Shown here: piece after piece, positions 1-64,000 of the stretch
Position numbering within the stretch: the stretch's first letter is position 1
Layout: every line of letters begins with the position of its first letter
Virus record (IMG/VR): IMGVR_UViG_3300046534_001193
Span: 17,992-81,991 of that record
Reading direction: 5' to 3' (one strand)
From: a virus
DNA: 64,000 bases
The notes under the pieces: generated by a model
Databases searched by the model: none
What the model was told of the DNA's origin: nothing
The model's input: the letters and a program-made list of their open reading frames with translations, nothing else
Translations under genes and position numbers: made by a program

Positions 1-245
1 TCAATGCCATACAGCAGCATTACTTTTTACCTAGCGGTAAGCCTAAGGAGACGACCGATGCGTCAGCTATCAGCAGCTATATGCGCACGAACTTGCAGCT
101 TTTAGGTATGTTGCAGAAATTTGAAGACGCATTATCCACCGATGCGGATGTCCGTAAGATTGAAATAGCCTTAGAAATGACCTTTGAGGACATGCAAGTG
201 CCCGATTTTCAAGAAACTTTTAAAAAATACTTAGAGCAGCAGTAA
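1..245 (+). CDS. 3' part of a gene upstream of the terminase; probable terminase small subunit
   Basis: Open frame from position 3 (NAIQQHYFLPSGKP...FKKYLEQQ*) to TAA 243-245, coupled by TAATG to the next ORF; helical, position before TerL. Confidence 0.5.
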   Translation, partial: NAIQQHYFLPSGKPKETTDASAISSYMRTNLQLLGMLQKFEDALSTDADVRKIEIALEMTFEDMQVPDFQETFKKYLEQQ

Positions 246-460
246 TGAAGAATTACAAAATAGGATCTGAGATTTTATCGCTGTCTGGTTGGGCTGATAA
301 AATGGGTGTTTCCCGAGCCGGAATGTCGAAGCGGATAGCCAAACTTGAAAGAGATACGTCCCTGTCTGAGCGAGAAAAGGAACGCCAAATAAATAAAGAG
401 CTGCAGCGGCCTAAGAGTCAGGGCAGACGGGCGGATACTAACGCCTCAAGTGCTAAATAG
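245..460 (+). CDS. small basic HTH-like DNA-binding protein
   Basis: LSLSGWADKMGVSRAGMSKRI resembles an HTH; translationally coupled upstream and abuts terL. Confidence 0.5.
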   Translation: MKNYKIGSEILSLSGWADKMGVSRAGMSKRIAKLERDTSLSEREKERQINKELQRPKSQGRRADTNASSAK

Positions 461-2209
461 ATGGCCTTATCACCCAAGTTGCAAGGATTCTCTGATCGAG
501 TAGCCGCTATCGCCGACAGATCCACAGCAATGACTCGATTGTCTGAATGGATGCAGAAAAACCTTAGGCTAAACGGCCGGCCGTACAATTTTAACAAGCA
601 CGAGATGCAACGAGCTATTGCGGAAGACCAGCACCCGCACAAAGCGGTTAAGAAGTGCTCACAGGTTGGGCTTACTGAGCTATCGCTTAGAACAGCTGCA
701 GCGTTGGCAGCGGTTACTCGTTCTCGCATAATCTATGTGTTTCCTTCAGCTACTTTCTCTCAAAAAGTGTCAGCTGACCGTTTTTTACCTATTGTTAAGG
801 ATTCTCCAACGCTTTCGGCTATGCAGCACAATGAGGTTAAGTCCTCAGCGATGCGCAAACTAGGCAATAGCACAGTTTACTTCGTAGGTGCCTCAGGCAC
901 GACTCAGGCAATATCAATACCGGCCACTCATCTAATAATTGACGAAGAAGACTTCTGCGATATGGTTGTGCTTGGGCAGTTTAACGCTCGTCTTCGACAT
1001 GCAGAAGAAGACCCAAAAACAGGGCTTAGGGGCGTCCGTCAGCGGTTCTCTACGCCGACTATTCCTAACTACGGCGTCAGCAGGCATTTTAATAACTCTG
1101 ACCAGAAATCGTACACTGTGAAGTGCTCAAAGTGCAATACGACTCAGGTTCCAGATTATTACAACGACTTCGTAGTGCCTGGCTATGATGGTGCCATGGC
1201 TATGTTTGGTAAGGCCGATTTAAATAACCCTAAATTCCAAGTGGATAAGACTTATATCAAGTGCAATAAATGTGGTCAAGACTTGTGGAAAGATTTAATC
1301 GATCCGTCTAGGCGGGCGTGGGTGGCTAAATACCCTGACCGAATAATGATGTCTGGTTACCAAGTATCACCGATCGACGTGCCTGAGTATAACAAGGCTG
1401 CTGCCATAGTTAGGCAGTTGGAAGATTTTACTACTCAAGACCATAGAAACTTTGTCTTAGGCAAAGAGCACGAAGATACCAACAATTCTTTCTTGCAGTC
1501 GGTATTTAAGAACTGCACTGACGCTTTATTTCTATCATTGTCGGAGGCTAAGCAAACTACTTTATCAGGCATAATAATGGGAGTCGACATTGGCAAAGTG
1601 TCTCATTACATGATAGGTAAACGGCCAGAAGTAGGTGGTAAGCGTATTGACATAATTGCTATTGGAACGATATCGATTAATAACGGTACGTTGGCCGAGC
1701 AGCTTCAAGTGCTTATAGATGGCTACAATATTCATTTGACAGTATTGGATGCGGGGCCAGATTTTAGTACGCCTCAGACTTTGATAGCCGATAACTTGCA
1801 TGGCTCTGTGTATGGCTGTGAGTATTACCGTAAGGTGTCGGCTTCTTACAGCAACGTTATGCCAGACCCTGAAACAGGCGTAGTCAAGGCTGACCGCTCA
1901 GGCACCTTAACGGATGCTATGAGGGCGCACAACTCTGGTCATTTTCGTTATCCTGCGGCGCAAGTCGAAGAAGTCAAAGAAGTTAAATTACACTTGGAAG
2001 AGACTAAGAAAGTCACCAAGGTTGGCGAGATGGGTGATTCTTCTAGTTTCCCCAAAACAGGCAAAGCCGACCACTACGCGCATGCGCTTAACTACCTAAA
2101 GATCGCGGATGAAATTGCGCATGAGCACTCTACAAACTTGAAAGGTGTACCCGCCATGCCTAGTATCACTTGCGTAGTGATCGGCAGCGGAAGAGCCAAG
2201 CGCTCTTGA
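461..2209 (+). CDS. terL: terminase large subunit, lambda GpA-like
   Basis: KCSQVGLTE Walker A variant, LIIDEED Walker B, FSTPT motif, CxxC pairs, C-terminal nuclease GVDIG...DHYAHA. Confidence 0.92.
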   Translation: MALSPKLQGFSDRVAAIADRSTAMTRLSEWMQKNLRLNGRPYNFNKHEMQRAIAEDQHPHKAVKKCSQVGLTELSLRTAAALAAVTRSRIIYVFPSATFSQKVSADRFLPIVKDSPTLSAMQHNEVKSSAMRKLGNSTVYFVGASGTTQAISIPATHLIIDEEDFCDMVVLGQFNARLRHAEEDPKTGLRGVRQRFSTPTIPNYGVSRHFNNSDQKSYTVKCSKCNTTQVPDYYNDFVVPGYDGAMAMFGKADLNNPKFQVDKTYIKCNKCGQDLWKDLIDPSRRAWVAKYPDRIMMSGYQVSPIDVPEYNKAAAIVRQLEDFTTQDHRNFVLGKEHEDTNNSFLQSVFKNCTDALFLSLSEAKQTTLSGIIMGVDIGKVSHYMIGKRPEVGGKRIDIIAIGTISINNGTLAEQLQVLIDGYNIHLTVLDAGPDFSTPQTLIADNLHGSVYGCEYYRKVSASYSNVMPDPETGVVKADRSGTLTDAMRAHNSGHFRYPAAQVEEVKEVKLHLEETKKVTKVGEMGDSSSFPKTGKADHYAHALNYLKIADEIAHEHSTNLKGVPAMPSITCVVIGSGRAKRS

Positions 2210-2262
2210 CTTTAGGCGCTCAGTAATTGATCATACTAACAATTCGCTTACCTGACAGATAA

Positions 2263-3726
2263 ATGCCTACTAAGCCATCCAAAGCCAATCCGATAGTTCT
2301 CCCGAAGTTGACTAGCACAGTCAAGTCGAGAACTGTCGAGTCGAAAACGCCTAAAGATGCGTTAATCCCTAATCAGCAGAACCATTACTCTACCCGTGAT
2401 CCAAAGACGTTACGCGCGCAAGGGTTAGTTACCGAAGCAATCAGGGTTCTGTCGAAAGAGAACGGCAATTTAAGTACCTCTGTTTACAACATGGTGCAGG
2501 TAGCTGACTCGGGGTGGAAAGTGGCAGCTTACTTGCCTAGCACTTCCGAATTCTCAGAAGAAGGCACGATGCTGGCTAAGAACGTGATAGCTTCGATGGA
2601 TACCCTTCATGACTATACTGAGGGTTTCGGTAGGAAGCGGCCTATCCCTATGGTTGTCCAAACGTTGCTAAGGGAAAACATTCTTACAGCTGGCTGTGCT
2701 ATCGAGTTAGTTTTAGACGAAGGTTTGTATCCTGACCGGCTCCAAGTAGTTGACTATTCAACTTTAAAGTGGGCGTCGGATGGTAAAGGGTCTAGGTATC
2801 CTGTTCAGACAGGGTTTGAGAGCGGCGCATTTGGTGGCGACCCAGGTATCGATATCCCACTTGATATTGCGACTTTCTATGCCGAGACTTTGCACTTGGA
2901 AGCTGACACAGCCTACGGCACATCAATACTTCGGGCTGCCTTAGATTCGTCATTTGCGTCTTCTGAATTTATAGCCGACATGCGCAGAAGCTTGTTTAAG
3001 TCAGGCCACTCGCGGCTAACTGCTACCTTAGACACAGCTCGAATTGCGGCAACGGCTACGGCGGAAGTAAAAAAAGATCCGGTTAAACTGGCGACGTATT
3101 TGAACACAGTCAAAGGTGAAGTGGAAACAGCCTTAGCAGATATGTCGCCGGAAGACTCAGTTGTGGCTTTTGATACTGTCGAGTTCAAGACTGAGGACAT
3201 AGGCGGCACAAAGTCGGATTACACCGGTTTGCTGGCGGCCATAAACAACCAAGAAGCGACGGCTCTTAAGACTCCGCCTTCTATACTTGGCATGCGCTCG
3301 GCGGGCTCACAGAGCTTGTCTAATTCAGAAACCCTCATATTCCTTAAAGGTGCAGCAGCGATACAGACGCCGGTCGAGTCAATACTTAGCCGAGCTTTGA
3401 CGACTGCAGTGAGACTTTACGGTAGTGACGTCTACGTCAAGTTTAAGTTCAATCCAATAGATCTTCGGCCTGAGTCTGAGCTAGAAGCTTTCCACACTAT
3501 GAAGGAAACTCGCTTTCTTACGCGTTTGAGTCTTGGCATTATCACCGATGCACAGTTTTGTTACGAGATGGATATTCCGTATAATCCTGCGGCGCCTAAG
3601 CTGTCAGGAACTAACTTTCAAGCTAGCGGTGGCAGTCAGTCTACGCAGACTACTCGCGGTCCTATGGAAGACAATTTGCAGCCAGGCAGCGACATACCGC
3701 GCAATGGCGGAGGTAGCAGCCAATGA
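2263..3726 (+). CDS. portal protein
   Basis: 487 aa, between TerL and protease; YGTSILRAA and PPSILG portal-like segments. Confidence 0.8.
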   Translation: MPTKPSKANPIVLPKLTSTVKSRTVESKTPKDALIPNQQNHYSTRDPKTLRAQGLVTEAIRVLSKENGNLSTSVYNMVQVADSGWKVAAYLPSTSEFSEEGTMLAKNVIASMDTLHDYTEGFGRKRPIPMVVQTLLRENILTAGCAIELVLDEGLYPDRLQVVDYSTLKWASDGKGSRYPVQTGFESGAFGGDPGIDIPLDIATFYAETLHLEADTAYGTSILRAALDSSFASSEFIADMRRSLFKSGHSRLTATLDTARIAATATAEVKKDPVKLATYLNTVKGEVETALADMSPEDSVVAFDTVEFKTEDIGGTKSDYTGLLAAINNQEATALKTPPSILGMRSAGSQSLSNSETLIFLKGAAAIQTPVESILSRALTTAVRLYGSDVYVKFKFNPIDLRPESELEAFHTMKETRFLTRLSLGIITDAQFCYEMDIPYNPAAPKLSGTNFQASGGSQSTQTTRGPMEDNLQPGSDIPRNGGGSSQ

Positions 3727-3733
3727 TAAAAAC

Positions 3734-3762
3734 TTGCAGAAACCACACTAACTTGGTAAATT
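3734..3762 (+). promoter_or_regulatory. putative sigma70 promoter for head protease
   Basis: TTGCAG-17bp-TAAATT just upstream of ATG 3769. Confidence 0.4.
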
Positions 3763-3768
3763 ACCGTT

Positions 3769-5283
3769 ATGCTTAACCAATTTAACCACAATAACGCCTC
3801 TTTCTGGCTTGGCACTCCCGCCAGTTACGAGACAGTTATCTCTGCCCAAGCAAAAATTCAAGAGCATTCAGCGCGAGGCCATTACGACGAAGACGAAGAT
3901 AAAATGTCTTCACCGATCTTGTCTATATCTGAAGGTATAGCAACAGTAATGGTTCACGGCTCTCTGACTTCTGAAGACAGCTTTTACAACCAGATGTTCG
4001 GCATTACTTCTTACAACGAGATTAGAAACGCTATTATAGAAGCCGTTGGCTCTATGGAAGTCAGTCGTATTGTTTTGGACATTGACTCACCTGGCGGATC
4101 AGCCAAAGGTATCGATGACTTAGGCGACTTCATAAAGTTTGCTAGTGCACGCTTACCAATTGTAGCGCACGTATCGGGCGAGGCTTTATCGGCAGCTTGC
4201 TGGATAGCGACTTCTTGTGACAGCATCACTGGTTCACGTATGTCGCAGCATGGCAGCATAGGCGTTATAGCAGTATTGCAAGAAATTACTAAGATGGCGG
4301 AAGACCAAGGTGTTAAATTCCACGTTTTTCGTGCGGGCAAGTACAAGGCGATCGGAAGTCCTTACGAAGAATTGACTGATGAGTTTCGAGAGATTATACA
4401 AGCTCAAGTCGACACTATCGAAGGCTTCTTTTTAGATGCTATTTCAGATAATAGGGGCATCCCTCGCGGTTCGGTCAAAGCCCGAGTCGGCGAAGGTTTA
4501 ACGTTTTTTGCTGCAGAAGCAGTGGACAAGGGGCTATTAGACGAAGTATTATCCATACAGGACTTGCTTACTAGACTAATAAGCCTGTCAAATTCAAACC
4601 CGAGAGGGCTAAATGCATCTACCGAGGAAACATCAATGGCCACTAAAGCCTTAACTGCAAAAGCTTCAGCTGCATTGGCCGCTGGTGCATCCGATGAAGA
4701 AATCAACGCACTTCTTTCCGCTGCTAGCGAAGAAGAACTTACTGCTGAGCAGATCGCCGCTAATCTGGCTGCTGCCAAGTTAGAAGGTGAAGGCGCAGGT
4801 GAAGAACTTACTGCTGAGCAGATCGCCGCTAATCTGGTCGTCGAAGGTAAAGGCGTAGAACTTACCGCTGAAGAGTTGGAAATTAAAGCTGCGGCAGATC
4901 TAGCCGCAGCTCCCACCGCTCCAGTCGTAGATCATTTGGTCACTTATCTTAAAGAAGAAAACCAAACACTCCGGCAAAAAATTACAGGCTTAGAGTCTGA
5001 CAGTTTGAAACTTGCGGAACTAAATACAATGATTCCTCAGCTGAAAGCTGCGCTTGGCGAATACGTCTCAGGCATGTCGGTCCGCTTAGGTGGATCGCAT
5101 TTGGACACTTCTTCGTTGGAACTTCCTTCTCTGATGGCGCAATACACTAGCACTCGAACGGCTATGTTAAAGCGTTATCCTGTCGGTGGACAAGCCAACG
5201 TCGACGATTCAGAGTCAGATAGCTCTGATGCTGACACTGCAACCGTTACTTACATGCGTTCTGTTAAACAGAACACTATCTAA
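3769..5283 (+). CDS. S49 (SppA/ClpP-like, lambda gpC-type) prohead protease with C-terminal scaffold region
   Basis: LDIDSPGG, ALSAACWIA (catalytic Ser), GSIGV, AGKYKA motifs; acidic Ala/Glu-rich helical C-terminus. Confidence 0.9.
   Translation: MLNQFNHNNASFWLGTPASYETVISAQAKIQEHSARGHYDEDEDKMSSPILSISEGIATVMVHGSLTSEDSFYNQMFGITSYNEIRNAIIEAVGSMEVSRIVLDIDSPGGSAKGIDDLGDFIKFASARLPIVAHVSGEALSAACWIATSCDSITGSRMSQHGSIGVIAVLQEITKMAEDQGVKFHVFRAGKYKAIGSPYEELTDEFREIIQAQVDTIEGFFLDAISDNRGIPRGSVKARVGEGLTFFAAEAVDKGLLDEVLSIQDLLTRLISLSNSNPRGLNASTEETSMATKALTAKASAALAAGASDEEINALLSAASEEELTAEQIAANLAAAKLEGEGAGEELTAEQIAANLVVEGKGVELTAEELEIKAAADLAAAPTAPVVDHLVTYLKEENQTLRQKITGLESDSLKLAELNTMIPQLKAALGEYVSGMSVRLGGSHLDTSSLELPSLMAQYTSTRTAMLKRYPVGGQANVDDSESDSSDADTATVTYMRSVKQNTI
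4636..5283 (+). CDS. nested in-frame scaffolding protein (Nu3-like)
   Basis: Internal GAGGA RBS then ATG 4636 in frame (MATKALTAK...), as in lambda C/Nu3. Confidence 0.65.
   Translation: MATKALTAKASAALAAGASDEEINALLSAASEEELTAEQIAANLAAAKLEGEGAGEELTAEQIAANLVVEGKGVELTAEELEIKAAADLAAAPTAPVVDHLVTYLKEENQTLRQKITGLESDSLKLAELNTMIPQLKAALGEYVSGMSVRLGGSHLDTSSLELPSLMAQYTSTRTAMLKRYPVGGQANVDDSESDSSDADTATVTYMRSVKQNTI
4732..4875 (+). repeat. internal direct repeat in scaffold (EELTAEQIAANL x2 plus degenerate third)
   Basis: gaagaacttactgctgagcagatcgccgctaatctgg at 4732 and 4801. Confidence 0.9.
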
Positions 5284-5315
5284 CCTACTGTTTAATTTAA
5301 CGAGGACACTCTATT

Positions 5316-5780
5316 ATGGGCACTACAATTCAAGAACGGACAATGACAGTCGATACCAAATTTATGGGTATCGTTACTGATAAGCTGGGCACTACTGCGG
5401 GCGATTACACTGATAAAGAGCTAGGCAAAGGCGTCAAGATGGCAGCCAACGCTTACGTACCTGTGGTTGCAGGCGACGAAATCGAAGGCATTGTTAATAC
5501 CGTTGAGCCTGGCACTAAAAATTCTGGTTACAACTGGGGCGGCGTACAAACTACAGGCCGCGCAGAAGCTACTGTTGGTGCCAACCAAGTTACCACTATC
5601 AACATTGGAAATTTTGTCCTCAATGACACTCCTATAGATGCTGGCACTGCCGGCTTAATCCAGGTTTACGACGAGGATGGCGATGGTGCTGCTGCACCGA
5701 CTAAGTTCCTTTGGCGCGTTATTAGAATTCTTACTGGCACGGGTATTGCCGGTGATAAAGTTCTGATCGAACGCGCTTAA
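5316..5780 (+). CDS. head decoration / cement protein
   Basis: Small Gly/Thr-rich beta protein between protease and capsid (lambda gpD position); GAGGA RBS. Confidence 0.7.
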   Translation: MGTTIQERTMTVDTKFMGIVTDKLGTTAGDYTDKELGKGVKMAANAYVPVVAGDEIEGIVNTVEPGTKNSGYNWGGVQTTGRAEATVGANQVTTINIGNFVLNDTPIDAGTAGLIQVYDEDGDGAAAPTKFLWRVIRILTGTGIAGDKVLIERA

Positions 5781-5817
5781 ACCAGCCATTCAACTTTAAT
5801 AATTCTGGAGAACCAAC

Positions 5818-7008
5818 ATGTCATACGATACAAAATTTAAATTTACAGACCTTAACGGCAAACTACAGGAAGGCGGAATTACTGTCCAATCTTACGCAGA
5901 GGCTGCCGCTAAAGGGTTGAGTTTGTCCCAGCACATGGCTCAGAAGTTCCCGACCGACGAAACTAAGTATGGGCCTATTTTGGCACAAGCCATGGCTTCA
6001 ATTGGTTTAAATGTACGTCCTGACAATGTTACCGGTGTTCCTTCCACCAAGTTGTCTAGCGCTTTTTCAATGAATCTGGGTGCAATTACGTCTCCTGACG
6101 GCACCGGAAATGGCACACCTGCGGGGCGTTTGTTCTTTCCTGAGGTAATCCTGCAAAGTATTGCAAAGGAATTGACGGAAGACAAAGGTGACTTTTTTGC
6201 TGGCTACGAAAGTTTGCTGAGTGGCAGCGAGAGCGTTAACGCGCCTGAGTTTAAGCGGGTGCGAATTGACAACACTGCACCTGAAGCTTCGGCGTCTATG
6301 GCAACATCTCAGTTGGCTGAACCTTCCGTCATGGTAAAAGTGACAGCAGCTGATACTACCACACCGATTCCGACCAAAGGTATTGGCTTGCTAGTTTCTG
6401 ACCAGGCTTTACAGCATACCAGCTTCGATCTTGTCAACACGATTATGATGGCTCAAGCTCGAGGCGAGCGAATTCGCATGGTAGAAGACCAGCTTGACGA
6501 CGTGTTCAACGGTAACACTGATTTGGCCGGCATGGCTGCTTTACCTACGTTCAATGCCGACACTTTGGATGCCACTATCGCTGCTGACGGTGTTCTTACC
6601 CAGAAAGCGTGGATTCACTTTCTCCGCCAGAATTATCAGAAGATGACAGTGACAAACATCGTTTGTACGCTTAACACTGCGCTAGCGATTGAAGGCCGTA
6701 CCAATAAGCCTACCAACGTGGTGGATGATCCTAACAGTCCTCGTATTGACAGCTTATTCAACATCGACAATCTCGGCATTACTGCTCCAAGAGTTTTCTT
6801 GGTAGGCACAAACGTTTTACCTGATAACCGAATGGTTGGTTTGGATAACGCTTACGCCTTACGTCGGTACATTAACGTCTCGGCTTCTTACGAAGCAATC
6901 GAGTCGTTCGTAATTCGTCGTGCTACAGCTTTTCGAGTAGACCATGGTGAGGCGTTAACGCGTCTTTTTGACGACGCCTTTACTGTCATGGATTTGACTG
7001 ACACTTAA
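5818..7008 (+). CDS. major capsid protein
   Basis: 396 aa, GGAG RBS, follows decoration gene, followed by strong terminator. Confidence 0.85.
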   Translation: MSYDTKFKFTDLNGKLQEGGITVQSYAEAAAKGLSLSQHMAQKFPTDETKYGPILAQAMASIGLNVRPDNVTGVPSTKLSSAFSMNLGAITSPDGTGNGTPAGRLFFPEVILQSIAKELTEDKGDFFAGYESLLSGSESVNAPEFKRVRIDNTAPEASASMATSQLAEPSVMVKVTAADTTTPIPTKGIGLLVSDQALQHTSFDLVNTIMMAQARGERIRMVEDQLDDVFNGNTDLAGMAALPTFNADTLDATIAADGVLTQKAWIHFLRQNYQKMTVTNIVCTLNTALAIEGRTNKPTNVVDDPNSPRIDSLFNIDNLGITAPRVFLVGTNVLPDNRMVGLDNAYALRRYINVSASYEAIESFVIRRATAFRVDHGEALTRLFDDAFTVMDLTDT

Positions 7009-7030
7009 TAGAAAGTTTTATTGGTGTTTT

Positions 7031-7058
7031 AAAAAGCCGCCTTCGGGCGGCTTTTTAT
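7031..7058 (+). terminator. rho-independent terminator (possibly bidirectional)
   Basis: aaaaagccgcc-ttcg-ggcggcttttt. Confidence 0.9.
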
Positions 7059-7144
7059 TGTCAACAGCCGATAAAATAAAAAGTATATTTGTAAACAAGT
7101 TAGGTGTAGAGTAGAGATCTAATCGAGACAACCAAGGTGTATTT

Positions 7145-7351
7145 ATGAAACCAGTTAGCCTAGCAGAAAAATTTTCAGCGGAATCGCCAGATGACCCACG
7201 CTTCTTACGCCGACAAATTAAATCCTCAAGCTCTTATCCAGAGATTGAAAAATTCGTAGTGCGTCCTGCCAAAGTAGTTATGCTTGAACAGGACGAGTCT
7301 TTGAAGGGCGTGTTTGACGCTGCCTTTACTCTCATGCCTTTTAATGACTGA
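7145..7351 (+). CDS. 68-aa truncated paralog of the major capsid C-terminus
   Basis: 21/44 ungapped identities with capsid LRRYINVSASY...FDDAFTVM; AAGGTG RBS; flanking DNA duplicates capsid end and half terminator. Confidence 0.75.
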   Translation: MKPVSLAEKFSAESPDDPRFLRRQIKSSSSYPEIEKFVVRPAKVVMLEQDESLKGVFDAAFTLMPFND

Positions 7352-7386
7352 CACTTAACAGCGGCTTTTTATTGTCAACAAGTCAA

Positions 7387-7415
7387 TGGACATTAACTTG
7401 TTAAGCGGTTAGTAT
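7387..7415 (+). promoter_or_regulatory. putative sigma70 promoter for neck genes
   Basis: TGGACA-17bp-TAGTAT. Confidence 0.5.
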
Positions 7416-7467
7416 TAGTGAGCTTATGTTCAAACACAGGCCTAACCAATTAACCAGGATAAATAAT

Positions 7468-7782
7468 ATGTCGCGTTCTAAGCCTAATAAAGGGACTACC
7501 CTTAGCCTAGCCAAGGTGGAAAAAGAAGAAGCCGAAGCAGCTGACGCTAGGGCAGTTTTGGAAAAAGAAGAAGGTGAAGCTGCCGCAGCCAGAGCGGCTT
7601 TTGAAAAAGCTAAAGCAGCCAACACAATAAAAACAGTCACTTTATTGCTCGGCTCGCAAATAACTGACCCAGGCACTGGTGTAATTTTAGTAAAAAACAA
7701 AGCAGTAATAGTTCCAGAAATTTCTAAATGGGTTAGAATGCAAGCTGGATTCACACCTCCTTACTTAACTTTTACGGAGTAA
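7468..7782 (+). CDS. small head-associated/packaging accessory protein
   Basis: AGGA RBS before ATG 7468; EKEEAEAADARA repeat; position after capsid. Confidence 0.55.
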   Translation: MSRSKPNKGTTLSLAKVEKEEAEAADARAVLEKEEGEAAAARAAFEKAKAANTIKTVTLLLGSQITDPGTGVILVKNKAVIVPEISKWVRMQAGFTPPYLTFTE

Positions 7783-7788
7783 TTAGAA

Positions 7789-8271
7789 ATGGCCAAATCT
7801 TTTTTAGGGCTAGTGACCGTAGACGAAATTCGCGGATCACTCGGGTTGGACGCAAAAGACATAAGCGATGCCATAATGGCTAGCCAATCACCTGAAAAAG
7901 ATTTGCAAGCTGATCTATTAACATGGGTTTCTACCTATCAGACTATAATTTCTGAAGGGGCCGCCACTACACCGACTACTGCGCAGACTCTGAAATATCT
8001 CAAGTTGCAAAACTATTCCAAATATTTCATTGCTGCCATATTCGCCTCTTCTGGTATGGTCTCAATATTTCAGAGTATGTCTGATGGGAAGAATCAATTT
8101 ACACGATTCTCTAATGGTTCATTGAAAGATCTCCAGCTGGACCTAAAATCAAAGGCTGCATCGGCGAGATCTGAATTAGAGGCCCTAATCGATCCTGATC
8201 AAGTAGCTACTTACACCCAGTTTTCTCGGGTGGTTTCTTCTTACGACCCAGTCACAAACGCAACTACCTAA
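7789..8271 (+). CDS. head-tail adaptor (connector)
   Basis: 160 aa helical protein, VTVDEIRGSLGL start, synteny. Confidence 0.6.
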   Translation: MAKSFLGLVTVDEIRGSLGLDAKDISDAIMASQSPEKDLQADLLTWVSTYQTIISEGAATTPTTAQTLKYLKLQNYSKYFIAAIFASSGMVSIFQSMSDGKNQFTRFSNGSLKDLQLDLKSKAASARSELEALIDPDQVATYTQFSRVVSSYDPVTNATT

Positions 8272-9161
8272 TGGATCTCCGCAAAGTCGCTGCCTTTTTT
8301 GAAACCACAGAATTCGACGCCTACGACGAAAGCGATAACTCGTGGGACGCGTGTTTTCTGTTAGGCAAGGTTATGCCGATAGAGAGCGAAGTGTCTAATT
8401 CAAATCGAAACACTCGCAGAGCTTTGCTTGGTACAGACCCTTTGGCAGTTTTTCCCGCCTCTAATACTCTCAGAGTTTTAACTTCTGGCGACATCTACAT
8501 AGTAGGTGACCTGCGTAAGGACTATCAAAACTCTGCTGCTTACGATCAATCAGGCTTGCTTCACCGCAGCAGTACGGTAGGCACGATAAATCGTCGTGCG
8601 CCTTCGGGCCCCTCAACAGACCCTGGTTGGTTAGTTGAGACTTTGATTAGCACTCACTACATGGATATAGAGCTACGGGCGGTTAAAGAAGCTGGAGAGC
8701 AAGAGCAGCAATTTGACAAGCAGTATCTTATTATTATGCCTTTGCACGCTGCCCCTCAGCAGTGGGACCGTATCAATGTGGGCAGTTACGACCATATTGT
8801 TGAGGCTGGATATGTTGACAGTGGATTTAAGTTAGCCAGAGTAGCCAACCGACTCGACCCTCGTAAAGATTTTACTTACTATAGCCGTGGCGACACAGCG
8901 TCTTTTAATCCTAGCAATGGCGTAGTCACCTCAGGACTAACGCCTTACAACGTTACAGGTTTTGCGCTTGATGCAAAGTCTGGGCAGGTTGCAAACACTG
9001 CAGCCAAAAGCGGCACATTCACGTTGGTAGTCGATAAAACTCACATCGGCGTTGTGCCGACTTCGAAAGATGAAGTAATTTGGGAATCCCAAAGATCTAA
9101 AGTTATTGAAGTCGAAGAAGATTTTATTGACTTTCAATATAAGATACACTGCTCATTATGA
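8271..9161 (+). CDS. head closure / neck protein
   Basis: Coupled TAATG; beta-rich; synteny. Confidence 0.5.
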   Translation: MDLRKVAAFFETTEFDAYDESDNSWDACFLLGKVMPIESEVSNSNRNTRRALLGTDPLAVFPASNTLRVLTSGDIYIVGDLRKDYQNSAAYDQSGLLHRSSTVGTINRRAPSGPSTDPGWLVETLISTHYMDIELRAVKEAGEQEQQFDKQYLIIMPLHAAPQQWDRINVGSYDHIVEAGYVDSGFKLARVANRLDPRKDFTYYSRGDTASFNPSNGVVTSGLTPYNVTGFALDAKSGQVANTAAKSGTFTLVVDKTHIGVVPTSKDEVIWESQRSKVIEVEEDFIDFQYKIHCSL

Positions 9162-9613
9162 GTAAAAATTCAATTGAAGCTGCACGAATTATAGCACTAC
9201 TTGCTCCGTTGCCGTCTAAAATGTTGGCTGCGGTCAGTACGGAAGTCTATGAAAAAGTTTTGAATCTTACTATACAAGATTCGGGGGAAGCTGCTTTTAA
9301 CTGGAGAGCTGGAGTAAATGATGAGAGCGAAATTGGTTTTACTTTTTCTGTCGGTAAAGACCCTGTAGGATTTAAAGGAGAAAAACGCTCTTTGACTGGC
9401 GGAGCCGAAGTAGTGGTTGGGTTTAGGATGCAAGAGTTTTTGTCAAAAATTTCTACCGATAATTTAACTAATGTGCATATTTACAACCCTATTACAGACG
9501 CCGATCACGCTGGAAACGCGCGACTTTTAATATCAAGGGCTGCCGCCACTAACCAAGATTTTATGGACGACATCGCAGAGAAAGCATTAAATGCCAACTT
9601 ACCAAAGCGCTGA
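9158..9613 (+). CDS. tail completion / neck protein (HK97 gp10-like position)
   Basis: DSGEAAFNW motif, HIYNP; synteny. Confidence 0.55.
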   Translation: MSKNSIEAARIIALLAPLPSKMLAAVSTEVYEKVLNLTIQDSGEAAFNWRAGVNDESEIGFTFSVGKDPVGFKGEKRSLTGGAEVVVGFRMQEFLSKISTDNLTNVHIYNPITDADHAGNARLLISRAAATNQDFMDDIAEKALNANLPKR

Positions 9614-10010
9614 GGACACGATAACTTCGCAGTTTGGAAATAATTGGAGTTACACTCCGGTTGCCTACCCCAATGCGCCGGCTATTAACGAAACGGTGTC
9701 TGGTCGACCTGAATTAGGTATTGGCCAAGATCCGTTTATAGCCGTTGAAATTATTTACAGCACTTCCCCAGCTATTGAGGTTGGGGCTAGCCCCTTGAAG
9801 AGAACCTTTGGAAACATCCTAGTAGAATTCTATACTAAAGAAGACACCGGTTCACTTCAAAACAGAATTAACCTTGACCGACTTGCAGCAATGTTTGAAT
9901 ACAAAACTATCGAAGACATCTCTTTTAGAGACATTACTGTAATGCAATCTGGCACCCAAAACGGCTGGTACATTACCCCCGCCATGGTCAGGTTTTACTT
10001 TTACAGGTAA
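9591..10010 (+). CDS. tail terminator protein
   Basis: PVAYPN start, immediately before tail tube. Confidence 0.65.
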   Translation: MPTYQSAEDTITSQFGNNWSYTPVAYPNAPAINETVSGRPELGIGQDPFIAVEIIYSTSPAIEVGASPLKRTFGNILVEFYTKEDTGSLQNRINLDRLAAMFEYKTIEDISFRDITVMQSGTQNGWYITPAMVRFYFYR

Positions 10011-10050
10011 AAATTCTAACTCGCCAAAAATACTAAGTTTTAGGAAAGTA

Positions 10051-10077
10051 TTGAAATACTTTACACCCTGCTATAAT
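10051..10077 (+). promoter_or_regulatory. putative extended -10 promoter for tail tube, overlapped by palindrome aaagtatt-ga-aatacttt
   Basis: TGcTATAAT at 10069-10077. Confidence 0.5.
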
Positions 10078-10117
10078 ATGAACCCATATTTCCAAAAATT
10101 GCCACAGGAATACCACT

Positions 10118-11308
10118 ATGTCATTATTCGCTGATACCGCCAATACCTCTTTAGCCTACGCCGTGGAGTCCACTTTTGACGTAGCTCCTACTGCGGGGTA
10201 TGCACTACTTAGAAATACCAGTGAGAGTTTTAACACCTCTATAGAGAGGGCCGACAGTGATGAAATTACCACTACTCGCCAGTATTCGGGCAGCAGCCAA
10301 GTATCCGGCTCTTCAGCTGGTTCTGTCGGTTTTCAATTGTCGTATGGTGAATACGACCCTTTTCTAGAAGCTGTTTTGCAGTCTTCTGGTTTTAGCACAG
10401 CTTACTCTGATACCGTTGTAGATATCTCTTCTAAGGTCTGCGAAGTAACTTCTACCGCCAATTTAAAAGTCGGTATGCTGGTTAAGCTAACAGGGCTTAC
10501 AGTATCTACTCAAGACGGTGTTTTTACTATTGGGGCAATCCCCGACGCCACTCATTTTACTGTAGTAGAAACCCTCACTGACGAAGGCAGTTCTACAGTA
10601 GCAGCCACTCACGGCGGTTCAGCTTTCAATGAGAAAACGGATCGCAGTTTTACTTTTGAGAAAAATTTAGCAGCAGACGGCGACGATCACTTTTTTATAT
10701 TCAGTGGTCAGAAAGCGTCATCTCTATCTTTAAGTATGACCACTGGTTCCATTATCAGTGGAGACATAGGTTTCATGGGTGCTACGCCAGCAGCCTCTGC
10801 AACGTCTAAAGACGGTGATGGATATACAGCTGCGTCCAGTAACCAGCTGATGAATTCAGTATCAAACGTAAGAGGCTTGTCTTTGCATTCAATTGCTTCC
10901 AATGGTACTGCCACTCTAATAACCGACACTACTTTTCAAGAGCTGTCTTTGTCAATTGATAACAACATGCGAGAGCAGCCAGGTATTGGTTCTTTGTTTT
11001 CCCAAGGTATTGGATCAGGACGATTTAAAGTAGAAGCTTCTGCTACCATGTATTTTACCAACCGAGAAGTTTACGATAAGTTCCTTTCAAACGGGTCAAT
11101 GCAATTGCGTTTTCAGGTTACTGACTCTAAAGACGTGTATGGCAACCGTTATGGTTTTGTTCTGCCGGAACTTAAAATAACCACTTACGAAGCGGCGGCG
11201 ACCGGAGCGGATACTGACATTATGGCTACAATTGGTTTTACTGGCCAAGCAGACACTTTATCAGGCACCGGCAGCAGCCTCATTATTACTCGCATACCTT
11301 CAGCTTAA
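10118..11308 (+). CDS. major tail tube protein with inserted beta domain
   Basis: LAYAVESTF start, SFTFEK, LSIDNN, GRFKVEASATMYF tube-like motifs; followed by terminator. Confidence 0.85.
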   Translation: MSLFADTANTSLAYAVESTFDVAPTAGYALLRNTSESFNTSIERADSDEITTTRQYSGSSQVSGSSAGSVGFQLSYGEYDPFLEAVLQSSGFSTAYSDTVVDISSKVCEVTSTANLKVGMLVKLTGLTVSTQDGVFTIGAIPDATHFTVVETLTDEGSSTVAATHGGSAFNEKTDRSFTFEKNLAADGDDHFFIFSGQKASSLSLSMTTGSIISGDIGFMGATPAASATSKDGDGYTAASSNQLMNSVSNVRGLSLHSIASNGTATLITDTTFQELSLSIDNNMREQPGIGSLFSQGIGSGRFKVEASATMYFTNREVYDKFLSNGSMQLRFQVTDSKDVYGNRYGFVLPELKITTYEAAATGADTDIMATIGFTGQADTLSGTGSSLIITRIPSA

Positions 11309-11326
11309 TCCTCCTCCCCTGGACTT

Positions 11327-11367
11327 CGCCGAGTTAAAAGCTTGTTCTTTTGCTCGGCGCTTTTTTG
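11327..11367 (+). terminator. rho-independent terminator
   Basis: cgccgag...ctcggcg stem followed by tttttt. Confidence 0.75.
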
Positions 11368-11377
11368 CCTGCACACT

Positions 11378-11422
11378 AAACAAAACGTCAATAAGTTGCT
11401 TGAACTTATTGACGTTTTGTTT
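11378..11422. repeat. perfect 20-bp inverted repeat overlapping promoter TTGAAC-17-TAGACT
   Basis: aaacaaaacgtcaataagtt-gcttg-aacttattgacgttttgttt. Confidence 0.9.
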
Positions 11423-11461
11423 TAGACTAATTTTTCAATACTACACCAGAGGATTTTAATT

Positions 11462-11863
11462 ATGGCATTTAATATGTCAAAAGATAAGCGCGACAGAGTT
11501 AGCGAACAAAAAGGTAGTTGGATGCCTTACGACGAAGACTGCGCGTTTCTTGTAGCTCGAAACAACAACAGTGACTACAGTAAATTTATTAGTAAGTGCC
11601 TCCGTGAAAACGCATCCAATAAAGGTGAGGATGAAGGCCGTCTTACTGATGAGCAGCTTTTAGAAGGCGCTTCAAATTTTATTTTGTTAGGATGGCGAGG
11701 TGTTGTTGACGGCAAAAAAGAAGTTCCTTATTCAGTTGAACTTGCTAAATCTTTGTTGGATGAACACGATGACTTGTATCGGGACGTGTCTGTTTATGCC
11801 ACCGAGCGTTCAAACTATCTTGTAAAGCGCGACAACAAAGACGCTAAAAACTTAAAAAAGTAA
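11462..11863 (+). CDS. tail assembly chaperone (gpG-like)
   Basis: ILLGWRGV motif; between tube and tape measure; ends in slippery A AAA AAG. Confidence 0.85.
   Translation: MAFNMSKDKRDRVSEQKGSWMPYDEDCAFLVARNNNSDYSKFISKCLRENASNKGEDEGRLTDEQLLEGASNFILLGWRGVVDGKKEVPYSVELAKSLLDEHDDLYRDVSVYATERSNYLVKRDNKDAKNLKK
11854..11860 (+). other. programmed -1 ribosomal frameshift site
   Basis: A AAA AAG before TAA; -1 frame reads VTEWLIQWGSPEK into ORF 11872-12222. Confidence 0.85.
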
Positions 11864-12222
11864 CCGAGTGGTTGATCCAATGGGGATCTCCTGAGAAGCA
11901 AAAACTACTCAAAGAGCACGAAGAGAACTGGGGTGTAAAGCCCCCAGCTCTTTTAAATAAGCCCGAGCTGTACTCTCAAAATGCAGTATACAACACGGCT
12001 TTTAATATCCTAGCTTCTGGACGCCAAAACACCGACAATGTTATAAACCCTATAACGTTTTTAGATGTTTTAGGTTACTGTGATTGCATTGAAGAGTTCG
12101 ATGGCTACGAACGCCTTAGATACTGGCAAATGGTAAACGCCTGTGACGTTGCTTGGATGGCTAAAGTCTTAGAGATGTCGTCTGTAAAGACCCAAACTAA
12201 AAAACCTAATATCCCTACATAG
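11860..12222 (+). CDS. tail assembly chaperone frameshift extension (gpT-like)
   Basis: No good RBS/ATG; in -1 frame of upstream gene; PITFLDVLGYC motif. Confidence 0.8.
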   Translation, partial: VTEWLIQWGSPEKQKLLKEHEENWGVKPPALLNKPELYSQNAVYNTAFNILASGRQNTDNVINPITFLDVLGYCDCIEEFDGYERLRYWQMVNACDVAWMAKVLEMSSVKTQTKKPNIPT

Positions 12223-12282
12223 CTAAGAGACGGCAAATGCCGTAAACTTAACGGCTAATTCTCCACCAAGAGTTAATTCCTC

Positions 12283-15200
12283 ATGGCTTTTGACATTAAT
12301 CTTAATACCCGCATTGCACGGGCGCAAGTTATAGGACTTAACAGGTCTATAGTCAATCTTGCCCGTGCAGCCGATAAATCTTCTGTCAAAATGCAAGCAG
12401 CTTTAGGTGGAGGTTTTGGCGGCACCGCGCAGCTCAAGGGTATTGAGACCGCAGTATATAGCGTTAAGAACAGCTTGATATCTATGGCTGCTTCACAGCG
12501 TATGACTGCCAATGCCGCTGTCTCTGGACAAACTCGGACACGTATTGCTGTTGAAGAGACTCTTTTGTCTACAGCCAAGGCTGCCACTGAGACAATAAAA
12601 GGTAAAAACTTAATTAGCAATGCCTACATAAAAGAAGGCGCTATAATAGAAGCCAGCAATAACGCAAAAAAATTGTCTGAGGCTAGAGTTCAAACTGAGC
12701 AAGCAAAAACTGCGGCTGAAACTATAAAAGGTAAAAACTTAACTACTGGGGCCTACATAAGAGAAGGCTCTATAATAGAAGCTAGCAATAACGCAAAAAG
12801 ATTGTCTGAGGCTAGAGTAGGGACCCAGGAGGCAAAAACTGCTACTGAAACTATAAAAGGTAAAAACTTAACTACTGGAGCCTACATAAAAGAAGGCGCT
12901 ATAATAGAAGCCAGCAATAACGCAAAAAGATTGTCTGAGGCTAGGGTGCAAACTCAGCAAGCAAAAACTGCTACTGAAACTGTCAGAGCTAAACGTATAG
13001 AGACAGCTGCAGCAGCAGCTAATGCTGCTGCAGCACAAGCCGCCGCCGCTAGGATAATAGCCGCTCAAAGAAGAACTGACGCCGCACTTTTGTCTAGTCA
13101 AACAAGATCTATGGCTGCCACTACAGTTGCCGGATTTAACAGCGCCAACCAAGGTGCGGCAGCTCTACGCTCTACCTTAGGCGCCCTAGGTGCCAGCTTT
13201 GGTATATTCTCAGCAAGCACTCTGCTTGTAGCGACTAGCACATTTATGCTGGTTAGAGCATTTAAAAGCACTGTCACTGTCGGCGCCGAACTTGAAAACT
13301 CTATGCAAAGAGTTTATGCGGTTACCGGATCTCTTGGCCAAATAGCAGGAGAAGTTACACCTGCAATGCAGATGCTTAGTTCTGCTGTTAGAGACGTTGC
13401 TAAAGGCACCATATTTACTTCTACAGAAGTTGCGCAAGGTGCGATCAGATTTGCCCAAGCAGGTTTTAGTGCGGCTAACACCGCTAGTGCTTTGAATGCT
13501 ACTGCCGCGCTTGCCACTATCGGTATGACTGATATGGGGCAAGCCGCCAATACGGTTACCAGCATACTTAACTCTTTTGGATTAGAGGCTACAGCACTGC
13601 AAGGTGTGGTCGATACGATGGCCGTAGCAGTAACAGGCTCTATGTTAAACATAACTCAGCTGAGCAGTGCCTTGAGCTACATAGGCCCCCTGGCTAAGGA
13701 GACCAACACCAGCTTTACAGAAACCGTTATCATACTCGAGCTTATGGCGGATGCAGGCGTGAAGGCGTCCAAAGCGGGTACGTCATTAAGACGCGGCATG
13801 GTCAACTTGCTAAACCCTACCAGTCGTCAGATGGGTGTTCTTAGAGAACTTAACGTTAGCACCAATAAAGCGTCAGGCGAAATGCGGTCAATGCTAGACA
13901 TAGCCAAAGACTTGGCTACCGAAGGTATTACCCCTGCCCAGCTTTCTCTGCTATTCGGAGCCCGAGCAGTTGCCGCATGGACCCAAGTTATTAATGAAGC
14001 CAATGGCAAAATGATAACTTTTATCGATGCACAAAAAGACATAGCAGGGACATCTTTGGTTCTGCGTAGACAGCTAGAGCAAAACTTGACCGATCAATTC
14101 AAGCTGCTAGTTTCCGCTGTACAAGAAGTTCAGCAAGTTCTTTTTGAACAGTTTGGACCTAGGCTGACTGAGTTAGTTGTGGGCTTTAAAGACTGGGTTA
14201 CCGAAATAGGTAATAGCAGGGAAGAGCTAGTTGCTATGGCAACTGCGGCTTATGACACTGCAAGGACTTTAGCTGCAGGAGGTGCAATAGTTGCAGCCGC
14301 CGCTTTTGCTTTCAGTAAATATAAACTAGCCGTAGGCACTGCCGCAGTAACTGCCGCCGTTGGCGGGCTTAATAAAGCACTGTTGGTTACAAAAATTCTT
14401 TTACTCGGAATTGTTAAGAATCCGATTATAGCCACTTTGTTGACAGCATCCGCTGTGTTTGCTTACTTCCGAAGGTCAGTCGAGGATTCCTCAGGCGCCA
14501 CTCAAGAGCAGATAGAGGCTACTAAAGAGCTAGTTCAATCTCAAAAAGATTTAGCTGATGCTTCTGAAAAAGCTGGGCTGGCAGTAACTCGTATAGGGTA
14601 TCTGGAAGCTGCCGAAGGTTTACGTTTAGCTACCCAAGCTACGGTAGCTAAAAAGAGGGCTGTCAATGATTTAGCCGAGGCTCAAGTGGTAGCCGCCAAT
14701 AAAGAGAGTAAAGCAATTGCTGACCTAACTGCTAGAGCTATGAGGGGTGGGATGCCTTTAGGCATGGTACAGCCTAGAGTATTTACGCCTGCTGACGACT
14801 TTGTTGTCACCCAGCAAACAGTCAGGCAGCAAGCCATCGCCGAAACTAACTTAGCCCTAGAGAAACAACTAGAGCTTACTTTCGGCGGGCGTGAAGCAAC
14901 ACTAGCTGGAAGAATGCAAAACCTTCAATCGGGCCGCCAAAGAAATCTTCCTAATGCTGCAAACGCACAACGTTTTCAGCAAATGGCTCAAGATTCGGTT
15001 CCCGACGGTGGAATGCCACAGCAAAGGGCAGCCAGAATCGCGGCCGAAGTTAACGCTCTAACTAAAGACGCCGCAAGCAATCTTATTTTGTTTGACCGTG
15101 AAATAAAGAAAGTTACAGAATCTACTTACAATTTGCGAGTAGAGAGAATGAAAGTTTCTGGTGTTTACTTAGACTCTCCAGAACAGCGGAAGGCCCACAC

Positions 15201-16596
15201 TAAAGCGATAGTAGCAGAAGAATTGGCACTAAAAACTTTGTTAGCCACTTTTAAAGTTAAACCGCCTGTCGACGTTATAAAAGGCACTGCTGAAGCTTTT
15301 AAATCCGCCACAGCAGATATAGAAGCCACGACTCAGGCAGCAATACTGACTCAGCAACACCTACAAAAGATGGGGCAGTCTACGCCTACAGAGACTTTGC
15401 TGGCTGGCATTGCTACGACTAGAGACGGTTTGCGTGAAATGAATGCCGAGTTTGAGAGTCAGCGCGAAATCTTGCTGGCTGCTCAAGCTGCAAAGCAGAA
15501 AATATTAGATACTGTAACAGTAGATCAGGGTAAAGCTGAGTCCACTACGGGTGCAAAGCTGCTCACAGACGCTAACGACGAAATTAATAAAATTAAAGCA
15601 GCTATAATCGAGCTAGAGCAGAAATCGACTGAACAGACTAACTCTTATAATCGGGACCTTTTATCTCAAATTAGGTCGGTCGATCAATTGGCTGATGCTA
15701 AAGCCAAAGCGGCTGCTGCAGATGCCGCAGCATCTGTCGACGAAAGCGCTAAACGCGAAGCCGAAAGGAAAAAAGGAGTTGCCAGTGCAGGAGGTAGCCT
15801 GCTAAACGATCTTTCTTCTCCATCTGCAAGGCTCCAAGCTGAGGAAGTAGAAAAACTTAAAATACTTGAACAATTTCGCGTATTAGAAATGCAGGCAGTT
15901 TCAGGCCAGCACAAGCAGGAGATGGCTATTGAAGCCGAGTTTTCTTCCTTAAAGTTGCAAATTAGACAGCAAACTTTAGATGCCCTAGCGGCAATAGAAA
16001 GCGAAGCTATAAACAAGTCCATTTCTGCTTACGAGGACGAGGCGAAGGCTAAAGAATCTATAGAGCTACGAAAAACTCGTGCTGCGTTAAACGGATTTTC
16101 TTCGCTCACTTCTGAAGGCGCTAAATCTAGCAGAAAGATGTTTGAGTTAAATAAAGCGATCAACGTGGCCAGCATCATAGCCGATACACCTGCAGCTATC
16201 TCTGGTGCGGCTAAATGGGGTTACTCTTTAGGCGGCACACCTGGGGGCATCGCGGCAGGTCTTGCAGCTGCAGCCAACCAAGCTGCATTGCTAAGGCAGG
16301 CTAGCTCGGCTTCTTTCGGCGCGTCTTCGTCAGTTTCTGCGCCTGCTACTGCCACTGCCGCCACACCTGAGACGCCAGAGATAGTCGTACCGCTCGCTAG
16401 CGACTCACTTGTAAACCAATCTACTTCAGCTAGATCTCAAGCGTCCGCACTTCAGCAGCGACCGCAAGGCGACGTAAACATAACTTTAAGCGCTAGTTCA
16501 GTTGATACAGAAGGCATGAGTGAACTCTTACTTAGGCAAGCACCGGTAATTGCGAGTATAGTAAGAGAATCTCAAGCAGAACAAGGTATCTCATAA
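12283..16596 (+). CDS. tape measure protein (TP901-type core)
   Basis: 1437 aa Ala-rich helical; TIFTSTEVAQG, AGVKASKAGTSLR, LFGARA motifs. Confidence 0.93.
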   Translation: MAFDINLNTRIARAQVIGLNRSIVNLARAADKSSVKMQAALGGGFGGTAQLKGIETAVYSVKNSLISMAASQRMTANAAVSGQTRTRIAVEETLLSTAKAATETIKGKNLISNAYIKEGAIIEASNNAKKLSEARVQTEQAKTAAETIKGKNLTTGAYIREGSIIEASNNAKRLSEARVGTQEAKTATETIKGKNLTTGAYIKEGAIIEASNNAKRLSEARVQTQQAKTATETVRAKRIETAAAAANAAAAQAAAARIIAAQRRTDAALLSSQTRSMAATTVAGFNSANQGAAALRSTLGALGASFGIFSASTLLVATSTFMLVRAFKSTVTVGAELENSMQRVYAVTGSLGQIAGEVTPAMQMLSSAVRDVAKGTIFTSTEVAQGAIRFAQAGFSAANTASALNATAALATIGMTDMGQAANTVTSILNSFGLEATALQGVVDTMAVAVTGSMLNITQLSSALSYIGPLAKETNTSFTETVIILELMADAGVKASKAGTSLRRGMVNLLNPTSRQMGVLRELNVSTNKASGEMRSMLDIAKDLATEGITPAQLSLLFGARAVAAWTQVINEANGKMITFIDAQKDIAGTSLVLRRQLEQNLTDQFKLLVSAVQEVQQVLFEQFGPRLTELVVGFKDWVTEIGNSREELVAMATAAYDTARTLAAGGAIVAAAAFAFSKYKLAVGTAAVTAAVGGLNKALLVTKILLLGIVKNPIIATLLTASAVFAYFRRSVEDSSGATQEQIEATKELVQSQKDLADASEKAGLAVTRIGYLEAAEGLRLATQATVAKKRAVNDLAEAQVVAANKESKAIADLTARAMRGGMPLGMVQPRVFTPADDFVVTQQTVRQQAIAETNLALEKQLELTFGGREATLAGRMQNLQSGRQRNLPNAANAQRFQQMAQDSVPDGGMPQQRAARIAAEVNALTKDAASNLILFDREIKKVTESTYNLRVERMKVSGVYLDSPEQRKAHTKAIVAEELALKTLLATFKVKPPVDVIKGTAEAFKSATADIEATTQAAILTQQHLQKMGQSTPTETLLAGIATTRDGLREMNAEFESQREILLAAQAAKQKILDTVTVDQGKAESTTGAKLLTDANDEINKIKAAIIELEQKSTEQTNSYNRDLLSQIRSVDQLADAKAKAAAADAAASVDESAKREAERKKGVASAGGSLLNDLSSPSARLQAEEVEKLKILEQFRVLEMQAVSGQHKQEMAIEAEFSSLKLQIRQQTLDALAAIESEAINKSISAYEDEAKAKESIELRKTRAALNGFSSLTSEGAKSSRKMFELNKAINVASIIADTPAAISGAAKWGYSLGGTPGGIAAGLAAAANQAALLRQASSASFGASSSVSAPATATAATPETPEIVVPLASDSLVNQSTSARSQASALQQRPQGDVNITLSASSVDTEGMSELLLRQAPVIASIVRESQAEQGIS
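12580..12981 (+). repeat. three tandem 129-bp (43-aa) repeats in tape measure
   Basis: ataaaaggtaaaaact at 12595, 12724, 12853; ETIKGKNL..AYIKEGAIIEASNNAK.LSEARV. Confidence 0.92.
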
Positions 16597-16598
16597 CC

Positions 16599-17198
16599 AT
16601 GTCTGGAACTTTCCCAACTAGTCCCATACCTACAGCAGTCGAGGTGACCTCAGCGTCACCTACGCTTTTGGATATGACTCACTCAGGTCGACGTAACGTT
16701 AGACAGCTGGGCGCTCAAAAGTGGGCGCTAGATTGCTCTTTCCCTAGCACTATGAGCCGTGCCCAGTTCATGCCGTTGTTTGCCTTCGCGCTTAGCCAAG
16801 CAGGGCGGTTTGGAACTTTTTCTTTTGTGTCTCCTGACTTGGCTACGCCCCAAGGGGGCGCTGGCGGAACACCTCGAGTAGCCGGAGCAAGCCAAACCGG
16901 CACTAGTGTAACCACCGACGGCTGGACTCCTAGCACTAATGTTTTAAAAGCCGGTGACATATTAAAATACTCCGGTCACAACAAAGTTTATATGGTGACA
17001 GCAGATGCAGATGCAGACGGATCAGGTGACGCCACTTTAGTCCATTACCCGCCACTGATGGCAGCTATCGCAAACGACGAACTTATAACTGTTATAGACG
17101 TCCCGTTTACTGTTCAGCTTTCAGAAGACGTTTCTAAATATACGGTCACAGGGCCTTTGCTTTATAATTTTAAAATGTCAATGCTGGAAGTCGTCTAA
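16599..17198 (+). CDS. distal tail protein (Dit)
   Basis: Follows TMP; AGRFGTF, LKAGD...HNKVYMVT motifs. Confidence 0.75.
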   Translation: MSGTFPTSPIPTAVEVTSASPTLLDMTHSGRRNVRQLGAQKWALDCSFPSTMSRAQFMPLFAFALSQAGRFGTFSFVSPDLATPQGGAGGTPRVAGASQTGTSVTTDGWTPSTNVLKAGDILKYSGHNKVYMVTADADADGSGDATLVHYPPLMAAIANDELITVIDVPFTVQLSEDVSKYTVTGPLLYNFKMSMLEVV

Positions 17199-17839
17199 TG
17201 CCTAGAAAACTGGAATCTGAATCGATAACCGAGTTAGACAAAGACGGCCAATATGTTTTTCACATGGTCGAAATAATACTGGATGACGAAACACTTAGAT
17301 ATACCAATTCACATTCCGAAGTCTCGTATGAGAGTGAAACGTACACACCGTCTGGCAACCTGATAAGTTTTGGCGACGTTACTGAGACTGAGGCTTTAGT
17401 ATTAAACTCGATGGTCTTTAAACTGTCGGGCGTAGACTTGACGCTCTTTGCTCTAACCTTGCAGCAAGACATTGTGAATCGGAAAATAAACCTGTATCAA
17501 GGTCTTATCGATCCTGACACTTACGTAATTGTGCCGTCTCCAATTCGCGTCTATAGCGGCAAAGTTAAATCGATTAGTCTCCAAGAATCGCCTGGCGATA
17601 AGAGCGTGCTAACAGTCAACACTGCGTCAGTCTTGTCGGACTTTGATAAGACTACAGGCCGCAGGGCCAACTCCCAAGATCAAGAAATGTATTTAATTAT
17701 AAAAGGTCAGACAGATGCTGCCGATGCAGTCAGTCGCGGGATGGGTACTTTGGCAGGCGACGTCTTTACTCCAACTGTGGACAAAGGGTTTGACGAAGCC
17801 CACAAAAGCAACGTAGACGTTAAATGGGGCAGAGCTTAG
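17198..17839 (+). CDS. tail tip / hub protein
   Basis: LRYTN, DKGF...VKWGR C-terminus typical of siphovirus hub proteins. Confidence 0.7.
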   Translation: MPRKLESESITELDKDGQYVFHMVEIILDDETLRYTNSHSEVSYESETYTPSGNLISFGDVTETEALVLNSMVFKLSGVDLTLFALTLQQDIVNRKINLYQGLIDPDTYVIVPSPIRVYSGKVKSISLQESPGDKSVLTVNTASVLSDFDKTTGRRANSQDQEMYLIIKGQTDAADAVSRGMGTLAGDVFTPTVDKGFDEAHKSNVDVKWGRA

Positions 17840-17841
17840 CC

Positions 17842-18261
17842 GTGCTAAGATTTCAAACCATAACACCTAAATGTGCCAGTAGGCTGTATAAAGATCCGTC
17901 TATGTTTAACAAGATAGCGGCGGATAATTACGCTACTTTAGAAGGCTTAGAAATGCCTAGGGCTGAGTACGTAGGATTTTATTACGGAAGAGCCCTAGCT
18001 GCTATTTTGGTGCTTACAGCTTACAAAGATGGTTACTTAGGGCACGCACAAATACTGCCACAGTACCGGATGAAATTTATAGGATTTGGCAGGGCCTATT
18101 TAGAATCTAAAGCTTTCCGCATTTATGCCACTATCCCAAATAAATATAGAAGCTATCAAAAAATATGTAAAAGGTTAGGCTTTACTAAAGTTTCTGACTT
18201 GCCTAAAATGTATTTAAAAGAAGGCGTTATTTACGATGGAGAAGAACTTGTTCACGGGTAA
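17842..18261 (+). CDS. GNAT-fold-like protein (P22 gp14/DUF2824-like)
   Basis: GHAQILPQYR, KRLGF motifs typical of GNAT; GTG start right after hub stop. Confidence 0.55.
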   Translation: MLRFQTITPKCASRLYKDPSMFNKIAADNYATLEGLEMPRAEYVGFYYGRALAAILVLTAYKDGYLGHAQILPQYRMKFIGFGRAYLESKAFRIYATIPNKYRSYQKICKRLGFTKVSDLPKMYLKEGVIYDGEELVHG

Positions 18262-18267
18262 ATCGAT

Positions 18268-21200
18268 ATGTTAGGACTAATAGCTTTAGGTGGCTACGCG
18301 GGCGCAACGGCAGCTGTAGGATTAGGTGCTTTGACATTTGGTGCTGTAGCAGGAGCCTTGCTTGGTGCTGCCTTCGTCGTGAGCTTTGTAGACCTTATAA
18401 CGCCAGAAGCCGAAGCTGAAATAAAAGGCGTACTGACTACCCGAAAAGGCGCAGTCCAACCATTGCAAGTGATTTACGGCAGAAGGGAAGTGGCGGGCGG
18501 TCAAATATTTTTAGCTTCTTCTGATAGAGAAATCGCTGCAGATCCTCCTGTTTATGAAATTAGGACAGTAATCCGAGAGGGTGGAGATAGCGTCAGCCAA
18601 GAAAGCGTCAATGTGTTCGCTGGCACCGCAGCCTACACTTTACCCAATGCTTTCCGGTGGGTAGTCTACCAATTAGCTGATGGCGATGTGCCGATCGAAG
18701 GCCTTGAAAGCATATACATCAACGACGAATTGCTAGTAGGTTCCAAATATGAAGATTGGGTAAGTTACCGCTTCACTGACGGCAGCCATACCAGCCAACC
18801 TTTCACCGACCTAGCTGCCGCCGTGCCAGGGTGGACATCTGACCACCTAATATTAGGCACGGTTGGTATAGCCATAAGAATGGAATGGAATAAAGACATA
18901 TTTGAAGGTGTGCCTAAGTTCACTTTTGTTTTGAAGGGGACTAAGCTGTTGGACTTGGACGCGCTACCTACGCAGACCAGACGCTATTCAAACAATCCTG
19001 CTGAAGCTCAATTTGACTATTTAATAAATCCTATTTACGGCAAAGGTCTTAGCCCTGTAGACGGTGTAGACCTAAGCGTGGCTTCATTTATAGCTGCGAG
19101 AGATTACGCCAACGATCCTGTTATTGCTTATTCAGGCGGGCCCCAGCACACTCGCATGTCGTCCAATGCAGTTCTGACCGCAGGGTCGACAGTTATGGAC
19201 AACATGCGACAGCTTCTAGTCGGCTGCCGAGGTACTTTGCCTTATATCAACGGCGTATTTAACTTAATGATTGAGCGCGACTACGCTTTTACCGAATACA
19301 AAGATGGCGAAGGCGCAGATTATTCAGAATTTTTTGATTTCAATGAAGATAACATTATCGGTAGTTGGAAAATAAAAGCTGGTGACATTGCTACTCGGTA
19401 TAACCAAGTCAAAGTTATTTTTCCTAATGAAGCGAAGCACTTTGAATCTGATTTTGTCACAGTTTACTCCAACACGTTTAGAGCCGAAGACGGCAGGCTC
19501 TTAGAGAAGACGTTTACATTGACAGGCGTAACCAATGCTTACCAAGCTACGGATACCGCCAATGTCATAATGCGTAAATCTCGACAGCAAATAGACGCCT
19601 CGTTTATGTCAACTCCGCGAGCTAGAAATGTAACTGCAGGTGAGATTGTAACTATCACTCACGCCACGCCTAGTTGGAGCCTAAAGAAGTTCCGGGTATC
19701 TAGTATTGTGCTACTCGCAACAGGGAATTGCAGCGTTACCGTGGCCGAGCACGAGCCGACGGTATACGATTTAACGGTGCCTAATGAGATAGCAACTAGT
19801 CCAGACACTGATTTTCCAGACCCGACTATAGTGGCCAGCTTAGCTGCGCCTACTCTAGTCAGTGACGAGACGGTATTAAAGACAGGCAAAGACGGAACTT
19901 TGACTCCACAACTTAAAATAACTTGGGTAGCGCCGATCGATCCTTTTGTTGTGGGATATGACGTCCAAATAAAAGACATGTCTTCGACAGATTTGGTTTG
20001 GCAAACTGTCGCCTCACCCAACTCGATAGACTCTGTAACTGTAACCATATCCGGCGTAGAAGAAGGCATTGCTTACGATGTTCGTGTTCGGGCTAGAAAC
20101 TCAGGTGGATGGGTCGGAGCGTGGGCCACAACTGAAAATCATACAATTATAGGGCAAACTTCTTTGCCGAGTAACGTCCCTAATTTCTATATCAGTGGCA
20201 GTATTCTGTCTTGGGAAGCCATCACAGACTCAGACAGAGCAGGCTACGTAATCAGGTTCCAGCCAGGTGTTAATCGATCGTGGGGAGACGCTAACCCAGC
20301 TCACGATGGCATTGTTACTGAGTCACCTCACGATTTGTCCATAGATATTTTTGGTCAAAATACACTTATGATTAAGGCAGTTGATCGAACTGGCAACTAC
20401 AGCGAGACGCCTGCGAGCATTATTACCGACTTCGGCAATCCCCTTATTAGCAACGTGTTTGAAGAAGTTGATGATCACGCACTAGGCTTTACGGGAACAA
20501 TAACAGGAGCTGCCGTAGTGTCTGGCGATCTTAAAGCAGACAGTCAAACACCTGTAATCTGGGGTAATGCTTTATCCAATATGTACACTAGCAGCTCTGC
20601 GGCTATGTATGTGGCTGTTCAATACGCTAAGCTGACTTACCTAAGAACTATTACGCCTTCTTTCTCGGCTAGCGGCAACGACTTAGTGATAGAGTCGACT
20701 ATCGCAGGCACCAACTCACAGATTACTTACAGGCCTGAGGCACCAGATTTGATGTGGGAAAGTCTAGATACTCAGCCGATGTGGCAAGATGAGCCTATCA
20801 GCATAGTTGTGAATGGTGATTTTGCTATTGACCATGGTTGGACTCAGCAGAGCGGTTGGACTATTGCAGATGGAAAAGCAAGCAGGAGCAGTGGCGAGTC
20901 TAGTAACACTAGCATTCAACAAACAATAAACATAGTCTCAGGAACTGCTTATACAGTTAGCTATGACAGAACTTATATTTCAGGCAACGGCCAAACACTT
21001 TTTTTCTCTGAATTCTTGACTGATGGTTCATCTTCTACATTGGCACCATATACCAGCACCACCCAAGAGACAGTTACAGTGACTGGAACTTTTACGCCTA
21101 CTTACTCTGGGGCTATGGTTTTAAAATTGTTTGGGATTGGGGATTTCGAGGGCTCAGTAGACAATGTAGTAGTTAAGACGGCTACAGGCAGCACGATAGT

Positions 21201-21960
21201 CGATAACGGAGACTTTTCTAGAGACGTTAGTTGGGATGAAGGTAGTGGCTGGAGCATAGGCGGTGGAGACGCAGACCGAGGCAGTGGTGAAAGCACCAAC
21301 GGCATTCTTATTCAAACAATAGATATAGTTGCGGGAACACCTTACATAATTAGCTATGACAGAACTTATATTTCAGGGGACGGCAGAACAACTTTCTACT
21401 CTGAGTTTGTAACTGATGGGAGTTTTATTAACTTAGGAGATTATGACGACACTACGGAAGAAACAGTTACTGTTACAGATGTTTTTACGCCCGCTTATTC
21501 AGGTTCTATGCTTTTAAGGCTTAGTGCTATTTCTGACTTCACAGGTTCAATAGACAACATAGAAGTAATACCGCAGTACCTAAGTTACGCAACCCCACCG
21601 CCTTACGCCCAGTGGCCAGGCCGGTTTAAAGTGACTGCTCAGCCTTATAATTTTAAGTTTGGGATAGCCCAAGGTTTTACTCGAGGCGTGATATCTGAGT
21701 TAAATTTTAAAGTGGATGCGCTCGACATCACCGAAACATTGGCGGATGTAGCGATAGACTCTGGCGGCACTCGGCTGTCTTTGACTAAAACTTACTCTGT
21801 GATAAAATCAGTTAATTTAACTTTACAAGATGACGGCGGCACAGCAGCTACTGTCAAGGTCATGGATAAAAACGCCACTACAGGCCCATTAATCCAAGGC
21901 TACGATTCATCAGACTCCGCGACCGGCTGCAATGTCGACGCTACTATAATAGGCTACTAA
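18268..21960 (+). CDS. central tail fibre / host-specificity protein J-like with FN3 and two CBM-like domains
   Basis: LQVIYGRREV, YSNNPA..FDYL, FN3 (YDVRVRARN), tandem NGDF...DNV carbohydrate-binding-like domains. Confidence 0.88.
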   Translation: MLGLIALGGYAGATAAVGLGALTFGAVAGALLGAAFVVSFVDLITPEAEAEIKGVLTTRKGAVQPLQVIYGRREVAGGQIFLASSDREIAADPPVYEIRTVIREGGDSVSQESVNVFAGTAAYTLPNAFRWVVYQLADGDVPIEGLESIYINDELLVGSKYEDWVSYRFTDGSHTSQPFTDLAAAVPGWTSDHLILGTVGIAIRMEWNKDIFEGVPKFTFVLKGTKLLDLDALPTQTRRYSNNPAEAQFDYLINPIYGKGLSPVDGVDLSVASFIAARDYANDPVIAYSGGPQHTRMSSNAVLTAGSTVMDNMRQLLVGCRGTLPYINGVFNLMIERDYAFTEYKDGEGADYSEFFDFNEDNIIGSWKIKAGDIATRYNQVKVIFPNEAKHFESDFVTVYSNTFRAEDGRLLEKTFTLTGVTNAYQATDTANVIMRKSRQQIDASFMSTPRARNVTAGEIVTITHATPSWSLKKFRVSSIVLLATGNCSVTVAEHEPTVYDLTVPNEIATSPDTDFPDPTIVASLAAPTLVSDETVLKTGKDGTLTPQLKITWVAPIDPFVVGYDVQIKDMSSTDLVWQTVASPNSIDSVTVTISGVEEGIAYDVRVRARNSGGWVGAWATTENHTIIGQTSLPSNVPNFYISGSILSWEAITDSDRAGYVIRFQPGVNRSWGDANPAHDGIVTESPHDLSIDIFGQNTLMIKAVDRTGNYSETPASIITDFGNPLISNVFEEVDDHALGFTGTITGAAVVSGDLKADSQTPVIWGNALSNMYTSSSAAMYVAVQYAKLTYLRTITPSFSASGNDLVIESTIAGTNSQITYRPEAPDLMWESLDTQPMWQDEPISIVVNGDFAIDHGWTQQSGWTIADGKASRSSGESSNTSIQQTINIVSGTAYTVSYDRTYISGNGQTLFFSEFLTDGSSSTLAPYTSTTQETVTVTGTFTPTYSGAMVLKLFGIGDFEGSVDNVVVKTATGSTIVDNGDFSRDVSWDEGSGWSIGGGDADRGSGESTNGILIQTIDIVAGTPYIISYDRTYISGDGRTTFYSEFVTDGSFINLGDYDDTTEETVTVTDVFTPAYSGSMLLRLSAISDFTGSIDNIEVIPQYLSYATPPPYAQWPGRFKVTAQPYNFKFGIAQGFTRGVISELNFKVDALDITETLADVAIDSGGTRLSLTKTYSVIKSVNLTLQDDGGTAATVKVMDKNATTGPLIQGYDSSDSATGCNVDATIIGY

Positions 21961-21961
21961 G

Positions 21962-22738
21962 ATGACAGCTCTACCAGCAAAAACAGCATTTACAGCTGAA
22001 AACCTGACTGAGGGTGATTTCAGGGCCGCGATGGATAACCTTCGAGATTACTTGTCTGAGCGAGTGCAAGGCCTTAAATCTAATACGGCATTGTCTGATG
22101 CAGCCGCAACATTAACAGCTGCTCAACTAGTTGGTGGGGAGTTCACTATAACTCCAACAGTAGCGAGGACTCAGACAACAGACACGGCAGTCAATATCAT
22201 AGCAGCGATGGCAGGTAGCGCGGATGGCAGTAGCTTTGAGTTTACAGTTGTTAATCTAGCTGATTTTGCTGTGACTATTGCACTGGGAACCGGTGTAACT
22301 TTAGTTGGGGATATGGCTATTAATATTGGTGCGGCTACTTTTAGAGTACGTAGGCTAACTTCTACAACAGTTAGTGTTACGCGTCTTGAAAGTCAATTTA
22401 CTGCAGCTGATAACACTAAGCTGGATAGTTTAGGTTCCCAAAACGTCAAACTCAATACCAAGCTTATTGATATAGGTGATTGGAACATGAACACAACATA
22501 CGAGTTTGAGGTTACTCACGGACTAACGCTAAATAAAATAAGAGGGATGTCTGTACTAATTAGAAATGACGCTGATACCAACTACACTCTTCTTGCTATT
22601 AACGGGGTTACAGCATGCTACGCAGATGCCACAGAGATTACTCTTAACAGAGTTAATTCAGGAGCGTTTGACACTTCATTCTATGAAAGCCCGCCATCAG
22701 GAAATAGAGGCTGGATAACCATCCAATACGTAGATTAA
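21962..22738 (+). CDS. tail fibre / receptor-binding protein 1
   Basis: N-terminal anchor MTALPAKT...LRDYLSE; FTAADNTKLD coil; beta C-terminus. Confidence 0.7.
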   Translation: MTALPAKTAFTAENLTEGDFRAAMDNLRDYLSERVQGLKSNTALSDAAATLTAAQLVGGEFTITPTVARTQTTDTAVNIIAAMAGSADGSSFEFTVVNLADFAVTIALGTGVTLVGDMAINIGAATFRVRRLTSTTVSVTRLESQFTAADNTKLDSLGSQNVKLNTKLIDIGDWNMNTTYEFEVTHGLTLNKIRGMSVLIRNDADTNYTLLAINGVTACYADATEITLNRVNSGAFDTSFYESPPSGNRGWITIQYVD

Positions 22739-22764
22739 AACCCAATTATAAATAGGCCATTAGA

Positions 22765-23637
22765 ATGACAGCTCTACCAGCAAAAACATCATTTACAGAC
22801 GCAGGCGTAACCGAAGGCACGTTTAAAACCGCGATGAATAACCTTCGAGATTATTTGTCTGAGTCTATAGGGACTTCGGGAGGAGCGATTACGCCGAGTG
22901 TTGTTAGAACCGCATTGGCAGCAGCGACAGACGCTAACGTACTGACCGACTACCAAAGTTCTAAACTAGGATCTCTTACAGGCCGAAATTTACTGATAGG
23001 TAATTTCTTTGTAAATCAAGAAGAGGTATCAGGATCGGTTGTTTTAAGCGCAGGCGATTACGGGCACGATATGTTTAAGGGCGGAGCAAGCGGTTGCTCT
23101 TACACTTTTTCCACGACCAACGGTGTTCCCATGACGACAATATCAGCAGGGTCACTGGTTCAAGTCGTCGAAGCGGTAAACATTGCGGCTGGCGATTACA
23201 TTTTAAGTCACGTAGGCACAGCCCAAGTCCGAATCGACGGCGGTAGCTACGACGATTCTGGTGAGGTTACGGCTACGTTAGACGGTTCAGCAAACGCTAC
23301 TGTTGAGTGGGGCACTGGCACGTTGTCGTTGCCTCAACTAGAGCTAGGCACTGTAGTTACCGCATTCGATAGGCGGAACATCGGTGTGGAGCTGACACTC
23401 TGTAAGCGGTATTTTCAAGACTATTCTGGGGCCTTTACACTTTCAGCGACTTCTAGCGCCGCAAACATTAATAAGCCTATTCTAGAAGTCGAAATGAGAT
23501 CAACGCCTAGCATAACACAGACAACTTCGGGGTCAGGCGGGTCTTGGGTGGTAACGACAAATAAATCTTTAAGGCAGTCGGGCGTCCATTCAGCAGACTC
23601 AACAACAACTGTATTGAAATTAGACGCGAGGTTATAA
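22765..23637 (+). CDS. tail fibre / receptor-binding protein 2
   Basis: Same N-terminal anchor; RNLLIGNF, QLELGTVVTAFDRR..ELTLCKRYF, EMRSTP fibre motifs. Confidence 0.75.
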   Translation: MTALPAKTSFTDAGVTEGTFKTAMNNLRDYLSESIGTSGGAITPSVVRTALAAATDANVLTDYQSSKLGSLTGRNLLIGNFFVNQEEVSGSVVLSAGDYGHDMFKGGASGCSYTFSTTNGVPMTTISAGSLVQVVEAVNIAAGDYILSHVGTAQVRIDGGSYDDSGEVTATLDGSANATVEWGTGTLSLPQLELGTVVTAFDRRNIGVELTLCKRYFQDYSGAFTLSATSSAANINKPILEVEMRSTPSITQTTSGSGGSWVVTTNKSLRQSGVHSADSTTTVLKLDARL

Positions 23638-23662
23638 ATTATTGTCGATTCAAAGATTTGGT

Positions 23663-23995
23663 TTACCTAATCCTCCACCTCATGCCAGCCCCAACATGGT
23701 CCAGAGTTGACTCAGGCTCAAAGTTAAAAGGCTCACCCACATTGTATTGCGAAAAGTGGGTGAGCTGAATAAAAAATCCGTTGTCCCATTCGTTTCTTAT
23801 TGAAATATAAGCGCCAATGCCACCGCCGTCATTCCAACAAATACTGCAAGCTGTAAGATTGCCGTTCTTGCCAGCGCCGATTTCAAAGTAAGTTTCTGAG
23901 TCAACTATTGATTTGATGAATCTGTCCTTGGCAGTTTCTGCCACCGCCGGCCCTGCAAACATTGTCAACAAAGCTGCTAATATTAATACTTTCAT
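23663..23995 (-). CDS. moron: secreted outer-membrane beta-strand protein, PagL-like HxS motif
   Basis: Signal peptide (AVA|E), GGAG RBS, opposite strand to neighbours, amphipathic strands, THFSQ. Confidence 0.6.
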   Translation of the reverse strand: MKVLILAALLTMFAGPAVAETAKDRFIKSIVDSETYFEIGAGKNGNLTACSICWNDGGGIGAYISIRNEWDNGFFIQLTHFSQYNVGEPFNFEPESTLDHVGAGMRWRIR

Positions 23996-24299
23996 AAATT
24001 ACTCCATTTAAAATTACTTAGATTTATTTGTCGGCAAATCTGATAGACTGCAAGCCTATTGAAAACCCAACAACTGCAACTTTAGCACTTGTTTACAAAA
24101 TGTTCAAACCTAATCTTTAGATTAAAGATTATTCTTAAAATAAGGACTGATTAATGCTTATTGAGATACTGAATCAATTTTGGCCTATTATATTAAGTTG
24201 TATCAGTTTAATTGTTGTACTTGCAAAGATGTATAATAATATTGAAAGCTTAAAAGAAAAGGTTCGTATTTTATTTGACTTCCATAACAACAGGGATAA

Positions 24300-24674
24300 A
24301 TGATGGGCGACTTAACTAAAAACTTTTCAGCTTGGGAATTCGAATGCCCTTGTGGTTGTGGCGAATCGAAGATGAACGCGAATACGATGGTCAAGATTCA
24401 GCTTTTCAGAGACGCCTACGGTAAAGCGTTCTCTCCCGTAGAAGGTGGCGGTTATCGCTGCAAGGCGTATGAAAAAGGCATAGGCGTTCACAATATGGGA
24501 CTTGCCATTGATCCCGGCATTCCTCGCGCAGACATGTTTCCGGCACTGAAAATAGCTATCGAAGTAGGCTTTACTGGCTACGGGTTAAAACAGAAAGGCG
24601 GTAGATGGCAGATGCACCTTGACGATTACGAAGGCGATGCTAAGCGTCCTCGCCCTTGGCTTTGGACGTACTAA
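24300..24674 (+). CDS. endolysin, peptidase M15 family
   Basis: NFSAWEFECPCGCG, GYRC, HNMGLAID, MHLD zinc-peptidase motifs. Confidence 0.88.
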   Translation: MMGDLTKNFSAWEFECPCGCGESKMNANTMVKIQLFRDAYGKAFSPVEGGGYRCKAYEKGIGVHNMGLAIDPGIPRADMFPALKIAIEVGFTGYGLKQKGGRWQMHLDDYEGDAKRPRPWLWTY

Positions 24675-24675
24675 T

Positions 24676-25146
24676 ATGAATTGGTTTAGCAAAATGATTA
24701 GCGGCGGTATTGATAAAACCGTTGACTCAGTAGGAACGGCATTAGACGGGTTGTTCACATCTGATGAAGAGAGACTGCAAGCAAAGCAGATCATAACATC
24801 AGAAATGAACAAGTTTAAAACAAGTGTAATGGACGCTCAGTCTAAGTACGATGCTGAGATAACAGCTAGGTGGAAGTCCGACAATGAACATGGTGTTACT
24901 AGGTTAGTCAGGCCAATAGCTTATGCTGCTGTTTTATTTGCCTTCTTTCTGATTACTTTTGCCGATGGCAATATTGGTGCTACTTGTTCGATAGTCAAGG
25001 GTGTTGAAACCTGTGTGGGGGGCTTCGTTATCAATCCAGTTTATATACCAGTTTATGAATCTTTGCTAGTTACAATGACAATTGCTTACTTTGGTAGTCG
25101 TGGTATAGAGAAGGTAACAAAGTTACTAGGTAAAAGTAAGTCGTGA
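24676..25146 (+). CDS. holin-like membrane protein
   Basis: DGLFTSDEERL, RLVRP + TM helices, AYFGSRGIEK; follows endolysin. Confidence 0.75.
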   Translation: MNWFSKMISGGIDKTVDSVGTALDGLFTSDEERLQAKQIITSEMNKFKTSVMDAQSKYDAEITARWKSDNEHGVTRLVRPIAYAAVLFAFFLITFADGNIGATCSIVKGVETCVGGFVINPVYIPVYESLLVTMTIAYFGSRGIEKVTKLLGKSKS

Positions 25147-25481
25147 ATACTCCGCATATTCCTGATGTGCCAAATACAACGAGCGATAGAAGAGTTATGG
25201 TACAACAGTCAGCTTTTGAAAAGAGTGCACAAACAGTTTTAGCCTCTTTAATAGTGTTAGCACTCAGCGGGTCTGCAGTAGCCTTAGTAAAAATAAGTGA
25301 CACTCAAACTAAGCAATTAGTTGAGATGAATCTATTGAAATACCAAATATCAGAACTTATAGCGAGTACCAAAGCTTTTTCTTCTGATCGAGTAGGTAAA
25401 GAAGATTATTTAATATTTAAAAACAGGACAGAAGATAGGCTGTTTAATCTTGAGCAGTTGAAAAATAAGGTAGGCGAGTAA
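25143..25481 (+). CDS. single-TM coiled-coil lysis-associated protein
   Basis: One hydrophobic helix then coiled coil; GTGA overlap with holin. Confidence 0.5.
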   Translation: MNTPHIPDVPNTTSDRRVMVQQSAFEKSAQTVLASLIVLALSGSAVALVKISDTQTKQLVEMNLLKYQISELIASTKAFSSDRVGKEDYLIFKNRTEDRLFNLEQLKNKVGE

Positions 25482-25516
25482 TGGTGCTATTGAAGCAGTT
25501 GCGGAGGCTAGGCTAG

Positions 25517-28500
25517 ATGGCTTACATAGTAGACACAAAGATTTCCAGTGGTGCCAGTGGTTCTACAACCGTTAAGCTGCCAGCACATTTAGAAAATGAT
25601 GTAGTTTTTGTTTTTTGGAACAGCTTGAATCCCGGAACAATTACTGGCCCTGGTGGAAGTTGGCAGGAAACAACTATAGCTAACCCCGGAGCGGCAGACT
25701 CTAAAGCGTATTTTCAGCGTGTAGGCGGAAGTTCATTGGCTGACCCAGTAATCACAAATACTACAACTAGCAGACAGCCTGGTGCTATGTCTGCAGTTGT
25801 ACGTGGGGCAGACGTTTCGACAGCGACTTCTTGCGTAGATGATGAGGATTCTGTGGGTAGTTCAAGTGCTTTAACTCTTACGACTAGTGCTATGACTTTA
25901 AGTGGTACAAGTTCGTTAATTCTTTTGTTTGGTAGTGGAGAAAGAGGCGATGAGGTTCCGGTCTTAGCGTCAGGTTCAGGTATTGAAGTTTTGTATTTTG
26001 CTCCTGGTGATGACGCAAATATGTTTTTGGCATACAACTATGCAACAGGTTCAGCAAGTGATACTCACACTATTTACCAACTCAATACTGACTCAGAAGG
26101 TATGGCTCTTGCCGCAATAGCTATAAAAGATGATGGTAATTATGTTAATAAAGGATATGTGTCTACCAGCAACGCTGCTGAATTAGTTTTTCTGAATGTA
26201 GGAAATCACGTACATACTATTACTGAAGAAGACGTGACGAATGTAGGTTTTACACCTCAAATATCATCTATCACTCATGCTATCAGTGGTATTACTAAAA
26301 ACACAATTGACGACTCAACTAGTCTTGGGTCTTCTGGCCCTTTACACAGAATTGACACTCACGCCCAATACGGCATAACCATTATATTTAACACCGGACA
26401 AGGTGAATCAACAGATTTAATTTTAACTAAAGGTATGACTTTTGCTACAGCCATTGATTTAAGTGGTCAGATTTTAGCGTTTAGTGGACTTACCCTTTCA
26501 AAATTTACAGAGTCAATTGACAATTTAGGGAGATTGATTGGGTTTAGTGATGGCACTAACGCTTCTGTATTTTTGTTTGACGGATCTGATGCTCTAGTAA
26601 CTTCGCAAAATGGATTAACGGCATTTTTATTAGAAACTGCGCCTTCAGGCTCACCCACTACTTTGACTGGTTATGAAATAGATACTTTCGGGGCTGGTAA
26701 TTTAGATTGGTCAGCTATCGAAACAATATTTGTTGGTGCAAGCTCGACCAATTCCACAGGCATTGAGTACCACACAGGCCCAATGTACAAATTAAAAACC
26801 TTTCCTATGTTAGGAGGAACAGAAACTTTCCCACTCTCTTTTGATGATGTAGTTAAAGCATCAACGGCGGGAGCATTAAACGTAGCAACAGCACAAAGCG
26901 GACAGACTACCGGCCAATTCTATTTAATGGGTAATGTAACTATCGGCGATGGGGTTGAAGATGTTTACTGGGAAAGCAAGAACCAATCTGTAGAATTTCC
27001 AAGAAGTTATAACTATTCAGAAAAATCATTGCAATGCCAAATAAGCGCGGGAGCATTGTCACTGACAATAAATGCTGCAAGCGTAGACAGTGTAATAAGC
27101 CCTATCACCACTACAATCAACTTCGGTAATTTCCATAATTTTGTAGAACATGCAGACACTTTTGATGGCGATATTTATGATTATACAAACCTTACACTTC
27201 TAAACTCCAGCACAACACTGCAAGGCTCAAAAACAAACATAGATAGGTCGGGCGCTATTTGGAGTGGCGGTAAGCAAATAACTCACAATGCGCCAACTAC
27301 TGCAAGCACAGCCAGAGTGTTTAAAGACACAGTTGTTAGTAATGTTGCAGTGGGTGAAACAGCAGCTATTGAAGCTATCACTACTCAAGAGCAGTTTAAA
27401 AATGCTGTGACAGGCGCAACTTTTAAAAATAATACTAACGCTCCAGCAATCTTAATCACTGGTAATCAGACAGGCACATGGGCAGATGACCCTGGATTAA
27501 CAGTTTCTGGGAATACTTTTGATATAAAGTACACAGGAACTACGGATTTCAGTATTCCCTCTTCCGTGTCATTGACAGTTCAGAACACAGAAGCAGAAGC
27601 GGCGGGTAATACAGGTCTAACGATTGTTTTACCTGCTAACACATTGTCGATCAACTCTGACCTAAGCGCTTTGATCCGTTACTTTGTAGATGACGAACAA
27701 ACAGTGGCTGACAGTGACACCAATACAACTTTAGGCTATGACTATGCCAATACCAATCCTATTGATATTGAAGTGTTGCTACAAGGCTACGTACTAGTTA
27801 ACCGACAAAATGTCACACCTGTTAATGGCCCTTTTGACATTGAGCTTGACCCAGACGAGGCTTACAACTCTGGTCACGCCTTAAACATCGACACTGAATA
27901 CGCTTATGTTCGAGGAACAAAAGTATTAACATTCAATTCTGACCAGCAAGCTAGGAATGTTTATTCCTCACTATCAGATGAAATAAGGCTGGATAGCGCT
28001 TACTTTAATACTAAGTTGTTGATGACAGCTATAGGCCCAACTCGGTTTGATTTAACCGTGGGAATGACCGTCGCAGACATGCAGTATTGGAAGGGTGCTG
28101 GATCTCAAGTCTATAACGCACTAGATGCGGTAAACCCTACTGAAAAATGGTGTTTTGTAAAATCAGGCGGTAACATCACAGGATCGACCACCCACTTTAG
28201 GCAAACAGATTCAGGCGCTTCAACAGCTTTGACATTGACTAATAATGTTGTGGATGAGGCTTTCCAATACTATCGAGATGATAATCACGATGGAGATACT
28301 AGTGATACAGACGAGTATAATTATAATGACTACATGCTTATCAAATCATTCTTGGCTGGTAGCAAGCAATCGCGGGTTGATGTTTTAGTAAGCCAAGGCA
28401 TATCAGAAATTGAAAGCTATCAATATGCGGTCAGTCTAGCCAATGCTTCACATGGTTACTCTGGCACTGACCCAGGCATCAGCGCTCAAATAACAATGGT

Positions 28501-29935
28501 TGCTGGTGATACCTTTGGCGGCAAAGTTTTTGCGTATGAGATAATTGATGGTGGCACTAACTCTGGTTCTGATATTGCTGATCAGCTTAATTACGATGCT
28601 GCTGCTAATCCCAACACTGTTATCCCTGGAGGTACTGGTTTACGTTATTTTGAAATGCCTGACGGTATTATTTACAACGCTACTGGGCAAGAGACTGAGC
28701 GTGGTTATAAAGAAGGCACAACCCCTGCTTTGGTCGGATTTTATGTGAGCCGCAGCAGCGCCGACCACCCCGACTTCACGCAGTTTCAAGCTGACGATGG
28801 GACGTATTATATTCCAGCAGTAAACTCCAACATTAGCGGTTCAAATCTTGAGAATACAGCTGGTGGAACTGTCGAGCGCAGAATGCAAATCATCAACTCG
28901 ACAGCTAAAGCAGCGTCAGCATGGCAAGCGAGTACCGCATACAGTGTGGGCGATGTAAGGTTGCGTTCAACAGGCGCAGGCACCGAGCAAATTGGCGGAC
29001 TGTTTATACGGTGTACTACGCCAGGCACTTCAAACGACACAGAGCCAACTTGGAATACAACATTAGCAAACACCACCGCTGACACTAATGGTTCGGGCGA
29101 TGGTGATGTTGTCTGGACTATTTACGGAATTGTTTACTACGATGATGACCCTGCCGCTACGGGTTACGCTGCCACCTATATTGATGGCCAAGAGTTTGCA
29201 TCCAGTGAGTCTTTTGAAGTCAGATTTGCAGAAGAAGATCCTGAAACCAGATTTGTGTTTGGTAGTGTGTCAGGCATTACCTCAAGCTCTGGCTTTTCTT
29301 TTGCGATGTCCGTCGAGGTAGTTTCTCCTTACGCAGAATGGCAATCGGGTGGCTCATTCTACGGAACACAACAGGACTCTACCTATTCACCAAATTTTGA
29401 TTATGACTATATCGTTTTAGATACCAACACTAATTACTATGGCGCAGGTGCGGGAGTGTACTATTGCTATATTCTGACGACTTCTCAGGGGATGTACGAA
29501 TTTTGGGGAGGCGTTACAATTGTTGACGCTGGAAGTATTCGGATTAACAACGGAACTGTTAATCTATACTTTGACGAGACTAATGGTTTTGTTAGGCAAT
29601 TAGACAACGTTAGAATATGGAGAGTTGATGGCGCTAGGCCAGCGCTTGACCCGACAACGGGCGGCTCAGGCATAGAAATCAAATGGGAAGTTCCTGTTCA
29701 AGTTATTGAAATAAATACAGGCTCAGCAGTCAATCAAGCAACTGTTCAATCAGCGCTAACCGCCCAAGGCTATACATCAGGTAGAGCGCCAGAGCTTGAC
29801 AAGATCAATGCTGTCAAAGTTAAAACTGATGATATGACGTACACTATCGGTAACCAGCTCGATGTAAACGTCCAATCAGTCAATGATGTTCTATTGGCGG
29901 GCGATGGCGATGCTACTCCAATGGGCCCTACCTAA
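25517..29935 (+). CDS. large virion-associated adhesin-like protein (1472 aa)
   Basis: Ser/Thr/Gly/Asp-rich multidomain beta protein; CBM5/12-like AWQASTAYSVGD...GTSNDTEPTW...DGDVVWT; GGAGG RBS. Confidence 0.65.
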   Translation: MAYIVDTKISSGASGSTTVKLPAHLENDVVFVFWNSLNPGTITGPGGSWQETTIANPGAADSKAYFQRVGGSSLADPVITNTTTSRQPGAMSAVVRGADVSTATSCVDDEDSVGSSSALTLTTSAMTLSGTSSLILLFGSGERGDEVPVLASGSGIEVLYFAPGDDANMFLAYNYATGSASDTHTIYQLNTDSEGMALAAIAIKDDGNYVNKGYVSTSNAAELVFLNVGNHVHTITEEDVTNVGFTPQISSITHAISGITKNTIDDSTSLGSSGPLHRIDTHAQYGITIIFNTGQGESTDLILTKGMTFATAIDLSGQILAFSGLTLSKFTESIDNLGRLIGFSDGTNASVFLFDGSDALVTSQNGLTAFLLETAPSGSPTTLTGYEIDTFGAGNLDWSAIETIFVGASSTNSTGIEYHTGPMYKLKTFPMLGGTETFPLSFDDVVKASTAGALNVATAQSGQTTGQFYLMGNVTIGDGVEDVYWESKNQSVEFPRSYNYSEKSLQCQISAGALSLTINAASVDSVISPITTTINFGNFHNFVEHADTFDGDIYDYTNLTLLNSSTTLQGSKTNIDRSGAIWSGGKQITHNAPTTASTARVFKDTVVSNVAVGETAAIEAITTQEQFKNAVTGATFKNNTNAPAILITGNQTGTWADDPGLTVSGNTFDIKYTGTTDFSIPSSVSLTVQNTEAEAAGNTGLTIVLPANTLSINSDLSALIRYFVDDEQTVADSDTNTTLGYDYANTNPIDIEVLLQGYVLVNRQNVTPVNGPFDIELDPDEAYNSGHALNIDTEYAYVRGTKVLTFNSDQQARNVYSSLSDEIRLDSAYFNTKLLMTAIGPTRFDLTVGMTVADMQYWKGAGSQVYNALDAVNPTEKWCFVKSGGNITGSTTHFRQTDSGASTALTLTNNVVDEAFQYYRDDNHDGDTSDTDEYNYNDYMLIKSFLAGSKQSRVDVLVSQGISEIESYQYAVSLANASHGYSGTDPGISAQITMVAGDTFGGKVFAYEIIDGGTNSGSDIADQLNYDAAANPNTVIPGGTGLRYFEMPDGIIYNATGQETERGYKEGTTPALVGFYVSRSSADHPDFTQFQADDGTYYIPAVNSNISGSNLENTAGGTVERRMQIINSTAKAASAWQASTAYSVGDVRLRSTGAGTEQIGGLFIRCTTPGTSNDTEPTWNTTLANTTADTNGSGDGDVVWTIYGIVYYDDDPAATGYAATYIDGQEFASSESFEVRFAEEDPETRFVFGSVSGITSSSGFSFAMSVEVVSPYAEWQSGGSFYGTQQDSTYSPNFDYDYIVLDTNTNYYGAGAGVYYCYILTTSQGMYEFWGGVTIVDAGSIRINNGTVNLYFDETNGFVRQLDNVRIWRVDGARPALDPTTGGSGIEIKWEVPVQVIEINTGSAVNQATVQSALTAQGYTSGRAPELDKINAVKVKTDDMTYTIGNQLDVNVQSVNDVLLAGDGDATPMGPT

Positions 29936-29955
29936 AATGATACAGATAATCGATC

Positions 29956-30870
29956 GTGGTATCGAAGGTGGCGAGTGAACCTGTAAATAATTTTTGGGCT
30001 GACGGCTTCTGGGCTACTGGATTTTGGGCCGAAGGTTTTTGGGCAGGCGACGGGCTAGGTACTGATGTTACTGTTGGTCAGATAACTGAGTCTGAGACTT
30101 TATTTGGCTTAGCAGTTATACAAGGCACTACCGCTGTTACTGTTGGTCAGATAACTGAGTCTGAGACTTTATTTGTTTTAACGCCTGTACAAGGAGTAGC
30201 CAGTCTCGCTGTTGGGCAGGTAACTGAGTCTGAGGCTTTATTCGGCCTGACCGTTGCACAAGGTTTAGTCAGTGTTGATGTCGGACAATTAACTGAGTCC
30301 GAATTATTATTTAACTCCGCCGTTGTAACCGGAACTGCTAGTCTCGCAGTTGCACAGCTAACTGAGTCCGAGTTATTATTCGATTCTCAAGTTTTAAGCG
30401 GCTCGGTCAGTCTCAGTGTTGGACAAGTAACTGAGTCCGAGTCCTTATTCAGCTTAGCTGCGCAACTTGTAATTAGTGTTGATGTCGGACAGCTAACCGA
30501 GTCAGAGTCTATATTTGACTCGGCAATTGTGCCAGGCGCAACCAGTGTCACCGTTAGTCGGATAAACGAGTCTGAATTATTATTTGACTCCACTGTAAGC
30601 GGTTTGGTTATTGTCTCTGCTGGACAGCTAATTGAGTCCGAGTCTATATCAGGCTTAGCAGTTATAATAGGAGTCTCTAGCCCTGCTGCCGTACAAATAT
30701 CTGAGTCCGAGTTCATATTTGATTTAGTAGTTATAAAGGACTCGATTGACCCAAATGCCTTTAGGCCTTTCAGAACACTGTCTTTGGGCCTGACTCAAGA
30801 GGTTCTTTTCACTTGCAGCACTTTAGACGCACAATCGGGCAGCTGCAATATACTTAAGCGCTGTAGTTGA
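29956..30870 (+). CDS. repeat protein A: (FWAxG)x4 head plus ten 22-23-aa VxVGQxTESExLF repeats
   Basis: Repeats read directly from the translation; start may be GTG 29968. Confidence 0.8.
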   Translation: MVSKVASEPVNNFWADGFWATGFWAEGFWAGDGLGTDVTVGQITESETLFGLAVIQGTTAVTVGQITESETLFVLTPVQGVASLAVGQVTESEALFGLTVAQGLVSVDVGQLTESELLFNSAVVTGTASLAVAQLTESELLFDSQVLSGSVSLSVGQVTESESLFSLAAQLVISVDVGQLTESESIFDSAIVPGATSVTVSRINESELLFDSTVSGLVIVSAGQLIESESISGLAVIIGVSSPAAVQISESEFIFDLVVIKDSIDPNAFRPFRTLSLGLTQEVLFTCSTLDAQSGSCNILKRCS

Positions 30871-30942
30871 TCTGATGGTACTATTGCACATAGAAGCCTA
30901 ACGGTTGATCCGCCCTGCACAAATTATCAACAGGAGAACAAG

Positions 30943-31323
30943 ATGAAAGTACAAATATTAGCTAGGCCATCATCCGGCGGCAATAGAGCTTACGGGATGA
31001 AAATGTTGTCACCACCTAATACTGGCAAACACAACTTCCGAAAAGACTGGCTGGAAGAACATCGCCAGTTTATCACTAAAACTGACGAGCGAATTACCCT
31101 TCACACTGTTGATGGGGATATTAATTTTAAGGTAGATCATCTGCCTGGTCGTTACTGCCTGACCACAAACGAAAGATTGCCGGACGTGTCGAAAGACCCT
31201 AAAGCGGAAGCCTGTCGTGCGCATGTAGCGGCTCAAGAAAATGCCGTAAAAACTGAGCGATGGCCTCACGGCTACATGGTTGTTGCACCTAAAATGATCA
31301 ACACTACGATGGAACAAGTCTAA
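30943..31323 (+). CDS. hypothetical protein, possible assembly chaperone
   Basis: AGGAG RBS; soluble basic composition; coupled to next gene. Confidence 0.6.
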   Translation: MKVQILARPSSGGNRAYGMKMLSPPNTGKHNFRKDWLEEHRQFITKTDERITLHTVDGDINFKVDHLPGRYCLTTNERLPDVSKDPKAEACRAHVAAQENAVKTERWPHGYMVVAPKMINTTMEQV

Positions 31324-31796
31324 TGGCCAACATAATCCCTAATGAGTCGCTAGGACTTACGCGCCGTTACCTTCAAAATGTTGAAGATAATTCTCCAGCA
31401 GCAGCTCTTGTGCGTGTCCATGCATGGGTAATAACTGCGGCTGATACTAATATTATAGACATGACGGGTAACACTGTCCAAGCACTCGCGGCCTTAGCTG
31501 ACATAGCCGAGGCGACAAACACTGACTATACCAATCAATCCTTTGACGATGCTGATATAACAATTGATGTCAATGACGCCAACAACCGGATAGACATCAG
31601 TTACTCTGACTTGACTTTTACGAGTGTCGACGGCGGTGACGATTGGACACATATAACAGTGAGCTACGACGCTAGCGGGTCAGACACGGACGCCAATACG
31701 GAAGTGTTGCATGTGCTAGATTTTGTTGTGTCTCCTAATGGTGGCGATATTACTGTCGACTTCCCAGCGGTTTGCTACAGAATTGCGCAAGCTTAA
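31323..31796 (+). CDS. 157-aa virion structural beta protein (PNGGDITV C-terminal motif)
   Basis: Acidic beta-rich; motif recalled from phage minor structural proteins. Confidence 0.6.
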   Translation: MANIIPNESLGLTRRYLQNVEDNSPAAALVRVHAWVITAADTNIIDMTGNTVQALAALADIAEATNTDYTNQSFDDADITIDVNDANNRIDISYSDLTFTSVDGGDDWTHITVSYDASGSDTDANTEVLHVLDFVVSPNGGDITVDFPAVCYRIAQA

Positions 31797-31830
31797 CTGC
31801 GGGTTATGATAATTATAGGTTGGGTATTAG

Positions 31831-33681
31831 ATGGGCACATTAGCAGATAGAGTTAAGGAAACGTTTACCACTACGGGCGACGGCGATATTACGTTGGGTA
31901 ATCCGGTGGCTAACCATCAATCTATATATGAAGCCCAAGGCCTCAATGATCCTATCGAATATTTCTGGCAGGATGACGACAATGAAGCATGGGAGTCTGG
32001 GGTAGGGCAGCATACCACCACTACAAATTTCGAGCGCACAACAATAAAGAGCAATTCAAGCGGGACAACTGATCCGTTGGTCATTGGGTCTGGTACAAAA
32101 AGTATAATCTGCTCTCGAAGTGCAGTTACCATTGCTGAACTTTTCGACCAGAGCGTAGCAAGTGGCGCAAGCCCGAACTTTAATATTGCTAACATGACGT
32201 TAGACGATACTGATTTAGAGGTTGTTAACACTACCAACTTGCAAACATTTGCAGAAGAAGTAGATGATGCTTTGCGCAGGGCGAGAGGGACAGGAATCTC
32301 AACGACTTATGTCTCTACTGCCACAGCAGGGGGAACAACGTTTGACCAGCCAGCCGTAAAAGGTGAAATAACTAGTGATGAAGGTTATTTTAGAATTGTT
32401 TACGCAGGTGCTACAGGTGTACCAGTTGCGAACTTATCTGCTACTTCTACTTGGGTTTACATTGACAAAAACAGTGCATTGCAGCAACAAACTACTGCCC
32501 CAACTAGGCAAGACAGAACCAGAAAAGCATTTGTGATGCGTATTGGTGTTAACGTGTCTTCTAATGAGATAATTGGTTTTGAGTATGAGAATAACCCCAT
32601 AGGTCATTATGCTAACAGCCTGAGAGATTTGTACGAGTTTTTGCTGGTGCAAGGTGTGCCGTTCAAAAGAGACCAGATTGTAACGGGTAGGACAGACAAC
32701 CTTGGATTTGATGTGTCAGCAGGGAGTCTCTTAGAGTTCGGCGGTACAGGCGATATCAACAACCCAAACATTAAGAGTTTTGACTTAGTATCAAATGCAA
32801 GCTACAACTTGCTGTCAAGAACAGCACTTATATCATCCGAGACAAACCTCCCGACAGTTTGGGACAACGCTGGTTCTGTAATCGCATTAGGCTCTACAAC
32901 TTTTGCAGGTCATAGATTGTACAGATTTAGTTCTGGTAACTTCGCTATTCAGTACGGGCAAGGAAACTATGCAAACATAAATCTTGCAAGAACTGGAGTA
33001 AGGTTAGAAGATTACGTTTTAAACCCAGTGCTTAAAGACGCAACATTTTTTGGTTGGTGGCTTGTCGCTTTAGAGACGACAGCTACATCAGGAGTAGCAA
33101 ACGCAGAATTTGTTGAGTATACGATAGGAATACAGGGCGGCAGCTCCAGCGGTTTATCGGGTGCCGCGCTTAGGGGTAATAATCTTTCTGACTTGACGGA
33201 TGTAGACGCAGCAAAAACAAACATAGGACTTGGAACTGGCGACACTCCTGAGCTTGCAGGTGCGAATTTTACAGGTGATGTCAGTATAGAGGCTACAGGC
33301 ATAGTCGACATCCTAGGCGGCACCGTCAAGCTAAACAACGCTACCATGTCGGCAATACAAGTTACAATTGCTGATGATGGTGTTGCTACATTGACTTTTC
33401 CTAATCGCTCGTTTGGGGTGCTTAATATGACCGTGGGAAGCAATGCGACTAACGCCAGTAATTCAGACGTTTGTTTTATTGGCTACGTTTCTTTTGGCAC
33501 CAGCTCTAGTGTGAACGCTGCACTTACAGGGGCCGACGTTGAGACAAACATTGTAGACACTCTTGCAGGAGCAACCGGAACAGATGGGGCTGTCACTATA
33601 GGTTTGGCAGGGGTAAGCCGAACCTTATACATTGAAAACCGCCAAGGCTACGGTATAACCCTTAACATAACTCTACTCTAA
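31831..33681 (+). CDS. fibre-like protein (616 aa)
   Basis: LADRVKETFTTTG N-terminal module and NNLSDLTDVDAAKTNIGL fibre motif. Confidence 0.7.
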   Translation: MGTLADRVKETFTTTGDGDITLGNPVANHQSIYEAQGLNDPIEYFWQDDDNEAWESGVGQHTTTTNFERTTIKSNSSGTTDPLVIGSGTKSIICSRSAVTIAELFDQSVASGASPNFNIANMTLDDTDLEVVNTTNLQTFAEEVDDALRRARGTGISTTYVSTATAGGTTFDQPAVKGEITSDEGYFRIVYAGATGVPVANLSATSTWVYIDKNSALQQQTTAPTRQDRTRKAFVMRIGVNVSSNEIIGFEYENNPIGHYANSLRDLYEFLLVQGVPFKRDQIVTGRTDNLGFDVSAGSLLEFGGTGDINNPNIKSFDLVSNASYNLLSRTALISSETNLPTVWDNAGSVIALGSTTFAGHRLYRFSSGNFAIQYGQGNYANINLARTGVRLEDYVLNPVLKDATFFGWWLVALETTATSGVANAEFVEYTIGIQGGSSSGLSGAALRGNNLSDLTDVDAAKTNIGLGTGDTPELAGANFTGDVSIEATGIVDILGGTVKLNNATMSAIQVTIADDGVATLTFPNRSFGVLNMTVGSNATNASNSDVCFIGYVSFGTSSSVNAALTGADVETNIVDTLAGATGTDGAVTIGLAGVSRTLYIENRQGYGITLNITLL

Positions 33682-33690
33682 GGAAATAAA

Positions 33691-33861
33691 ATGCAACCTA
33701 AATACACAGCACAACGGCTCGCCGACACCACCAATGGTTGGGTAGTTACAGAAATAGAAAATGAAAAAAAGAGTGTTGTATTCTGTAACACGTTGTCAAA
33801 TACAGCTGAAGATGCCGTGGAACTTATCGAAGAAAGCCTAAATACTGATGAACCCACTTAA
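33691..33861 (+). CDS. 56-aa protein not in ORF track; possible fibre chaperone
   Basis: AAGGA RBS; MQPKYTAQRLADTTNGWVVTE...DEPT*. Confidence 0.6.
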   Translation: MQPKYTAQRLADTTNGWVVTEIENEKKSVVFCNTLSNTAEDAVELIEESLNTDEPT

Positions 33862-33894
33862 CCAAAGCCTAAGCGCTACAGGCAATAATACGCT

Positions 33895-34356
33895 ATGAGT
33901 TTAGGCTTCGCCCCTTTAGGCACCTTGCCCCTTGGCGGTCAAGTTGTTGACCCTAGCCCACAATCGGTTGCTGTATACCAGCTAACCGAAAGCGAAGCGC
34001 TATTTAGTTCTTCTGCTGTCCCAGGTGTCACCAGCATAGCGGCATCATTAGCCAGCGAACAAGAAACTTTATTTGACTTGGCAGTAGCTACAGCGATATC
34101 AATTAGCTCAGTCCAAGTAGACGAAAATGAATCTTTATTTGACTTGGCAGTATCTCATGGAGCCTTTAGTGTAGCTACTTCTCAAATAACTGAGTCAGAA
34201 TCCTTATTTGATTTGTCAGTATCTGAGGGTGGCTTCGGTAAAGCTGCCTCACAGATTACCGAAAGTGAGTCATTGCTGGCAGCAACAGCGCGAATATCTT
34301 TCCTAGGAAAAACAGTTTACGCGACTTTAAGTATATCCAGACACATCTCATTTTAA
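33895..34356 (+). CDS. repeat protein B: LGFAPLG head plus five 22-23-aa QxTESExLF repeats
   Basis: Same repeat consensus as 29956-30870. Confidence 0.8.
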   Translation: MSLGFAPLGTLPLGGQVVDPSPQSVAVYQLTESEALFSSSAVPGVTSIAASLASEQETLFDLAVATAISISSVQVDENESLFDLAVSHGAFSVATSQITESESLFDLSVSEGGFGKAASQITESESLLAATARISFLGKTVYATLSISRHISF

Positions 34357-34458
34357 GTGAGAATGTTCCAGTGATAAGCGACTCGCCTATAGAGACTAAG
34401 TTGCTAGACTGAAGGAATTAAAGTATCCTTGTTTTTAACGCTAATCTAGCAGGGCCAA

Positions 34459-34773
34459 ATGTCGACAATAACTGGTGAGATACACGTCAACTCCGTAGGC
34501 ACAGTCTTCGAAATAACCTTAATCGAAAACGGCACAGCAGTACCTATAGCCACTGCCACGACCTTAACGATAACTTTTAAGAAGGCTACAGGCGCTACTA
34601 TTAGTCGTGCGGCCGCATTGTCTACGGACGGATTTGACGGCAAGATGAGTTACGCTACTATCAGCGGAGACTTAGACGTTGACGGTTCATGGATGTTACA
34701 AGCGTACATAGCCATGCCCAGCTGGCAGGGTTACTCCAGTATTGGGGAATTTGAAGTTTTGGGAAATCTTTAG
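34459..34773 (+). CDS. small Ig-like structural protein (BppU N-terminal-like)
   Basis: DGKMSY..GDLDVDGSW.LQAY motif. Confidence 0.65.
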   Translation: MSTITGEIHVNSVGTVFEITLIENGTAVPIATATTLTITFKKATGATISRAAALSTDGFDGKMSYATISGDLDVDGSWMLQAYIAMPSWQGYSSIGEFEVLGNL

Positions 34774-34783
34774 GAGAAAAATC

Positions 34784-35014
34784 ATGTTAGAACAAATAAA
34801 AGAAAGCTTGGCGCAGTTTCAAAAAGAGAAAGGCACTGAGCTGTCGCTTCGAGACAATCAAGGCATTGCCAAGATAAACTCGGAGTTAGGATTGTTAGCT
34901 GAGCGTCACGAAAAAGAGCCGGTTAAAGTAAGTTCTGAGCTGGAGCTACTAACCGGTGAAGGCAAAAAACAGCCCGCTAAAAGTCTGCGGGCTAATAAGC
35001 ACGGGGTTATTTAA
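34784..35014 (+). CDS. hypothetical protein
   Basis: AGGAG RBS before ATG 34784; internal repeat K.(N/S)SEL.LL. Confidence 0.6.
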   Translation: MLEQIKESLAQFQKEKGTELSLRDNQGIAKINSELGLLAERHEKEPVKVSSELELLTGEGKKQPAKSLRANKHGVI

Positions 35015-35275
35015 TTACAGTTCTACCGCCCCAACTGCATTCCACTGGCTAGGCATGTCGTCTACATACTGCTCTAGCACGTCACTGCCCACCGTCTGAT
35101 CGTAGTAGCAAGCTGTGGCTGGGGCAGTAGGTGTTCCGACCATGGCCGCCAATTCCCTGCCTCTGTCTTCGGCTATTGATTCTGTGTCATATACGCAATC
35201 GATTATTGCATGCCTGTTTATGACTGGCAGCCACCCAAAACAGCGTATTTTACCTTCGCTTGTAAATTCAATCAT
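35015..35275 (-). CDS. hypothetical protein
   Basis: GGAG RBS; last gene of the left-transcribed arm. Confidence 0.6.
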   Translation of the reverse strand: MIEFTSEGKIRCFGWLPVINRHAIIDCVYDTESIAEDRGRELAAMVGTPTAPATACYYDQTVGSDVLEQYVDDMPSQWNAVGAVEL

Positions 35276-35289
35276 TACTACTCTCCATT

Positions 35290-37428
35290 TTAAAGTTCGA
35301 CTATATTGGTGGCAACGCCTTTGTCGGACTCTCTGTGAGTTACCATAAGTACCTGTTCATTGCCGAGAAGGGCGCCTGACAATCTCATGGCGGGCTCTTC
35401 TCGCATTGCCTCTGTAGGTTCATCCAGCACCACAAGGGCACAGGAGCTGCGCAAAGACTTCGCCAATGCTAATCTGACAGCTACGCCTATGAAGCCTCTC
35501 TGCATGCCAGACGCACTCTCTACCGGTGCAAATACACCATCTTCACAATACATAAAGCCTTCTTTTTCCGATCGCATCAGTGCAGTGATACTGTTATTAG
35601 TCGATTGCATCAGAAATCCTGAAGCCGCACCGAGTATGTTAGCCCATACTGAGGTCAGGAACCTAGAACGAGAGTCTTTCAAGTATTGTACAAAGTCTGA
35701 CAAAGTTTTGACTTTACCTAGCTTTTCTTGGAATTCCAGTTCATCAGCCAAAGCCTTGCCTAGCTCTTTGATTTCCGTAGCCATCTCAGACAGCTGAATC
35801 TTCGCACCGTTTATAAGGTCTCTCGATTGGTTGAAATCAACTTCAAATTGCTTTATCTCATCCCGCAAGGTTTGAAGGGCAAGTTGACCTACGACTGGTA
35901 AAGACAATCCGTGTAGCTGCGCCAAGTCGGCATTGGCTGCTTTGATGCCTTCCTCCGCACTTGCCAGCTTAGCCGCATTATCATTTATCTGCTTTTGCAG
36001 GGAGGTTGCTAAAGTTTGAGACTTTCTGTCGTTCTGCAATAGCTTAGACTCGGCACCGGTATCAGTCCAAATAGCAGTTTCTAAGTAGGCATCATTTTCT
36101 GCAATACGCTCTTCCCAATCCAATTGCCGCTTGTGCCAGCCTTTGTAGTACGTGTCGTAATCCTGCTCTTCGGCGTCAAATATAGGCTTGGCGATAGCTG
36201 CCTTATCTTCTATCTCTGCCAGCTTGGCCAGCAATGGTTTTAGAGAGTCTTTAGCTGATTGCAGCTCTTCTACGTGCGCAGCCTTTGACTCTTCACTGAC
36301 AATGCTCTGCTTACAGGCTGAGCAAACGCCTGAGGCTAAGGCTTGTTCGGTTGCAGTTACAAGGGATTGGGCACTTTTAGCTTCAGGGGATATTTTTGCG
36401 TAATCCTCGCGCAATTGGTCTACAACTGCTTTAGCTTTGGTAACTTTGTTGGATAGCTCATTGTCATTGATAATTCCAGCTTTGCAATTTCCTAAGACCT
36501 CCTTAAACTTCTCAGAGCTTTCCTTTACTCGGGCTATCTCTGTATTGGTTGCAATAGCTTTATTGTTATTTCGCTCACGTTGATCAAGATCTTCTTCGCT
36601 TGCTATTTCGCCTAGTTCAGCCAGCTCAGCAGCCAGACTTTTAGCAGTTGCACTGTACAATGCTTCTGAGGCTATAGCGCTTCCTAAAGTATTTTCAGCT
36701 ACCGCAATGTCCCGAGTATTCTGCTCAGCCTTCTGGTTGCCTTGTTCACCGGCTTCTAAATGTCGCTGCGATATAGCCTTGGAAGCTGTCGTTTTAGCAG
36801 AGTCGTCTTCCTCTTCTGCGATGTTTTTAGCTAATTCAGCATGTTCAGCTGTGACTTCTTTTGTTCGGGACTCGATTTCGGCTGCGCTGCTAGTAACTCG
36901 ACTCTCCGAAAACGAATCAGTATCGCGCTTCAAATCTCGCAAGTCGGTGCCAGCCAGCTTAATCATTTCGTCAATGAACTCGACGCCCGAGAACCTCTCT
37001 ACGTCGCGCTGCAGCTGAGTTGAACCGATAGTTAGCAACGCTGATGTCTCGCCTTGTGCTGACCAGTTCAGCATTCTGAAACCTTTCAGGTCGGTGCCTG
37101 TTATATTTTCTTCAATGTAGGCTGAGCAGACGGAGTTACCAGTGGCAACCGGTGTGTTATCGACTAACACTTTGCAATTCTTCAAGGTGCGAATGATTGT
37201 ATATTGAGCCATAACTACTATTACTTCACAGTCTTTCTCTCCCCAAGTCGGAATCTTGTCGGCGCTACCTGGTACAGCTTTGACGCCAAACAAGGCAAAC
37301 ATCAGCGCTTGGGTAACCGTAGTCTTACCCTTGGCGTTGTCACCGCAGATAATGTTCAAGTCTGGCGTGAAGTCGAAGTGTCCACTAGCCAGCTTCTTAA
37401 AGTTTTTAGTTGTGATAGATTTTAACAT
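35290..37428 (-). CDS. SbcC/Rad50-like ATPase subunit of recombination nuclease
   Basis: GDNAKGKT Walker A, coiled coils, CSAC zinc hook, ASGMQ signature, VLDEP, VTH. Confidence 0.93.
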   Translation of the reverse strand: MLKSITTKNFKKLASGHFDFTPDLNIICGDNAKGKTTVTQALMFALFGVKAVPGSADKIPTWGEKDCEVIVVMAQYTIIRTLKNCKVLVDNTPVATGNSVCSAYIEENITGTDLKGFRMLNWSAQGETSALLTIGSTQLQRDVERFSGVEFIDEMIKLAGTDLRDLKRDTDSFSESRVTSSAAEIESRTKEVTAEHAELAKNIAEEEDDSAKTTASKAISQRHLEAGEQGNQKAEQNTRDIAVAENTLGSAIASEALYSATAKSLAAELAELGEIASEEDLDQRERNNNKAIATNTEIARVKESSEKFKEVLGNCKAGIINDNELSNKVTKAKAVVDQLREDYAKISPEAKSAQSLVTATEQALASGVCSACKQSIVSEESKAAHVEELQSAKDSLKPLLAKLAEIEDKAAIAKPIFDAEEQDYDTYYKGWHKRQLDWEERIAENDAYLETAIWTDTGAESKLLQNDRKSQTLATSLQKQINDNAAKLASAEEGIKAANADLAQLHGLSLPVVGQLALQTLRDEIKQFEVDFNQSRDLINGAKIQLSEMATEIKELGKALADELEFQEKLGKVKTLSDFVQYLKDSRSRFLTSVWANILGAASGFLMQSTNNSITALMRSEKEGFMYCEDGVFAPVESASGMQRGFIGVAVRLALAKSLRSSCALVVLDEPTEAMREEPAMRLSGALLGNEQVLMVTHRESDKGVATNIVEL

Positions 37429-38459
37429 TGCACTAGCCCTCTGTAATATTCATAAGTTTCTTCCAGATCCCCGCCCTTAAGCTGTTCGGCAATAACCTCT
37501 GGCAGCTTGTCAAAGTCGACCGTCTCAATTACTTGGTGGTCTTCACTGACAATGCGAACACTGTTGCGAATCATTAATACGCCTGGGTGCTGCCAATAGT
37601 GCTTAATAGCCTCAGCTAATTGCACACCTTTGTCAGCTGTTATTTCACCTTTGATATCGACGATTGTAGTCGTAGCATTTAGCTCTGGCAGCAAGTCTTC
37701 TGCGTTAAAGTCGATCTCTTGGTAGCAGGTCTCCATAGACCAAATCAAAGTCTTGTCTAGACTGGTAGGCGTCAAATCGTAGTAATACTTATCAGAGATG
37801 TCTGAAAAGCTGGTAGGGTGAGTGCAACCACAGATGACTAGTCTGCCGCCGAGCAATTGCCGAGGCTGATGCTCGTGCCCGAGAAAGATGTAGTCGCAGA
37901 TTGTTAGCAACTTCTCTGCTTGCACCTTAGTCAGATTAAGGCTGGTGTCGAGGCCTTGTGTGTGGCCATTCTCATAGTTGCAATGTAAGAAGACTGCGCG
38001 AAAGGTTGACTCGTCATGTGCATAATCCATCGACTCTAAGGCTGCGTCAAATAGCTCCTGCGAGCCGTGGTGAGGTACAAAGGCCAAAGACATGCCTTCA
38101 AGTTCACCGTACTCGACGTGATGGCTGGCGAAGTCAGGATTGATAAGAAAGCTAGTTTCGGGCAACATCTCTGCCAATAGATCCAGAGAACTAACACTTT
38201 CAGCTACATTTAAGCTGTCGTGGTTGCCCGCCAGTACAACATCGTAGTGCTTAGCCACCTTGGCAGCTTTTAATATATCGGCTTCTGAATTGGAGTAAGT
38301 GTCGAAAAGATCGCCTACGCAAACTTTCGCTTTCGGCTTGCCTGCGGTTACTGAGTGTAAGGCATTGTAGTGGATAGCCTCGGCCAATGCGGCTCGGGAG
38401 GCTTTGGTTGTATGTGACTTACGTTGCAGAGCCAAGTGTGGATCAGTGGATATTCTCAT
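37422..38459 (-). CDS. SbcD/Mre11-like nuclease subunit
   Basis: DPH, GDLFD, GNHD, GHEH metallophosphoesterase motifs. Confidence 0.93.
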   Translation of the reverse strand: MRISTDPHLALQRKSHTTKASRAALAEAIHYNALHSVTAGKPKAKVCVGDLFDTYSNSEADILKAAKVAKHYDVVLAGNHDSLNVAESVSSLDLLAEMLPETSFLINPDFASHHVEYGELEGMSLAFVPHHGSQELFDAALESMDYAHDESTFRAVFLHCNYENGHTQGLDTSLNLTKVQAEKLLTICDYIFLGHEHQPRQLLGGRLVICGCTHPTSFSDISDKYYYDLTPTSLDKTLIWSMETCYQEIDFNAEDLLPELNATTTIVDIKGEITADKGVQLAEAIKHYWQHPGVLMIRNSVRIVSEDHQVIETVDFDKLPEVIAEQLKGGDLEETYEYYRGLVQC

Positions 38460-38818
38460 TTTATTTCCTTAGTCGGTAGTTGTACGGATTTCAGAAGGAT
38501 ATCCCCTGCGTCAAAACTCCAAGTGTCTACGCTGACCAGCCTAACTCCGAAATCGTCATTCAGAGCAGCCCACCCCTCAGCTTCTGCGAAATACGCAACA
38601 ATGCCAGATAGGCTGCGACTTTGAGACAGAGGTAGGATTTCTTGAGCTAGTGACCTCAAGTATGCCTTTTCAATGTCTCCGCCAAGTTCGTCCTCAATTC
38701 TTTCAGTGCCGCCAGCCCAGAACAAAAGCTGGTCTTTCATCCACTGCAAAGTATTTTCGTTGTAATTTATTTCTACAACTGCATCCCACCATTCGTAGTT
38801 AAGTGACACTCTTTTCAT
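38456..38818 (-). CDS. hypothetical phage protein (DUF2528-like)
   Basis: FWAGG.ERI, EGWAAL motifs; AGGA RBS. Confidence 0.5.
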   Translation of the reverse strand: MKRVSLNYEWWDAVVEINYNENTLQWMKDQLLFWAGGTERIEDELGGDIEKAYLRSLAQEILPLSQSRSLSGIVAYFAEAEGWAALNDDFGVRLVSVDTWSFDAGDILLKSVQLPTKEIK

Positions 38819-38863
38819 TTTTATTTCCTAGTTAATCTTAGTTAATCGTCAATTTCAGACGGG

Positions 38864-38893
38864 ATAGTAGCCTAGCGGTTAAGTGTTTGTCAA
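38864..38893 (-). promoter_or_regulatory. sigma70 promoter
   Basis: TTGACA-18bp-TACTAT on minus strand. Confidence 0.65.
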
Positions 38894-39360
38894 CAAGTTA
38901 TCTCGGACGCGTCTATAATTGTATCTTTAATAGTTTTTATGTCGCCTTGTGCGAGCAAATAAGCATTCTTCGGAAACCTGCCACCTTTTGCTCTGGCTAC
39001 AGCAATGTGGAGCCCGTCCCAAATATCCACCCTTCCAGTATCGTAGTGGCAGAACATGACCCAAGAAGGCAAGCCAGCCCTGTGCCACATACGGTGAAAA
39101 GCGGCTTGGTCCTTGGACCAGAGACTAGAGAAGCCGCTACTCAAAGAGTCATACTTCGCAGAACACTTAGCTTCAATAAGGATTGCAAGACCGTCAATCG
39201 CTAGCAGGAAGTCGCCTGGCTGGGCGGGCAGTATATTTCTGGCCGCCCGCGTGTCGGGATATCTGTGGAAAGTCGATTTTCTTTCCGACTCTGTCTCTTT
39301 CAGTGCGTCTTGGATTTTGCCTTCGAACCATTTACCTATGTCGTTGCTTTGATTAGTCAT
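38890..39360 (-). CDS. PD-(D/E)xK Holliday-junction resolvase (RecU/Hjc-like)
   Basis: GKWFE, PGDF, IEAK; probable start MTNQSND at 39360. Confidence 0.8.
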   Translation of the reverse strand: MTNQSNDIGKWFEGKIQDALKETESERKSTFHRYPDTRAARNILPAQPGDFLLAIDGLAILIEAKCSAKYDSLSSGFSSLWSKDQAAFHRMWHRAGLPSWVMFCHYDTGRVDIWDGLHIAVARAKGGRFPKNAYLLAQGDIKTIKDTIIDASEITC

Positions 39361-39592
39361 CGGCCTTCCACACAAGTTTTTCCATAAATTTAACAGCGAA
39401 ATAGGCGTAGCGTGTAGGGTTAACCGCCCCTGTAAAAAGCAATACTACCGTGGTGTCGGTTATTTCTACAATCTTACAGAGCTTTGGGCAAGTGTTAATC
39501 GTTATCGGCTCTATCTGTACCAACCAATAATCACCTAACCCTACATCTGCAAATTCGGGCGGGTACTTGTGTATTCTGGTTTTCTTTGTCAT
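39353..39592 (-). CDS. small beta protein, paralog of 39638-39868
   Basis: Alignable with neighbour (G.xW.xQ...CxIVExT...VL.F.G...F.E.L); shared leader. Confidence 0.65.
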   Translation of the reverse strand: MTKKTRIHKYPPEFADVGLGDYWLVQIEPITINTCPKLCKIVEITDTTVVLLFTGAVNPTRYAYFAVKFMEKLVWKADD

Positions 39593-39637
39593 TACTATTC
39601 TCCAATTTTAATAAAATTAGTAAGGTTGGGCTGCCCA

Positions 39638-39868
39638 CTACATCCTGAGCCTTTCAATAAATCTAAGTGATACAAAAGTGTGCTTAGTATTGTTATTCGA
39701 ACCTGCAAAAAACAAGACTAAAGTGTTGCCAGTTTTTTCTACAATTAAACACTTCTTTGGGGGAGTCTCACTTGTTATCGGTGCTACTGGAATTTCCTGA
39801 ATTATCCAAACCTGTCCAACTTCAATTTCAGATAGCTCTGGCGATTGATCGGGTATTCTAGTTGACAT
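39638..39868 (-). CDS. small beta protein, paralog of 39353-39592
   Basis: As above; GGAG RBS. Confidence 0.65.
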   Translation of the reverse strand: MSTRIPDQSPELSEIEVGQVWIIQEIPVAPITSETPPKKCLIVEKTGNTLVLFFAGSNNNTKHTFVSLRFIERLRM

Positions 39869-39893
39869 TACTATTCTCCAATCCTAATAAAAG

Positions 39894-42800
39894 TTAAGCC
39901 GCTTTCTTAGCTTCCCATTTAGCTAAGGCATCCACAATTGCCTGATCGATGTCTTCGCGACTCGGTTCCACGCCTATCTCGATTTGATCGTTCCAGTTCT
40001 TACCTAGCGATACATCGGCTGTCATCGGTGCCACATGGTTAGGCGGCGTCAAGGTCATAATCGCTACCAGCCTATCGATGTACTCAGGTATCTTAGAGAT
40101 TGGCACCGAAGCAGTTATCTCGTCGTAGACTGGGCCTAGCAACGTTGCACCGGTATCTGCCCAAAGATGTTTCTTCCAGCATTGCGTCAAAACTACCTTT
40201 AGGATATCTGCTGCAGTACCTTGAATTATCGAGTTGACGCCTTGACGCTCCATTCTTCTGCGCTCGGAATTCTTGTCAGAAAATATGGTTGGACCAATAT
40301 GTCTGCGATTACCGTAAGCTGTTTGGGTGTAGCCATTAGCTTTAGCAAAGGCAATGACTTCTTGCTGCCAAGGCTGTATTCGAGGGTAGGTGCTGTAGGC
40401 TGCGTTCATCATAGCCTCAGCCTCAGTCAAAGGTATTATCAACTGTCGGCTCAAGGTTGGAGCTTCCCCTAAGTAGGTCATTAGAAAGTTGGTACGCTTA
40501 GCTGGGCGTTTTCTAACTTTCAAAAACTTGTCATGGTCAGCATGTTCTTTATCTTTGTAGGCTTCCATGTAGTCTACGTAAGAGACACCTGCTATTCCTG
40601 AGGCTGTCATTGAGTGGACGTCGCGTCGATTGTCGCCTACGTAGCACGATATCAGGTTAGCATCTCCACTTTCAGACGCGGTTATTACCAATTCTTGCTG
40701 AGAGAAATCGATCGATACAATCATCTCGTCATCGGCGTAAGCCTTGTAAACTGATCGCATTATGCCTTCTTCTTGGTGCTTGCTCACGGCCAATATGTTC
40801 GGCGCAGTAGCCGATGGCCTGCGAGTAACCGTACCGCAGTTCTTTATCTGAGGATGAATCCTGCCGTCTGTCGGGTGGGCCCACGCAGGGTAAGGCGTGT
40901 GGTAAAAGCTAATCCTAGTGGTAGCCTCCTTCACCAGCAGCACAGTTTCTAATATCTGCTTGCGCCAAAAGTCCGATGGGTCATCCAACATGTCTTCAGC
41001 CAAAGCTGTTTGTATTGCTAAAGCGTCGGTAGATGGATTTCCGCTCAGCTTATTTATGTCTCTAAACCCACCTTTTTCAGGGAAAGTTTGCAGTCGAACC
41101 GGTAGGCCTAACTTGCAATACATCAATTGCTGCATCTGTTTGTACGATCCAACACTGAGTTCGTCGCCGATGTGGACTACCTTGCCCTCGCTCACCAGCT
41201 GGCCAGAACAAAACTTAGCCAAAGCATCATACTCGACACCTTCTCTGCTCTTCAATTGCTCTACAGCCTCAGCTAGCAAAGTCGTAAATTTGTCTTGGTC
41301 TTTGGTCAGCGCAGGCCTAGCGTCGTGCTCGTCTTCAGCACTAAACTGGCAAACCTCAGTCAACCATTGTGTTATGGCCTTCCTGGCTACACTGGTAAAC
41401 GGCGTACTGAAGCCTAAGTTTTTGACGACTGACTCAAACTTTTTCAAGGTCGGTACGAATTCCACAGGCTCACAAACTTCTTCGTAGGGCACGTACTGGG
41501 ATGCGTCTAAACATTGCTTAGCAAAATTGGCAGCAGCAGAACCCATTGCCTCGGTAACTGCTTTTGAGGCTGCTTCTGAATCTAAGGCAACACCTTCTTT
41601 GTCTAATTTCTTTCGGGCAGCAGCTTTAGCTTTTGCTTTTACAACGTCCAGCTCAGCAGCCAACAAAGGTTTGGCTCTTTCTTTATCGACTTTACTGCAG
41701 TGCACCTCTAAGATCGTTCTTAGCCGCGCCATGCCGTCTGATATTGTAGCAACGTCTTTCTGTCGCAAAGTTTCTAAGACGTCCCAGTCCATCTCACATC
41801 CCACTAGATAAGCGTCTACCAGCGCATGCTGAGTGTAGACTTCGTTCTCCATGAAGAAAGCATGGCTACCTTCAATCTGCATAATGATATTGCGCAGTAC
41901 CCAAATGTGAGCCGTGCAAGTTGCGTCGTCACAGCCATACTTGAATACTTCGTCCAGGCTCAGCTGATCCATTGTTCGCATTTCACCAGTCACAGGGTCG
42001 GTCACAGTATCTTTGTAGCTGGCTTGGTCGTGGCCTAGCAGTCGTTTTGACGAGCTTTTAAGGCCTGCCAGTTCTTCTTCTTCAACGTAAGACGACATTA
42101 TTGCAGTATCGATCACAGGGCCTAGCCAAAAACCTAAATTCTGCTTGGTGACTGCGATCTCAAAGAAAGCATTTTGTACCGACAAGGTTGAGACTTCTTC
42201 TGCTATCCGAAGTAACTTTCCAATGACTTCTTTATCTACGTTGCCTTCCGAGTTGTGTTGCACAGGAAGGTACATAGTCTGCTGCAAGTTCTCTCCGAAA
42301 GTGAATGAAGCACCGGCTATCAATGCTTCTTTGACGTCCACATAGTCTTCGCCCTTAGGGCCATGCAACATTGCGTCTTCTGACGGATAAGTCTCGTAGT
42401 CAAAAGAGACTATCGGGCTTTTAGCACACTCCGATCGGAACTCAGTGTACAAGTCTTCGTCGACATCTTCGGCTGTTATTGCGTATGAAACAGGTAAGTG
42501 TCGCTCGACATCTTCGTGATCAATTAAATCTGAGCAGCCCATTGCGTCAAAAATTCTTTGCACAGTAGCAACGTCAGGCAGGCGCTTGAACCAATGGATA
42601 TTGGTTAGCTTCTTACCTTTAGGCTTCCAACAAAGCTCAGGGTGAAGGATTGCCAGCAAGTAGGACTTTCTCCAATCATGCCTATGATCCGACAGCATTT
42701 GCAATACTTTGTTGGGCTCGTCGGCCAACACTTCTTCGATGACAGAGTAGTCGCTATTCTTGACGCACTCTTCAAGTTCCAGCAATCCGTCGTAGCCGTA

Positions 42801-43412
42801 GGATTCTACTAAGGCTGTCCACTTGGCAGGTCCGAAACCTTTGACGCCGGCATACTTGTCGGATGTATCTCCAACCATCGATTTGCTAAGGCTGGTAAAA
42901 GCGTAAGGTACATCGTGCCAAGTGCCTTCGGTTTGCAGTTCCATTTTCAAGTAAACTTGCACGTCTTCATTAGCTAGTTGCAACAAGTCAGCGTCAACAG
43001 TGTAAATCATGTGCTTACCTGGCATTGTCTGACAAAAATAAGCCAGCAGGTCGTCAGCCTCCACGCCGTCAACTTTCGCTTGGGTACATCCGATCGCGCC
43101 CCAGAAGCGCTTCATCATGTCCATCATAAGAACATTTTGCTCACGTTCTTCAGGGTCTCGGTCTAGGCGGGCTTTTGTTTGCTTGTAATCAGGTAGCAAG
43201 GCGGTACGGTAGTCAGTGCCGCCGTCATGCGCTATCAAGATATCGATAGGCGCGTGGTATTCTAAAATTGGCAGCATGTATCGAGTCATAAACTGATTGA
43301 AGCCGTAGGCCGCCGTGTTTATGTCGTTATCCAGTGCTGTGTTAATAGCTTCTGGGTCGGTGCCGATGTGGTAGCAGTGGTACATTACAGCTTTTGCGTC
43401 GAGTAATATCAT
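39894..43412 (-). CDS. polA: family A DNA polymerase with fused 5'-3' and 3'-5' exonuclease domains
   Basis: EADD, GDTSD..GVKGFG (5'-3' exo); FDYET, YGCDD (3'-5' exo); DFSQQEL, AKRTNF..TY, IQGTAADILK, VYDEI. Confidence 0.93.
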   Translation of the reverse strand: MILLDAKAVMYHCYHIGTDPEAINTALDNDINTAAYGFNQFMTRYMLPILEYHAPIDILIAHDGGTDYRTALLPDYKQTKARLDRDPEEREQNVLMMDMMKRFWGAIGCTQAKVDGVEADDLLAYFCQTMPGKHMIYTVDADLLQLANEDVQVYLKMELQTEGTWHDVPYAFTSLSKSMVGDTSDKYAGVKGFGPAKWTALVESYGYDGLLELEECVKNSDYSVIEEVLADEPNKVLQMLSDHRHDWRKSYLLAILHPELCWKPKGKKLTNIHWFKRLPDVATVQRIFDAMGCSDLIDHEDVERHLPVSYAITAEDVDEDLYTEFRSECAKSPIVSFDYETYPSEDAMLHGPKGEDYVDVKEALIAGASFTFGENLQQTMYLPVQHNSEGNVDKEVIGKLLRIAEEVSTLSVQNAFFEIAVTKQNLGFWLGPVIDTAIMSSYVEEEELAGLKSSSKRLLGHDQASYKDTVTDPVTGEMRTMDQLSLDEVFKYGCDDATCTAHIWVLRNIIMQIEGSHAFFMENEVYTQHALVDAYLVGCEMDWDVLETLRQKDVATISDGMARLRTILEVHCSKVDKERAKPLLAAELDVVKAKAKAAARKKLDKEGVALDSEAASKAVTEAMGSAAANFAKQCLDASQYVPYEEVCEPVEFVPTLKKFESVVKNLGFSTPFTSVARKAITQWLTEVCQFSAEDEHDARPALTKDQDKFTTLLAEAVEQLKSREGVEYDALAKFCSGQLVSEGKVVHIGDELSVGSYKQMQQLMYCKLGLPVRLQTFPEKGGFRDINKLSGNPSTDALAIQTALAEDMLDDPSDFWRKQILETVLLVKEATTRISFYHTPYPAWAHPTDGRIHPQIKNCGTVTRRPSATAPNILAVSKHQEEGIMRSVYKAYADDEMIVSIDFSQQELVITASESGDANLISCYVGDNRRDVHSMTASGIAGVSYVDYMEAYKDKEHADHDKFLKVRKRPAKRTNFLMTYLGEAPTLSRQLIIPLTEAEAMMNAAYSTYPRIQPWQQEVIAFAKANGYTQTAYGNRRHIGPTIFSDKNSERRRMERQGVNSIIQGTAADILKVVLTQCWKKHLWADTGATLLGPVYDEITASVPISKIPEYIDRLVAIMTLTPPNHVAPMTADVSLGKNWNDQIEIGVEPSREDIDQAIVDALAKWEAKKAA

Positions 43413-43446
43413 AATAGTTGTGCCTCGTGTGTTTGTTTGGTGAATC

Positions 43447-44766
43447 TTATCTTCTTAGGAGTAATGCACTCTCTCGTGCTCTGCTTACGCCTACGTAAAG
43501 CAATTGATTGCGCTCTTTCATTCTCGGGTTTTTGAATACGTCATCCACGTCTAAGAATACGTTGCCGTAACTAGAGCCTTGAGAACGGTGGATAGTCATT
43601 GCGTGTGGTGACTGCAGGTTTGCGAAGCTATCTTTAAAATTCCAAAAATCTGACCACTTGCGACCTTCTACCTTGGCTGCAGCTCCAAGCTTTTCGAGCA
43701 TAGCTTTGTAATCCCGCGCACTGTCTTCGTGTAAGATGTAGGCACAAGTTGACACGCCCCGTTCGGAAAGCAGGAGAACTTCCCAGACTGTAAACTGAAT
43801 AGTCATACCAGAGTACAAGGGGTGAAGCGCTTTGGTTATTGATAAGACTTTCAGCTCTTCGTCAGTGTGGGCTACAATCTCGGGCTTAGGGTCGGTTATG
43901 TCGCCCACTAAAGCAGATCGGGTTAGAACCCTCTCACCTTGGATAAAAGGAGTCTTAGTCTCCCCGACTAGCAGGCGCCTAAGACTTTTATTCAGAGAGT
44001 CGACTCTCTTGTTAGTCCATGCCAAGCATCTAAATGAGTCAGGGTCATCGCGGTATTCATCTGATAAGAAGTTCTCTTTAACACAGTTGTACCAATCGAC
44101 TGCGCCTAAGACGTAGATACCTTGATCTAATTTGGAGTTTATTTTGTTTACAAACTTGGTCGTAGATTTTCCTTCAATTATGTCATTGCGCAACGACTCG
44201 GTTAATTCTAGAATAGGGTTTCCAGTAACCTGCCTGCGGTTCTCAGTCAGGTGAAACATCTGGTCAGCCTGCTCAAAAGCCTGCGACTTTACCTCTTTTA
44301 CCGGAGGTATCTGATATTTGTCACCCATTACGATAACTTTAACCCTGTCCAATATGGCAGCCTCTCGAAGGTGTGTAACGACATTCTTATTTAGCATAGA
44401 GCCCTCGTCGACTACAACTAAATCCATGTCACCAAAACCTCCTTGCGACATCTTCTTGGCCATTTTAATTTCGCCGTTGCTATCCAATACCATACCCAAC
44501 AGAGAATAGATTGTTCGGCACTCAACATTGATGCCGTAGTCCTCAGCCATAGTGTTTAAGACTTTTACAGCTTTGTGAGTAGGCGCGGTTAAACAGACCT
44601 TAATGTTCGGGTGAGATTTTTGCAGATTTTTTATGACTCGCTGAATTGTGTAAGTCTTGCCTACACCAGCCCAGCCAGTCAGAACGAAGAAAAGCTCACC
44701 AACAGCCTTGTAGAATTTTATCATAGCGTCAGCAACTTCTTGCTGATCGGGTTTTAAGTCTGACAT
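43447..44766 (-). CDS. Dda/RecD-like SF1B helicase
   Basis: GWAGVGKT, APTHKA, VVDEGSM, GDKYQIPPV, TIHRSQGSSY, YVGVSRA. Confidence 0.92.
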   Translation of the reverse strand: MSDLKPDQQEVADAMIKFYKAVGELFFVLTGWAGVGKTYTIQRVIKNLQKSHPNIKVCLTAPTHKAVKVLNTMAEDYGINVECRTIYSLLGMVLDSNGEIKMAKKMSQGGFGDMDLVVVDEGSMLNKNVVTHLREAAILDRVKVIVMGDKYQIPPVKEVKSQAFEQADQMFHLTENRRQVTGNPILELTESLRNDIIEGKSTTKFVNKINSKLDQGIYVLGAVDWYNCVKENFLSDEYRDDPDSFRCLAWTNKRVDSLNKSLRRLLVGETKTPFIQGERVLTRSALVGDITDPKPEIVAHTDEELKVLSITKALHPLYSGMTIQFTVWEVLLLSERGVSTCAYILHEDSARDYKAMLEKLGAAAKVEGRKWSDFWNFKDSFANLQSPHAMTIHRSQGSSYGNVFLDVDDVFKNPRMKERNQLLYVGVSRARESALLLRR

Positions 44767-44791
44767 CTTAGTTACTCTTAGGGTTTTAATT

Positions 44792-44820
44792 GAACTGGGC
44801 GAATCATGTTCGCCCAGTTC
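44792..44820. other. 12-bp perfect hairpin between SSB-like and helicase genes
   Basis: gaactgggcgaa-tcatg-ttcgcccagttc; no U-tract on the minus strand. Confidence 0.75.
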
Positions 44821-44846
44821 CCTACTTATTGTGCTGTGTCTTTATC

Positions 44847-45653
44847 TTAGTCTTTAACTAGTTTAAAGTCCCAAGGATAGAAAGTGTCACCACTGCCTTT
44901 TATGGTTACTTTCTTGCCGACACAAACTTCGGTTGTGACTTCGCGAGGGTTAATACCTGCGTAAGCCAGCCGACCCATGTAGCCAGTTAGACGAGCAATA
45001 GATGAAGGTGATATAGACATAATGACAATGTGCCCTTCTAGCTCGCCAGAAACAACTTCCGCCGTCAGATCTAGATACTTCTTCTCGATCACAAGTTTGT
45101 CCTCAGCTTTCCACTCAGCAAGGATGTCAGCCAGCGGAGTTCCATCTGTAGTCGTCTCTTTATCTAAGCTAAAGACGCAGGTAGCATCGCGCTCTTTGCT
45201 GTCAAGGTATGCCCAGCGTGGCTTGCTTTCCATCAGGTTAGCTTGGAAAGACTTGCCTTCGAGTTCTACGCCTTCCGAAGTTTCAAACACGCCTTTGTCT
45301 AACTTAATGTTAGTAAAGCTGTGGTAGCCGACTTCCAAACCGCCGAAGCCTTCGGATGCCATTTTATCTACAAAACCACCTGAGACACCGGTTGATTTGG
45401 CTACGCCTTTACTGGCTGTCGAAGTGTTAGCTAAGGCAGTTTTAGGGGCATCAACTTCTTTAGCCTCCGGCTCAACCTTCTCAGCTGCCACCTCTTTAAC
45501 TTCAGGTGCAACAGTTTTTTCCGCAACGGTTTCCGCAACAGCAGTTTCTTCAACCACTTTTTCTTCGTGCACAACAGCTTCTTGCTCGACTTCTTGATCG
45601 GCACCTTGCCGAATTTTTGAAGCCGCCGAATTTTTAGGTGTTTTAAGTCCCAT
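44847..45653 (-). CDS. putative single-stranded DNA-binding / annealing protein
   Basis: AGGAG RBS at MGLKTPKN; acidic low-complexity N-terminus, OB-like beta core ending FYPWDF; replication cluster. Confidence 0.55.
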   Translation of the reverse strand: MGLKTPKNSAASKIRQGADQEVEQEAVVHEEKVVEETAVAETVAEKTVAPEVKEVAAEKVEPEAKEVDAPKTALANTSTASKGVAKSTGVSGGFVDKMASEGFGGLEVGYHSFTNIKLDKGVFETSEGVELEGKSFQANLMESKPRWAYLDSKERDATCVFSLDKETTTDGTPLADILAEWKAEDKLVIEKKYLDLTAEVVSGELEGHIVIMSISPSSIARLTGYMGRLAYAGINPREVTTEVCVGKKVTIKGSGDTFYPWDFKLVKD

Positions 45654-45724
45654 GGTATTTCTCCTAGTAGTAATTGTAAAAGTAAGTTTTAACAGTAATT
45701 GCCCCTTAATCAAGGGGTGACGCA

Positions 45725-45763
45725 AGTGTAAACAAGTTAAATATGTAATGCAACTTGTTTACA
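45725..45763 (-). promoter_or_regulatory. sigma70 promoter TTGCAT-17-TACACT inside a 12-bp inverted repeat
   Basis: tgtaaacaagtt (45727-38) / aacttgtttaca (45752-63). Confidence 0.7.
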
Positions 45764-45771
45764 AATTCTTT

Positions 45772-46668
45772 TTAATCTGCTGGGTACAATTCGTTCAAGT
45801 TGTCAATGACAGCTCCAAGCATGTAGTTTGTTTTCATATCAATGTAGTCCTGATCTAACCCGATATCCTGCAAAGCCCTGCCAAAATACATTATCCCAGT
45901 CAAGACTGTCGAGTAGCAAATTTGCTGTCGACGCTGAATATCTTTAGGTATAAAGTCGTTGAAAAAAGCCATAGTTTCTTTGACCCACTGAGAACCGGTA
46001 TCGAGGCTGCAAAGGAGTAGGGAGCTGGACAAATGCGTTAGTAAATAGCCCTTGTTGATAACGTCGCTGTAATTTTCAGTTGCGTCTAAGCGCTGTCTCC
46101 CAGACTTAGTAATTTCAAGTGTGACCATACGCTGCCGCAATGCAGGTCGATCTGGTATCTGCTCAGACATTACGCATACAGGCGACGATATCTTAATCTT
46201 CTGAATTGGTTCGTTACGAATTGTGCCTGTATATAAGTCTTGCTGATTCCAAGCCGCTTTAAAAAGACCTGCGAACTCATCAAATATATCATCTGACATG
46301 TCAGATCTATCAAATTGTTCTAGTAATCTAGCTGTAGAGGTCGAAGTGGATAAATATTGAGCTGCCGCCCAAGGCGTAGCCCCCTGCAATGACATGGCTG
46401 GTTGTTCCACCATGGAAAAAATTCCGTGCTTTAAATAAAACCTTCCGTGTAAGCAGGAAAACAAGTTGCTCATTGAAGACTTGCCGCTCTCACGACCACC
46501 CCAAAGATTTAGCAAAGGAAACGGGTACTCGCAATTAGTCAGATGAACTTTTATCATGCAGGCCGAAAACCAGCCAATCATAGTTGAAGTCACTAAGGGG
46601 TCGTTGCACCCGATTAGGCTGTCTATGAGTCGCATTAATTCTGCTTTATTAGGATTTTTAATTCCCAT
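45772..46668 (-). CDS. stand-alone paralog of the primase-helicase ATPase domain, Walker B EE->EQ
   Basis: Colinear with C-terminal part of 49257-52067 (NDPLVTST, FPLLNLWG, FKAAWN, LRQRM, IGLDQDYID); N-terminus and leader copied from SSB gene. Confidence 0.88.
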   Translation of the reverse strand: MGIKNPNKAELMRLIDSLIGCNDPLVTSTMIGWFSACMIKVHLTNCEYPFPLLNLWGGRESGKSSMSNLFSCLHGRFYLKHGIFSMVEQPAMSLQGATPWAAAQYLSTSTSTARLLEQFDRSDMSDDIFDEFAGLFKAAWNQQDLYTGTIRNEPIQKIKISSPVCVMSEQIPDRPALRQRMVTLEITKSGRQRLDATENYSDVINKGYLLTHLSSSLLLCSLDTGSQWVKETMAFFNDFIPKDIQRRQQICYSTVLTGIMYFGRALQDIGLDQDYIDMKTNYMLGAVIDNLNELYPAD

Positions 46669-46722
46669 GGTATTTCTCCTGGTAGTTTTAAAAGTAATTA
46701 CCTTCTATGAAGGGGTGACACA

Positions 46723-46761
46723 ATTCTAATTTAGCTGGCTTCACAATGCAACTTGTTTACA
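46723..46761 (-). promoter_or_regulatory. sigma70 promoter TTGCAT-17-TAGAAT, copy of SSB promoter
   Basis: aatgcaacttgtttacaaattctttttaat shared with 45747-45776. Confidence 0.7.
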
Positions 46762-46769
46762 AATTCTTT

Positions 46770-46991
46770 TTAATTTGATTTGGCCCAGTTCTTACAAGCT
46801 CCTGCCACCGCAAGGTTTATCAGTGTTCTCCTCGGGAAAAGCGGCCAATAAATATACGGGTAGCCTAGTTCTTCTCCCTCATAAAAATGCCGCAATGGGT
46901 CTGCGCTTCTTAGGTTTAAAAATCCTGAGTGTGAGAAATGCATTAATTCGGTCAACCCTATTGAGTGTGGCTTGTAAATTGTTTTGTTCAC
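46770..46991 (-). CDS. 73-aa hypothetical protein with terminase Walker-A-like N-terminus
   Basis: GGGAG RBS, GTG start; KTIYKPHSIGLTEL vs TerL KAVKKCSQVGLTEL. Confidence 0.5.
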   Translation of the reverse strand: MNKTIYKPHSIGLTELMHFSHSGFLNLRSADPLRHFYEGEELGYPYIYWPLFPRRTLINLAVAGACKNWAKSN

Positions 46992-47006
46992 GCTATCTCT
47001 CCCAAT

Positions 47007-48548
47007 TTAAATAAACAAATCATCCATTAACGCTCTTTGATCTCCCACAACTCTATTAATATCCAGTGCTTTAACTGCCACCTTTTCTATTTTGGTTGCT
47101 GCCCAAGTGCGCTCAGGGCTAAAATAATAAATATTCACTGTAGCGTCGGTTCCGACAATGCGGTGCACGCGCTCACTGGCCTGAGTAATGTCACCAGGGC
47201 TGTCAGGACATTCGTAAAATATAACGTTGCTACAAACCGATTGCAGGTTAAGTCCTGCGCCACCGGATTTCGGATGGGCAATCATTATACGGCAGTCAGG
47301 GTTATGCAGGAAGGCTTCCCTCGAGTGTTCTTTGTTGGCTGTCTGACTGTTCATAGATACCGGATTGTAAACAGCTAAGAATTCCATCAACCTCGCGATC
47401 GTTGTATTGTAATGCGCGAGTATGAATACCTTAGTCAGCTTTAAATCGATCGAGTCTAGCTGCAGGGAAAGCATCTCTTCCATGTTGTTCTTAATCTTAA
47501 CGTCTGAGTAGTTATTTGGGTTGCTTACTAGCTGTAAAGCTATCTGCCGTAACGCATTCTTTTGCAGAGCGTTAATCAATCCACCCTCAAGCTCCAGCAT
47601 TTTCTCGTTCAATAACTTTCGGTAGAGCTTGAAGTGTGCCGGATCTAAAACAACGTTAACGAAGGTGTTGATTTTATCTGGCATGTCCGGCGCCACATCT
47701 TTCTTTTCCACTCTTCTGGCTTGAGAGTACAAATTCATTATTAGCACGTCGAGATTCGAATAGCCTATTACTTCTCGGTACGGGGAGTTCGGATTAAAGT
47801 TAACATGCAACCTCTCGAACTCTGCCTTGGTTCCGTAAGCCTTAGGGCTCTTCAACCGGATTAAACCATAGCATTGCTCAAGCCTGCTGTGACACGAGGT
47901 TGCTGTCGACAGTACCAGAGCGGCCTCAGAATCCGCAGTGTTCTTACCGCCGACAAAGCTGTAAACCTTCTTGTGCACTCGAGATGACGGATTGTTCAGT
48001 GCTTGCGCTTCGTCAGCTATGATCACTGCGTAGCCTTCTTTTTTGAGCCTAGCGTGATAACCGTCTCTACTAACGAGGGTTACCTTGCCATCGACTGTCA
48101 CCTTGCTAGGCTTGGACCCACGAAACAAGTCATAAGTCATTATCAAAAGATCTGGCCACTTCGTTTTTTCATAGCGATCTACCATCTTCTGTCGCTGAGG
48201 TTTAGTGCCTTGAAATACCTCAGCAGATATAAATTTTTCGACACCTACGAACTTGTTATGCAACTCTTCGTAGAATTGCCTGAGCAAAGCAGGAGGCATT
48301 AGTGCAATGACTTTGTTGCCACAACCTATCCGGTACAAGGCGTTCATGTGCAATGACATAGTTTTACCTGTGCCGGCCTCGTCGAACAATCCTGTCCGAT
48401 CAAATTCACATAGCAGGTTAGTCCCATTGTACTGATGCTCGAAGGGTAGGTACTTACCATCCAAAGTTATTATTACTTTGTCAGCCCATTTTATTTGGTG
48501 ATAGACGCCGGACTTAACGAAGGCGTCGGCTAAGGATATTTTGGCCAT
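47007..48548 (-). CDS. SNF2-like SF2 helicase
   Basis: DEAGTGKT, IIADEAQ, STAT, SGGAGLNLQ, QASERVHR. Confidence 0.9.
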   Translation of the reverse strand: MAKISLADAFVKSGVYHQIKWADKVIITLDGKYLPFEHQYNGTNLLCEFDRTGLFDEAGTGKTMSLHMNALYRIGCGNKVIALMPPALLRQFYEELHNKFVGVEKFISAEVFQGTKPQRQKMVDRYEKTKWPDLLIMTYDLFRGSKPSKVTVDGKVTLVSRDGYHARLKKEGYAVIIADEAQALNNPSSRVHKKVYSFVGGKNTADSEAALVLSTATSCHSRLEQCYGLIRLKSPKAYGTKAEFERLHVNFNPNSPYREVIGYSNLDVLIMNLYSQARRVEKKDVAPDMPDKINTFVNVVLDPAHFKLYRKLLNEKMLELEGGLINALQKNALRQIALQLVSNPNNYSDVKIKNNMEEMLSLQLDSIDLKLTKVFILAHYNTTIARLMEFLAVYNPVSMNSQTANKEHSREAFLHNPDCRIMIAHPKSGGAGLNLQSVCSNVIFYECPDSPGDITQASERVHRIVGTDATVNIYYFSPERTWAATKIEKVAVKALDINRVVGDQRALMDDLFI

Positions 48549-49243
48549 TACAAGGATATCCGGTCTTGGGCTATTTTGAAGTAAGTCTCGTCTTTTTCGA
48601 TACCTATGAAGTCACGGTTCAGGTTTTTAGCTGCTACGCCAGTTGTGCCGCTACCCATAAATGGGTCTAGAATTGTGTCCCCTTCATCTGTTGACATCAA
48701 TATACACCTATTAACTAATTCATTAGGATAAGAGCAAACGTGACCATTGTTTTTTGATGGCAGTATCTGCCACACCGTTGTGTAACCCATGTCATTAAAC
48801 TTATTTGGTTTGCCTAGTTGGTAAATCCTCTCATCCGACATTCTGCACCGCCTATTGGCGTGTCCTGTTGTACCCCGTCTATCCCATATAATCTCACACC
48901 ACACAGGAAAATCACAAAGCCATTGCATAGGGTGGTATATTTTTGATTTTTGTTTATATTTATTTCTTGAGTGCCAAGCATACCTAACTTTGTGATTGTA
49001 AAATACAGAGCCTTTAGAGATACGCAACATTTCTCTAATGCATTCTTTTTGCCAAAGTTGGTATTCTTCTTCTGGCATATCGTCTGGATACCACCCTTCA
49101 TAATTACGTTTAGAATTACCCCCTCCAGATGCATTTTTATTTAGGTTGTAAGGGGGAGAGGTAACTACTAAATCAACAGAATTAGCTTCCATTTCCTTCA
49201 TTCTATCAAGGCAATCGCCTTGCATTAGTCTAATATTACTCAT
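48548..49243 (-). CDS. DNA methyltransferase, beta class (SPPY, likely N4-cytosine)
   Basis: GDCL, VTSPPY, ILDPFMGSGTT, FIGIE; GGAGG RBS before MSNIRL; AT-richer than flanks. Confidence 0.92.
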   Translation of the reverse strand: MSNIRLMQGDCLDRMKEMEANSVDLVVTSPPYNLNKNASGGGNSKRNYEGWYPDDMPEEEYQLWQKECIREMLRISKGSVFYNHKVRYAWHSRNKYKQKSKIYHPMQWLCDFPVWCEIIWDRRGTTGHANRRCRMSDERIYQLGKPNKFNDMGYTTVWQILPSKNNGHVCSYPNELVNRCILMSTDEGDTILDPFMGSGTTGVAAKNLNRDFIGIEKDETYFKIAQDRISL

Positions 49244-49256
49244 AATAAGCCTCCCA

Positions 49257-52067
49257 TTACAATGTCTCAATAAACATGCTAGTTTCTATCCCTCGTTTCT
49301 CCATTCCTGCAACGTCAAAGGCCACTAATTTTCTAGCGCCATCGCCCAAATCCACATGAGTACAGATCTCGCGGAAGAATTCCTCCTGCTCTGCCAGAAC
49401 TTTAAATTGCACCATTGATTTTATATACACCGTCTCGCCTGCAATTCTAGCCCATCGAGTGTACTGTCTGTGGCAAACTGCCATGTCTAGGTAGAGTACG
49501 CCACCGGTCATCAGGTAGTTCTTGCCTGGAATCAAAGCAAATGAGATGTCTTGGTCGTAAGCGTTGGCCATCAAGGCCATTTCAGATAGAACAATGACCA
49601 TCTCAGTTCGAGACTTCTCAACTCTGACAGTCTCCAAAGTCTGCTGTAGGTTGTCGATAACTGTCTTGCACATAAAGTCGGTCTTCTCGTCGATGTAATC
49701 TTGGTCTAACCCGATAGTCTTCAATGTTTTACCGAAAAACATTATTCCAGTTAAGACCGTTTGGTAAGAAAATTGTGGTCTAGGGCCAATTTCTTTAGGC
49801 ACCACGTCTTTGAAAGATGCCATCGTGTTGGATACCCATTCAGGGTGAGTACCTAAGCTAGAGAACACCAGCGCTCTGGCCAATTGTGAAAGTAGGTGCT
49901 TGTTATCAATAACGTGATGATAGTTATCGGTAGCACCTTCCCGCTCTCGGCCTGACTTCTTAATGTTAAGTTGTATCATGCGTTGCCGCAACGAAGGTCT
50001 GTCGGGACTCTGCTCAGACATTATGCAAAGAGGCGCCGATATCACATTCTCCATCACTCGCGCACCGGTCATCTGAACACCGCCGACCGAGCCGCTCGCT
50101 ATTCCACCTTTGGCAAATGCTTGCTTGTTCCAAGCCGCCTTAAAGATTCCTACGAACTGGTTAAATTTACTTTCGGGTATCTCTGACTGGTTAAATTCTT
50201 CTATCAATCTCACGACAGAAGTAGAGGTCGAGCAATATTGTGATGCCGCCCAAGGTGTAGTGCCCTGCAATGACATTGGAGATTGTTCCAACATGTAATC
50301 GATTCCATGCAGATAAGCAAACAAGGTGCTGATCGAGGACTTGCCGCATTCAGCATTTCCCCACAAATTCAGCAAAGGGAACTGGTTGTCACGCATTGTC
50401 AGCTGTACTTTTATGTGGCACAGGGATAGCCATCCAATCAATGTCGAGGTAACTAAAGGGTCGTTGGACCCGATTAATTTATCTATGAGTTCCATCAATT
50501 CTTCGCCTGGTTCTGGGTACGCCGCACTCTTAATGTCGGGAGGGGCCGGTATGTCACCCCATATTTCGTGAGTGTTTAGCTCTTTGTTCGATGCCATTGA
50601 GAAGCCTGGCTCTACGTAAACAAATATAGTAGAGTTGGCTACTTTGTAATGGTGTATTCCTACTTTCTTAACGTGAGTTAATTCTGTCATTGCTGATTCA
50701 TCCGCAAATAATTTGTTCTTCAGTTTTTGTAGATCAATTTCGTTACCATAGAACGCATAGTTACTTTTTCCCCGTATTGACTGCTTAAAAGCCCGAGCGC
50801 TATCCCACGTATCTTCAAGAAAAGTTAGCTTTCCTCGTTTGTGTCCGTTCATTTTGACTATCGCGTGTGAGCCTACTCGAGTCTCAGTGTCAGTGCCGTC
50901 TTCGCTGACCTCTGAAAACTTGCTGACTACATCTAAAGTGAAGGTAGTCAGACGTCTACGGTATTTGCCCTCTCCGACAAAGTAACCCTGCGGTGTCTCA
51001 GTTATGTCGCTAATTTCTTCGAAGTTTTCTGGTATCACCTCGCCGTCTTCGACCGTACCGTTGCAGATCACGCAATCTCTACAAGGCTCTATCACTGAAA
51101 ATAGCATCGCTTTAGAGAAGCCGTATTGCTTAGAGCTGGCCACATAATTGACCATCTTCTTTAACTCTGCAAACCGAGCGAATTCACTCTTGTAGCTAGA
51201 AGACTTGACGTTCTTAGCCATAGCTTGAGCATGCTTAACCCAATCTTTTACGCCTGCCCGCACCATGTAAGCTGCGAACTGGATCGACGCCTGATTAAAA
51301 TTAGCGCCGGATTTAGTGTCGCCGTTCTCAATCAACAAGTTGATGCACTGAGGCAGCTTGCCGTCTGCGGTGACAGTCTTGCTTAGTTCATTGTCAGGTA
51401 CAAATACTAAAGCACTGAGCGCCTTTTGCTTTTTCTGCATCTTAATCTTAGCAGTTTCGTACAAGGTCTGAAACCGAGTCGAAGTCACAGGCTGGACAGC
51501 TTGCAACTCTTGACGTGGCGCCTCAGTCAGCTGCGCGTATTTCTCGACAGTCAACTCTTCCAGCTCTTTCAAAGAGATCGGTACTTTGTACTTGCCATTG
51601 TCTTTGCGCTTAACATTAGCAGTGCGCAATAGCCTAGGCTTGCCTTGGTTGTAAACAGCCATGTCAATACCATTGACGTACAATTCTAAAGCCATCTCTT
51701 TGTAGATTAGCGGCAGAGATTTTACTGGCCGGTCTTTGGCAAAGGTAGTCATAGGGATTATGAAGTGAAACCCTTTCTTACCCGACAAGTATATTGCGTA
51801 AGTGTTAACGCCAAGATCTTGCAGCTTGTCAGAGAATTTTCTGGCGCTGTCCATCGCTAACTGAGGCTCTCCATCTAAGTCGATGTCGACGTAGAACGGA
51901 CCTTTGTAGCTGCTGTCGTATTTATCGTCTTCAGAGTCTAAAGGCTCTTTTATCGATATGACTGATTGTAGGCCTACTTTCCTGTCTGCTAAATCTTTTA
52001 AGGCCTCAACGCTTTCTAACACGTAAGACCAAGGGGCATCAGGTCTTTCTTGGTAATATATAAACAC
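49257..52067 (-). CDS. primase-helicase (AEP/PrimPol domain plus C-terminal ATPase)
   Basis: YVDID, SGKKGFH, GKYKVP (AEP); CRDCVIC; WGNAECGKSS, LIEEF, LRQR. Confidence 0.88.
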   Translation of the reverse strand: MFIYYQERPDAPWSYVLESVEALKDLADRKVGLQSVISIKEPLDSEDDKYDSSYKGPFYVDIDLDGEPQLAMDSARKFSDKLQDLGVNTYAIYLSGKKGFHFIIPMTTFAKDRPVKSLPLIYKEMALELYVNGIDMAVYNQGKPRLLRTANVKRKDNGKYKVPISLKELEELTVEKYAQLTEAPRQELQAVQPVTSTRFQTLYETAKIKMQKKQKALSALVFVPDNELSKTVTADGKLPQCINLLIENGDTKSGANFNQASIQFAAYMVRAGVKDWVKHAQAMAKNVKSSSYKSEFARFAELKKMVNYVASSKQYGFSKAMLFSVIEPCRDCVICNGTVEDGEVIPENFEEISDITETPQGYFVGEGKYRRRLTTFTLDVVSKFSEVSEDGTDTETRVGSHAIVKMNGHKRGKLTFLEDTWDSARAFKQSIRGKSNYAFYGNEIDLQKLKNKLFADESAMTELTHVKKVGIHHYKVANSTIFVYVEPGFSMASNKELNTHEIWGDIPAPPDIKSAAYPEPGEELMELIDKLIGSNDPLVTSTLIGWLSLCHIKVQLTMRDNQFPLLNLWGNAECGKSSISTLFAYLHGIDYMLEQSPMSLQGTTPWAASQYCSTSTSVVRLIEEFNQSEIPESKFNQFVGIFKAAWNKQAFAKGGIASGSVGGVQMTGARVMENVISAPLCIMSEQSPDRPSLRQRMIQLNIKKSGREREGATDNYHHVIDNKHLLSQLARALVFSSLGTHPEWVSNTMASFKDVVPKEIGPRPQFSYQTVLTGIMFFGKTLKTIGLDQDYIDEKTDFMCKTVIDNLQQTLETVRVEKSRTEMVIVLSEMALMANAYDQDISFALIPGKNYLMTGGVLYLDMAVCHRQYTRWARIAGETVYIKSMVQFKVLAEQEEFFREICTHVDLGDGARKLVAFDVAGMEKRGIETSMFIETL

Positions 52068-52070
52068 GGA

Positions 52071-52466
52071 TTACCCCTTCAAATTAATAGTATGTTTCCT
52101 AGCAGCTTCGTACATTATCTCCTCTCGGGTAGGCTCTGGCTTAGGCACCTCACCGGCTCTGTATTGCTGTATCGTGTAGTCTTTAGGGATTATGTACACA
52201 ATTTTTGGTGAAAATCCGATGCCTGGTACTCGGTGGAATTCTATTGGCACGTAAAGCCTGACAGATAAATTTTTAGTCAATGCGACTGCTGCCACGCCTG
52301 TCTCTATAAGTTCATCAGTGTTGAGCTTGAAGATAAGGCGGGGCGCGCCCTGCACCACTTCACAGTGGTCTAGCATGAATTTAGTTTCTGTCACACCCTC
52401 CGCATTGTAAAGCGAGGTCCATTTGTACATTGGTAACACATTAATCCAAGTCTTCTTATTGATCAT
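52071..52466 (-). CDS. hypothetical protein
   Basis: ORF with RBS downstream of promoter, abuts primase start. Confidence 0.6.
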   Translation of the reverse strand: MINKKTWINVLPMYKWTSLYNAEGVTETKFMLDHCEVVQGAPRLIFKLNTDELIETGVAAVALTKNLSVRLYVPIEFHRVPGIGFSPKIVYIIPKDYTIQQYRAGEVPKPEPTREEIMYEAARKHTINLKG

Positions 52467-52501
52467 CTTGTTCGCCTTAGTTAATCTTAAAATCGCCGTT
52501 A

Positions 52502-52531
52502 AGTATGGCGGGTATCTTCAGTGCTTGTCAA
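52502..52531 (-). promoter_or_regulatory. sigma70 promoter
   Basis: TTGACA-18bp-CATACT. Confidence 0.6.
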
Positions 52532-52559
52532 TTGTTTAGGTGGGTAGCGCTTACCTGTA

Positions 52560-53141
52560 TCAGAAAGACTTGCCGTTATCTTTGGCTCTGTTCTCCAATT
52601 TGTGGTCTGCGCGAGTGGCATTGAATCCCATCTTCTCGTGCACGGCTGCCATGATGTCGTAGTTTCTATTGCTAGCAACTATCAGTATGCAGTTGATTAT
52701 TGTAGAGTAGTATTTGCTCAATACAGGTGCAGGAGAGTCCCTGTAGACTTGCACTGCAAATTGTATCAATGCTTTGTTTATGCCTAAATGCTGCATTCCC
52801 ACGCTTTTACTAGAGTCGCACCATTCTGTTTCAATCCAAGATACAACATACCTTAGGTCCATCCTGCCGCCGACGTCTAAAACTCGAATGAATACGTCAG
52901 CCAGCTCGACTTCTTCCATTTTCCTGTGCGGCAGCTTGTCATCCATCAGGTTTTTTCTAGCACCTTCAGTAGCCTCTGCTATCTCAGTGGAGGCCATCTG
53001 GATCTTTTGGAATATGCAAGCTTGCGATCCTTCCCACCAGCCTACTTTCACATTGTTAGCGTGGATGCTTTTTGCTAAGCCATTAAAGTCGGAGTGGTCT
53101 ATAGTAATAATTGTTGATAATTTATCGAAATTTAGGTTCAT
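52560..53141 (-). CDS. MazG-like all-alpha NTP pyrophosphohydrolase
   Basis: EIAEATEG, DDKLPHRKMEEVELADVFIRVLD, EKMGFNATRADH. Confidence 0.8.
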   Translation of the reverse strand: MNLNFDKLSTIITIDHSDFNGLAKSIHANNVKVGWWEGSQACIFQKIQMASTEIAEATEGARKNLMDDKLPHRKMEEVELADVFIRVLDVGGRMDLRYVVSWIETEWCDSSKSVGMQHLGINKALIQFAVQVYRDSPAPVLSKYYSTIINCILIVASNRNYDIMAAVHEKMGFNATRADHKLENRAKDNGKSF

Positions 53142-53155
53142 AGTATTTTACTCGG

Positions 53156-53431
53156 TTAGTGTAATTTTGGGCCGGTCTTCTTAGCAGGAGGCGCGGATTC
53201 TGTGACTGTAAACTTTACAAGGTTTTCTGACATGCCGCCTTGTAAAGGTACGGCTAGCATAGCGTCAACAATGACCCGTCCTTCGGCTCTGGCTACGTAA
53301 TTGACTATAAGTTTGCAGTCGTGCAGGAAGTCGTTGACTACATAGATAACCTGAGTACCCTCAGGCATCCGCATAAATTCCCGAAGCGGCGGGTACAAGC
53401 TGGCTATTTTAAATGTGCTATTTATCGACAC
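53156..53431 (-). CDS. hypothetical protein
   Basis: ORF in operon orientation, overlaps upstream stop. Confidence 0.55.
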   Translation of the reverse strand: MSINSTFKIASLYPPLREFMRMPEGTQVIYVVNDFLHDCKLIVNYVARAEGRVIVDAMLAVPLQGGMSENLVKFTVTESAPPAKKTGPKLH

Positions 53432-53894
53432 TGTGTTTACCTCGTTTTTTCATATTTACCAGAAGATTAGTCGACAGCTTGACAATGTAGACTTGGTAGA
53501 TGTGATTGAATACCGGCAGGCTGTCTATCGTCAAGTGCCGGTTGGATCGCCTAGGTATTGCTTTGTCAGCAGCAAATACCGCGGGATGATTGTCTGGGTC
53601 AGGGTATAAATTACCAGCTAAGCAAGCGTAATCGGTGAACTCAGATTCTATTATTTCTTCCATAGGAAAGCCGGATATCATTGAGAAAGACTTAGGGCTA
53701 AGAACTGGTATTTGAAATACCCTGTAGTCCTGATTAGGTCTTAGCCCTCTGCGTGATAAACCGCTCCTCAATCTATCCGCGCTAGTGGCCGAGGTAGCCA
53801 GAAACGCTATGGTCTCTTCTACGTTTAAGGCATTGTAGTCTTTGGCTATCGCAGGGTAATCGAATTCTGGGGATTTGAATTTTGGGTTAGTCAT
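53418..53894 (-). CDS. hypothetical protein
   Basis: ORF in operon orientation. Confidence 0.6.
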   Translation of the reverse strand: MTNPKFKSPEFDYPAIAKDYNALNVEETIAFLATSATSADRLRSGLSRRGLRPNQDYRVFQIPVLSPKSFSMISGFPMEEIIESEFTDYACLAGNLYPDPDNHPAVFAADKAIPRRSNRHLTIDSLPVFNHIYQVYIVKLSTNLLVNMKKRGKHSVDK

Positions 53895-53897
53895 TGG

Positions 53898-54203
53898 TTA
53901 AAGACCTAACTTTTCTTTCAGTCGGTTGTACGTGGCAAGGTCTTCACGTTCATATCGAAGTTGAGATTCAGAACACTCCAGTCTAAACGCCTCCTCATCC
54001 TTAGTCTCTGGGCGGGTGTAGGTAATGCTGAAATCTAAGTAACCTTCTCCGAACTCAGAATTAACCTTGGCATTCTGTCTATATTCTTGTGGGATCAATT
54101 CAATCTTTTCTCTCCAAAACTGTAAGAACTCAGCAGGGTTAGAAGGCAATTCACATATTATATTGAAAGTTAAATCTATTACTTTATCCATCTTTAATCT
54201 CAC
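53898..54203 (-). CDS. hypothetical phage protein
   Basis: YTRPETKDEEAFR...YNRLKEKL motif common in phage early genes. Confidence 0.65.
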   Translation of the reverse strand: MRLKMDKVIDLTFNIICELPSNPAEFLQFWREKIELIPQEYRQNAKVNSEFGEGYLDFSITYTRPETKDEEAFRLECSESQLRYEREDLATYNRLKEKLGL

Positions 54204-54238
54204 TCTTAGTTAGTCATTTAGGCTTAGCACCTGACTGA

Positions 54239-54268
54239 ATATTACCAGCCAGCGCTCTTCTTTGTCAA
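54239..54268 (-). promoter_or_regulatory. sigma70 promoter
   Basis: TTGACA-18bp-TAATAT with TGn extension. Confidence 0.7.
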
Positions 54269-54272
54269 CAAG

Positions 54273-55655
54273 TTATCTCAATGTTAGCTCTACTTCCTCA
54301 CGAATAAACTCATCTTCCAGTATTTTTGCCTGTGCTTCGGGTGTGTCTGCGTTGATCTTTGTTGACAAGTGAAGCAAATCTTCTGCACTGAAACCTCTGC
54401 GCATCAGGTCAGGGATTCTACTTATTGGCATAAGCGCAATGTCATCCAGCATACACTCGACTTCCCACTCTTCCAAAGTTTTGCTGACGAAAGCTTTCTC
54501 TACCTCGTCGAATACCGTTATTCTGATTGGCCTGACGGGATCTAAATCGTCCCCACAGTCGAACAAGTAGTCAGTATTAAAGTCACCCTTTCGGCTGGCT
54601 GCGCTTGGTGCGGCGTCTCGAACAACGGTGTCAAAACTGCCTGAGAAAATGAACTTGGTAATAGCAGCAGACTGTTCTTCTGCCTCTGCTTCTTCGGTTT
54701 TCTCAGCCCTGAGTTCTGCTATATCTTCTTCGCTGGTGTGCCTGGCTGAGACGGCATCGGTGTATTGCTCAGGCGATAAGCCTAAGTTGCTAGGCTGTTG
54801 CAGTCCTGCTAGTTGCGTATCGCAAGTACCCGCCAGTATATCATTCGACGTCAGCACTAGGAGGGAGGAATACCACCGCTGGGCGCCTTCTTTAGTGCTT
54901 CTTACGTCTTGCAAGGTTAAGCCTTTTGCGCGTGCCTTGGACGGCTTAGCCTTCTTCTTATTTCGGGGATTAGCGAGGATTTCTGCATCTTCTGCCAAAC
55001 TTTCTGAGTAGAGAATGCCACGAGTCGGCAGGTAGAGCAATTGCACTGTATCTTTGGTGTACCGATAATTAGCGATAAGGTTCAGTCCTATCCACTCTTG
55101 CTCTGCGCTGCCATGTCTGACCAGCTTCGGATTATCAATCAGGTCGACCAGCTCGTCATCGTAGGTTTCCATAGATTTAAAGTAAGTCCCCGAGTCGATA
55201 GAACCGTGCTGCAAGGCTCCCATTCTTTCCCGACTAACACCTCGCCTATTCGACAAAGGTTTGAACCTGCCTGTGTAATTTACAGTTGTAAAGTTAGCGT
55301 CAGGCGACATGTACAACGGCGAGATTCTAGATAGCTTAGGCACTATTACGTAGTCATAATCAATTGCGACATCCGTTGCGAAATTTTGGTACTTAAGCGC
55401 CAAGTATCCTGCGTTCAATTTAGGCACGCTGGCTTTCTTAGACTCACCGATTAGCTCTCCCATCTCCATCAAAAAATAGTCGTAACCGTACTTGCAGTGT
55501 GTCGGCTCAGACTGTTTAAGAGCAACAGCTCTAATTAAATCTGTATCAGAAGTAGGGCAAACATCTAAGTCCAGCCACCTAAAGTCACAACGTTCTGGGC
55601 ATAAGCTTGTCAGGTTGCGCCACTGGAAGTAGAGAGTGTCGGAGTCTATTATCAT
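54273..55655 (-). CDS. 460-aa protein of unknown function
   Basis: Long ORF, ATGA-coupled to upstream gene; no motif recognised. Confidence 0.7.
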   Translation of the reverse strand: MIIDSDTLYFQWRNLTSLCPERCDFRWLDLDVCPTSDTDLIRAVALKQSEPTHCKYGYDYFLMEMGELIGESKKASVPKLNAGYLALKYQNFATDVAIDYDYVIVPKLSRISPLYMSPDANFTTVNYTGRFKPLSNRRGVSRERMGALQHGSIDSGTYFKSMETYDDELVDLIDNPKLVRHGSAEQEWIGLNLIANYRYTKDTVQLLYLPTRGILYSESLAEDAEILANPRNKKKAKPSKARAKGLTLQDVRSTKEGAQRWYSSLLVLTSNDILAGTCDTQLAGLQQPSNLGLSPEQYTDAVSARHTSEEDIAELRAEKTEEAEAEEQSAAITKFIFSGSFDTVVRDAAPSAASRKGDFNTDYLFDCGDDLDPVRPIRITVFDEVEKAFVSKTLEEWEVECMLDDIALMPISRIPDLMRRGFSAEDLLHLSTKINADTPEAQAKILEDEFIREEVELTLR

Positions 55656-56395
55656 ACTCTCAGCCCGTGCAAAGCCTTGCTGATTTCAGGCTGATCCAAC
55701 ATATCGGCAAAGGTCGGCATTACAATTGTTTGGTCATCCGAAATTTCAGCCGACATCTTAGCAGAGATTGCCACTTCGCCACCTCTTACAAGCTGCACCA
55801 TAACGGTAGCAGTGCTTTTACCCTCCTCCAGCTGTGCCACGCCCGCCCGTACTCTAAGGCTCAGGCCGCGCGCAGCAAAGTAGGCTGCCACAAGGTTTGA
55901 CTCTTTCATGCGTGCTAAGGAAGCCTGCATAAGGCGCTTCACCGGCTCAGTTATGAATGCCGAAGATAGTGCTAATTGCTGACCGTAGAGCTGAGGTGAG
56001 CCATGCAAATACTTACGTAAAAATCCGAAAGCAGTCTCAGGGTGTAAGAAAAATGGCGCGCTGAGGCTCGGGTCAGAACGGGTAGGATAAATAGCTTTGT
56101 CGGATGAATAGGCTAAATATATCTCGCTTGTGCTGTCTAGAAAAACTTCAAAGGTATCGCTAGGGTGCGCCAAATTTTTGCCCGACTTCAAGTAAGTTAG
56201 CAACTGCGAAGGGAAAGTTTTGTAAGCCTTACCGCCTCGACTGGGTAGGCATGAGAACAGGCTAACCACGTCGACCAAGCCACCTTCTAAGCTCGGGTGG
56301 ATCGGGTGGTCATCAGCTATCGCATAGAACCGCTCAGACTGATCGAGGTTGCGTAGTCGATCGGGATGGTTGTGGTAGTATTCTTGTGGGTTCAT
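55652..56395 (-). CDS. 247-aa protein of unknown function
   Basis: GGAG RBS before MNPQEYY at 56395. Confidence 0.7.
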   Translation of the reverse strand: MNPQEYYHNHPDRLRNLDQSERFYAIADDHPIHPSLEGGLVDVVSLFSCLPSRGGKAYKTFPSQLLTYLKSGKNLAHPSDTFEVFLDSTSEIYLAYSSDKAIYPTRSDPSLSAPFFLHPETAFGFLRKYLHGSPQLYGQQLALSSAFITEPVKRLMQASLARMKESNLVAAYFAARGLSLRVRAGVAQLEEGKSTATVMVQLVRGGEVAISAKMSAEISDDQTIVMPTFADMLDQPEISKALHGLRV

Positions 56396-56396
56396 T

Positions 56397-56660
56397 TTAA
56401 ATTTTCTCCGTCTCAGATTGTTCAGCACACGCAAACAATTTATCGAATAAATCTTTGCTCACCATTATTGTGAGGCTGGGCATCATATCGTTTTTCATTA
56501 TTTTCAACCCAGCGCCGAAATTAATCATGCCAACGCCTGGAGGTGCTTGTTTTGGTGCCAATGCTTCAATCAATGCCTTAGCCGCCCTCAAAGTTTCCAT
56601 AGTGAATGGCTCGTCCTTTGTGGTGCTTACGGTGCCAGCGTTTAAGTTTTCTTCGTTCAT
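56397..56660 (-). CDS. hypothetical protein
   Basis: GGAG RBS before MNEENL. Confidence 0.6.
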   Translation of the reverse strand: MNEENLNAGTVSTTKDEPFTMETLRAAKALIEALAPKQAPPGVGMINFGAGLKIMKNDMMPSLTIMVSKDLFDKLFACAEQSETEKI

Positions 56661-56689
56661 ATTAAATTTGCTCCGTTGTTCGCATGTTA

Positions 56690-56872
56690 TTACCACCAAA
56701 ATAATTGAGTTTCTTCTTGCTCTAATTCTTCTGAGCAATCAATAAAACCAACCTTTCGATTATTTTCATAACTAACCATTATACCAAGTTCAGACTTACC
56801 TTGATAAGCATGAAACTTAGCATCATCAGGGAATTTATTAATTTGTTCTATTAAAGATTTTTTAGTTCGCAT
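56690..56872 (-). CDS. hypothetical protein
   Basis: LIEQINKFPDDA motif frequent in small phage proteins. Confidence 0.6.
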   Translation of the reverse strand: MRTKKSLIEQINKFPDDAKFHAYQGKSELGIMVSYENNRKVGFIDCSEELEQEETQLFWW

Positions 56873-56876
56873 TTTA

Positions 56877-57107
56877 TTACCCTACCCCATACCCTTGCAG
56901 AAAAAAGCAGACGCCAAGCCAACCGCAAAAACCGGAGAAGTGACCAATGGCTAACTCGATTACACTGTGGCGCATTGGAGTCAGCCAGTAATACAAAGAT
57001 AAAACTAAAAACGAGGTCAACAAGGTAGGCCAATAGACGTAGAAGACCCAATCTAGCCAGACAATTATGTGAGGCAAACGTTCTATCGGGATGAAATCAA
57101 TTAACAT
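56877..57107 (-). CDS. small membrane protein
   Basis: Two hydrophobic segments; AGGAG RBS. Confidence 0.55.
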   Translation of the reverse strand: MLIDFIPIERLPHIIVWLDWVFYVYWPTLLTSFLVLSLYYWLTPMRHSVIELAIGHFSGFCGWLGVCFFLQGYGVG

Positions 57108-57116
57108 TGCTAGCTC

Positions 57117-57521
57117 CTATCCCAATCTACCAACAATCTGACTAGCTGCCCAACCTCTGGCCTTGGCCCATCGCTGACTACAAGTTTCACCAAAAAAGCC
57201 ATATTCGTCATTCATGTAGACAATTTCTCTAGCTAACGAATTAGCGACATCGAATTTACCGGCAATAGTTTCCGAATCCTCAGGGTCAATGTTACTAGTA
57301 TCGATGCCTCTGGCGTTACCGATAACACCTAACATGCAAAATCGCCCCTCTGACTCAAATTTACCTGGGATTAACTCTTTGACTTCCATCGCGTCTAAGG
57401 CTGCTAGAAGTTCTTTTAAAAAGGCTTGACCGCGTTTACCTTTGATCGCTGATTTGACAGCACCTCTGTACATAATGTATTGCCATTGCTCAGTGTCGTC
57501 TTCGTAGCCACTTCTGCTCAT
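57117..57521 (-). CDS. conserved phage hypothetical protein (MSRSGY..D family)
   Basis: RGAVKSAIKGKRGQAFLKELLAALDAM, LAREIVYMNDE. Confidence 0.7.
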   Translation of the reverse strand: MSRSGYEDDTEQWQYIMYRGAVKSAIKGKRGQAFLKELLAALDAMEVKELIPGKFESEGRFCMLGVIGNARGIDTSNIDPEDSETIAGKFDVANSLAREIVYMNDEYGFFGETCSQRWAKARGWAASQIVGRLG

Positions 57522-57548
57522 GGTGCTTCTCCCGCTAATATTGAAATT

Positions 57549-57725
57549 TCACTTACCTTCTAAAATGTCGGCTAGCATCCAACTGTTATAGTAGTGTTTA
57601 TCTACCATCCTATCGACTAACCGCTTCTTATCTTGCTCTAGCAGCCTAATTGTTTCGGCCTGCTTCACTTTATCAGCCTCAAGCTGCTTCACTATTTCTA
57701 AGAAGCCTTTCGTTTCTTCGTTCAC
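57549..57725 (-). CDS. 58-aa coiled-coil protein not in ORF track
   Basis: AGGAG RBS, GTG start, MNEETKGFLEIVKQLEADK...EGK*. Confidence 0.55.
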   Translation of the reverse strand: MNEETKGFLEIVKQLEADKVKQAETIRLLEQDKKRLVDRMVDKHYYNSWMLADILEGK

Positions 57726-57743
57726 TTTGGTTCTCCTAAGATT

Positions 57744-58010
57744 TTAATATCTCCACGGTGCTTCACCAGGGATTACACGTTTAGCCACATAAACCTCTTC
57801 GTGAATGGCGTCATTGCCGTATGTCCCACCGTCGTCTGGCATATTCTCCTCTTGGTTCTCTTTCAGCCCGAACTTAAACACAGACCAAGTGTGCCAATCA
57901 TCATAGTCCTTATTGCAAAAGTCATCACACAGCGTCTTCGCTTCTTCAAAATCTTCACCGATCCAAAAAATACCGTGACCTAACCTTACATGTTTATATA
58001 TAAAATACAT
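57744..58010 (-). CDS. hypothetical protein
   Basis: AGGAG RBS before MYFIYKH. Confidence 0.6.
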   Translation of the reverse strand: MYFIYKHVRLGHGIFWIGEDFEEAKTLCDDFCNKDYDDWHTWSVFKFGLKENQEENMPDDGGTYGNDAIHEEVYVAKRVIPGEAPWRY

Positions 58011-58020
58011 TTCTGTTCTC

Positions 58021-58245
58021 CTAGGATTGAAGTCTATCTCTAAACAAATCAAAAGCTATCAACCTGCTGTAATCCGCTACCACCAACTCGTATTTGGCTG
58101 CGAGAGGGCAATGCTTTACTGAGGTTGCGCACTCTTCCTGATACAGCTCACAAATTTGAAACTGCGAGTTCCCGTTCTCAGCTCTGATTACGCCGACGTG
58201 GATGCATTCTTTGCAGGCTGCTGGTGCTGCTCTCATGCCTGCCAT
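58021..58245 (-). CDS. small Cys-rich protein
   Basis: CKEC, C..C..CP; GAGG RBS. Confidence 0.55.
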   Translation of the reverse strand: MAGMRAAPAACKECIHVGVIRAENGNSQFQICELYQEECATSVKHCPLAAKYELVVADYSRLIAFDLFRDRLQS

Positions 58246-58261
58246 ATCGGTTACCTCATCA

Positions 58262-58438
58262 ATTTAAAATTAGGGGTGGTGACCCGTTTCTATCCGTTCG
58301 CTATTCTAATCACGAACGAGAGTGCATTAAACTCATCTACGGGGTCGTATTTTCACCTTTTAAATATATCTCACGACAAATATGCTGGTCGGCAGGCTCG
58401 ATGTTCGCAGCATTCTCAGTAAAGAATTGCTACTGCGA
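58262..58438 (-). ncRNA. candidate structured non-coding RNA / leader
   Basis: About 195-bp gap with nested stems (atttaaaa/ttttaaat, gaccc/gggtc, cgttcg/cgaacg, gagt/actc) plus tcgcag/ctgcga hairpin. Confidence 0.35.
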
Positions 58439-58443
58439 TTAGG

Positions 58444-58752
58444 CTAAAACGAATTTTTGTAACTGTTAATTTCAACGTGCATATTAATAATGCATTCAGT
58501 CCACGTTATAAGTAGTAGATTTCTGAGTTTCCCCACTCTAATTTCCTCGTCAGGGATTAGCTTTATTTCTTCCCATTTCTTTGTGAACTCACGATAGTCT
58601 GAGTAGAAATGGCATATAGCCGCAGATACTACCGAAGGTGGCGCACTCTGTATGTCTAGTTGTGGTATTTTTGTACCTTCTGGGTGCCTAGCTTGCGCAG
58701 AAATAGTGAATACCAATGCTGCTGCTAATAGTGCTAATCTAATCTTATTCAT
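58444..58752 (-). CDS. secreted/periplasmic protein
   Basis: Signal peptide MNKIRLALLAAALVFTISAQA|; two Cys. Confidence 0.6.
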   Translation of the reverse strand: MNKIRLALLAAALVFTISAQARHPEGTKIPQLDIQSAPPSVVSAAICHFYSDYREFTKKWEEIKLIPDEEIRVGKLRNLLLITWTECIINMHVEINSYKNSF

Positions 58753-58790
58753 TTTATTTATTCCCTTGTGATTAATTGAAGTTGTTATAT

Positions 58791-59525
58791 TCAGGTTTTT
58801 GACTCGCAAGTAAATCCACAGTCTCCTGGTGAATCCCTTTTAAAGTTACCTCTGTCGGGTTCTAAATCGTCTAAAAACACGGGGCCATTTTTATCCTTAC
58901 AAATCGCGTGCCCTACATAGCGTTCGGTTTTTGCCATCTTGTCGAAAGCCTCAGGAAAATCTACGCGAATAGCATTCCAGTACCCCATTCCACCCTTAAT
59001 GCACCCAACACAATTATTATTAGCATACCCTAGCCGGTACATTATCGGCAAGGTGAAACCCATAGAGTTAAACCACGCCATGCAATCTGGCTTGGTGATC
59101 TCTTTGTCCACTAAGATAAAATCTGTGTCAACGTCGTTATTTGAATCTATGAAACGGTCTACGCGGTGCATTTCATCGATAGTGTAGCCAAATATTTGAA
59201 CGTCATTTGCGCGCTGGTAAGCCTTACGAACGTTCTTTTTTAAGACCATAGTGCAGGGTGCGCCAGTCGGACCTTTGATAAATTTTCTAGAGTGAAATAC
59301 TTTAAATATTGAGTAGCCCATTGATTCGTCACCAATAATTTTTACCTTTATTCCTGTCTTGGCTACAAACTCGTTAAGAAATCTAAGGTTATCTTCTGAC
59401 TCTTCTTTAACTCGGCAGTAGACGGCCTCAAGTCTATCCCCGTATTTTTCAGCCGCAAGACATGTTGCGTAAGCGCTTGCCGCCCCACAACTGAACCAGC
59501 TTACTACTCTATTTTCTGTTTTCAT
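58791..59525 (-). CDS. PAPS-reductase-like adenine nucleotide alpha-hydrolase family protein
   Basis: SWFSCGAASA PP-loop variant, APCT..LKK, NNNCVGCIKGG, CGFTC. Confidence 0.75.
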   Translation of the reverse strand: MKTENRVVSWFSCGAASAYATCLAAEKYGDRLEAVYCRVKEESEDNLRFLNEFVAKTGIKVKIIGDESMGYSIFKVFHSRKFIKGPTGAPCTMVLKKNVRKAYQRANDVQIFGYTIDEMHRVDRFIDSNNDVDTDFILVDKEITKPDCMAWFNSMGFTLPIMYRLGYANNNCVGCIKGGMGYWNAIRVDFPEAFDKMAKTERYVGHAICKDKNGPVFLDDLEPDRGNFKRDSPGDCGFTCESKT

Positions 59526-59806
59526 AGTCCACCTAAATTAAACCTAGTTTTAAGATCGCCAATATGATCACACAAAATACTTAATTTTGACTGTGAATTA
59601 TCAAGATTTTGTTTAAACCGTACCTCAGCTTCTGCTTTTTCTTTTCTGAGGCTTACTGTCATGCTTTTCCAGTAGAATATTTCACCATTTAATAGTGAAT
59701 ACATGCTTTTACTCTCGGCTTTACTTACTTTAAGATCATCCTCAAGATGTTTGATACGAATTTCCATCCCATTGATCTGTGCATCTTTTTCTTTCATTTC
59801 ATTCAC
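59522..59806 (-). CDS. coiled-coil hypothetical protein
   Basis: Heptad pattern; ATGA-coupled downstream. Confidence 0.6.
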   Translation of the reverse strand: MNEMKEKDAQINGMEIRIKHLEDDLKVSKAESKSMYSLLNGEIFYWKSMTVSLRKEKAEAEVRFKQNLDNSQSKLSILCDHIGDLKTRFNLGGL

Positions 59807-59837
59807 TTTTATTAGTTAATTTTAAAGTTTGTTTTAC

Positions 59838-60107
59838 CTACGTAACTGCGCCTATAACTTTTTCTATTGCTATAGAAACCTTTGCACCAAATATAGAACC
59901 GCTGACAGTACCGATGATGTAGGGAAGTAATAACCAATAAGTTAAATCTGCGGTTACTAATTCATGCATAGTTAAAAACCAAATTCCATTACTAAAAACA
60001 GAACATATTGCGTGATAAGTCATGTTATTCCTGTTTCTAGACCTGGAAACCATCGTAAAAGAAACGTTCTGGACAAAAGCTAATAAAAGTATTGTTAAAA
60101 TAGACAT
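59838..60107 (-). CDS. conserved 3-TM membrane protein
   Basis: AFVQNVSFTMVSRSRNR, FSNGIWF, GTVSGS. Confidence 0.7.
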   Translation of the reverse strand: MSILTILLLAFVQNVSFTMVSRSRNRNNMTYHAICSVFSNGIWFLTMHELVTADLTYWLLLPYIIGTVSGSIFGAKVSIAIEKVIGAVT

Positions 60108-60147
60108 TTCTAATTCTCCGCTGTACCCTTATTTTTGATACTGGTAG

Positions 60148-60312
60148 TTACTTGACACTAACACACATGTACCAACCTGGCAGATGTGACTTGTCATCGA
60201 AAGATACCCAACCATTAACAATGAGAATAGCCATTACAAACACTATCAGCACCACCGACTCGGTAATCTTGGTTCGAATGCTGCGTGTCTTAATTGGGTT
60301 ATCCATGGTCAT
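60148..60312 (-). CDS. 54-aa single-TM protein not in ORF track
   Basis: GAGGG RBS; MTMDNPIK...VVLIVFVMAILIVNGW. Confidence 0.5.
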   Translation of the reverse strand: MTMDNPIKTRSIRTKITESVVLIVFVMAILIVNGWVSFDDKSHLPGWYMCVSVK

Positions 60313-60345
60313 TCCCTCTCAATTCTTAGTTGGTCTTGAGCTGAC

Positions 60346-60374
60346 ATAATCAGCCTTGGGGGCTGACATGTCAA
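60346..60374 (-). promoter_or_regulatory. sigma70 promoter with palindromic spacer
   Basis: TTGACA-17bp-GATTAT; tcagcc-ttggg-ggctga. Confidence 0.55.
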
Positions 60375-60398
60375 CAAGTTATTTAATTATTTTTAAGT

Positions 60399-60719
60399 TC
60401 AGTGCAATCCGCTTGGGCGGTGTAATTTTATTTTCAATTCATTCTGCATTTCAAGTCTCAGCTCGAGCATTTGAACTTCTGGCTGGTCGCGTAGATCTCT
60501 CAGTTGCTCTTTAAGGTCTGCTATTTCAGCCTCTTGCTGGACTCCTGTCGACGTTAACAAAGTTATGTGGTCTTCCAGCTTCAGTATTTGAAACTTATGA
60601 AGATCCTCAATCGAGTGGTGGGACTGGGACCCACCCTCCAGTTCAATCAGCTGCGGTTTATGGGAACAATTAACCCTTAACCACACTAATACATCTAGAA
60701 AATTCACTCGGGCTTCCAA
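60399..60719 (-). CDS. coiled-coil hypothetical protein
   Basis: ORF in operon orientation. Confidence 0.5.
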   Translation of the reverse strand: MEARVNFLDVLVWLRVNCSHKPQLIELEGGSQSHHSIEDLHKFQILKLEDHITLLTSTGVQQEAEIADLKEQLRDLRDQPEVQMLELRLEMQNELKIKLHRPSGLH

Positions 60720-60949
60720 CCCTTCGGCATCTTTGCAGTGGCACTGCCTGCTAAATCCTCAGCGTCTTTAACAGGTCTCACCCTAGCTGACTCGAGTGCT
60801 GCCGCAGTTAAGGCTAAGGAGGCTGCAAACTCACGTACCTTAGGTGCGTCGTCAGGGTGACACCAAATCTTCGGGTGCCTCAACCCTGCGGCGACGCGTC
60901 TATTTTTGTATGCTTCAGTCGTTAAAGCAGTTTTTGATCTCTCGGTCAT
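60704..60949 (-). CDS. small DNA-binding protein (ribbon-helix-helix / DUF3018-like)
   Basis: YKNRRVAAGLRHPKIWCHPDD motif; start MTERSK. Confidence 0.55.
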   Translation of the reverse strand: MTERSKTALTTEAYKNRRVAAGLRHPKIWCHPDDAPKVREFAASLALTAAALESARVRPVKDAEDLAGSATAKMPKGWKPE

Positions 60950-60989
60950 AATCAGGTTCTCTTTTATTAGTTTTAAAAAATGGGGCTTG

Positions 60990-61018
60990 AGTTTAAGCCC
61001 CTGACTTATTTTTGTCAA
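60990..61018 (-). promoter_or_regulatory. sigma70 promoter
   Basis: TTGACA-17bp-TAAACT. Confidence 0.7.
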
Positions 61019-61045
61019 CAAGTCCTTGTAGTTAAAGATAAAATG

Positions 61046-61438
61046 CTAAGCACTTGCACCAGAAAATAATGGGTCGGGCTCTTCGCCTAATGCTTCACCA
61101 GAAAATAATGGGTCGGGCTCTTCGCCTAATGCTTCACCAGAAAATAATGGGTCGGGCTCTTCGCCTAAAGCTTCCATCCTGTCTTCGTACAAGTGCATCG
61201 CTGACAGGTCTCTACGCTCTTTGACTGAGCGACGATGTTCTCGGTGGTACGCCATATCGCAAAGGACGCACTTTTTACTGCTAGCGTAGCGCACTGTGAC
61301 TCCAGAAGCGTGGTGAGAGTCATCTTCGCAGAGTTCGCCTAGCAAATATCTTGAGGGTAGCGGCGTAACACCGGTTGCCCACCTGGTAATTCTTTTACGC
61401 ATATCTGTCACGGGATAATCAAAGTTTACATTTTCCAT
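61046..61438 (-). CDS. zinc-finger-like protein (C..H, RY..S..CVLC) with C-terminal repeats
   Basis: Motif found at N-termini of phage HNH proteins; GAGG RBS. Confidence 0.6.
   Translation of the reverse strand: MENVNFDYPVTDMRKRITRWATGVTPLPSRYLLGELCEDDSHHASGVTVRYASSKKCVLCDMAYHREHRRSVKERRDLSAMHLYEDRMEALGEEPDPLFSGEALGEEPDPLFSGEALGEEPDPLFSGASA
61057..61174. repeat. three tandem 39-bp repeats (EALGEEPDPLFSG)
   Basis: caccagaaaataatgggtcgggctcttcgcctaa at 61057, 61096, 61135. Confidence 0.95.
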
Positions 61439-61464
61439 TTTTAACCACCTCTTTGCTTGTTAGT

Positions 61465-61626
61465 TTAAAAACACTGGGAATTCTTGCCTTTGCCTCGCTT
61501 CTGCTGACGCCAGTAGGGCCGGTCAACACGTTTTAATATAAGTGCCGGAACCCAACTAGGTTGAGCCTGAATAATCATAACTTGGTTTAGCAATGTGCTG
61601 GCTTTGGACCTTGTTGGGATCGACAT
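61465..61626 (-). CDS. 53-aa basic protein not in ORF track
   Basis: GGAG RBS; MSIPTRSK...RPYWRQQKRGKGK. Confidence 0.5.
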   Translation of the reverse strand: MSIPTRSKASTLLNQVMIIQAQPSWVPALILKRVDRPYWRQQKRGKGKNSQCF

Positions 61627-61638
61627 TTTAATCTCCGG

Positions 61639-61968
61639 TTACTTAAATAGTTCTAGGTTTAACATGCGGTTAGAAAAGAAAAATGCTTTTTCGCAGTCGC
61701 GCAATGCGGAGTTATTTGCTTTTACATTACCTTTTCGTTCAGCGGCTTTACGCCATATCGCTTTGAAAATATTAGACTCGTGAACTGTCATGTCCAACGC
61801 TTCCATTATATCTAAGCACTCCGCACTGTATGCCGCGCCTAATGATACAGGGTGTGGAATATGTGTAATGTAGTAAGACGAACTTAAACCTGAGTCTTCA
61901 ATTTTAATTTTTACTTTCTTTTTGGACTGTTTGCCGTGTGAGTTTGCAGTAGTTGCTATAGTTGGCAT
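61639..61968 (-). CDS. DUF3310/SaV-like protein
   Basis: SSYY, ECLDIMEAL.M..HESNIFKAIWR, DCEKAFFF. Confidence 0.65.
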   Translation of the reverse strand: MPTIATTANSHGKQSKKKVKIKIEDSGLSSSYYITHIPHPVSLGAAYSAECLDIMEALDMTVHESNIFKAIWRKAAERKGNVKANNSALRDCEKAFFFSNRMLNLELFK

Positions 61969-61972
61969 AATT

Positions 61973-62236
61973 TTAGTTCTCCTCAATAGTTGTAACACTA
62001 TCAAGGCGAAAAGATCTCCATCCGCCATCGTCAATAGACCAGACAGCGATAACGTCGGGGTTAGGGGCCTTAGCCTTTACAGGTGACAAAGCCGCTGCAT
62101 CAGCAGGTGGAAGAGGCGGTAGGTGCTTGGCATTCAATGTGCACTTCATCACTCGAAGGTCGCCATTTGCTTTCTTGAACGTGACTACTTTGATGTCAGT
62201 TTGAAGTAGCTCGGTCATTTCTTTTTTATTTAACAT
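61973..62236 (-). CDS. SH3/WYL-like beta-barrel protein
   Basis: VTFKKANGDLRVMKCTL, DGGWRSFRLDSV. Confidence 0.75.
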   Translation of the reverse strand: MLNKKEMTELLQTDIKVVTFKKANGDLRVMKCTLNAKHLPPLPPADAAALSPVKAKAPNPDVIAVWSIDDGGWRSFRLDSVTTIEEN

Positions 62237-62266
62237 TTTGCTTTCCTGGTTGATTAAAGAAACTTG

Positions 62267-62295
62267 ATATTAAGGTGAGGGGCTGAGCTTGTCAA
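62267..62295 (-). promoter_or_regulatory. sigma70 promoter
   Basis: TTGACA-17bp-TAATAT. Confidence 0.75.
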
Positions 62296-62313
62296 CCCCT
62301 AATTGAAGTAATT

Positions 62314-62562
62314 TTAAAGTGGTCGCCGGCTTAGGCAACTGAGCTTGATACCCTTCTTTTGATAGCCGCACATGAGAGTTGCTAGCAGCCCGAAGCAACC
62401 GAAGTAAGAGGCTCGTAAGGCGAAAATTCTATGCTCTCTAAACTTTGTCTCAGCGACTCGCCAGTGCACAGATTGCATGTAGGTCAGGATGTAGCAGTAG
62501 GTCAGTAACCCACAGGCTAGCCAGCCTATTGCAATTGCTATCATAATCATTGGTGTGCTCAT
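62314..62562 (-). CDS. small membrane protein
   Basis: Two hydrophobic segments; GGAG RBS. Confidence 0.55.
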   Translation of the reverse strand: MSTPMIMIAIAIGWLACGLLTYCYILTYMQSVHWRVAETKFREHRIFALRASYFGCFGLLATLMCGYQKKGIKLSCLSRRPL

Positions 62563-62582
62563 TTTTATCTCCGGTTGTGAGG

Positions 62583-62822
62583 CTAAACGCCCGCAAGTTT
62601 CATTGCTGCAGAACGAAGCCTAGCATTAAACCAACGCCTGACTACATAACTGCGAACAACGCTGATCAACGTAAACCAAAGCGTTATGCCCAAGTTTGAA
62701 CTGATTGAAATATCGATATCGAACATTGGGAAAATTAGCAGCTGCGAGGACAACGCCACAACAAATCCAATCAGTATGTTAATGGCTGACTCGTACAGGG
62801 AGCCTAGCTTTGATTGTTGCAT
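62583..62822 (-). CDS. conserved 2-TM phage membrane protein
   Basis: QSKLGSLYESAINILIGF...FTLISVVRSYVVRRWFN. Confidence 0.75.
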   Translation of the reverse strand: MQQSKLGSLYESAINILIGFVVALSSQLLIFPMFDIDISISSNLGITLWFTLISVVRSYVVRRWFNARLRSAAMKLAGV

Positions 62823-62837
62823 AATTTTATCTCTCCT

Positions 62838-63185
62838 TTATTGGGCTATCTCAACACGAAAACGTGCACTGCAGTCTTGGCAAATCCGTCTCTCAAATTC
62901 ACCGTCCTCGCTTTCGTAGACGCAAATGCTGTCAGGATGCAAGCAGGGTTCATAGCTCTCCTTTAAATCGGCGTGCTTATAATCGTAGGCACTAACTTCT
63001 GGCTTGTCTTTCCCTGCGACATCGAAGCACCAAAATACAAAATGTTCAGTTTCAATGTGGTCTACTTCCCATCCGCACACCTTCGCTGCCTCTGCTAAGG
63101 TTTTTAAAAACTCATCAGATAAAAGAGGCTTTAACTCGCTTATCTTTAAAGCGGCTCTTTTGTCGAAATTGCTTTCGTTTTGCAT
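62838..63185 (-). CDS. hypothetical protein with C-terminal zinc ribbon
   Basis: CLHP...CQDC; start MQNESNF. Confidence 0.6.
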   Translation of the reverse strand: MQNESNFDKRAALKISELKPLLSDEFLKTLAEAAKVCGWEVDHIETEHFVFWCFDVAGKDKPEVSAYDYKHADLKESYEPCLHPDSICVYESEDGEFERRICQDCSARFRVEIAQ

Positions 63186-63208
63186 CCTATCTCTCCGTTG
63201 GGTTACTG

Positions 63209-63391
63209 CTACCAGCAATCGCTGATAATCTCTGAACAGTCATTAGCGACTCTGGAAATAGCGCATGCTAAGTGATAGCCTAAACTTGTAATCAGAACAA
63301 AAGGCACCAAAATTATAGTTGCTGATCTTCTTAGCCACTTTCTTTCTACGTCGGGCAATGGGACATTCATTTCTTGTCTTAATGTTCTCAT
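63209..63391 (-). CDS. small membrane protein
   Basis: One TM; GGAG RBS. Confidence 0.5.
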   Translation of the reverse strand: MRTLRQEMNVPLPDVERKWLRRSATIILVPFVLITSLGYHLACAISRVANDCSEIISDCW

Positions 63392-63559
63392 TTAGAATTC
63401 TCCTGCAAGTACAGCTTCAAAGAGCTTTTTAATCACCAAGTAAAGCACGTAAGGTGGCAAGACAATAGCCAAAGTTGTCAGACAGAAGCCTTTGGCCATA
63501 ACAATGAGGGCTATCCATCCAATGATTATCAGTGGTAACCAAGGTCTTAGGTATTTCAT
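63392..63559 (-). CDS. small membrane protein
   Basis: GAGG RBS before MKYLRPW; two TM segments. Confidence 0.55.
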   Translation of the reverse strand: MKYLRPWLPLIIIGWIALIVMAKGFCLTTLAIVLPPYVLYLVIKKLFEAVLAGEF

Positions 63560-63927
63560 TCTGAATTTCCTCTCTGAGTAGGTGCCACTATCGGCTTTCT
63601 TGTAGAGTTCCACTGGTCTTCATACGCGTCTGCCATGTGGAACGGGTCTTCGTATACCACATCAAAAGAGGGTTCAAATCCTTCCGGCAATCCTTCGTCT
63701 GTTTCTCTTGCGCGGAGAGTCAGCATGCCAGCACATTCTTTTTCTGAACCGTAGATAAACGTATCGCCTTCTTCATCTCTGCACGTTGTTTTGTGGCAAG
63801 GGAACGTCTGCCTTGTATTTCTTGCCACAGATGCTATATCCCAAGCCTTTTCAGGGTGTAGAAAAGGTCGGACATCCAATCTAAACGGACAATGTAAGCA
63901 AGGCTTCTTCATGTAGGTTTTGCCCAT
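63556..63927 (-). CDS. conserved Cys/His metal-binding phage protein
   Basis: KKPCLHCPFR, FPCHKT, ECAG. Confidence 0.7.
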   Translation of the reverse strand: MGKTYMKKPCLHCPFRLDVRPFLHPEKAWDIASVARNTRQTFPCHKTTCRDEEGDTFIYGSEKECAGMLTLRARETDEGLPEGFEPSFDVVYEDPFHMADAYEDQWNSTRKPIVAPTQRGNSE

Positions 63928-64000
63928 TACGATTCACCTCTCTGAGTAGGTGTTTGTGGGCGTGCGTGTCCCCATGCTCTGACCCTATCAGCGTCCTCGG
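63927..64000 (-). CDS. 3' end of a gene running off the window
   Basis: Open frame ...EDADRVRAWGHARPQTPTQRGES* coupled by TAATG. Confidence 0.5.
   Translation of the reverse strand, partial: EDADRVRAWGHARPQTPTQRGES

Follow-up and report, generated by a model that had tools for sequence, protein, structure and literature searches.

Small genes that resemble pieces of a phage's own core proteins raise the question of where they came from and whether they belong together. In the window analysed here (the whole stretch of 64,000 nucleotides, part of an 81,991-bp genome), three such genes had been proposed to be fragments of the capsid, the primase-helicase ATPase and the terminase, and to form one linked system. 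The phage is marine or from ice, and natural variants of it were found in ice metagenomes. Two of the three likenesses, to the capsid tail and to the helicase ATPase, were borne out, whereas that to the terminase was not. A three-member system is not supported, because the terminase match is due to chance, the element thought to link the genes is distributed genome-wide, and the two real genes differ in their histories. The reading favored here, which we consider to have about an even chance of being correct, is that of two independent lineage-specific accessory genes that arose by partial self-duplication of core genes, with the helicase copy most likely being a non-hydrolysing AAA+ subunit (features in Table 1).

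Table 1. Features of the locus, numbered from the first nucleotide of the window.
Feature	Position	Strand	Basis
Gene for the major capsid protein (396 aa), from which the mini-gene derives	5818..7008	+	phrog_3922 major head protein, E 2.5e-47
Terminator hairpin of the capsid gene (GC stem of 6 bp, TTCG loop, T run)	7036..7059	+	direct sequence reading
Dyad copy ahead of the mini-gene, 1 mismatch to ACTTGTNNACAAGT	7087..7100	+	genome-wide dyad search
Capsid-tail mini-gene, 68 aa: 15 new N-terminal residues and diverged capsid residues 343-395	7145..7351	+	self-comparison
Second copy of the capsid 3′ end (14 identical nt) with terminator right arm and T run, left arm absent	7338..7380	+	sequence reading
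Neighbor gene (268 aa, ATG at 45653) from which promoter, leader and first codons of the paralog were copied	44847..45653	-	leader alignment
Next gene's own promoter region and leader, the original (copy B), with 30-bp repeat 45747-45776	45654..45790	-	leader alignment
Helicase copy, 298-aa chimeric stand-alone AAA+ module, Walker B E118Q	45772..46668	-	self-comparison, family alignment, AF2 model
Copied promoter region and leader before the paralog (copy A), with dyad and 30-bp repeat 46745-46774	46669..46790	-	leader alignment
73-aa ORF, not a member, possibly not a gene	46770..46991	-	pairwise comparison, shuffles, tblastn
Primase-helicase gene, 936 aa, parent; source segment ~49641-50501 (residues 523-809)	49257..52067	-	phrog_16345 primase, E 1.5e-80

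The Claimed Third Member and the Shared Element

When the 83 proteins of the window were compared with one another, the mini-gene product matched the capsid protein at E 1e-10 (2e-12 pairwise) and the helicase copy matched the primase-helicase at E 1e-107, but the terminase likeness of the 73-aa ORF did not hold. Its resemblance to the terminase Walker A motif came to 7/15 identical residues with a pairwise E of 0.079, the terminase tied for second place among 82 window proteins, and the terminase gene (461-2209) was not among the best 12 tblastn matches on this region. A terminase large subunit fragment was rejected for this ORF as a chance match, since its Smith-Waterman score of 35 was equalled by 92 of 1000 shuffles. 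The ORF has no Pfam or PHROG match, the GpA_ATPase family included, and no counterpart in the relatives L007 or L009. A six-frame self-search of the whole genome, with 1256 stop-to-stop frames and a minimum length of 30 aa, revealed no further core-gene fragments.

The upstream element that was said to be common to these genes does exist: the same 15 nt recur without change at 7087-7101, 45752-45766 and 46750-46764, and a 30-nt exact repeat precedes both the helicase paralog and the next gene. It is not private to them, however, but a genome-wide dyad, ACTTGTNNACAAGT, which with at most two mismatches occurs at 19 sites in the 81,991-bp genome, compared with a mean of 4.25 (maximum 10) in 100 shuffles. 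The phyletic spread of the two real genes differs as well (eight orthologues of the mini-gene, one of the helicase copy), and the helicase cassette is lost alone.

These four observations also count against the idea that the fragments are decoys, which would occupy capsid, helicase or terminase sensors (CapRel, Lit, Avs-type) without triggering them and act as one self-fragment system. It has in its favor that both real fragments copy protein classes reportedly recognised by bacterial sensors, that both genes are lineage-restricted and fast-evolving, and that the helicase copy is variably present between near-identical genomes; lineage restriction, fast evolution and variable presence are the usual traits of conflict genes. 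The targets named in an Avs survey include the major capsid protein and helicase/RecA-fold ATPases (10.64898/2026.01.04.697583). The capsid piece, however, comprises just 53 residues out of a larger fold, and the fold predicted for the piece itself was uncertain in a single run; a mimic would probably set off, rather than block, a sensor that fires on binding a fold, and a literature search found no described case. We therefore regard the decoys as highly improbable, and the reading as two separate accessory genes is followed below.

The Capsid-Tail Mini-Gene

The parental capsid protein also matches Pfam Phage_capsid_4 just short of the cut-off (E 1.2e-5), and its residues 340-392 form the most conserved stretch among three capsids compared at 67-68% identity. 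The terminator hairpin behind the gene is kept in the relative L008 and does not appear in the list from a consensus scan. The mini-gene that follows is a tandem copy of the last ~160 nt of the capsid gene with a remnant of the terminator, a new 15-residue N-terminus and its own ribosome binding site. The predicted origin from the capsid C-terminus was confirmed by an ungapped alignment to capsid residues 343-395, with 23/53 residues identical (43%). A complete HK97-fold major capsid protein was rejected for this gene, which has no Pfam or PHROG match and contains only the last 53 capsid residues. A promoter search returned only weak sigma-70-like matches (9/12).

Orthologues of both copies had been called for in relatives. 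Those of the mini-gene, from eight close relatives, are 66-68 aa long and 79-87% identical, but at more distant loci (10/10 IMG/VR loci with capsids 62-69% identical) the interval that follows the capsid gene, up to the next gene, contains no second capsid-tail copy.

The conserved residues of the mini-gene are those that it has in common with the capsid, and this is why the mini-protein most likely keeps a contact of the capsid C-terminus; it would retain at least some contact that this part of the capsid makes.

Origin of the Helicase Copy

The parental primase-helicase shows weak AEP primase Pfam matches at residues 55-145. Its ATPase was correctly recognised in the second gene, which is identical to parent residues 523-809 at 161/294 positions (55%) and lies ~2.6 kb from the parent gene. 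The copy begins ~10 residues ahead of the AAA+ module and stops ~127 residues before the equivalent of the parent C-terminus; it has neither the primase domain nor the middle region nor the C-terminal domain of the parent.

The helicase copy is a chimera, in which the promoter region, leader, ribosome binding site and first ~8 codons of the neighbor gene are fused in frame to the AAA+ module. The copied leader and the original (copy A and copy B) are identical at 118/155 aligned positions, through the ribosome binding site and these first codons. The neighbor gene has homologues at the corresponding position of L007 and L009; the label "SSB" that had been given to it was not upheld, as it has no Pfam or PHROG match and hits only unnamed viral clusters in Atlas.

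In nature, some genomes carry the helicase copy and others do not, as a cassette with a 30-bp direct repeat on either side; the variants from ice metagenomes lack precisely this unit. The exact repeats flank the gene (cassette 45747-46774), and the natural joint falls at the repeat: a 444-nt X2 contig joins 45744 to 46743 and skips 998 nt, with a shorter side of 168 nt and three differences in total. A similar joint in X5 skips 1001 nt and has 37 nt on one side. The paralog itself is borne by X2, X3 and X4 contigs; in X2, the depth of the deletion variants reaches up to 5.4 versus 2.2-4.2 over the paralog. At least one of the two copies is dispensable in nature, and these depths suggest that the loss of the helicase cassette costs little.

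A tree placed the paralogs (that of the window and its orthologue P0002) as sister to the window's own primase-helicase with support 100/99, to the exclusion of L007, P0007 and P0008. The copy thus branched off from the primase-helicase of this very phage, later than the split from the relatives without it. Evolution on the paralog stem was ~8 times faster than on that of the parent (0.62 vs. 0.074). The copy occurs only in a single sub-lineage, where one orthologue is known; it is absent in both relatives in which the replication region was compared (L007, L009), and each of 31/31 cultured relatives has a single matching place. The capsid mini-gene and the helicase copy arose separately.

Selection or Decay

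The open frames and ribosome binding sites of the first two genes, as originally predicted, are present, the sites being Shine-Dalgarno-like, with AAGGTG 7 nt before the ATG of the mini-gene and AGGAG 8 nt before that of the helicase copy. This is relevant to the alternative that both genes are decaying relics, i.e., functionless leftovers of illegitimate recombination that are open by chance and youth and are being lost. Frame openness was assessed with a neutral simulation of 1000 runs that was substitution-only, without indels. The open frame of the 68-aa ORF proves little, because at 20% divergence 46% of the runs stay open. By contrast, the 298-codon helicase frame is open across 26% protein divergence, where only 0.7% of the neutral runs stay stop-free, and the length differences between the two helicase paralogs are all in frame.

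For the mini-gene, dN/dS against L008 was 0.33 (binomial p 0.033, from 8 synonymous changes and 10 that were non-synonymous), and the columns identical to the capsid are preferentially conserved (5 variable and 18 invariant, compared with 16 and 14 for the remaining columns; Fisher p 0.026), both tests being marginal with p about 0.03. Its length is kept in 8/9 sequences, and the new N-terminus varies at 3/15 columns. Decay would nevertheless be in keeping with several observations. In L008/P0160, a 41-nt deletion at the 3′ end of the mini-gene (region 7338-7380) removes the last codons, natural deletions also hit the helicase cassette, and the terminator copy after the mini-gene is half-deleted. 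In the helicase paralogs, 11/37 family-invariant positions are changed in one or both, different ones in each lineage (2 only in the window, 4 only in P0002), and the substitutions between the two are not concentrated in variable columns (15-26% in family-conserved columns vs. 27% in variable ones, Mann-Whitney p 0.21); such near-equal substitution also fits a simple relaxation of constraint. On balance, the two fragments behave more like selected accessory genes than like fresh debris, and relics appear to be a rather unlikely explanation. Both copies underwent rapid divergence after duplication, followed by moderate constraint.

Motifs, Fold and Proposed Role of the Helicase Copy

The Walker A motif of the helicase copy is kept (G57...G62 K63 S64, GxxxxGK[ST]) and aligned to invariant family columns. 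The family consensus for Walker B is hh[DE]E[FY]N, the second acidic residue being invariant in 13 family rows. In the copy, E117 is kept and the invariant catalytic glutamate is replaced by Q118, giving LLEQF where the parent has LIEEF, a sequence that departs from hhhh[DE]E; the EQ motif was thus read correctly at the outset. The Q118 codon was confirmed by an independent contig (X4 record 18, 46040-46399, 0 differences). The sole orthologue P0002 retains LIEEF and the full catalytic set, and the E-to-Q change and the non-hydrolysing state are therefore not a trait of the clade, as only one of the two known copies has the change. The invariant columns S168-E169-Q170, R180 and R247 are also kept; from their position in the strands and helices of the structural model, together with the general AAA+ topology, they are candidates for sensor 1, the arginine finger and sensor 2, respectively.

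The AF2 model of the copy (pLDDT 89.6, pTM 0.90) predicts a complete AAA+ module. The best Foldseek match was the SCCmec Cch helicase 5dgk (E 5e-6, TMq 0.60), followed by MCM, NrS-1, SaPI5 primase-helicase, SV40 LTag and mpox E5; in total, 51 PDB chains, mostly MCM, matched at E <= 0.001, in agreement with an AAA+ core and lid fold. In a sequence search against PDB chains, none was detectably related.

Since K63 of the P-loop, the putative sensor-1 residues SEQ, R180 and R247 persist and the Walker B glutamate is lost, the helicase copy is most likely an ATP-binding, non-hydrolysing subunit on primase-helicase-type rings. It would bind ATP, dock onto such AAA+ rings and modulate or poison them, be it the ring of the phage itself or that of a co-infecting relative. 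Its anatomy would fit the dominant-negative subunit that had been put forward as an alternative to a decoy. In MCM-type helicases, the region N-terminal to the AAA+ module usually drives ring formation; as this region is absent from the copy, co-assembly is not assured. The role would be conditional rather than essential, because natural variants exist without the gene.

A different possibility is a helicase-only protein that would aid replication or packaging in the phage itself, a counterpart of T7 gp4B or AAV Rep52/40 that became fixed as a separate gene. The copy does lie within the replication module under a copied replication-region promoter and keeps its P-loop together with the candidate sensor and arginine residues, and P0002 has the full catalytic set. 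The catalytic glutamate, however, is missing from the copy in the window, as are the domains flanking the AAA+ module; the gene is absent in L007, L009 and the 31 cultured relatives, and near-identical natural variants do without it. Such a role is very unlikely. Returning to an accessory, non-hydrolysing subunit, a broader version would hold that the lineage repeatedly converts pieces of its own core proteins into separately expressed, fast-evolving conflict mimics: an EQ-trap AAA+ subunit that would poison the primase-helicase of co-infecting relatives or blind a helicase sensor, and a capsid-tail peptide that would disturb a capsid sensor or the capsid assembly of a competitor. In that case, dominant-negative or decoy genes derived from the phage itself would constitute a recurring class of phage accessory genes. 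We consider this generalisation decidedly unlikely.

To our knowledge, phage gene birth by partial duplication has rarely been documented in such detail. What can be seen of the helicase copy includes its donor segments and chimeric junction, the bounding repeats, the burst of change after duplication, an orthologue and natural genomes with and without the cassette. A natural Walker B E-to-Q form of a replicative-helicase motor beside the intact enzyme provides a ready-made test of dead subunits in AAA+ rings, and the copy is a candidate weapon in contests among related phages. Were one of the two products a conflict mimic, new accessory functions could be sought simply through their homology to core genes of the same phage.

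Comparison with Known Systems

T7 gp4B and AAV Rep52/40, like the helicase copy, are shorter proteins with the replicative helicase motor that exist beside a full-length enzyme. They are products of the same gene as gp4A and Rep78/68, respectively (by an internal start or promoter), with identical sequence and catalytic activity, whereas the copy is a separate chimeric gene, carries the E-to-Q change in this phage and is dispensable in natural variants. A same-gene isoform of this type was rejected on account of the separate gene and the 55% identity. Inactive AAA+ paralogs in or on active rings, e.g., the clamp-loader delta-prime, share with the copy a duplicated AAA+ module in which the fold and some nucleotide-site residues are kept and the catalytic residue is lost. 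These are ancient, essential and fixed subunits; the copy is young, restricted to one sub-lineage with one orthologue and variably present, and its co-assembly is putative. With SCCmec Cch and the MCM-like helicases, the copy has in common the fold and the order of Walker A, Walker B, putative sensor 1, candidate arginine finger and lid, but it has no detectable sequence relation to them, no N-terminal ring-forming domain and no Walker B glutamate.

The mini-gene resembles the morons in being a small extra unit past the capsid terminator that is missing in relatives. Morons carry their own promoter and terminator and are foreign DNA inserted between genes that are adjacent in relatives; the content of the mini-gene, in contrast, is the end of the adjacent gene, its promoter is putative, and its own terminator has lost the left arm. 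In T4-type phages, promoter-bearing repeats (PeSL cassettes) reportedly shuffle accessory genes (PMC2839356, PMC4122927). These cassettes, like the helicase cassette, place a variable gene between repeated regulatory sequences with insertion or deletion at the repeats; they belong to another phage group and have another motif, and the cargo here was copied from a core gene of the phage itself and joined to the first codons of the neighbor gene.

Fragments of core genes in the phage genome

The original prediction held that three small genes, resembling pieces of the phage's own capsid protein, primase-helicase and, more weakly, terminase, are a candidate decoy or dominant-negative system, the first two with a shared upstream element. 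Two self-comparisons were made, an all-against-all BLASTP of the 83 window proteins and a six-frame search of the whole genome, in which 1256 frames of at least 30 aa were compared with those of at least 100 aa. Both recovered the two main fragments, and neither revealed a further fragment of a core gene. The 68-aa product of the capsid mini-gene matches capsid residues 343–395 without gaps (23/53 identical, E 1e-10), and the 298-aa helicase copy, hereafter the paralog, matches residues 523–809 of the primase-helicase (161/294 identical, E 1e-107). The proposed terminase fragment, a 73-aa ORF, did not hold up: its match has an E of 0.079, and the Smith-Waterman score was equalled in 92 of 1000 shuffles.

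The upstream element does exist, but it is one instance of a genome-wide dyad, ACTTGTNNACAAGT, which with at most two mismatches occurs at 19 sites in the genome versus 4.25 in shuffles. Examples lie at window positions 7087, 24087, 38885, 45753, 46751, 54260, 60366 and 61010, and at the sites read its position is intergenic. The dyad marks many intergenic regions rather than the mini-gene and the paralog in particular, and is probably either an operator bound by a phage regulator or an element of one class of phage promoters. We infer that the upstream stretches are promoter regions, and name them so on that basis only, because a scan for consensus promoters gave weak matches only and missed the evident capsid terminator. 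The earlier observation is therefore partly confirmed, in two of the three fragments and a non-specific shared motif; a single three-part system is unsupported.

Genome and relatives

The record, rated complete by CheckV (81,991 bp, IMG/VR), comes from a tailed phage with a structural and a replication arm; the window covers its bases 17992–81991. Even the nearest cultured phages are only distantly related (capsid identity 33–35%, helicase module 23–29%), in a set of 31 Vibrio and Pseudomonas phage records of 78–88 kb, e.g., SHOU24, PMBT3 and Lana. No relevant match came from DNA searches of the phage collection, whether for near or for distant similarity. Near-identical DNA is contained in sequencing runs labelled as ice metagenome, and in run X2, 43 of 111 aligned pieces are at least 99% alike; a TARA scaffold (locus L008) is a close relative.

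Features of the window discussed in the text
Feature	Position	Strand	Remark
gpA-type terminase	461-2209	+	structural arm
Major head (capsid) protein	5818-7008	+	structural arm
Hairpin terminator, strong	7036-7059	+	after capsid stop
Capsid mini-gene	7145-7351	+	68 aa
Family-A DNA polymerase	39894-43412	-	replication arm
SF1 helicase	43447-44766	-	replication arm
Neighbour gene	44847-45653	-	268 aa
30-bp exact repeat	45747-45776		before neighbour; contains dyad
Helicase copy (paralog)	45772-46668	-	298 aa
30-bp exact repeat	46745-46774		before paralog; contains dyad
73-aa ORF	46770-46991	-	
SNF2 helicase	47007-48548	-	replication arm
DNA methylase	48548-49270	-	replication arm
AEP-type primase-helicase	49257-52067	-	replication arm

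Several other features of this genome and its relatives were observed. On contigs from runs X2, X3 and X4, position 48544 is followed directly by 49254, so that 709 nt are skipped, and 9 nt at the joint fit either side; these joints in three runs indicate near-identical natural variants without the N6/N4 DNA methylase. At the methylase position, the relatives' locus L007 has an unrelated 246-aa ORF, and in locus L009 the primase-helicase directly adjoins the SNF2 helicase. The P-loop of relatives' primase-helicases is interrupted by an intein-like insert, which the window's gene is without; in the homologue P0007 the insert (residues ~575–865) starts with a Cys directly after WGNAG and ends just before SGKS, and L007 (6687–7099) has ~137 extra residues at this point of the P-loop. 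Beside the polymerase, the adjacent small genes 39353–39592 and 39638–39868 (79 and 76 aa; 40% identical over 73 residues, E 9e-18) are a tandem duplication of a small gene. The neighbouring proteins 21962–22738 and 22765–23637 have their first 35 residues in common (69% identical), and a 304-aa repeat protein (29956–30870) has repeats common to a 153-aa protein 3 kb off (33895–34356), at 40–50% identity in several registers.

Origin of the helicase copy

Upstream of both the paralog and the neighbour gene lies a copy of one unit, made up in order of the 30-bp repeat, a leader with a short hairpin, an AGGAG RBS, an ATG start codon and some 8 similar codons; the two copies are identical at 118 of 155 aligned positions. 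The N-termini read MGIKNPNK in the paralog and MGLKTPKN in the neighbour. As its RBS and the duplicated unit indicate, the neighbour begins with the ATG at 45653 and not with the TTG at 45725 of the ORF list, which lies inside the leader. The label "SSB" earlier attached to this neighbour found no support in Pfam, PHROGs or Atlas, its Atlas matches being unnamed viral clusters. From residue 10 on, the paralog is primase-helicase module; together with the neighbour-like 5′ end this makes the gene a chimera, in which a duplicated 5′ end of the neighbour runs on in frame into an internal segment of the primase-helicase gene.

In a tree of 17 module sequences, the paralog and its sole orthologue P0002 (293 aa, identical to P0156, 73–75% identical to the window paralog) form the sister group of the window's own primase-helicase (support 100/99), with L007, P0007 and the further homologue P0008 outside. 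The contigs that encode P0002 and P0156 measure 2.6 and 10.9 kb. The paralog is absent from L007 and L009, two of two readable replication regions, where the SNF2 helicase directly adjoins the neighbour's homologue; their primase-helicases are 65% and 58% identical to the window's, respectively, L009 coming from an 81-kb contig. There is one matching place apiece in 31 of the 31 cultured relatives. The tree position, the paralog-free loci and these single places put the duplication within this sub-lineage. A protein search with the paralog among sequences of 163–522 aa found nothing besides P0001 and P0002, so that the 81,282-bp contig of P0006 may be without the paralog, with the caveat that P0001 is recorded on two contigs. 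No relatives' loci were found in viral_contigs with the paralog, alignment A2 or the divergent homologue P0074 as query.

The adjoining 73-aa ORF had no family match in Pfam or PHROG, low recognition and no match in the Atlas, and no counterpart in L007 or L009. It was considered as a remnant of another paralog copy and rejected as such, only its last few bases overlapping the duplicated promoter stretch. In one X3 contig, 90 nt inside it (46854–46945) are skipped or replaced, which indicates that the ORF is not stable among relatives.

Fold and motifs of the helicase copy

The AF2 model of the paralog is confident (pLDDT 89.6). Among its structural matches the SCCmec Cch helicase ranks first and many MCM chains come next, with NrS-1, the SaPI5 primase-helicase, SV40 large T and mpox E5 lower in rank. 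By sequence, no PDB chain was detectable for the paralog, and alignments A3 and A4 as queries gave nothing useful. Compared with 13 family rows, the window paralog retains the P-loop residues G62 and K63, the SEQ motif where the fourth strand ends, and also R180 and R247. The Walker B "EQ" of the original prediction is present as LLEQF in this genome, where all 13 family rows have an acidic pair, but the orthologue P0002 keeps LIEEF and is altered at other invariant positions (G75S, T98N, R114C, W140F). An independent contig of run X4 covers the Q118 codon with zero differences, and the E-to-Q change is therefore not an assembly error. The parent keeps 37/37 near-invariant family columns. Among the paralogs 11 of these are altered, of which 5 concern both copies, 2 the window's alone and 4 P0002 alone.

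A 72,015-bp contig encodes P0074, a very divergent protein of this ATPase family that has the size of a stand-alone module (296 aa), reads LEGF in place of Walker B and lies on a very long tree branch. It ends at a domain boundary matching that of the window paralog, and may represent a similar case that arose in parallel in another phage. Five other short matches, P0016, P0017, P0021, P0061 and P0065, were rejected: all extend to the family C-terminus, P0017 lacks an opening methionine and the start of P0021 falls inside the module. All five are therefore read as N-terminally cut full-length genes.

Selection on the helicase copy and its natural loss

The stem leading to the paralogs carries 0.62 changes per site versus 0.074 for the parent, and the two paralogs differ by 0.35. 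Their differences affect 15% of the most conserved column class versus 26–27% elsewhere (p 0.21), a near-even spread over conserved and variable columns which indicates that the old constraints are largely gone. Simple decay of both copies, above all of the 68-aa ORF, is a serious rival explanation, and this spread also fits it. The reading frame is intact in both paralogs despite a neutral expectation of 0.7% open frames at 26% divergence (substitution-only simulation, 1000 runs), which argues that something was selected, but not the ancestral enzyme.

Logan contigs from four runs were aligned to 42000–53000. A 444-nt contig of X2 joins 45744 to 46743, with sides of 276 and 168 nt and 3 differences in total, and the joint takes out exactly one repeat copy and the paralog (998 nt). 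Run X5 has a similar, weaker joint (1001 nt skipped, 37-nt side), and the paralog is present on contigs of X2, X3 and X4. On both sides of the deletion the sequence is near-identical to the window, while the paralog is old enough to be 26% off its orthologue; the deletion is therefore read as a secondary loss through recombination between the repeats. Such natural loss of the cassette argues against an essential role; the role of the helicase copy is conditional.

The capsid mini-gene

Downstream of the capsid terminator follow the dyad, an AAGGTG RBS and the mini-gene, and 3′ of the latter stand a repeat of the capsid's last 14 nt, the right arm of the terminator and its T run, the left arm being missing. 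By this arrangement, the mini-gene is a tandem duplication of the 3′ end of the capsid gene. Its last few codons are read one base out of register with the capsid copy, which places the stop 7 nt earlier and inside the shared 14 nt. Eight further sequences of the mini-protein were found (79–87% identity), seven of 68 aa and one of 66 aa; the latter, P0160, corresponds to L008, the only relative found in a metagenome scan, where a 41-nt deletion took the last codons and the terminator remnant. No second copy lies downstream of the capsid in ten of ten IMG/VR loci with capsids 62–69% identical, which include the contigs of L005, L006 and L009. No match of the 68-aa protein to longer proteins was found, nor was a capsid lineage seen that is closer to the fragment than the phage's own (29–46% to the ten IMG/VR capsids).

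In the relatives' capsids, conservation is highest over the C-terminal 53 residues, and the mini-gene is altered at 30 of them; as with the helicase copy, a burst of change followed the duplication. For later constraint the evidence is modest: over 59 codons compared with L008, 8 synonymous and 10 non-synonymous changes give a dN/dS of 0.33 (binomial p 0.033), and among the eight full-length sequences (P0160 left out) the capsid-identical columns are 5 variable to 18 invariant versus 16 to 14 for other columns (Fisher p 0.026). The new N-terminal 15 residues have 3 variable columns. By neutral simulation, an open frame of this length is no evidence of constraint in itself. The predicted complex of the capsid (alignment A4) and the 68-aa protein (alignment A5) scored 0.00 in two runs, with an uncertain partner fold, and counts neither for nor against a contact; the AF2 capsid model from a 3-row alignment has a pLDDT of 31.8.

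Interpretation

Most likely, two separate gene births by partial duplication took place in the same sub-lineage, and both genes went through fast early divergence and then partial constraint. In AAA+ rings, the arginine finger and sensor-2 extend into the site of the adjoining subunit. For the helicase copy we favour the role of a non-hydrolysing AAA+ subunit that would dock on primase-helicase rings: docking is suggested by the complete AAA+ module, the nucleotide-binding residues and the candidate arginine finger and sensor-2, which are kept, and the lack of hydrolysis by the catalytic glutamate, which is dropped in this genome, as are all other domains. The P0002 version is perhaps weakly active. 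The target ring would be either the phage's own, giving modulation, or that of a co-infecting relative, giving poisoning. The capsid-like residues kept by the mini-protein suggest that it still makes some capsid-tail contact. A decoy role, in which either fragment would occupy a bacterial sensor, is conceivable but less likely, and nothing in these data points specifically to it.

Comparison with known systems

A limited literature search found no account of phage genes that derive, as diverged pieces, from the phage's own capsid or helicase and serve as decoys or poisons; the accessible part of PMC9712102 has no relevance to capsid fragments.

Helicase-only isoforms such as T7 gp4B and AAV Rep52/40 are defined by a shared gene and an active enzyme. 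The helicase copy may resemble them functionally, but has neither of these features. The clamp-loader delta-prime is an inactive AAA+ paralog, and by analogy the helicase copy may also be likened to this type, although it is young, variable and dispensable. The mini-gene is positioned like a moron, but its content is self-derived. Bracketed by and lost at repeated regulatory DNA, the helicase cassette resembles the PeSL cassettes of T4-type phages, as far as these are covered in the accessible parts of PMC2839356 and PMC4122927. The case varies on known kinds: the birth of a chimeric gene, an AAA+ paralog that is probably dead, and an accessory cassette bounded by repeats.

What the first reader, a model, noticed from the sequence alone, without database searches (positions are those of the whole stretch)
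7145..7380. Mini-capsid gene directly behind the major capsid terminator
LRRQIKSSSSYPEIEKFVVRPAKVVMLEQDESLKGVFDAAFTLM aligns without gaps to capsid LRRYINVSASYEAIESFVIRRATAFRVDHGEALTRLFDDAFTVM (21/44 identical by hand count). The DNA after it repeats tgactgacacttaa (6995/7345) and gcggctttttattgtcaaca (7047/7361), but the terminator's left arm is deleted. It has a new N-terminus, RBS and upstream region. About 50% divergence with no stop or indel in the aligned part suggests selection on a 68-aa capsid fragment: decoy, assembly modulator or size regulator.
Basis: partly seen in the sequence, partly recalled or inferred. Interest (0 to 1): 0.75.

Follow-up and report, generated by a model that had tools for sequence, protein, structure and literature searches.

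The report
Capsid-tail mini-gene in a phage cassette
A phage carries, just behind its major capsid gene, a 68-codon gene whose last 53 codons are an old, much-changed copy of the capsid gene's own end; it seems weakly kept by selection, and what it does is unknown.

Summary
ORF 7145..7351 (68 aa) matches the last 53 residues of the major capsid protein (MCP, 5818..7008) at 23/53 without gaps, E 2e-12. The 14-nt and 20-nt repeats are exact, and the terminator's left arm is missing from the second copy.

It belongs to a 314-nt cassette (7067-7380) bounded by the 20-nt repeats. The copy comes from this phage lineage's own MCP, not a foreign one. It occurs only in a narrow clade: nine distinct versions, all with open frames. 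It is absent from 68 more distant relatives.

Other tests give modest support. dN/dS against an orthologue is 0.34, p about 0.03-0.08. Residues kept from the MCP are preferentially invariant within the family, p 0.003.

Against function: it evolves 2-4 times faster than the MCP, lost 2 of 3 family-invariant residues, has a rewritten end in one lineage, and has no confident fold.

Verdict: probably a young, weakly constrained gene born by partial duplication (about 0.5); a neutral relic is nearly as likely. Function is untested.

The parts
5818..7008 (+). Major capsid protein gene (396 aa), HK97 fold; the parent of the duplicate
   Evidence: phrog_3922 major head protein, E 2.5e-47. PF25209 at 26.1 bits, just under its cut-off of 27. 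AF2 model mean pLDDT 79.8. Foldseek top hits are HK97-type capsids, E 2e-10 and weaker.
6844..7008 (+). Parental segment: MCP codons 343-396 plus the stop
   Evidence: Aligned to mini residues 16-68. Among 10 MCPs of the >=90% identity cluster only 1 column (344) of the last 53 varies.
7030..7062 (+). Intrinsic terminator of the capsid gene (GC hairpin plus T run)
   Evidence: Inverted repeat 7030-7041 / 7046-7057, 100% complementary. Fold -21.7 kcal/mol, z -3.6.
7047..7066 (+). Left 20-nt direct repeat (terminator right arm, T run and first half of the palindromic motif)
   Evidence: Exact repeat of 7361-7380.
7067..7144 (+). Leader of unresolved origin, with a perfect copy of the genome-wide motif TTGTAAACAAGT at 7089-7100 and AAGGTG at 7134-7139
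   Evidence: Motif statistics. Leader 90% identical (121/135) to that of L005. No significant similarity to the region downstream of the cassette or to upstream MCP sequence.
7145..7351 (+). Mini ORF, 68 aa: codons 1-15 are new (7145-7189); codons 16-68 derive from the MCP tail (7190-7348); stop TGA
   Evidence: Nine distinct orthologous versions of 66-68 aa.
7345..7358 (+). Copy of the 14 nt around the MCP stop, read in another frame because of a 4-nt insertion
7361..7380 (+). Right 20-nt direct repeat, a remnant terminator arm; with 7381-7383 it completes the motif TTGTCAACAAGT (7372-7383). Recombination hot spot.
   Evidence: Breakpoints in relatives at 7364-7367: the L005 deletion, and X4 and X3 contigs. 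An X5 contig fits up to 7066 and then continues into 7381-7395.
7468..7782 (+). Next gene (104 aa, no family); probably co-transcribed with the mini ORF, since no terminator lies between them
   Evidence: Homologues follow the MCP directly in L001 and L002. No hairpin at 7340-7400.

Best explanation
The mini ORF is a young, lineage-restricted protein-coding gene. It arose when the last 53 codons, the stop and the 3' flank of this phage's own major capsid gene were duplicated just behind the capsid terminator. The copy was joined to a 123-nt leader that supplies a copy of the phage's palindromic regulatory motif, a ribosome-binding site and 15 new codons.

Shown: the whole 314-nt unit is bracketed by two copies of a conserved 20-nt element (terminator T run plus motif). 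That element is also where relatives show deletions, replacements and loss, so the unit behaves as a gain-and-loss cassette.

Shown: the copy lost its own terminator hairpin. Inferred: it is therefore read through into the downstream head-completion genes.

Modest statistical support: the product is under relaxed purifying selection, concentrated on the residues it still shares with the capsid protein's C-terminal beta-strands.

Inferred, not shown: the peptide has no fold of its own. It acts, if at all, by presenting those capsid-like strand residues to a partner that normally meets the capsid C-terminus, such as a neighbouring capsid subunit or the protease-scaffold. That would make it a low-level accessory modulator of head assembly, and a dispensable one.
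For: Origin. At the 16 sites where the outgroups L001 and L002 agree with each other but differ from the window's MCP tail, the mini copy has the window state at 10, the outgroup state at 2 and neither at 4. Third-position identity is 24/49 to the window's tail, against 13/49 and 17/49 to the outgroups. A reverse-transcriptase model finds nothing in the genome.

Distribution. Nine distinct versions of 66-68 aa, all open and all starting MKPVSLAEKFS. By equal contig length, 6 of them pair with MCPs of the >=90% identity cluster. The copy is absent behind the MCP in L001 and L002. It is also absent in 0 of 68 further relatives that have >=500 nt downstream, while the window as positive control scores E 5.6e-11.

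Selection. Window against L005 over 60 codons: 8 synonymous and 10 non-synonymous changes, dN/dS 0.34. Binomial p is 0.034; simulation gives P(<=9 residue changes) = 0.077. Positions that still carry the MCP residue are invariant in the mini family in 18/21 cases, against 12/28 for diverged positions, Fisher p 0.003. Without the 3' end the counts are 15/17 against 11/25, p 0.0045. Of the 22 codons that keep the same residue, 8 differ synonymously from the MCP, so this retention is not recent gene conversion.

Expression signals. AAGGTG (GAGGTG in L005) lies 5 nt before the ATG. A perfect copy of a motif found 10 times in the window against 1.33 expected (0 of 100 shuffles reach 10) lies 56 nt before the ATG.

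Cassette behaviour. The L005 lineage has a 41-nt deletion ending at 7365. One X4 contig has 1 difference in 369 nt from 7367 onward but 100 unlike letters before it. One X5 contig fits up to 7066 and then continues with 15 letters identical to 7381-7395.
Against: The selection signals are small-sample. Only two DNA sequences of the mini gene were available. One test has p 0.077, and codon positions 6/2/10 give p 0.07.

An open frame is weak evidence here. 18 random substitutions create a stop in only 43% of simulations, and 56 substitutions leave the 49 codons open in 20%.

The gene evolves fast. Pairwise residue divergence is 6.6-21%, against 3.3-5.6% for the MCP of the same contigs and 0-1 differences in the parental 53 residues.

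It lost 2 of the 3 residues in this segment that are invariant in 69 MCP relatives (R373 to M/I, D375 to E), and 6 of the 15 columns that are >=80% conserved.

The L005/P0139 lineage, seen on 4 contigs, has a frame-shifting deletion that replaces the last residues, including the shared TLM. One relative appears to lack the cassette (a single contig).

The fold prediction is poor: mean pLDDT 52.5, pTM 0.15.

Mini-gene nucleotide divergence against L005 (10%) equals that of the flanking non-coding DNA. There is no transcript or peptide evidence of any kind.
Confidence: 0.5

Rival explanations
1. Neutral relic. The cassette is a by-product of illegitimate or repeat-mediated recombination at the terminator/motif element. 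The ORF stays open only because it is short and fairly young. Any translation has no consequence, and the unit is being eroded and lost.
For: Fast evolution relative to the MCP. Loss of MCP-invariant residues. A 3' frame-shifting deletion in one lineage and apparent absence in another. An open frame is not improbable by chance. Differences against the MCP are not significantly uneven over codon positions, p 0.18. Pairwise dN/dS against the MCP tail is 0.33; if the synonymous changes are split evenly between the two branches (my arithmetic) it rises to about 0.66 on the mini branch. No confident fold. Distribution limited to one narrow clade.
Against: Retained positions are preferentially invariant, p 0.003, which strict neutrality does not predict. 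dN/dS is 0.34 between orthologues. The 11 N-terminal residues, the start codon and the Shine-Dalgarno sequence are kept in every version seen. All 9 versions remain open.
Confidence: 0.35
2. Regulatory cassette with an incidental ORF. What selection keeps is the extra copy of the palindromic motif plus a terminator-less leader, which changes transcription or translation of the downstream head-completion genes. The ORF is a leader peptide or a passenger.
For: The cassette splits the original motif at 7066/7067 and supplies a perfect new one at 7089, while the right repeat restores the motif before the next gene. The element is conserved in the relatives for which sequence at this place was seen: window, L005 and an X4 contig, plus an X3 contig without differences over 7364-7400. 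L001 has the same terminator-then-motif arrangement behind its MCP. Leader and ORF show the same 10% divergence.
Against: This does not explain why residue-level retention tracks the MCP-derived positions, or the excess of synonymous change. The motif's function is unknown, and on this strand no convincing -10 box follows it (by eye).
Confidence: 0.1
3. Scar of a module exchange. The fragment is the 3' end of a different, distantly related capsid gene left behind when the present capsid gene was brought in by recombination.
For: High divergence from the resident MCP tail (43% residue identity, pS 0.6) next to identical flanks.
Against: The fragment shares lineage-specific nucleotide states with the resident MCP (10 against 2 of 16 sites) and is closer to it than to the outgroups at third positions. 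It lacks residues invariant in 69 family members, so it did not diverge as part of a working capsid gene. An exhaustive phmmer search of 1.84 billion representatives found no capsid protein closer to it: 3 hits at E<=0.001, of which one is its own family and two are long proteins of 3331 and 1147 aa matched in many stretches (their best in the mini's N-terminal part), which I did not examine further.
Confidence: 0.03

Closest known systems
PeSL cassettes of T4-type phages (promoter-early stem-loop units that mediate modular shuffling of small non-essential genes; Arbiol et al. 2010, PMC2839356, abstract read; Comeau et al. 2014, PMC4122927, search listing only)
   Same: A small ORFan-like gene is bracketed by copies of a composite stem-loop/terminator plus regulatory-motif element. 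Close relatives differ by presence, absence, deletion and replacement with breakpoints at that element.
   Different: This phage has a siphovirus-like module with a tape-measure protein and is not T4-type. The motif is a different sequence of unknown activity. The site lies inside the core head operon, not a hyperplastic region. The cargo is a fragment of the adjacent core gene. Mini-circles and promoter or terminator activity were not testable.
Full-length capsid paralogues and capsid homologues that co-assemble with the MCP (T4 gp24 vertex protein, recalled; SaPIbov5 Ccm size-redirecting protein, seen only as the title of PDB entry 7rwz)
   Same: A second gene derived from, or related to, the major capsid protein is encoded alongside it.
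   Different: Those are complete HK97-fold proteins that occupy lattice positions. The mini ORF covers only the last 53 of 396 residues, lacks family-invariant residues and has no predicted fold.
SaPI1 CpmB (a small protein reported to act as an alternative internal scaffold by resembling the C-terminus of the phage scaffold; recalled from memory, no paper read here)
   Same: The concept of a peptide of about 70 aa that imitates the C-terminal part of a morphogenetic protein.
   Different: CpmB is satellite-encoded, helical, and imitates the scaffold rather than the capsid protein. No binding or size effect is shown here.
Chimeric new genes from partial tandem duplication
   Same: The 3' part of one gene acquired a new 5' end and signals next to its parent.
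   Different: The expected source of the 5' end, the downstream gene's start region, could not be confirmed. N against D alignment scores are reached by 151/1000, 241/1000 and 515/1000 shuffles.

Membership tests
HK97-fold major capsid protein (phrog_3922 / PF25209) | Significant match to the family profile | tested here: not met
   The mini ORF has 0 families in Pfam and 0 in PHROGs at E<=0.1. The MCP itself matches phrog_3922 at 2.5e-47.
HK97-fold major capsid protein (phrog_3922 / PF25209) | Complete fold (N-arm, E-loop, P and A domains) | tested here: not met
   Only MCP residues 343-395 are represented. In the MCP model these are strands 348-353, 369-382 and 388-392. The mini alone gives mean pLDDT 52.5.
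HK97-fold major capsid protein (phrog_3922 / PF25209) | Residues invariant in the family within the covered segment (D343, R373, D375 in 69 sequences) | tested here: not met
   D343 is kept (D16). R373 became M/I and D375 became E.
PeSL-type mobile regulatory cassette | Repeated composite regulatory motif flanking the gene | tested here: met
   20-nt exact repeats on both sides. The motif TTGTMAACAAGT occurs 10 times in the window against 1.33 expected.
PeSL-type mobile regulatory cassette | Insertions, deletions or replacements between close relatives with breakpoints at the motif | tested here: met
   The L005 deletion ends at 7365. X4, X3 and X5 contigs break at 7364-7367 or at 7066 (single contigs each).
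PeSL-type mobile regulatory cassette | Sigma-70 promoter and terminator activity of the unit; circular excision products; T4-type genome | not testable with these tools
   No activity or circle data. The genome is not T4-type by its module content.
Diversity-generating retroelement (template and variable repeat at a gene's 3' end) | Reverse transcriptase nearby; mismatches confined to adenines of the template | tested here: not met
   No PF00078 match in the 81,991-nt genome. Of 56 differences, 17 are at A in the mini copy and 9 at A in the MCP tail.
Chimeric gene from a simple tandem duplication (5' end from the downstream gene) | Leader and first codons homologous to the region after the right repeat | tested here: inconclusive
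   Only a shared 10-mer and the motif were found. Alignment scores are not above shuffles. At this level of divergence homology could be undetectable.

The most novel reading that the evidence does not exclude
The peptide is a functional capsid mimic. It has kept just the strand-forming residues of the capsid C-terminus and evolves quickly in a gain-and-loss cassette. It would act in one of two ways: by tuning head assembly through binding a capsid-tail partner, or as a decoy that occupies a host immune sensor which recognises the capsid protein. Capsid-sensing defences exist, for example CapRel (PMC9712102, seen in a search listing only). This would be the first capsid-fragment accessory gene of a phage.
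Probability: 0.12. Interest if true: 0.8.

Novelty: new variant of a known kind. Interest (0 to 1): 0.4.

Why it matters
If the peptide is made and selected, it is a clean, datable example of gene birth in a virus. A fragment of the most conserved structural gene became a separate small gene with its own signals, inside the core head operon. That would open the question of whether capsid fragments are used to modulate assembly or to confuse capsid-sensing host defences. If it is a relic, it still documents a conserved terminator-plus-motif element acting as a recombination hot spot inside a structural operon, outside the T4-type phages where such cassettes were described. Either way the practical lesson is that an open frame at about 50% divergence over some 50 codons is not evidence of selection by itself.

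Tried and rejected
No relatives found in several collections:
- Phage GenBank collection: no match by blastn (distant mode, 5300-7800) or by tblastn with the mini protein. The tool warns that near records may be left out.
- Viral contigs searched with the mini protein: 27 pattern matches, none a relative.
- Metagenome contigs: 162 pattern matches, 1 relative, which is L005.

Tools that gave no usable result:
- Expression: no RNA holder is listed among 9 runs, so nothing can be said about transcription.
- Run X5 has no cover over 7070-7365. I do not use this as evidence of absence; only the loose end at 7066 is used.
- Complex prediction of MCP with the mini (alignments A4 and A5): no verdict, score 0.00. 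This is neither for nor against binding.
- ESM Atlas: no usable feature hit, and the structure rows rest on a model of pLDDT 0.52.
- Rfam on 6800-7600: 10 matches, all below gathering scores and all over the terminator region 6924-7102, none inside the mini ORF.

Hypotheses tested and not supported:
- Origin of the leader. Against the downstream region, upstream MCP sequence and the L002 flank, scores are not above shuffles. Against L001 only the motif matches, 20 of 500 shuffles. Against the own genome only motif-sized matches appear: 15 nt exact at two sites, and 25-29 nt at 86-88%.
- DGR reading rejected.
- Foreign-capsid scar rejected.

Literature: searches listed no paper describing a capsid C-terminal fragment gene behind the capsid gene. 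One search failed on a format error and was re-sent. These were two word searches of open-access text, not proof of absence. Supplements are closed and were not needed.

Full report
SETTING. The window is part of an 81,991-nt virus record rated complete. The + strand carries a siphovirus-like morphogenesis module:
- large terminase (461..2209)
- portal (2263..3726)
- S49 head-maturation protease with a long C-terminal extension (3769..5283)
- a 154-aa protein with no family (5316..5780)
- the major capsid protein, MCP (5818..7008)
- the mini ORF (7145..7351)
- proteins of 104, 160 and 296 aa, a tail terminator, a tail protein and a tape-measure protein

The MCP matches phrog_3922 at E 2.5e-47. 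Its AF2 model has mean pLDDT 79.8. Its best structural matches are HK97-type capsids, with E 2e-10 and weaker and query TM about 0.40-0.45.

The 68-aa ORF aligns without gaps to MCP residues 343-395 at 23/53 identity, E 2e-12. The 14-mer around the MCP stop and the 20-mer that ends its terminator recur exactly behind the mini ORF. Thirty-six nt, including the terminator's left arm, are missing from the second copy, which no longer folds as a hairpin. A 4-nt insertion shifts the frame near the end, so the mini ORF stops at TGA inside the repeated 14-mer. A Shine-Dalgarno-like AAGGTG precedes the ATG by 5 nt.

WHERE IT CAME FROM. At nucleotide level the 49 cleanly aligned codons differ at 56 of 147 sites, with pS 0.61 and pN 0.31. 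The two outgroup phages L001 and L002 have MCPs 67-68% identical to the window's. At the 16 sites where they agree with each other but differ from the window's MCP tail, the mini copy carries the window state at 10, the outgroup state at 2 and neither at 4. Its third codon positions match the window's tail at 24/49, against 13/49 and 17/49 for the outgroups. The fragment therefore derives from this lineage's own capsid gene after the split from those relatives. This rules out a scar from a foreign capsid gene.

Two further results agree. The fragment lacks R373 and D375, which are invariant in 69 family members. An exhaustive search of 1.84 billion representatives found no capsid protein closer to it.

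A diversity-generating retroelement is also excluded. The genome has no reverse transcriptase, and mismatches are not confined to adenines.

The 123 nt in front of the capsid-derived part (7067-7189) could not be traced. A simple tandem duplication would predict similarity to the start region of the downstream gene. That similarity is limited to a 10-mer and the regulatory motif, and it is not above shuffled controls.

THE CASSETTE AND ITS BORDERS. The unit 7067-7380 (314 nt) lies between the two 20-nt repeats. Each repeat contains the terminator's right arm, its T run and the first half of a palindromic motif, TTGTMAACAAGT. This motif occurs 10 times in the window (up to 1 mismatch) against 1.33 expected; 0 of 100 shuffles reach 10.

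The insertion point splits the motif behind the capsid terminator. The leader brings a perfect new copy at 7089, which is 56 nt before the mini ATG. The right repeat rebuilds the motif at 7372, before the next gene. L001 has the arrangement expected before insertion: terminator, then the motif, then the next gene.

The right repeat is a recombination hot spot in relatives:
- The L005 lineage has a 41-nt deletion that ends at 7365.
- An X4 contig shows 1 difference in 369 nt from 7367 onward, but before that has 100 unlike letters. The 30 shown encode the ...PFDS end of the P0003 type.
- An X3 contig replaces 7291-7363 with 130 other letters.
- An X5 contig fits up to 7066 and continues with 15 letters identical to 7381-7395, which is the cassette-less junction.

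Each of the three X observations rests on a single contig, laid at 80% likeness. This behaviour resembles the PeSL cassettes described for T4-type phages (PMC2839356, abstract read). However, this phage is not T4-type and the motif's activity is unknown.

DISTRIBUTION. Searches found nine distinct versions of the mini protein: eight of 68 aa and one of 66 aa. The mini copy is absent behind the MCP in L001 and L002. I then analysed 80 loci from viral contigs with MCPs 37-69% identical; these include the contigs of L001 and L002. None of the 68 with at least 500 nt downstream has a second copy of its own capsid tail next to the gene. Two marginal hits (E about 0.02) lie elsewhere, in L057 and L079. 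The window, used as positive control, scores 5.6e-11. The gene is therefore confined to one narrow clade.

IS IT SELECTED? Random substitution to the observed divergence leaves the 49 codons open in 20% of trials. The spread of differences over codon positions (17/14/25) is not significantly uneven, p 0.18.

Orthologues allow better tests.
- Window against L005 over 60 codons: 8 synonymous and 10 non-synonymous changes, dN/dS 0.34. The two downstream genes give 0.15 and 0.10, and the last 18 MCP codons show 6 synonymous and 0 non-synonymous changes. The deficit of non-synonymous change has binomial p 0.034; a simulation that keeps the transition bias gives p 0.077.
- Across the nine versions, positions that still carry the MCP residue are invariant in 18/21 cases, against 12/28 for positions that have diverged from the MCP (Fisher p 0.003). 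Leaving out the 3' end gives 15/17 against 11/25, p 0.0045.
- Eight of the 22 same-residue codons differ synonymously from the MCP, so the retention is not recent gene conversion.
- All versions keep the start codon and the first 11 residues.

The evidence on the other side is substantial.
- The protein diverges by 6.6-21% between contigs whose MCPs differ by 3.3-5.6%. The parental 53-residue segment shows 0-1 changes.
- It has lost 6 of the 15 well-conserved MCP columns.
- One lineage, seen on 4 contigs, has a frame-shifted C-terminus.
- Its overall nucleotide divergence equals that of the flanking non-coding DNA.
- Its predicted structure is not confident, pLDDT 52.5.

My reading is relaxed purifying selection on a young gene, at about even odds. 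A near-neutral relic is the main rival.

HOW IT MIGHT WORK. Shown: the copy has its own ribosome-binding site and an upstream copy of the regulatory motif, and it has no terminator. Any transcript that starts at or passes the leader therefore continues into the head-completion genes.

Inferred: the retained residues map to the three C-terminal strands of the MCP model, 348-353, 369-382 and 388-392. A peptive of this kind, with no fold of its own, could only act by pairing those strands with a partner that normally contacts the capsid C-terminus. That points to a role in assembly or to a decoy role. No computation here supports or contradicts binding.

UNEXPLAINED. In the window the 14 nt around the stop are identical between the two copies, although nearby synonymous sites are about 60% different. 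In the L005 MCP and in the X4-type mini copy the same stretch has changed. Constraint on the T run and motif probably explains the 20-mer. The 14-mer may reflect a short conversion tract or chance.

Noticed in passing
window 7089, 7372, 24087, 38887, 45726, 45753, 46751, 54262, 60368, 61012: The palindromic motif TTGTMAACAAGT occurs 10 times (up to 1 mismatch) against 1.33 expected, with more copies in the rest of the genome. In the block of minus-strand replication genes its complement reads ACTTGTTGACAA, that is a TTGACA -35 box. By eye, TAATAT, TACTAT or TAAACT follows 17-18 nt downstream at 54262, 38887 and 61012, and stem-loops lie beside several copies. It is probably part of the phage's early promoters or an operator. 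Among 74 related loci only L007 (the same contig as L001) has it behind the MCP.
   Followed up: partly
protein P0135 (relative of window 5818..7008 and of 7009-7125): One MCP of the >=90% identity cluster is 435 aa long. Both stop codons are lost, and translation runs through the terminator and into the leader of the cassette, adding 39 residues. It could be a natural read-through variant or a sequencing error. It shows that this contig also carries the leader.
   Followed up: no
window 7517-7600, inside the 104-aa gene: A 42-nt tandem repeat (2 copies, 76% identical) encodes EKEE..A..A..ARA units. Contigs in runs X2 and X5 carry 56 other letters in place of 14 here, and L005 has a 6-nt insertion nearby. 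The repeat number or length therefore seems to vary among relatives.
   Followed up: no
window 3769..5283: The S49 head-maturation protease has a C-terminal half of about 200 residues, rich in A/E/L, with an internal repeat (EELTAEQIAANL twice). It looks like a fused scaffold domain. No separate scaffold gene is evident between the portal and the MCP.
   Followed up: no
window 5316..5780: A 154-aa protein between the protease and the MCP is conserved in L001 and L002 (153-154 aa) but has no Pfam or PHROG family. It is a candidate decoration or head accessory protein.
   Followed up: no
window 7367-7735 against an X4 contig; 6700-7489 against an X2 contig: Sharp mosaic boundaries appear among co-occurring relatives. 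One contig is nearly identical (1 difference in 369 nt) downstream of the right repeat but unlike upstream of it. Another is identical over 790 nt. This indicates frequent recombination among these phages at the terminator/motif element.
   Followed up: partly

Follow-up and report, generated by a model that had tools for sequence, protein, structure and literature searches.

In the literature that we searched, rope-and-bead fibres of phages appear only in a few cryo-EM studies, dating from 2024–2026. In this fibre class, which includes those of GP4, VP1, A1002, and Bas63, the bead is a protein of ∼110–170 aa that combines a helix at its N-terminus with an incomplete beta-sandwich. Fiber I of the Ralstonia podophage GP4 (PDB 8JOU) is built of gp80 dimers seated on a rope that has its own gene and is joined to an Ig-like fiber-tail adaptor. 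In the collar-whisker complex of the myophages Bas63 and Sf14 (PDB 9MT4, 9C39), whisker dimers, likewise with an N-terminal helix and incomplete sandwich, wrap a rope tied to an Ig-like collar; Whisker and Fiber-1 dimers are described as wrapping the rope in the manner of strung beads, each rope carrying two dimers in Bas63 and five in GP4 (PMC12609058). In the Pseudomonas podophage A1002, the nozzle-rope gp39 carries 11 dimers of gp40/gp41, which build an augmented beta-sheet together with the fibre-dock domain; the listed residue ranges of this domain sum, by our own arithmetic, to 268 aa for 11 dimers, or ∼24 aa per dimer, and bead sizes of 140–171 aa are given (PMC13730344). The bead-chain neck fibre of the Anabaena myophage A-1(L) is of a different construction, consisting of many copies of a small protein and a larger distal bead, with beads that are trimers joined head to tail and, in the accessible part of the report, no threading rope protein described (PMC10966104).

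Here, we analyzed a window of 64,000 nt from IMGVR_UViG_3300046534_001193, an uncultured metagenomic viral contig representing an 82-kb marine siphovirus. Our in silico results suggest that two repeat proteins encoded in this window, repA and repB, are probably the ropes, and a 157-aa protein (g157) the bead, of chain-like fibres. Their genes belong to the following module:

25517–29935, + strand: g1472 (1472 aa), large virion-type protein, directly upstream of rope A
29956–30870, + strand: rope A, repA (304 aa), with FWAxG x4 head, ten 22–23-aa repeats, and 42-aa C-terminal tail
30943–31323, + strand: g126 (126 aa), conserved partner whose gene immediately precedes the bead gene
31323–31796, + strand: bead g157 (157 aa, phrog_26662), predicted dimer on one rope repeat
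31831–33681, + strand: g616 (616 aa), fibre-like, encoded after the bead gene and before rope B
33691–33861, + strand: g56 (56 aa), acidic small ORF that separates g616 from rope B
33895–34356, + strand: rope B, repB (153 aa), with MSLGFAPLGTLPLGG head, five repeats, and 18-aa tail
34459–34773, + strand: g104 (104 aa), BppU_N-type Ig-like protein

All eight ORFs, from g1472 to g104, have the order, lengths, and positions given in a preliminary description of this DNA, which had also correctly placed the module after the lysis genes. The genome runs from the tape measure gene through the distal tail protein and a J-like central fibre gene to the lysis genes and then the module, which lies 3' of an endolysin-like ORF (24300–24674; phrog_894, E = 2.4e-11) and a holin ORF (24619–25146; phrog_3427, E = 2e-15). 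The small ORF g56 is in the same frame as g616 and rope B, and stop codons separate all three. The preliminary description had proposed head or collar fibres; in relatives, the module is found 3' of tail-tip genes or between capsid and connector genes.

The repeats reported earlier are real, with 10 units in rope A (aa 35–262, nt 30058–30741) and five in rope B (aa 22–135, nt 33958–34299), spaced 22–23 aa apart and each with the core VGQxTESExLF; the full consensus of both ropes is VxVGQxTESExLFxLxV. BLOSUM autocorrelation peaked at lag 23 with values of 1.58 (A) and 1.31 (B), compared to maxima of 0.11 and 0.30, respectively, in 200 shuffles each, and the two ropes matched each other at E = 1.3e-19 and 43% identity. 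The first 3.4 units of rope A are a tandem repeat at the DNA level too (69 nt, 77% matches). The N-terminus of rope A, NFWADGFWATGFWAEGFWAG, comprises four FWAxG-like units (head, aa 12–31), while rope B begins with an LGFAPLG head, and this LGFxPLG type recurs on a 197-aa rope of another viral locus (L025). A common C-terminal TLS(L/I) strand had also been proposed, and the four-residue match exists, but the tails of ropes A and B are dissimilar otherwise. Neither repA nor repB matched a PHROG, Pfam, or NCBIfam family. We rejected both as tail tape measure proteins (TMPs), given that they are without TMP-family homology and that the phage has its own TMP (12283–16596; phrog_9696, E = 4e-48). 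They are "ruler" proteins only loosely, insofar as the number of repeats would set the number of beads; in a close relative of this phage, ∼4 units are present where repA has 10.

This genome has a single bead-family gene, that of g157, whose model (pLDDT 89) shows a helix at the N-terminus and a body rich in beta-structure. Its best PDB fold matches, all weak (E 0.1–1, TM 0.33–0.47) and labelled by PDB entry, not by chain, appear to be small phage fibre proteins: 9rkv_A ranked first in Foldseek, followed by 8jou_a (the entry for GP4 Fiber I) and 9mt4_K (Bas63 connector), while 9c39_K (Sf14 neck) ranked 14th. A profile search of PDB sequences returned one unrelated match only for the bead (E = 0.65) and 0 matches at E up to 10 for the rope. 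Bead and rope would thus work like the rope-and-dimer family, with no detectable sequence relative in it. Within the bead family, L10 and G11 are invariant in 31/31 sequences, and residue 153 is basic in 29/31. Some loci carry g157 paralogues in tandem, at most three (L008).

The preliminary description had suggested examining whether repeat and 157-aa protein co-occur across phages, and the two families proved to be near-obligate neighbours in both directions. Among 39 viral loci fetched via the g157 family, 32 encode on the same strand a protein that carries the rope repeat, its gene usually just downstream of the bead gene. Starting from the rope, a DNA pattern scan for VGQxxETDxAQ yielded 117 new loci, 110 with a repeat ORF and 94 distinct; a same-strand g157-family gene was present in 47 of the 48 that had at least 3 kb upstream, and in 43/44 once loci overlapping the first set were dropped. 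The repeat is the only part common to these rope proteins, which differ widely in their N- and C-terminal parts. A repeat profile search found 1275 protein clusters (at 50% identity), with an estimated 6 to 47 sites per rope among the best 150 family members. If our reading is right, carriers of such fibres would include siphophages, the cultured Streptomyces phage Hiyaa group, and cyanophage Pam4. The g126 family, with 56 ORFs in the fetched loci, abuts the bead gene upstream in all coordinates compared, and in the window the g126 stop overlaps the bead-gene start by one base. Most g126 members carry a PGRYCxHCGxKL...H..H...C motif, which the window copy has mostly lost; the g126 model was confident (pLDDT 94), yet had no PDB fold match.

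Structure prediction for two g157 copies with a three-repeat rope piece (69 aa, nt 30058–30264) gave complex scores of 0.70, 0.85, and 0.73, compared to 0.36, 0.02, and 0.00 for controls. The tool's score mark is reached by 58/80 solved complexes and 2/110 mismatched pairs, a calibration that is only rough here because the alignments were self-supplied. In the best run, rope residues 45–69 (repeat 3 spans 47–69) touched both g157 copies through the same bead residues (3–5, 10–13, 111, 130–136, and 139–157); the bead C-terminal strand was predicted to lie against rope VGQVTES, and the invariant Glu of the repeat to contact bead L10, G11, and residue 153. Conserved bead columns were not significantly enriched at this predicted interface (13/45 columns, interface 32/157 residues, p = 0.07). 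The partner reached a pLDDT of 49 or more, and 3% or more of the contacts were common to the runs, a low agreement that could stem from the three equivalent repeats but that an unspecific fit would also produce.

The earlier proposal that the repeats dock the 157-aa protein by strand donation is supported in silico by linkage, complex prediction, and likeness to solved fibres as regards strand pairing and chains of 10 and five units, but the docking unit appears to be a dimer, not one copy or ring: in the prediction, two g157 copies clamp exactly one repeat (median score 0.73 vs. 0.36). Bead dimers would thus clamp the rope by beta-sheet augmentation, with one dimer per repeat as the most likely contact. 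Each 22–23-aa repeat would supply two short strands, each extending the beta-sheet of one subunit of the g157 dimer; one dimer would clamp one repeat because each of the two strands pairs with one subunit, so that repA would carry 10 dimers and repB five. A single bead gene would then give fibres of two classes, one twice as long as the other (2:1), at ∼27 and ∼14 nm if scaled from A1002, in which 11 dimers sit on a rope of ∼300 Å. By analogy with the solved fibres, presence in the virion, a point of attachment, and a function in host-surface scanning or adhesion may be assumed.

The same proteins could be read differently. The repeat proteins might be self-sufficient fibre shafts, either beta-structured homotrimers such as a triple beta-spiral or monomers wound into a beta-solenoid of one coil per repeat, and g157 an adaptor, cap, or assembly chaperone acting at one site or transiently. 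Beta-helix coils are in keeping with the 22–23-aa period and its alternation of hydrophobic residues, small genes beside fibre genes are often chaperones, and in most rope-family members the repeats are stalk-like, lying between globular domains, with an N flank of at least 100 aa in 136 of the best 150. We nevertheless consider such shafts unlikely, given that, as indirect evidence, the rope piece had a pLDDT of 24 beside an unrelated protein and of ∼50 when g157 occupied one of the three repeats, that the conserved core of the repeat, and not an end, is the centre of the predicted contact, that linkage tracks the repeat itself though the flanking domains differ, and that the spacing per docking site agrees with solved ropes (22–23 aa in ropes A and B vs. 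∼24 aa in A1002). If g157 were an assembly-only holdase for an aggregation-prone, beta-rich rope and missing from mature virions, both the gene linkage and the predicted contact would be accounted for equally; however, its nearest structural analogues are stoichiometric virion components and the tandem paralogues, up to three as in L008, recall the two bead types in the A1002 fibre, which makes this improbable. That the linkage reflects a common mobile fibre cassette without direct contact, the predicted interface being an edge-strand docking artefact, is very improbable: one unrelated control partner at 0.36, the low agreement between runs, and the unenriched conserved columns fit it, but the complex score lay 0.37 above the best control, the rope scored 0.00 with an unrelated protein, and the 43/44 linkage spans very different flanking genes and G+C contents.

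The large neighbours of the ropes had been named "adhesin-like" (g1472) and "second fibre" (g616); both proteins are present, but these names are labels only. Among PHROGs, g1472 had one match, to head decoration family phrog_20658 (aa 1091–1210, E = 3e-6), with no further family match, and g616 had sub-threshold leads to short tail fibre gp92 (E = 0.14) and to Atlas phage fibre clusters (all <0.9); the fetched loci contained no homologue of either. The Ig-like g104 matched Pfam BppU_N (PF10651; residues 16–85, E = 5.3e-6, 26.6 bits vs. a gathering cutoff of 23.1) and may anchor the ropes or serve as their adaptor, their C-termini having been proposed to dock on it; a homologue (E = 2e-9) lies directly 3' of the rope gene in L051, the only such case among the fetched loci. 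Returning to ropes and beads, we tentatively put forward a more speculative arrangement, in which rope repeat, phrog_26662 bead, and g126 form a widespread, as yet unannotated fibre kit of tailed phages (at least 1275 rope clusters) whose repeat count sets fibre length and whose distal domain is normally N-terminal on the rope. In this phage, the kit might be split, with headless 10- and 5-site ropes sharing one bead and the FWAxG x4 and LGFxPLG heads possibly recruiting g1472 and g616 in trans, giving two interchangeable adhesin-on-a-rope appendages anchored via the BppU_N-like protein.

None of the families in Pfam, PHROG, or NCBIfam identifies the ropes or the bead of the window as such. 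If the rope-and-bead reading is true, a phrog_26662 bead with g126 in front and a nearby 22–23-aa VGQxxE(S/T)(D/E) repeat would be a signature flagging rope-and-bead fibres in over a thousand protein clusters, and a rule of one dimer per repeat would make fibre length readable from the repeat count. It would also provide a tractable two-protein system in which to study how fibres assemble on a template and how host-range parts work as modules.

Compared with the described systems, the locus is similar to GP4 in its separate rope gene, its small bead (140 aa in GP4, 157 aa here), a candidate Ig-like partner, and, in repB, a repeat count equal to the five dimers reported per GP4 rope. It differs from GP4 in having no detectable sequence similarity to it, in belonging to a siphophage with a lambda-like tail tip and not a podophage, and in pairing one bead with two ropes that differ in length. 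The predicted sheet augmentation between dimer and rope recalls the augmented beta-sheet of A1002, and the globular domain, N-terminal and distal on the A1002 rope, is also N-terminal in most members of the repeat family. In contrast, the A1002 rope is a domain of the nozzle protein and has two bead proteins on one rope, whereas here free-standing small ropes without a globular head share one bead. The locus is linked to Bas63 and Sf14 by the weak fold matches of g157 to 9mt4_K and 9c39_K; their rope extends the collar protein at its N-terminus and holds two dimers at the neck, whereas the ropes here are far longer. The new pilus-like tape-measure mechanism envisaged in the preliminary description gives way to the rope or chain-like fibre known from GP4, VP1, A1002, Bas63, and Sf14. 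Given the gene linkage, the complex prediction, the weak fold matches, and the rope spacing, the mechanism is most likely not new, and these proteins a sequence-distinct, unannotated, and widespread version of this recently described fibre type.

The repeat proteins of this siphovirus probably belong to a rope-and-bead (chain-like) fibre system, in which one dimer of g157, the 157-aa bead protein, would clamp each repeat, so that ten dimers would sit on rope A (repA) and five on rope B (repB). The source record, 81,991 bp long with the window at its bases 17992-81991, is rated 100% complete. Its plus strand holds a siphovirus late operon, with the large terminase, portal, protease, major capsid protein, a Phage_tube_2 tail tube protein and the tail chaperones in the head and tail-shaft part; the tail-tip genes encode a tape measure protein (1437 aa), a distal tail protein and a J-like central fibre protein (1230 aa). 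The tail tube protein (window 10118-11308) is unusually long at 396 aa, its Phage_tube_2 match being spread over residues 7-376, and the J-like protein (window 18268-21960) contains an fn3 domain. The module is located between the lysis genes and convergent minus-strand genes:

24300-24674, + strand, endolysin-like ORF, lysis gene
24619-25146, + strand, holin, lysis gene
25517-29935, + strand, g1472
29956-30870, + strand, repA (rope A), 304-aa repeat protein
30943-31323, + strand, g126
31323-31796, + strand, g157 (bead)
31831-33681, + strand, g616
33691-33861, + strand, g56
33895-34356, + strand, repB (rope B), 153-aa repeat protein
34459-34773, + strand, g104, BppU_N-type Ig-like protein
35290-37428, - strand, SbcC-like ATPase, first of the convergent minus-strand genes

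The repeats and the gene order of the module are real. All eight ORFs of the preliminary description are present at the lengths it gave, as are the ten units in repA and five in repB, spaced 22-23 aa with the core VGQxTESExLF, and the heads FWAxG (four times, repA) and LGFAPLG (repB); its Ig-like BppU-type label for the 104-aa protein also holds, with a match above the Pfam BppU_N threshold. For both repeat proteins the autocorrelation was highest at lag 23, well beyond any of 200 shuffles each, and repA matched repB with an E value of 1.3e-19, while no Pfam, PHROG or NCBIfam family matched either protein or the repeats. No sign of fusion by readthrough or frameshift was seen for g616, g56 and repB, which share one frame with one and then two stop codons between them (window 33631-33960); g1472 and repA lie in different frames, 20 nt apart, with no evidence for fusion.

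The expected co-occurrence of the repeat and 157-aa families was borne out from both directions. The bead was assigned to phrog_26662, a family of unknown function, and a word-index search gave 34 homologues; scanning viral contigs with the single g157 protein gave no match. Among 39 viral loci fetched via the g157 alignment, 32 had a same-strand repeat protein, mostly just downstream. Starting instead from the rope, a degenerate DNA pattern for VGQxxETDxAQ yielded 117 new loci, 110 of them with a repeat ORF (94 distinct). A same-strand g157-family gene was found in 47 of 48 of these loci with at least 3 kb upstream, and in 32 of 33 when 5 kb was required (43/44 and 30/31, respectively, once loci overlapping the bead-first set were removed). 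Flanking domains of the repeat proteins differ widely between loci, and the element travelling with g157 is the repeat itself. The genome encodes only one g157-family gene, whose product would serve as the bead for both ropes.

The repeat family extends well beyond this virus. A repeat profile, built from three-repeat pieces of repA, repB and the only two word-index matches (P0001 and P0002) and searched against 1.84 billion representative proteins, matched 1275 proteins at E ≤0.001, 746 at 1e-10 and 150 at 1e-30. Ten other family members compared with Pfam and PHROG gave nothing informative (one sub-threshold Pfam match and one weak match to a PHROG family of unknown function), and our literature search, limited to one library, found no paper on this repeat or surveying rope proteins. 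Since a single-repeat HMM was too insensitive for counting units across the family, we divided HMM-covered length by 22.5, an estimator that returned 10.0 for repA and 5.1 for repB. In the best 150 of the 1275 members, which are biased to long arrays, the repeat region spans approximately 6-47 units (median 15); in the same 150, the N flank before the repeats is at least 100 aa in 136 and the C flank after them is below 50 aa in 79. Members are thus typically built of a globular domain at the N terminus, the repeats and a short tail, and repA and repB are unusual within the family in carrying a short peptide head only. A 72-aa ORF in locus L001 (3472-3687) has a repA-like head with three FWxxGFW motifs and no VGQ-type repeats, on a contig piece lacking both a bead and a g126 gene; the head motif is therefore also found outside the rope family. 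Assignment of the protein following this ORF as Ig-like, resembling g104, was unsupported by phmmer (E up to 1) or Pfam.

A metagenome scan returned one contig with a close relative (1.5 kb, Tara). On the sister phage contig L161 (1-1477), the repA counterpart retains both the FWxxGFW head and the NILK C terminus; of its units one is canonical and about three are diverged, versus ten units in repA, and rope length therefore changes between close relatives. Among 50,697 cultured phage records, neither the module (megablast) nor repA or g157 (tblastn) had a match, and only more divergent bead homologues, from loci L023 and L027, matched cultured phages, namely the Streptomyces phages Hiyaa, Spocter, Keanu and Galactica and the cyanophage Pam4. 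Hiyaa gp12 and Pam4_34 of Pseudanabaena phage Pam4 belong to the bead family (HMM E ~1e-18), and large proteins, gp13 and Pam4_36, are encoded downstream, in regions L163 9001-12801 (Hiyaa) and L162 9001-14424 (Pam4). Neither of these large proteins matched the repeat profile; both have weaker periodic segments, with a lag of 20 over residues 600-1060 of gp13 and of 18 over residues 450-560 of Pam4_36, and both signals exceeded every one of 200 shuffles. The Hiyaa module lies between capsid genes and the head-to-tail adaptor, whereas those of Pam4 and L027 follow tape measure or baseplate genes, and the attachment site is therefore not fixed by genome position. The module genes of Hiyaa and Pam4 are now annotated as hypothetical or minor tail proteins, and the two phages could serve for experiments.

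Of the neighbouring genes, the g126 family is represented by 56 ORFs among the fetched loci, and wherever coordinates were compared the ORF abuts the bead gene on its upstream side. Most members have a Zn-ribbon-like Cys/His motif (PGRYCxHCGxKL ... H..H ... C), most of whose Cys and His are lost in the window copy, as seen in the alignment of homologues from the loci. The AF2 model of g126 was confident (pLDDT 94) and matched no PDB fold. A scan with g104 for related loci gave no match; among the fetched loci, the only other one with an Ig-like gene is L051 (1153-4079), with the order g126-like, bead, rope and g104-like BppU_N-type gene (E 2e-9), the start of the last overlapping the rope stop. 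Roles in the fibre for g104, g126, g1472 and g616, and for the heads and C-terminal tails of the ropes, are ones that we infer.

The AF2 model of g157 (pLDDT 89) has an N-terminal helix and a beta-rich body.

Best PDB fold matches of the g157 model, all weak; labels are entry titles, not chain identities.
9rkv_A, tail-fibre entry of Agrobacterium phage 7-7-1, weak
8jou_a, 'Fiber I and fiber-tail-adaptor of phage GP4', weak
9mt4_K, Bas63 connector, weak
9c39_K, Sf14 neck, rank 14, weak

At 136 residues, 8jou_a has a length compatible with the 140-aa gp80 of GP4, and BFVD matches include N-terminal parts of proteins labelled as tail-collar fibre proteins.

Two g157 copies (31-row alignment) predicted together with three repeats of repA (a 69-aa piece, 11-row alignment) scored 0.70, 0.85 and 0.73, and controls 0.36, 0.02 and 0.00. 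Of 80 solved complexes 58 reach the score mark of the tool, as do 2 of 110 mismatched pairs, a calibration that is only rough here because the alignments were user-supplied, and the tool's verdict was 'supports binding; it does not show it'. The best run places rope residues 45-69, which make up little more than repeat 3, in contact with both bead copies via the same bead residues. The bead C-terminal strand (148-155) lies against VGQVTES and the second copy against the AL that comes next; the invariant repeat Glu contacts L10 and G11, both invariant, and R153, a position that is basic in 29 of 31 sequences. The partner had a pLDDT of at least 49, and the rope piece one of 24 when an unrelated protein replaced g157. 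Conserved bead columns were not significantly enriched in the predicted interface (p = 0.07), and an unspecific fit, too, should give the low contact agreement seen between runs (at least 3%). Given that solved analogues exist, the pass could also reflect learned likeness, though none of them has detectable sequence similarity to the window's bead or rope profiles. The proposal that each repeat binds the 157-aa protein thus stands as predicted docking (0.73 against 0.36 for the best control), with dimers in place of the single copies or rings first suggested.

The mechanism of such a rope-and-bead fibre is already known from recent structures. According to PMC12609058, the GP4 rope is a protein in its own right, interlocked with an Ig-like collar and bearing five Fiber-1 dimers, and Bas63 ropes bear two dimers each; PMC13730344 gives the VP1 bead as 160 aa. 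What is new is the sequence family with a regular repeat and its breadth, together with its occurrence in a siphophage and the arrangement of two ropes with one bead. At one related locus (L008, 10001-14354), a 931-aa rope protein is preceded by three bead-family genes in tandem (157, 181 and 156 aa), and the 181- and 156-aa products both match phrog_26662 when scanned; these tandem paralogues recall the A1002 fibre, which incorporates two types of bead.
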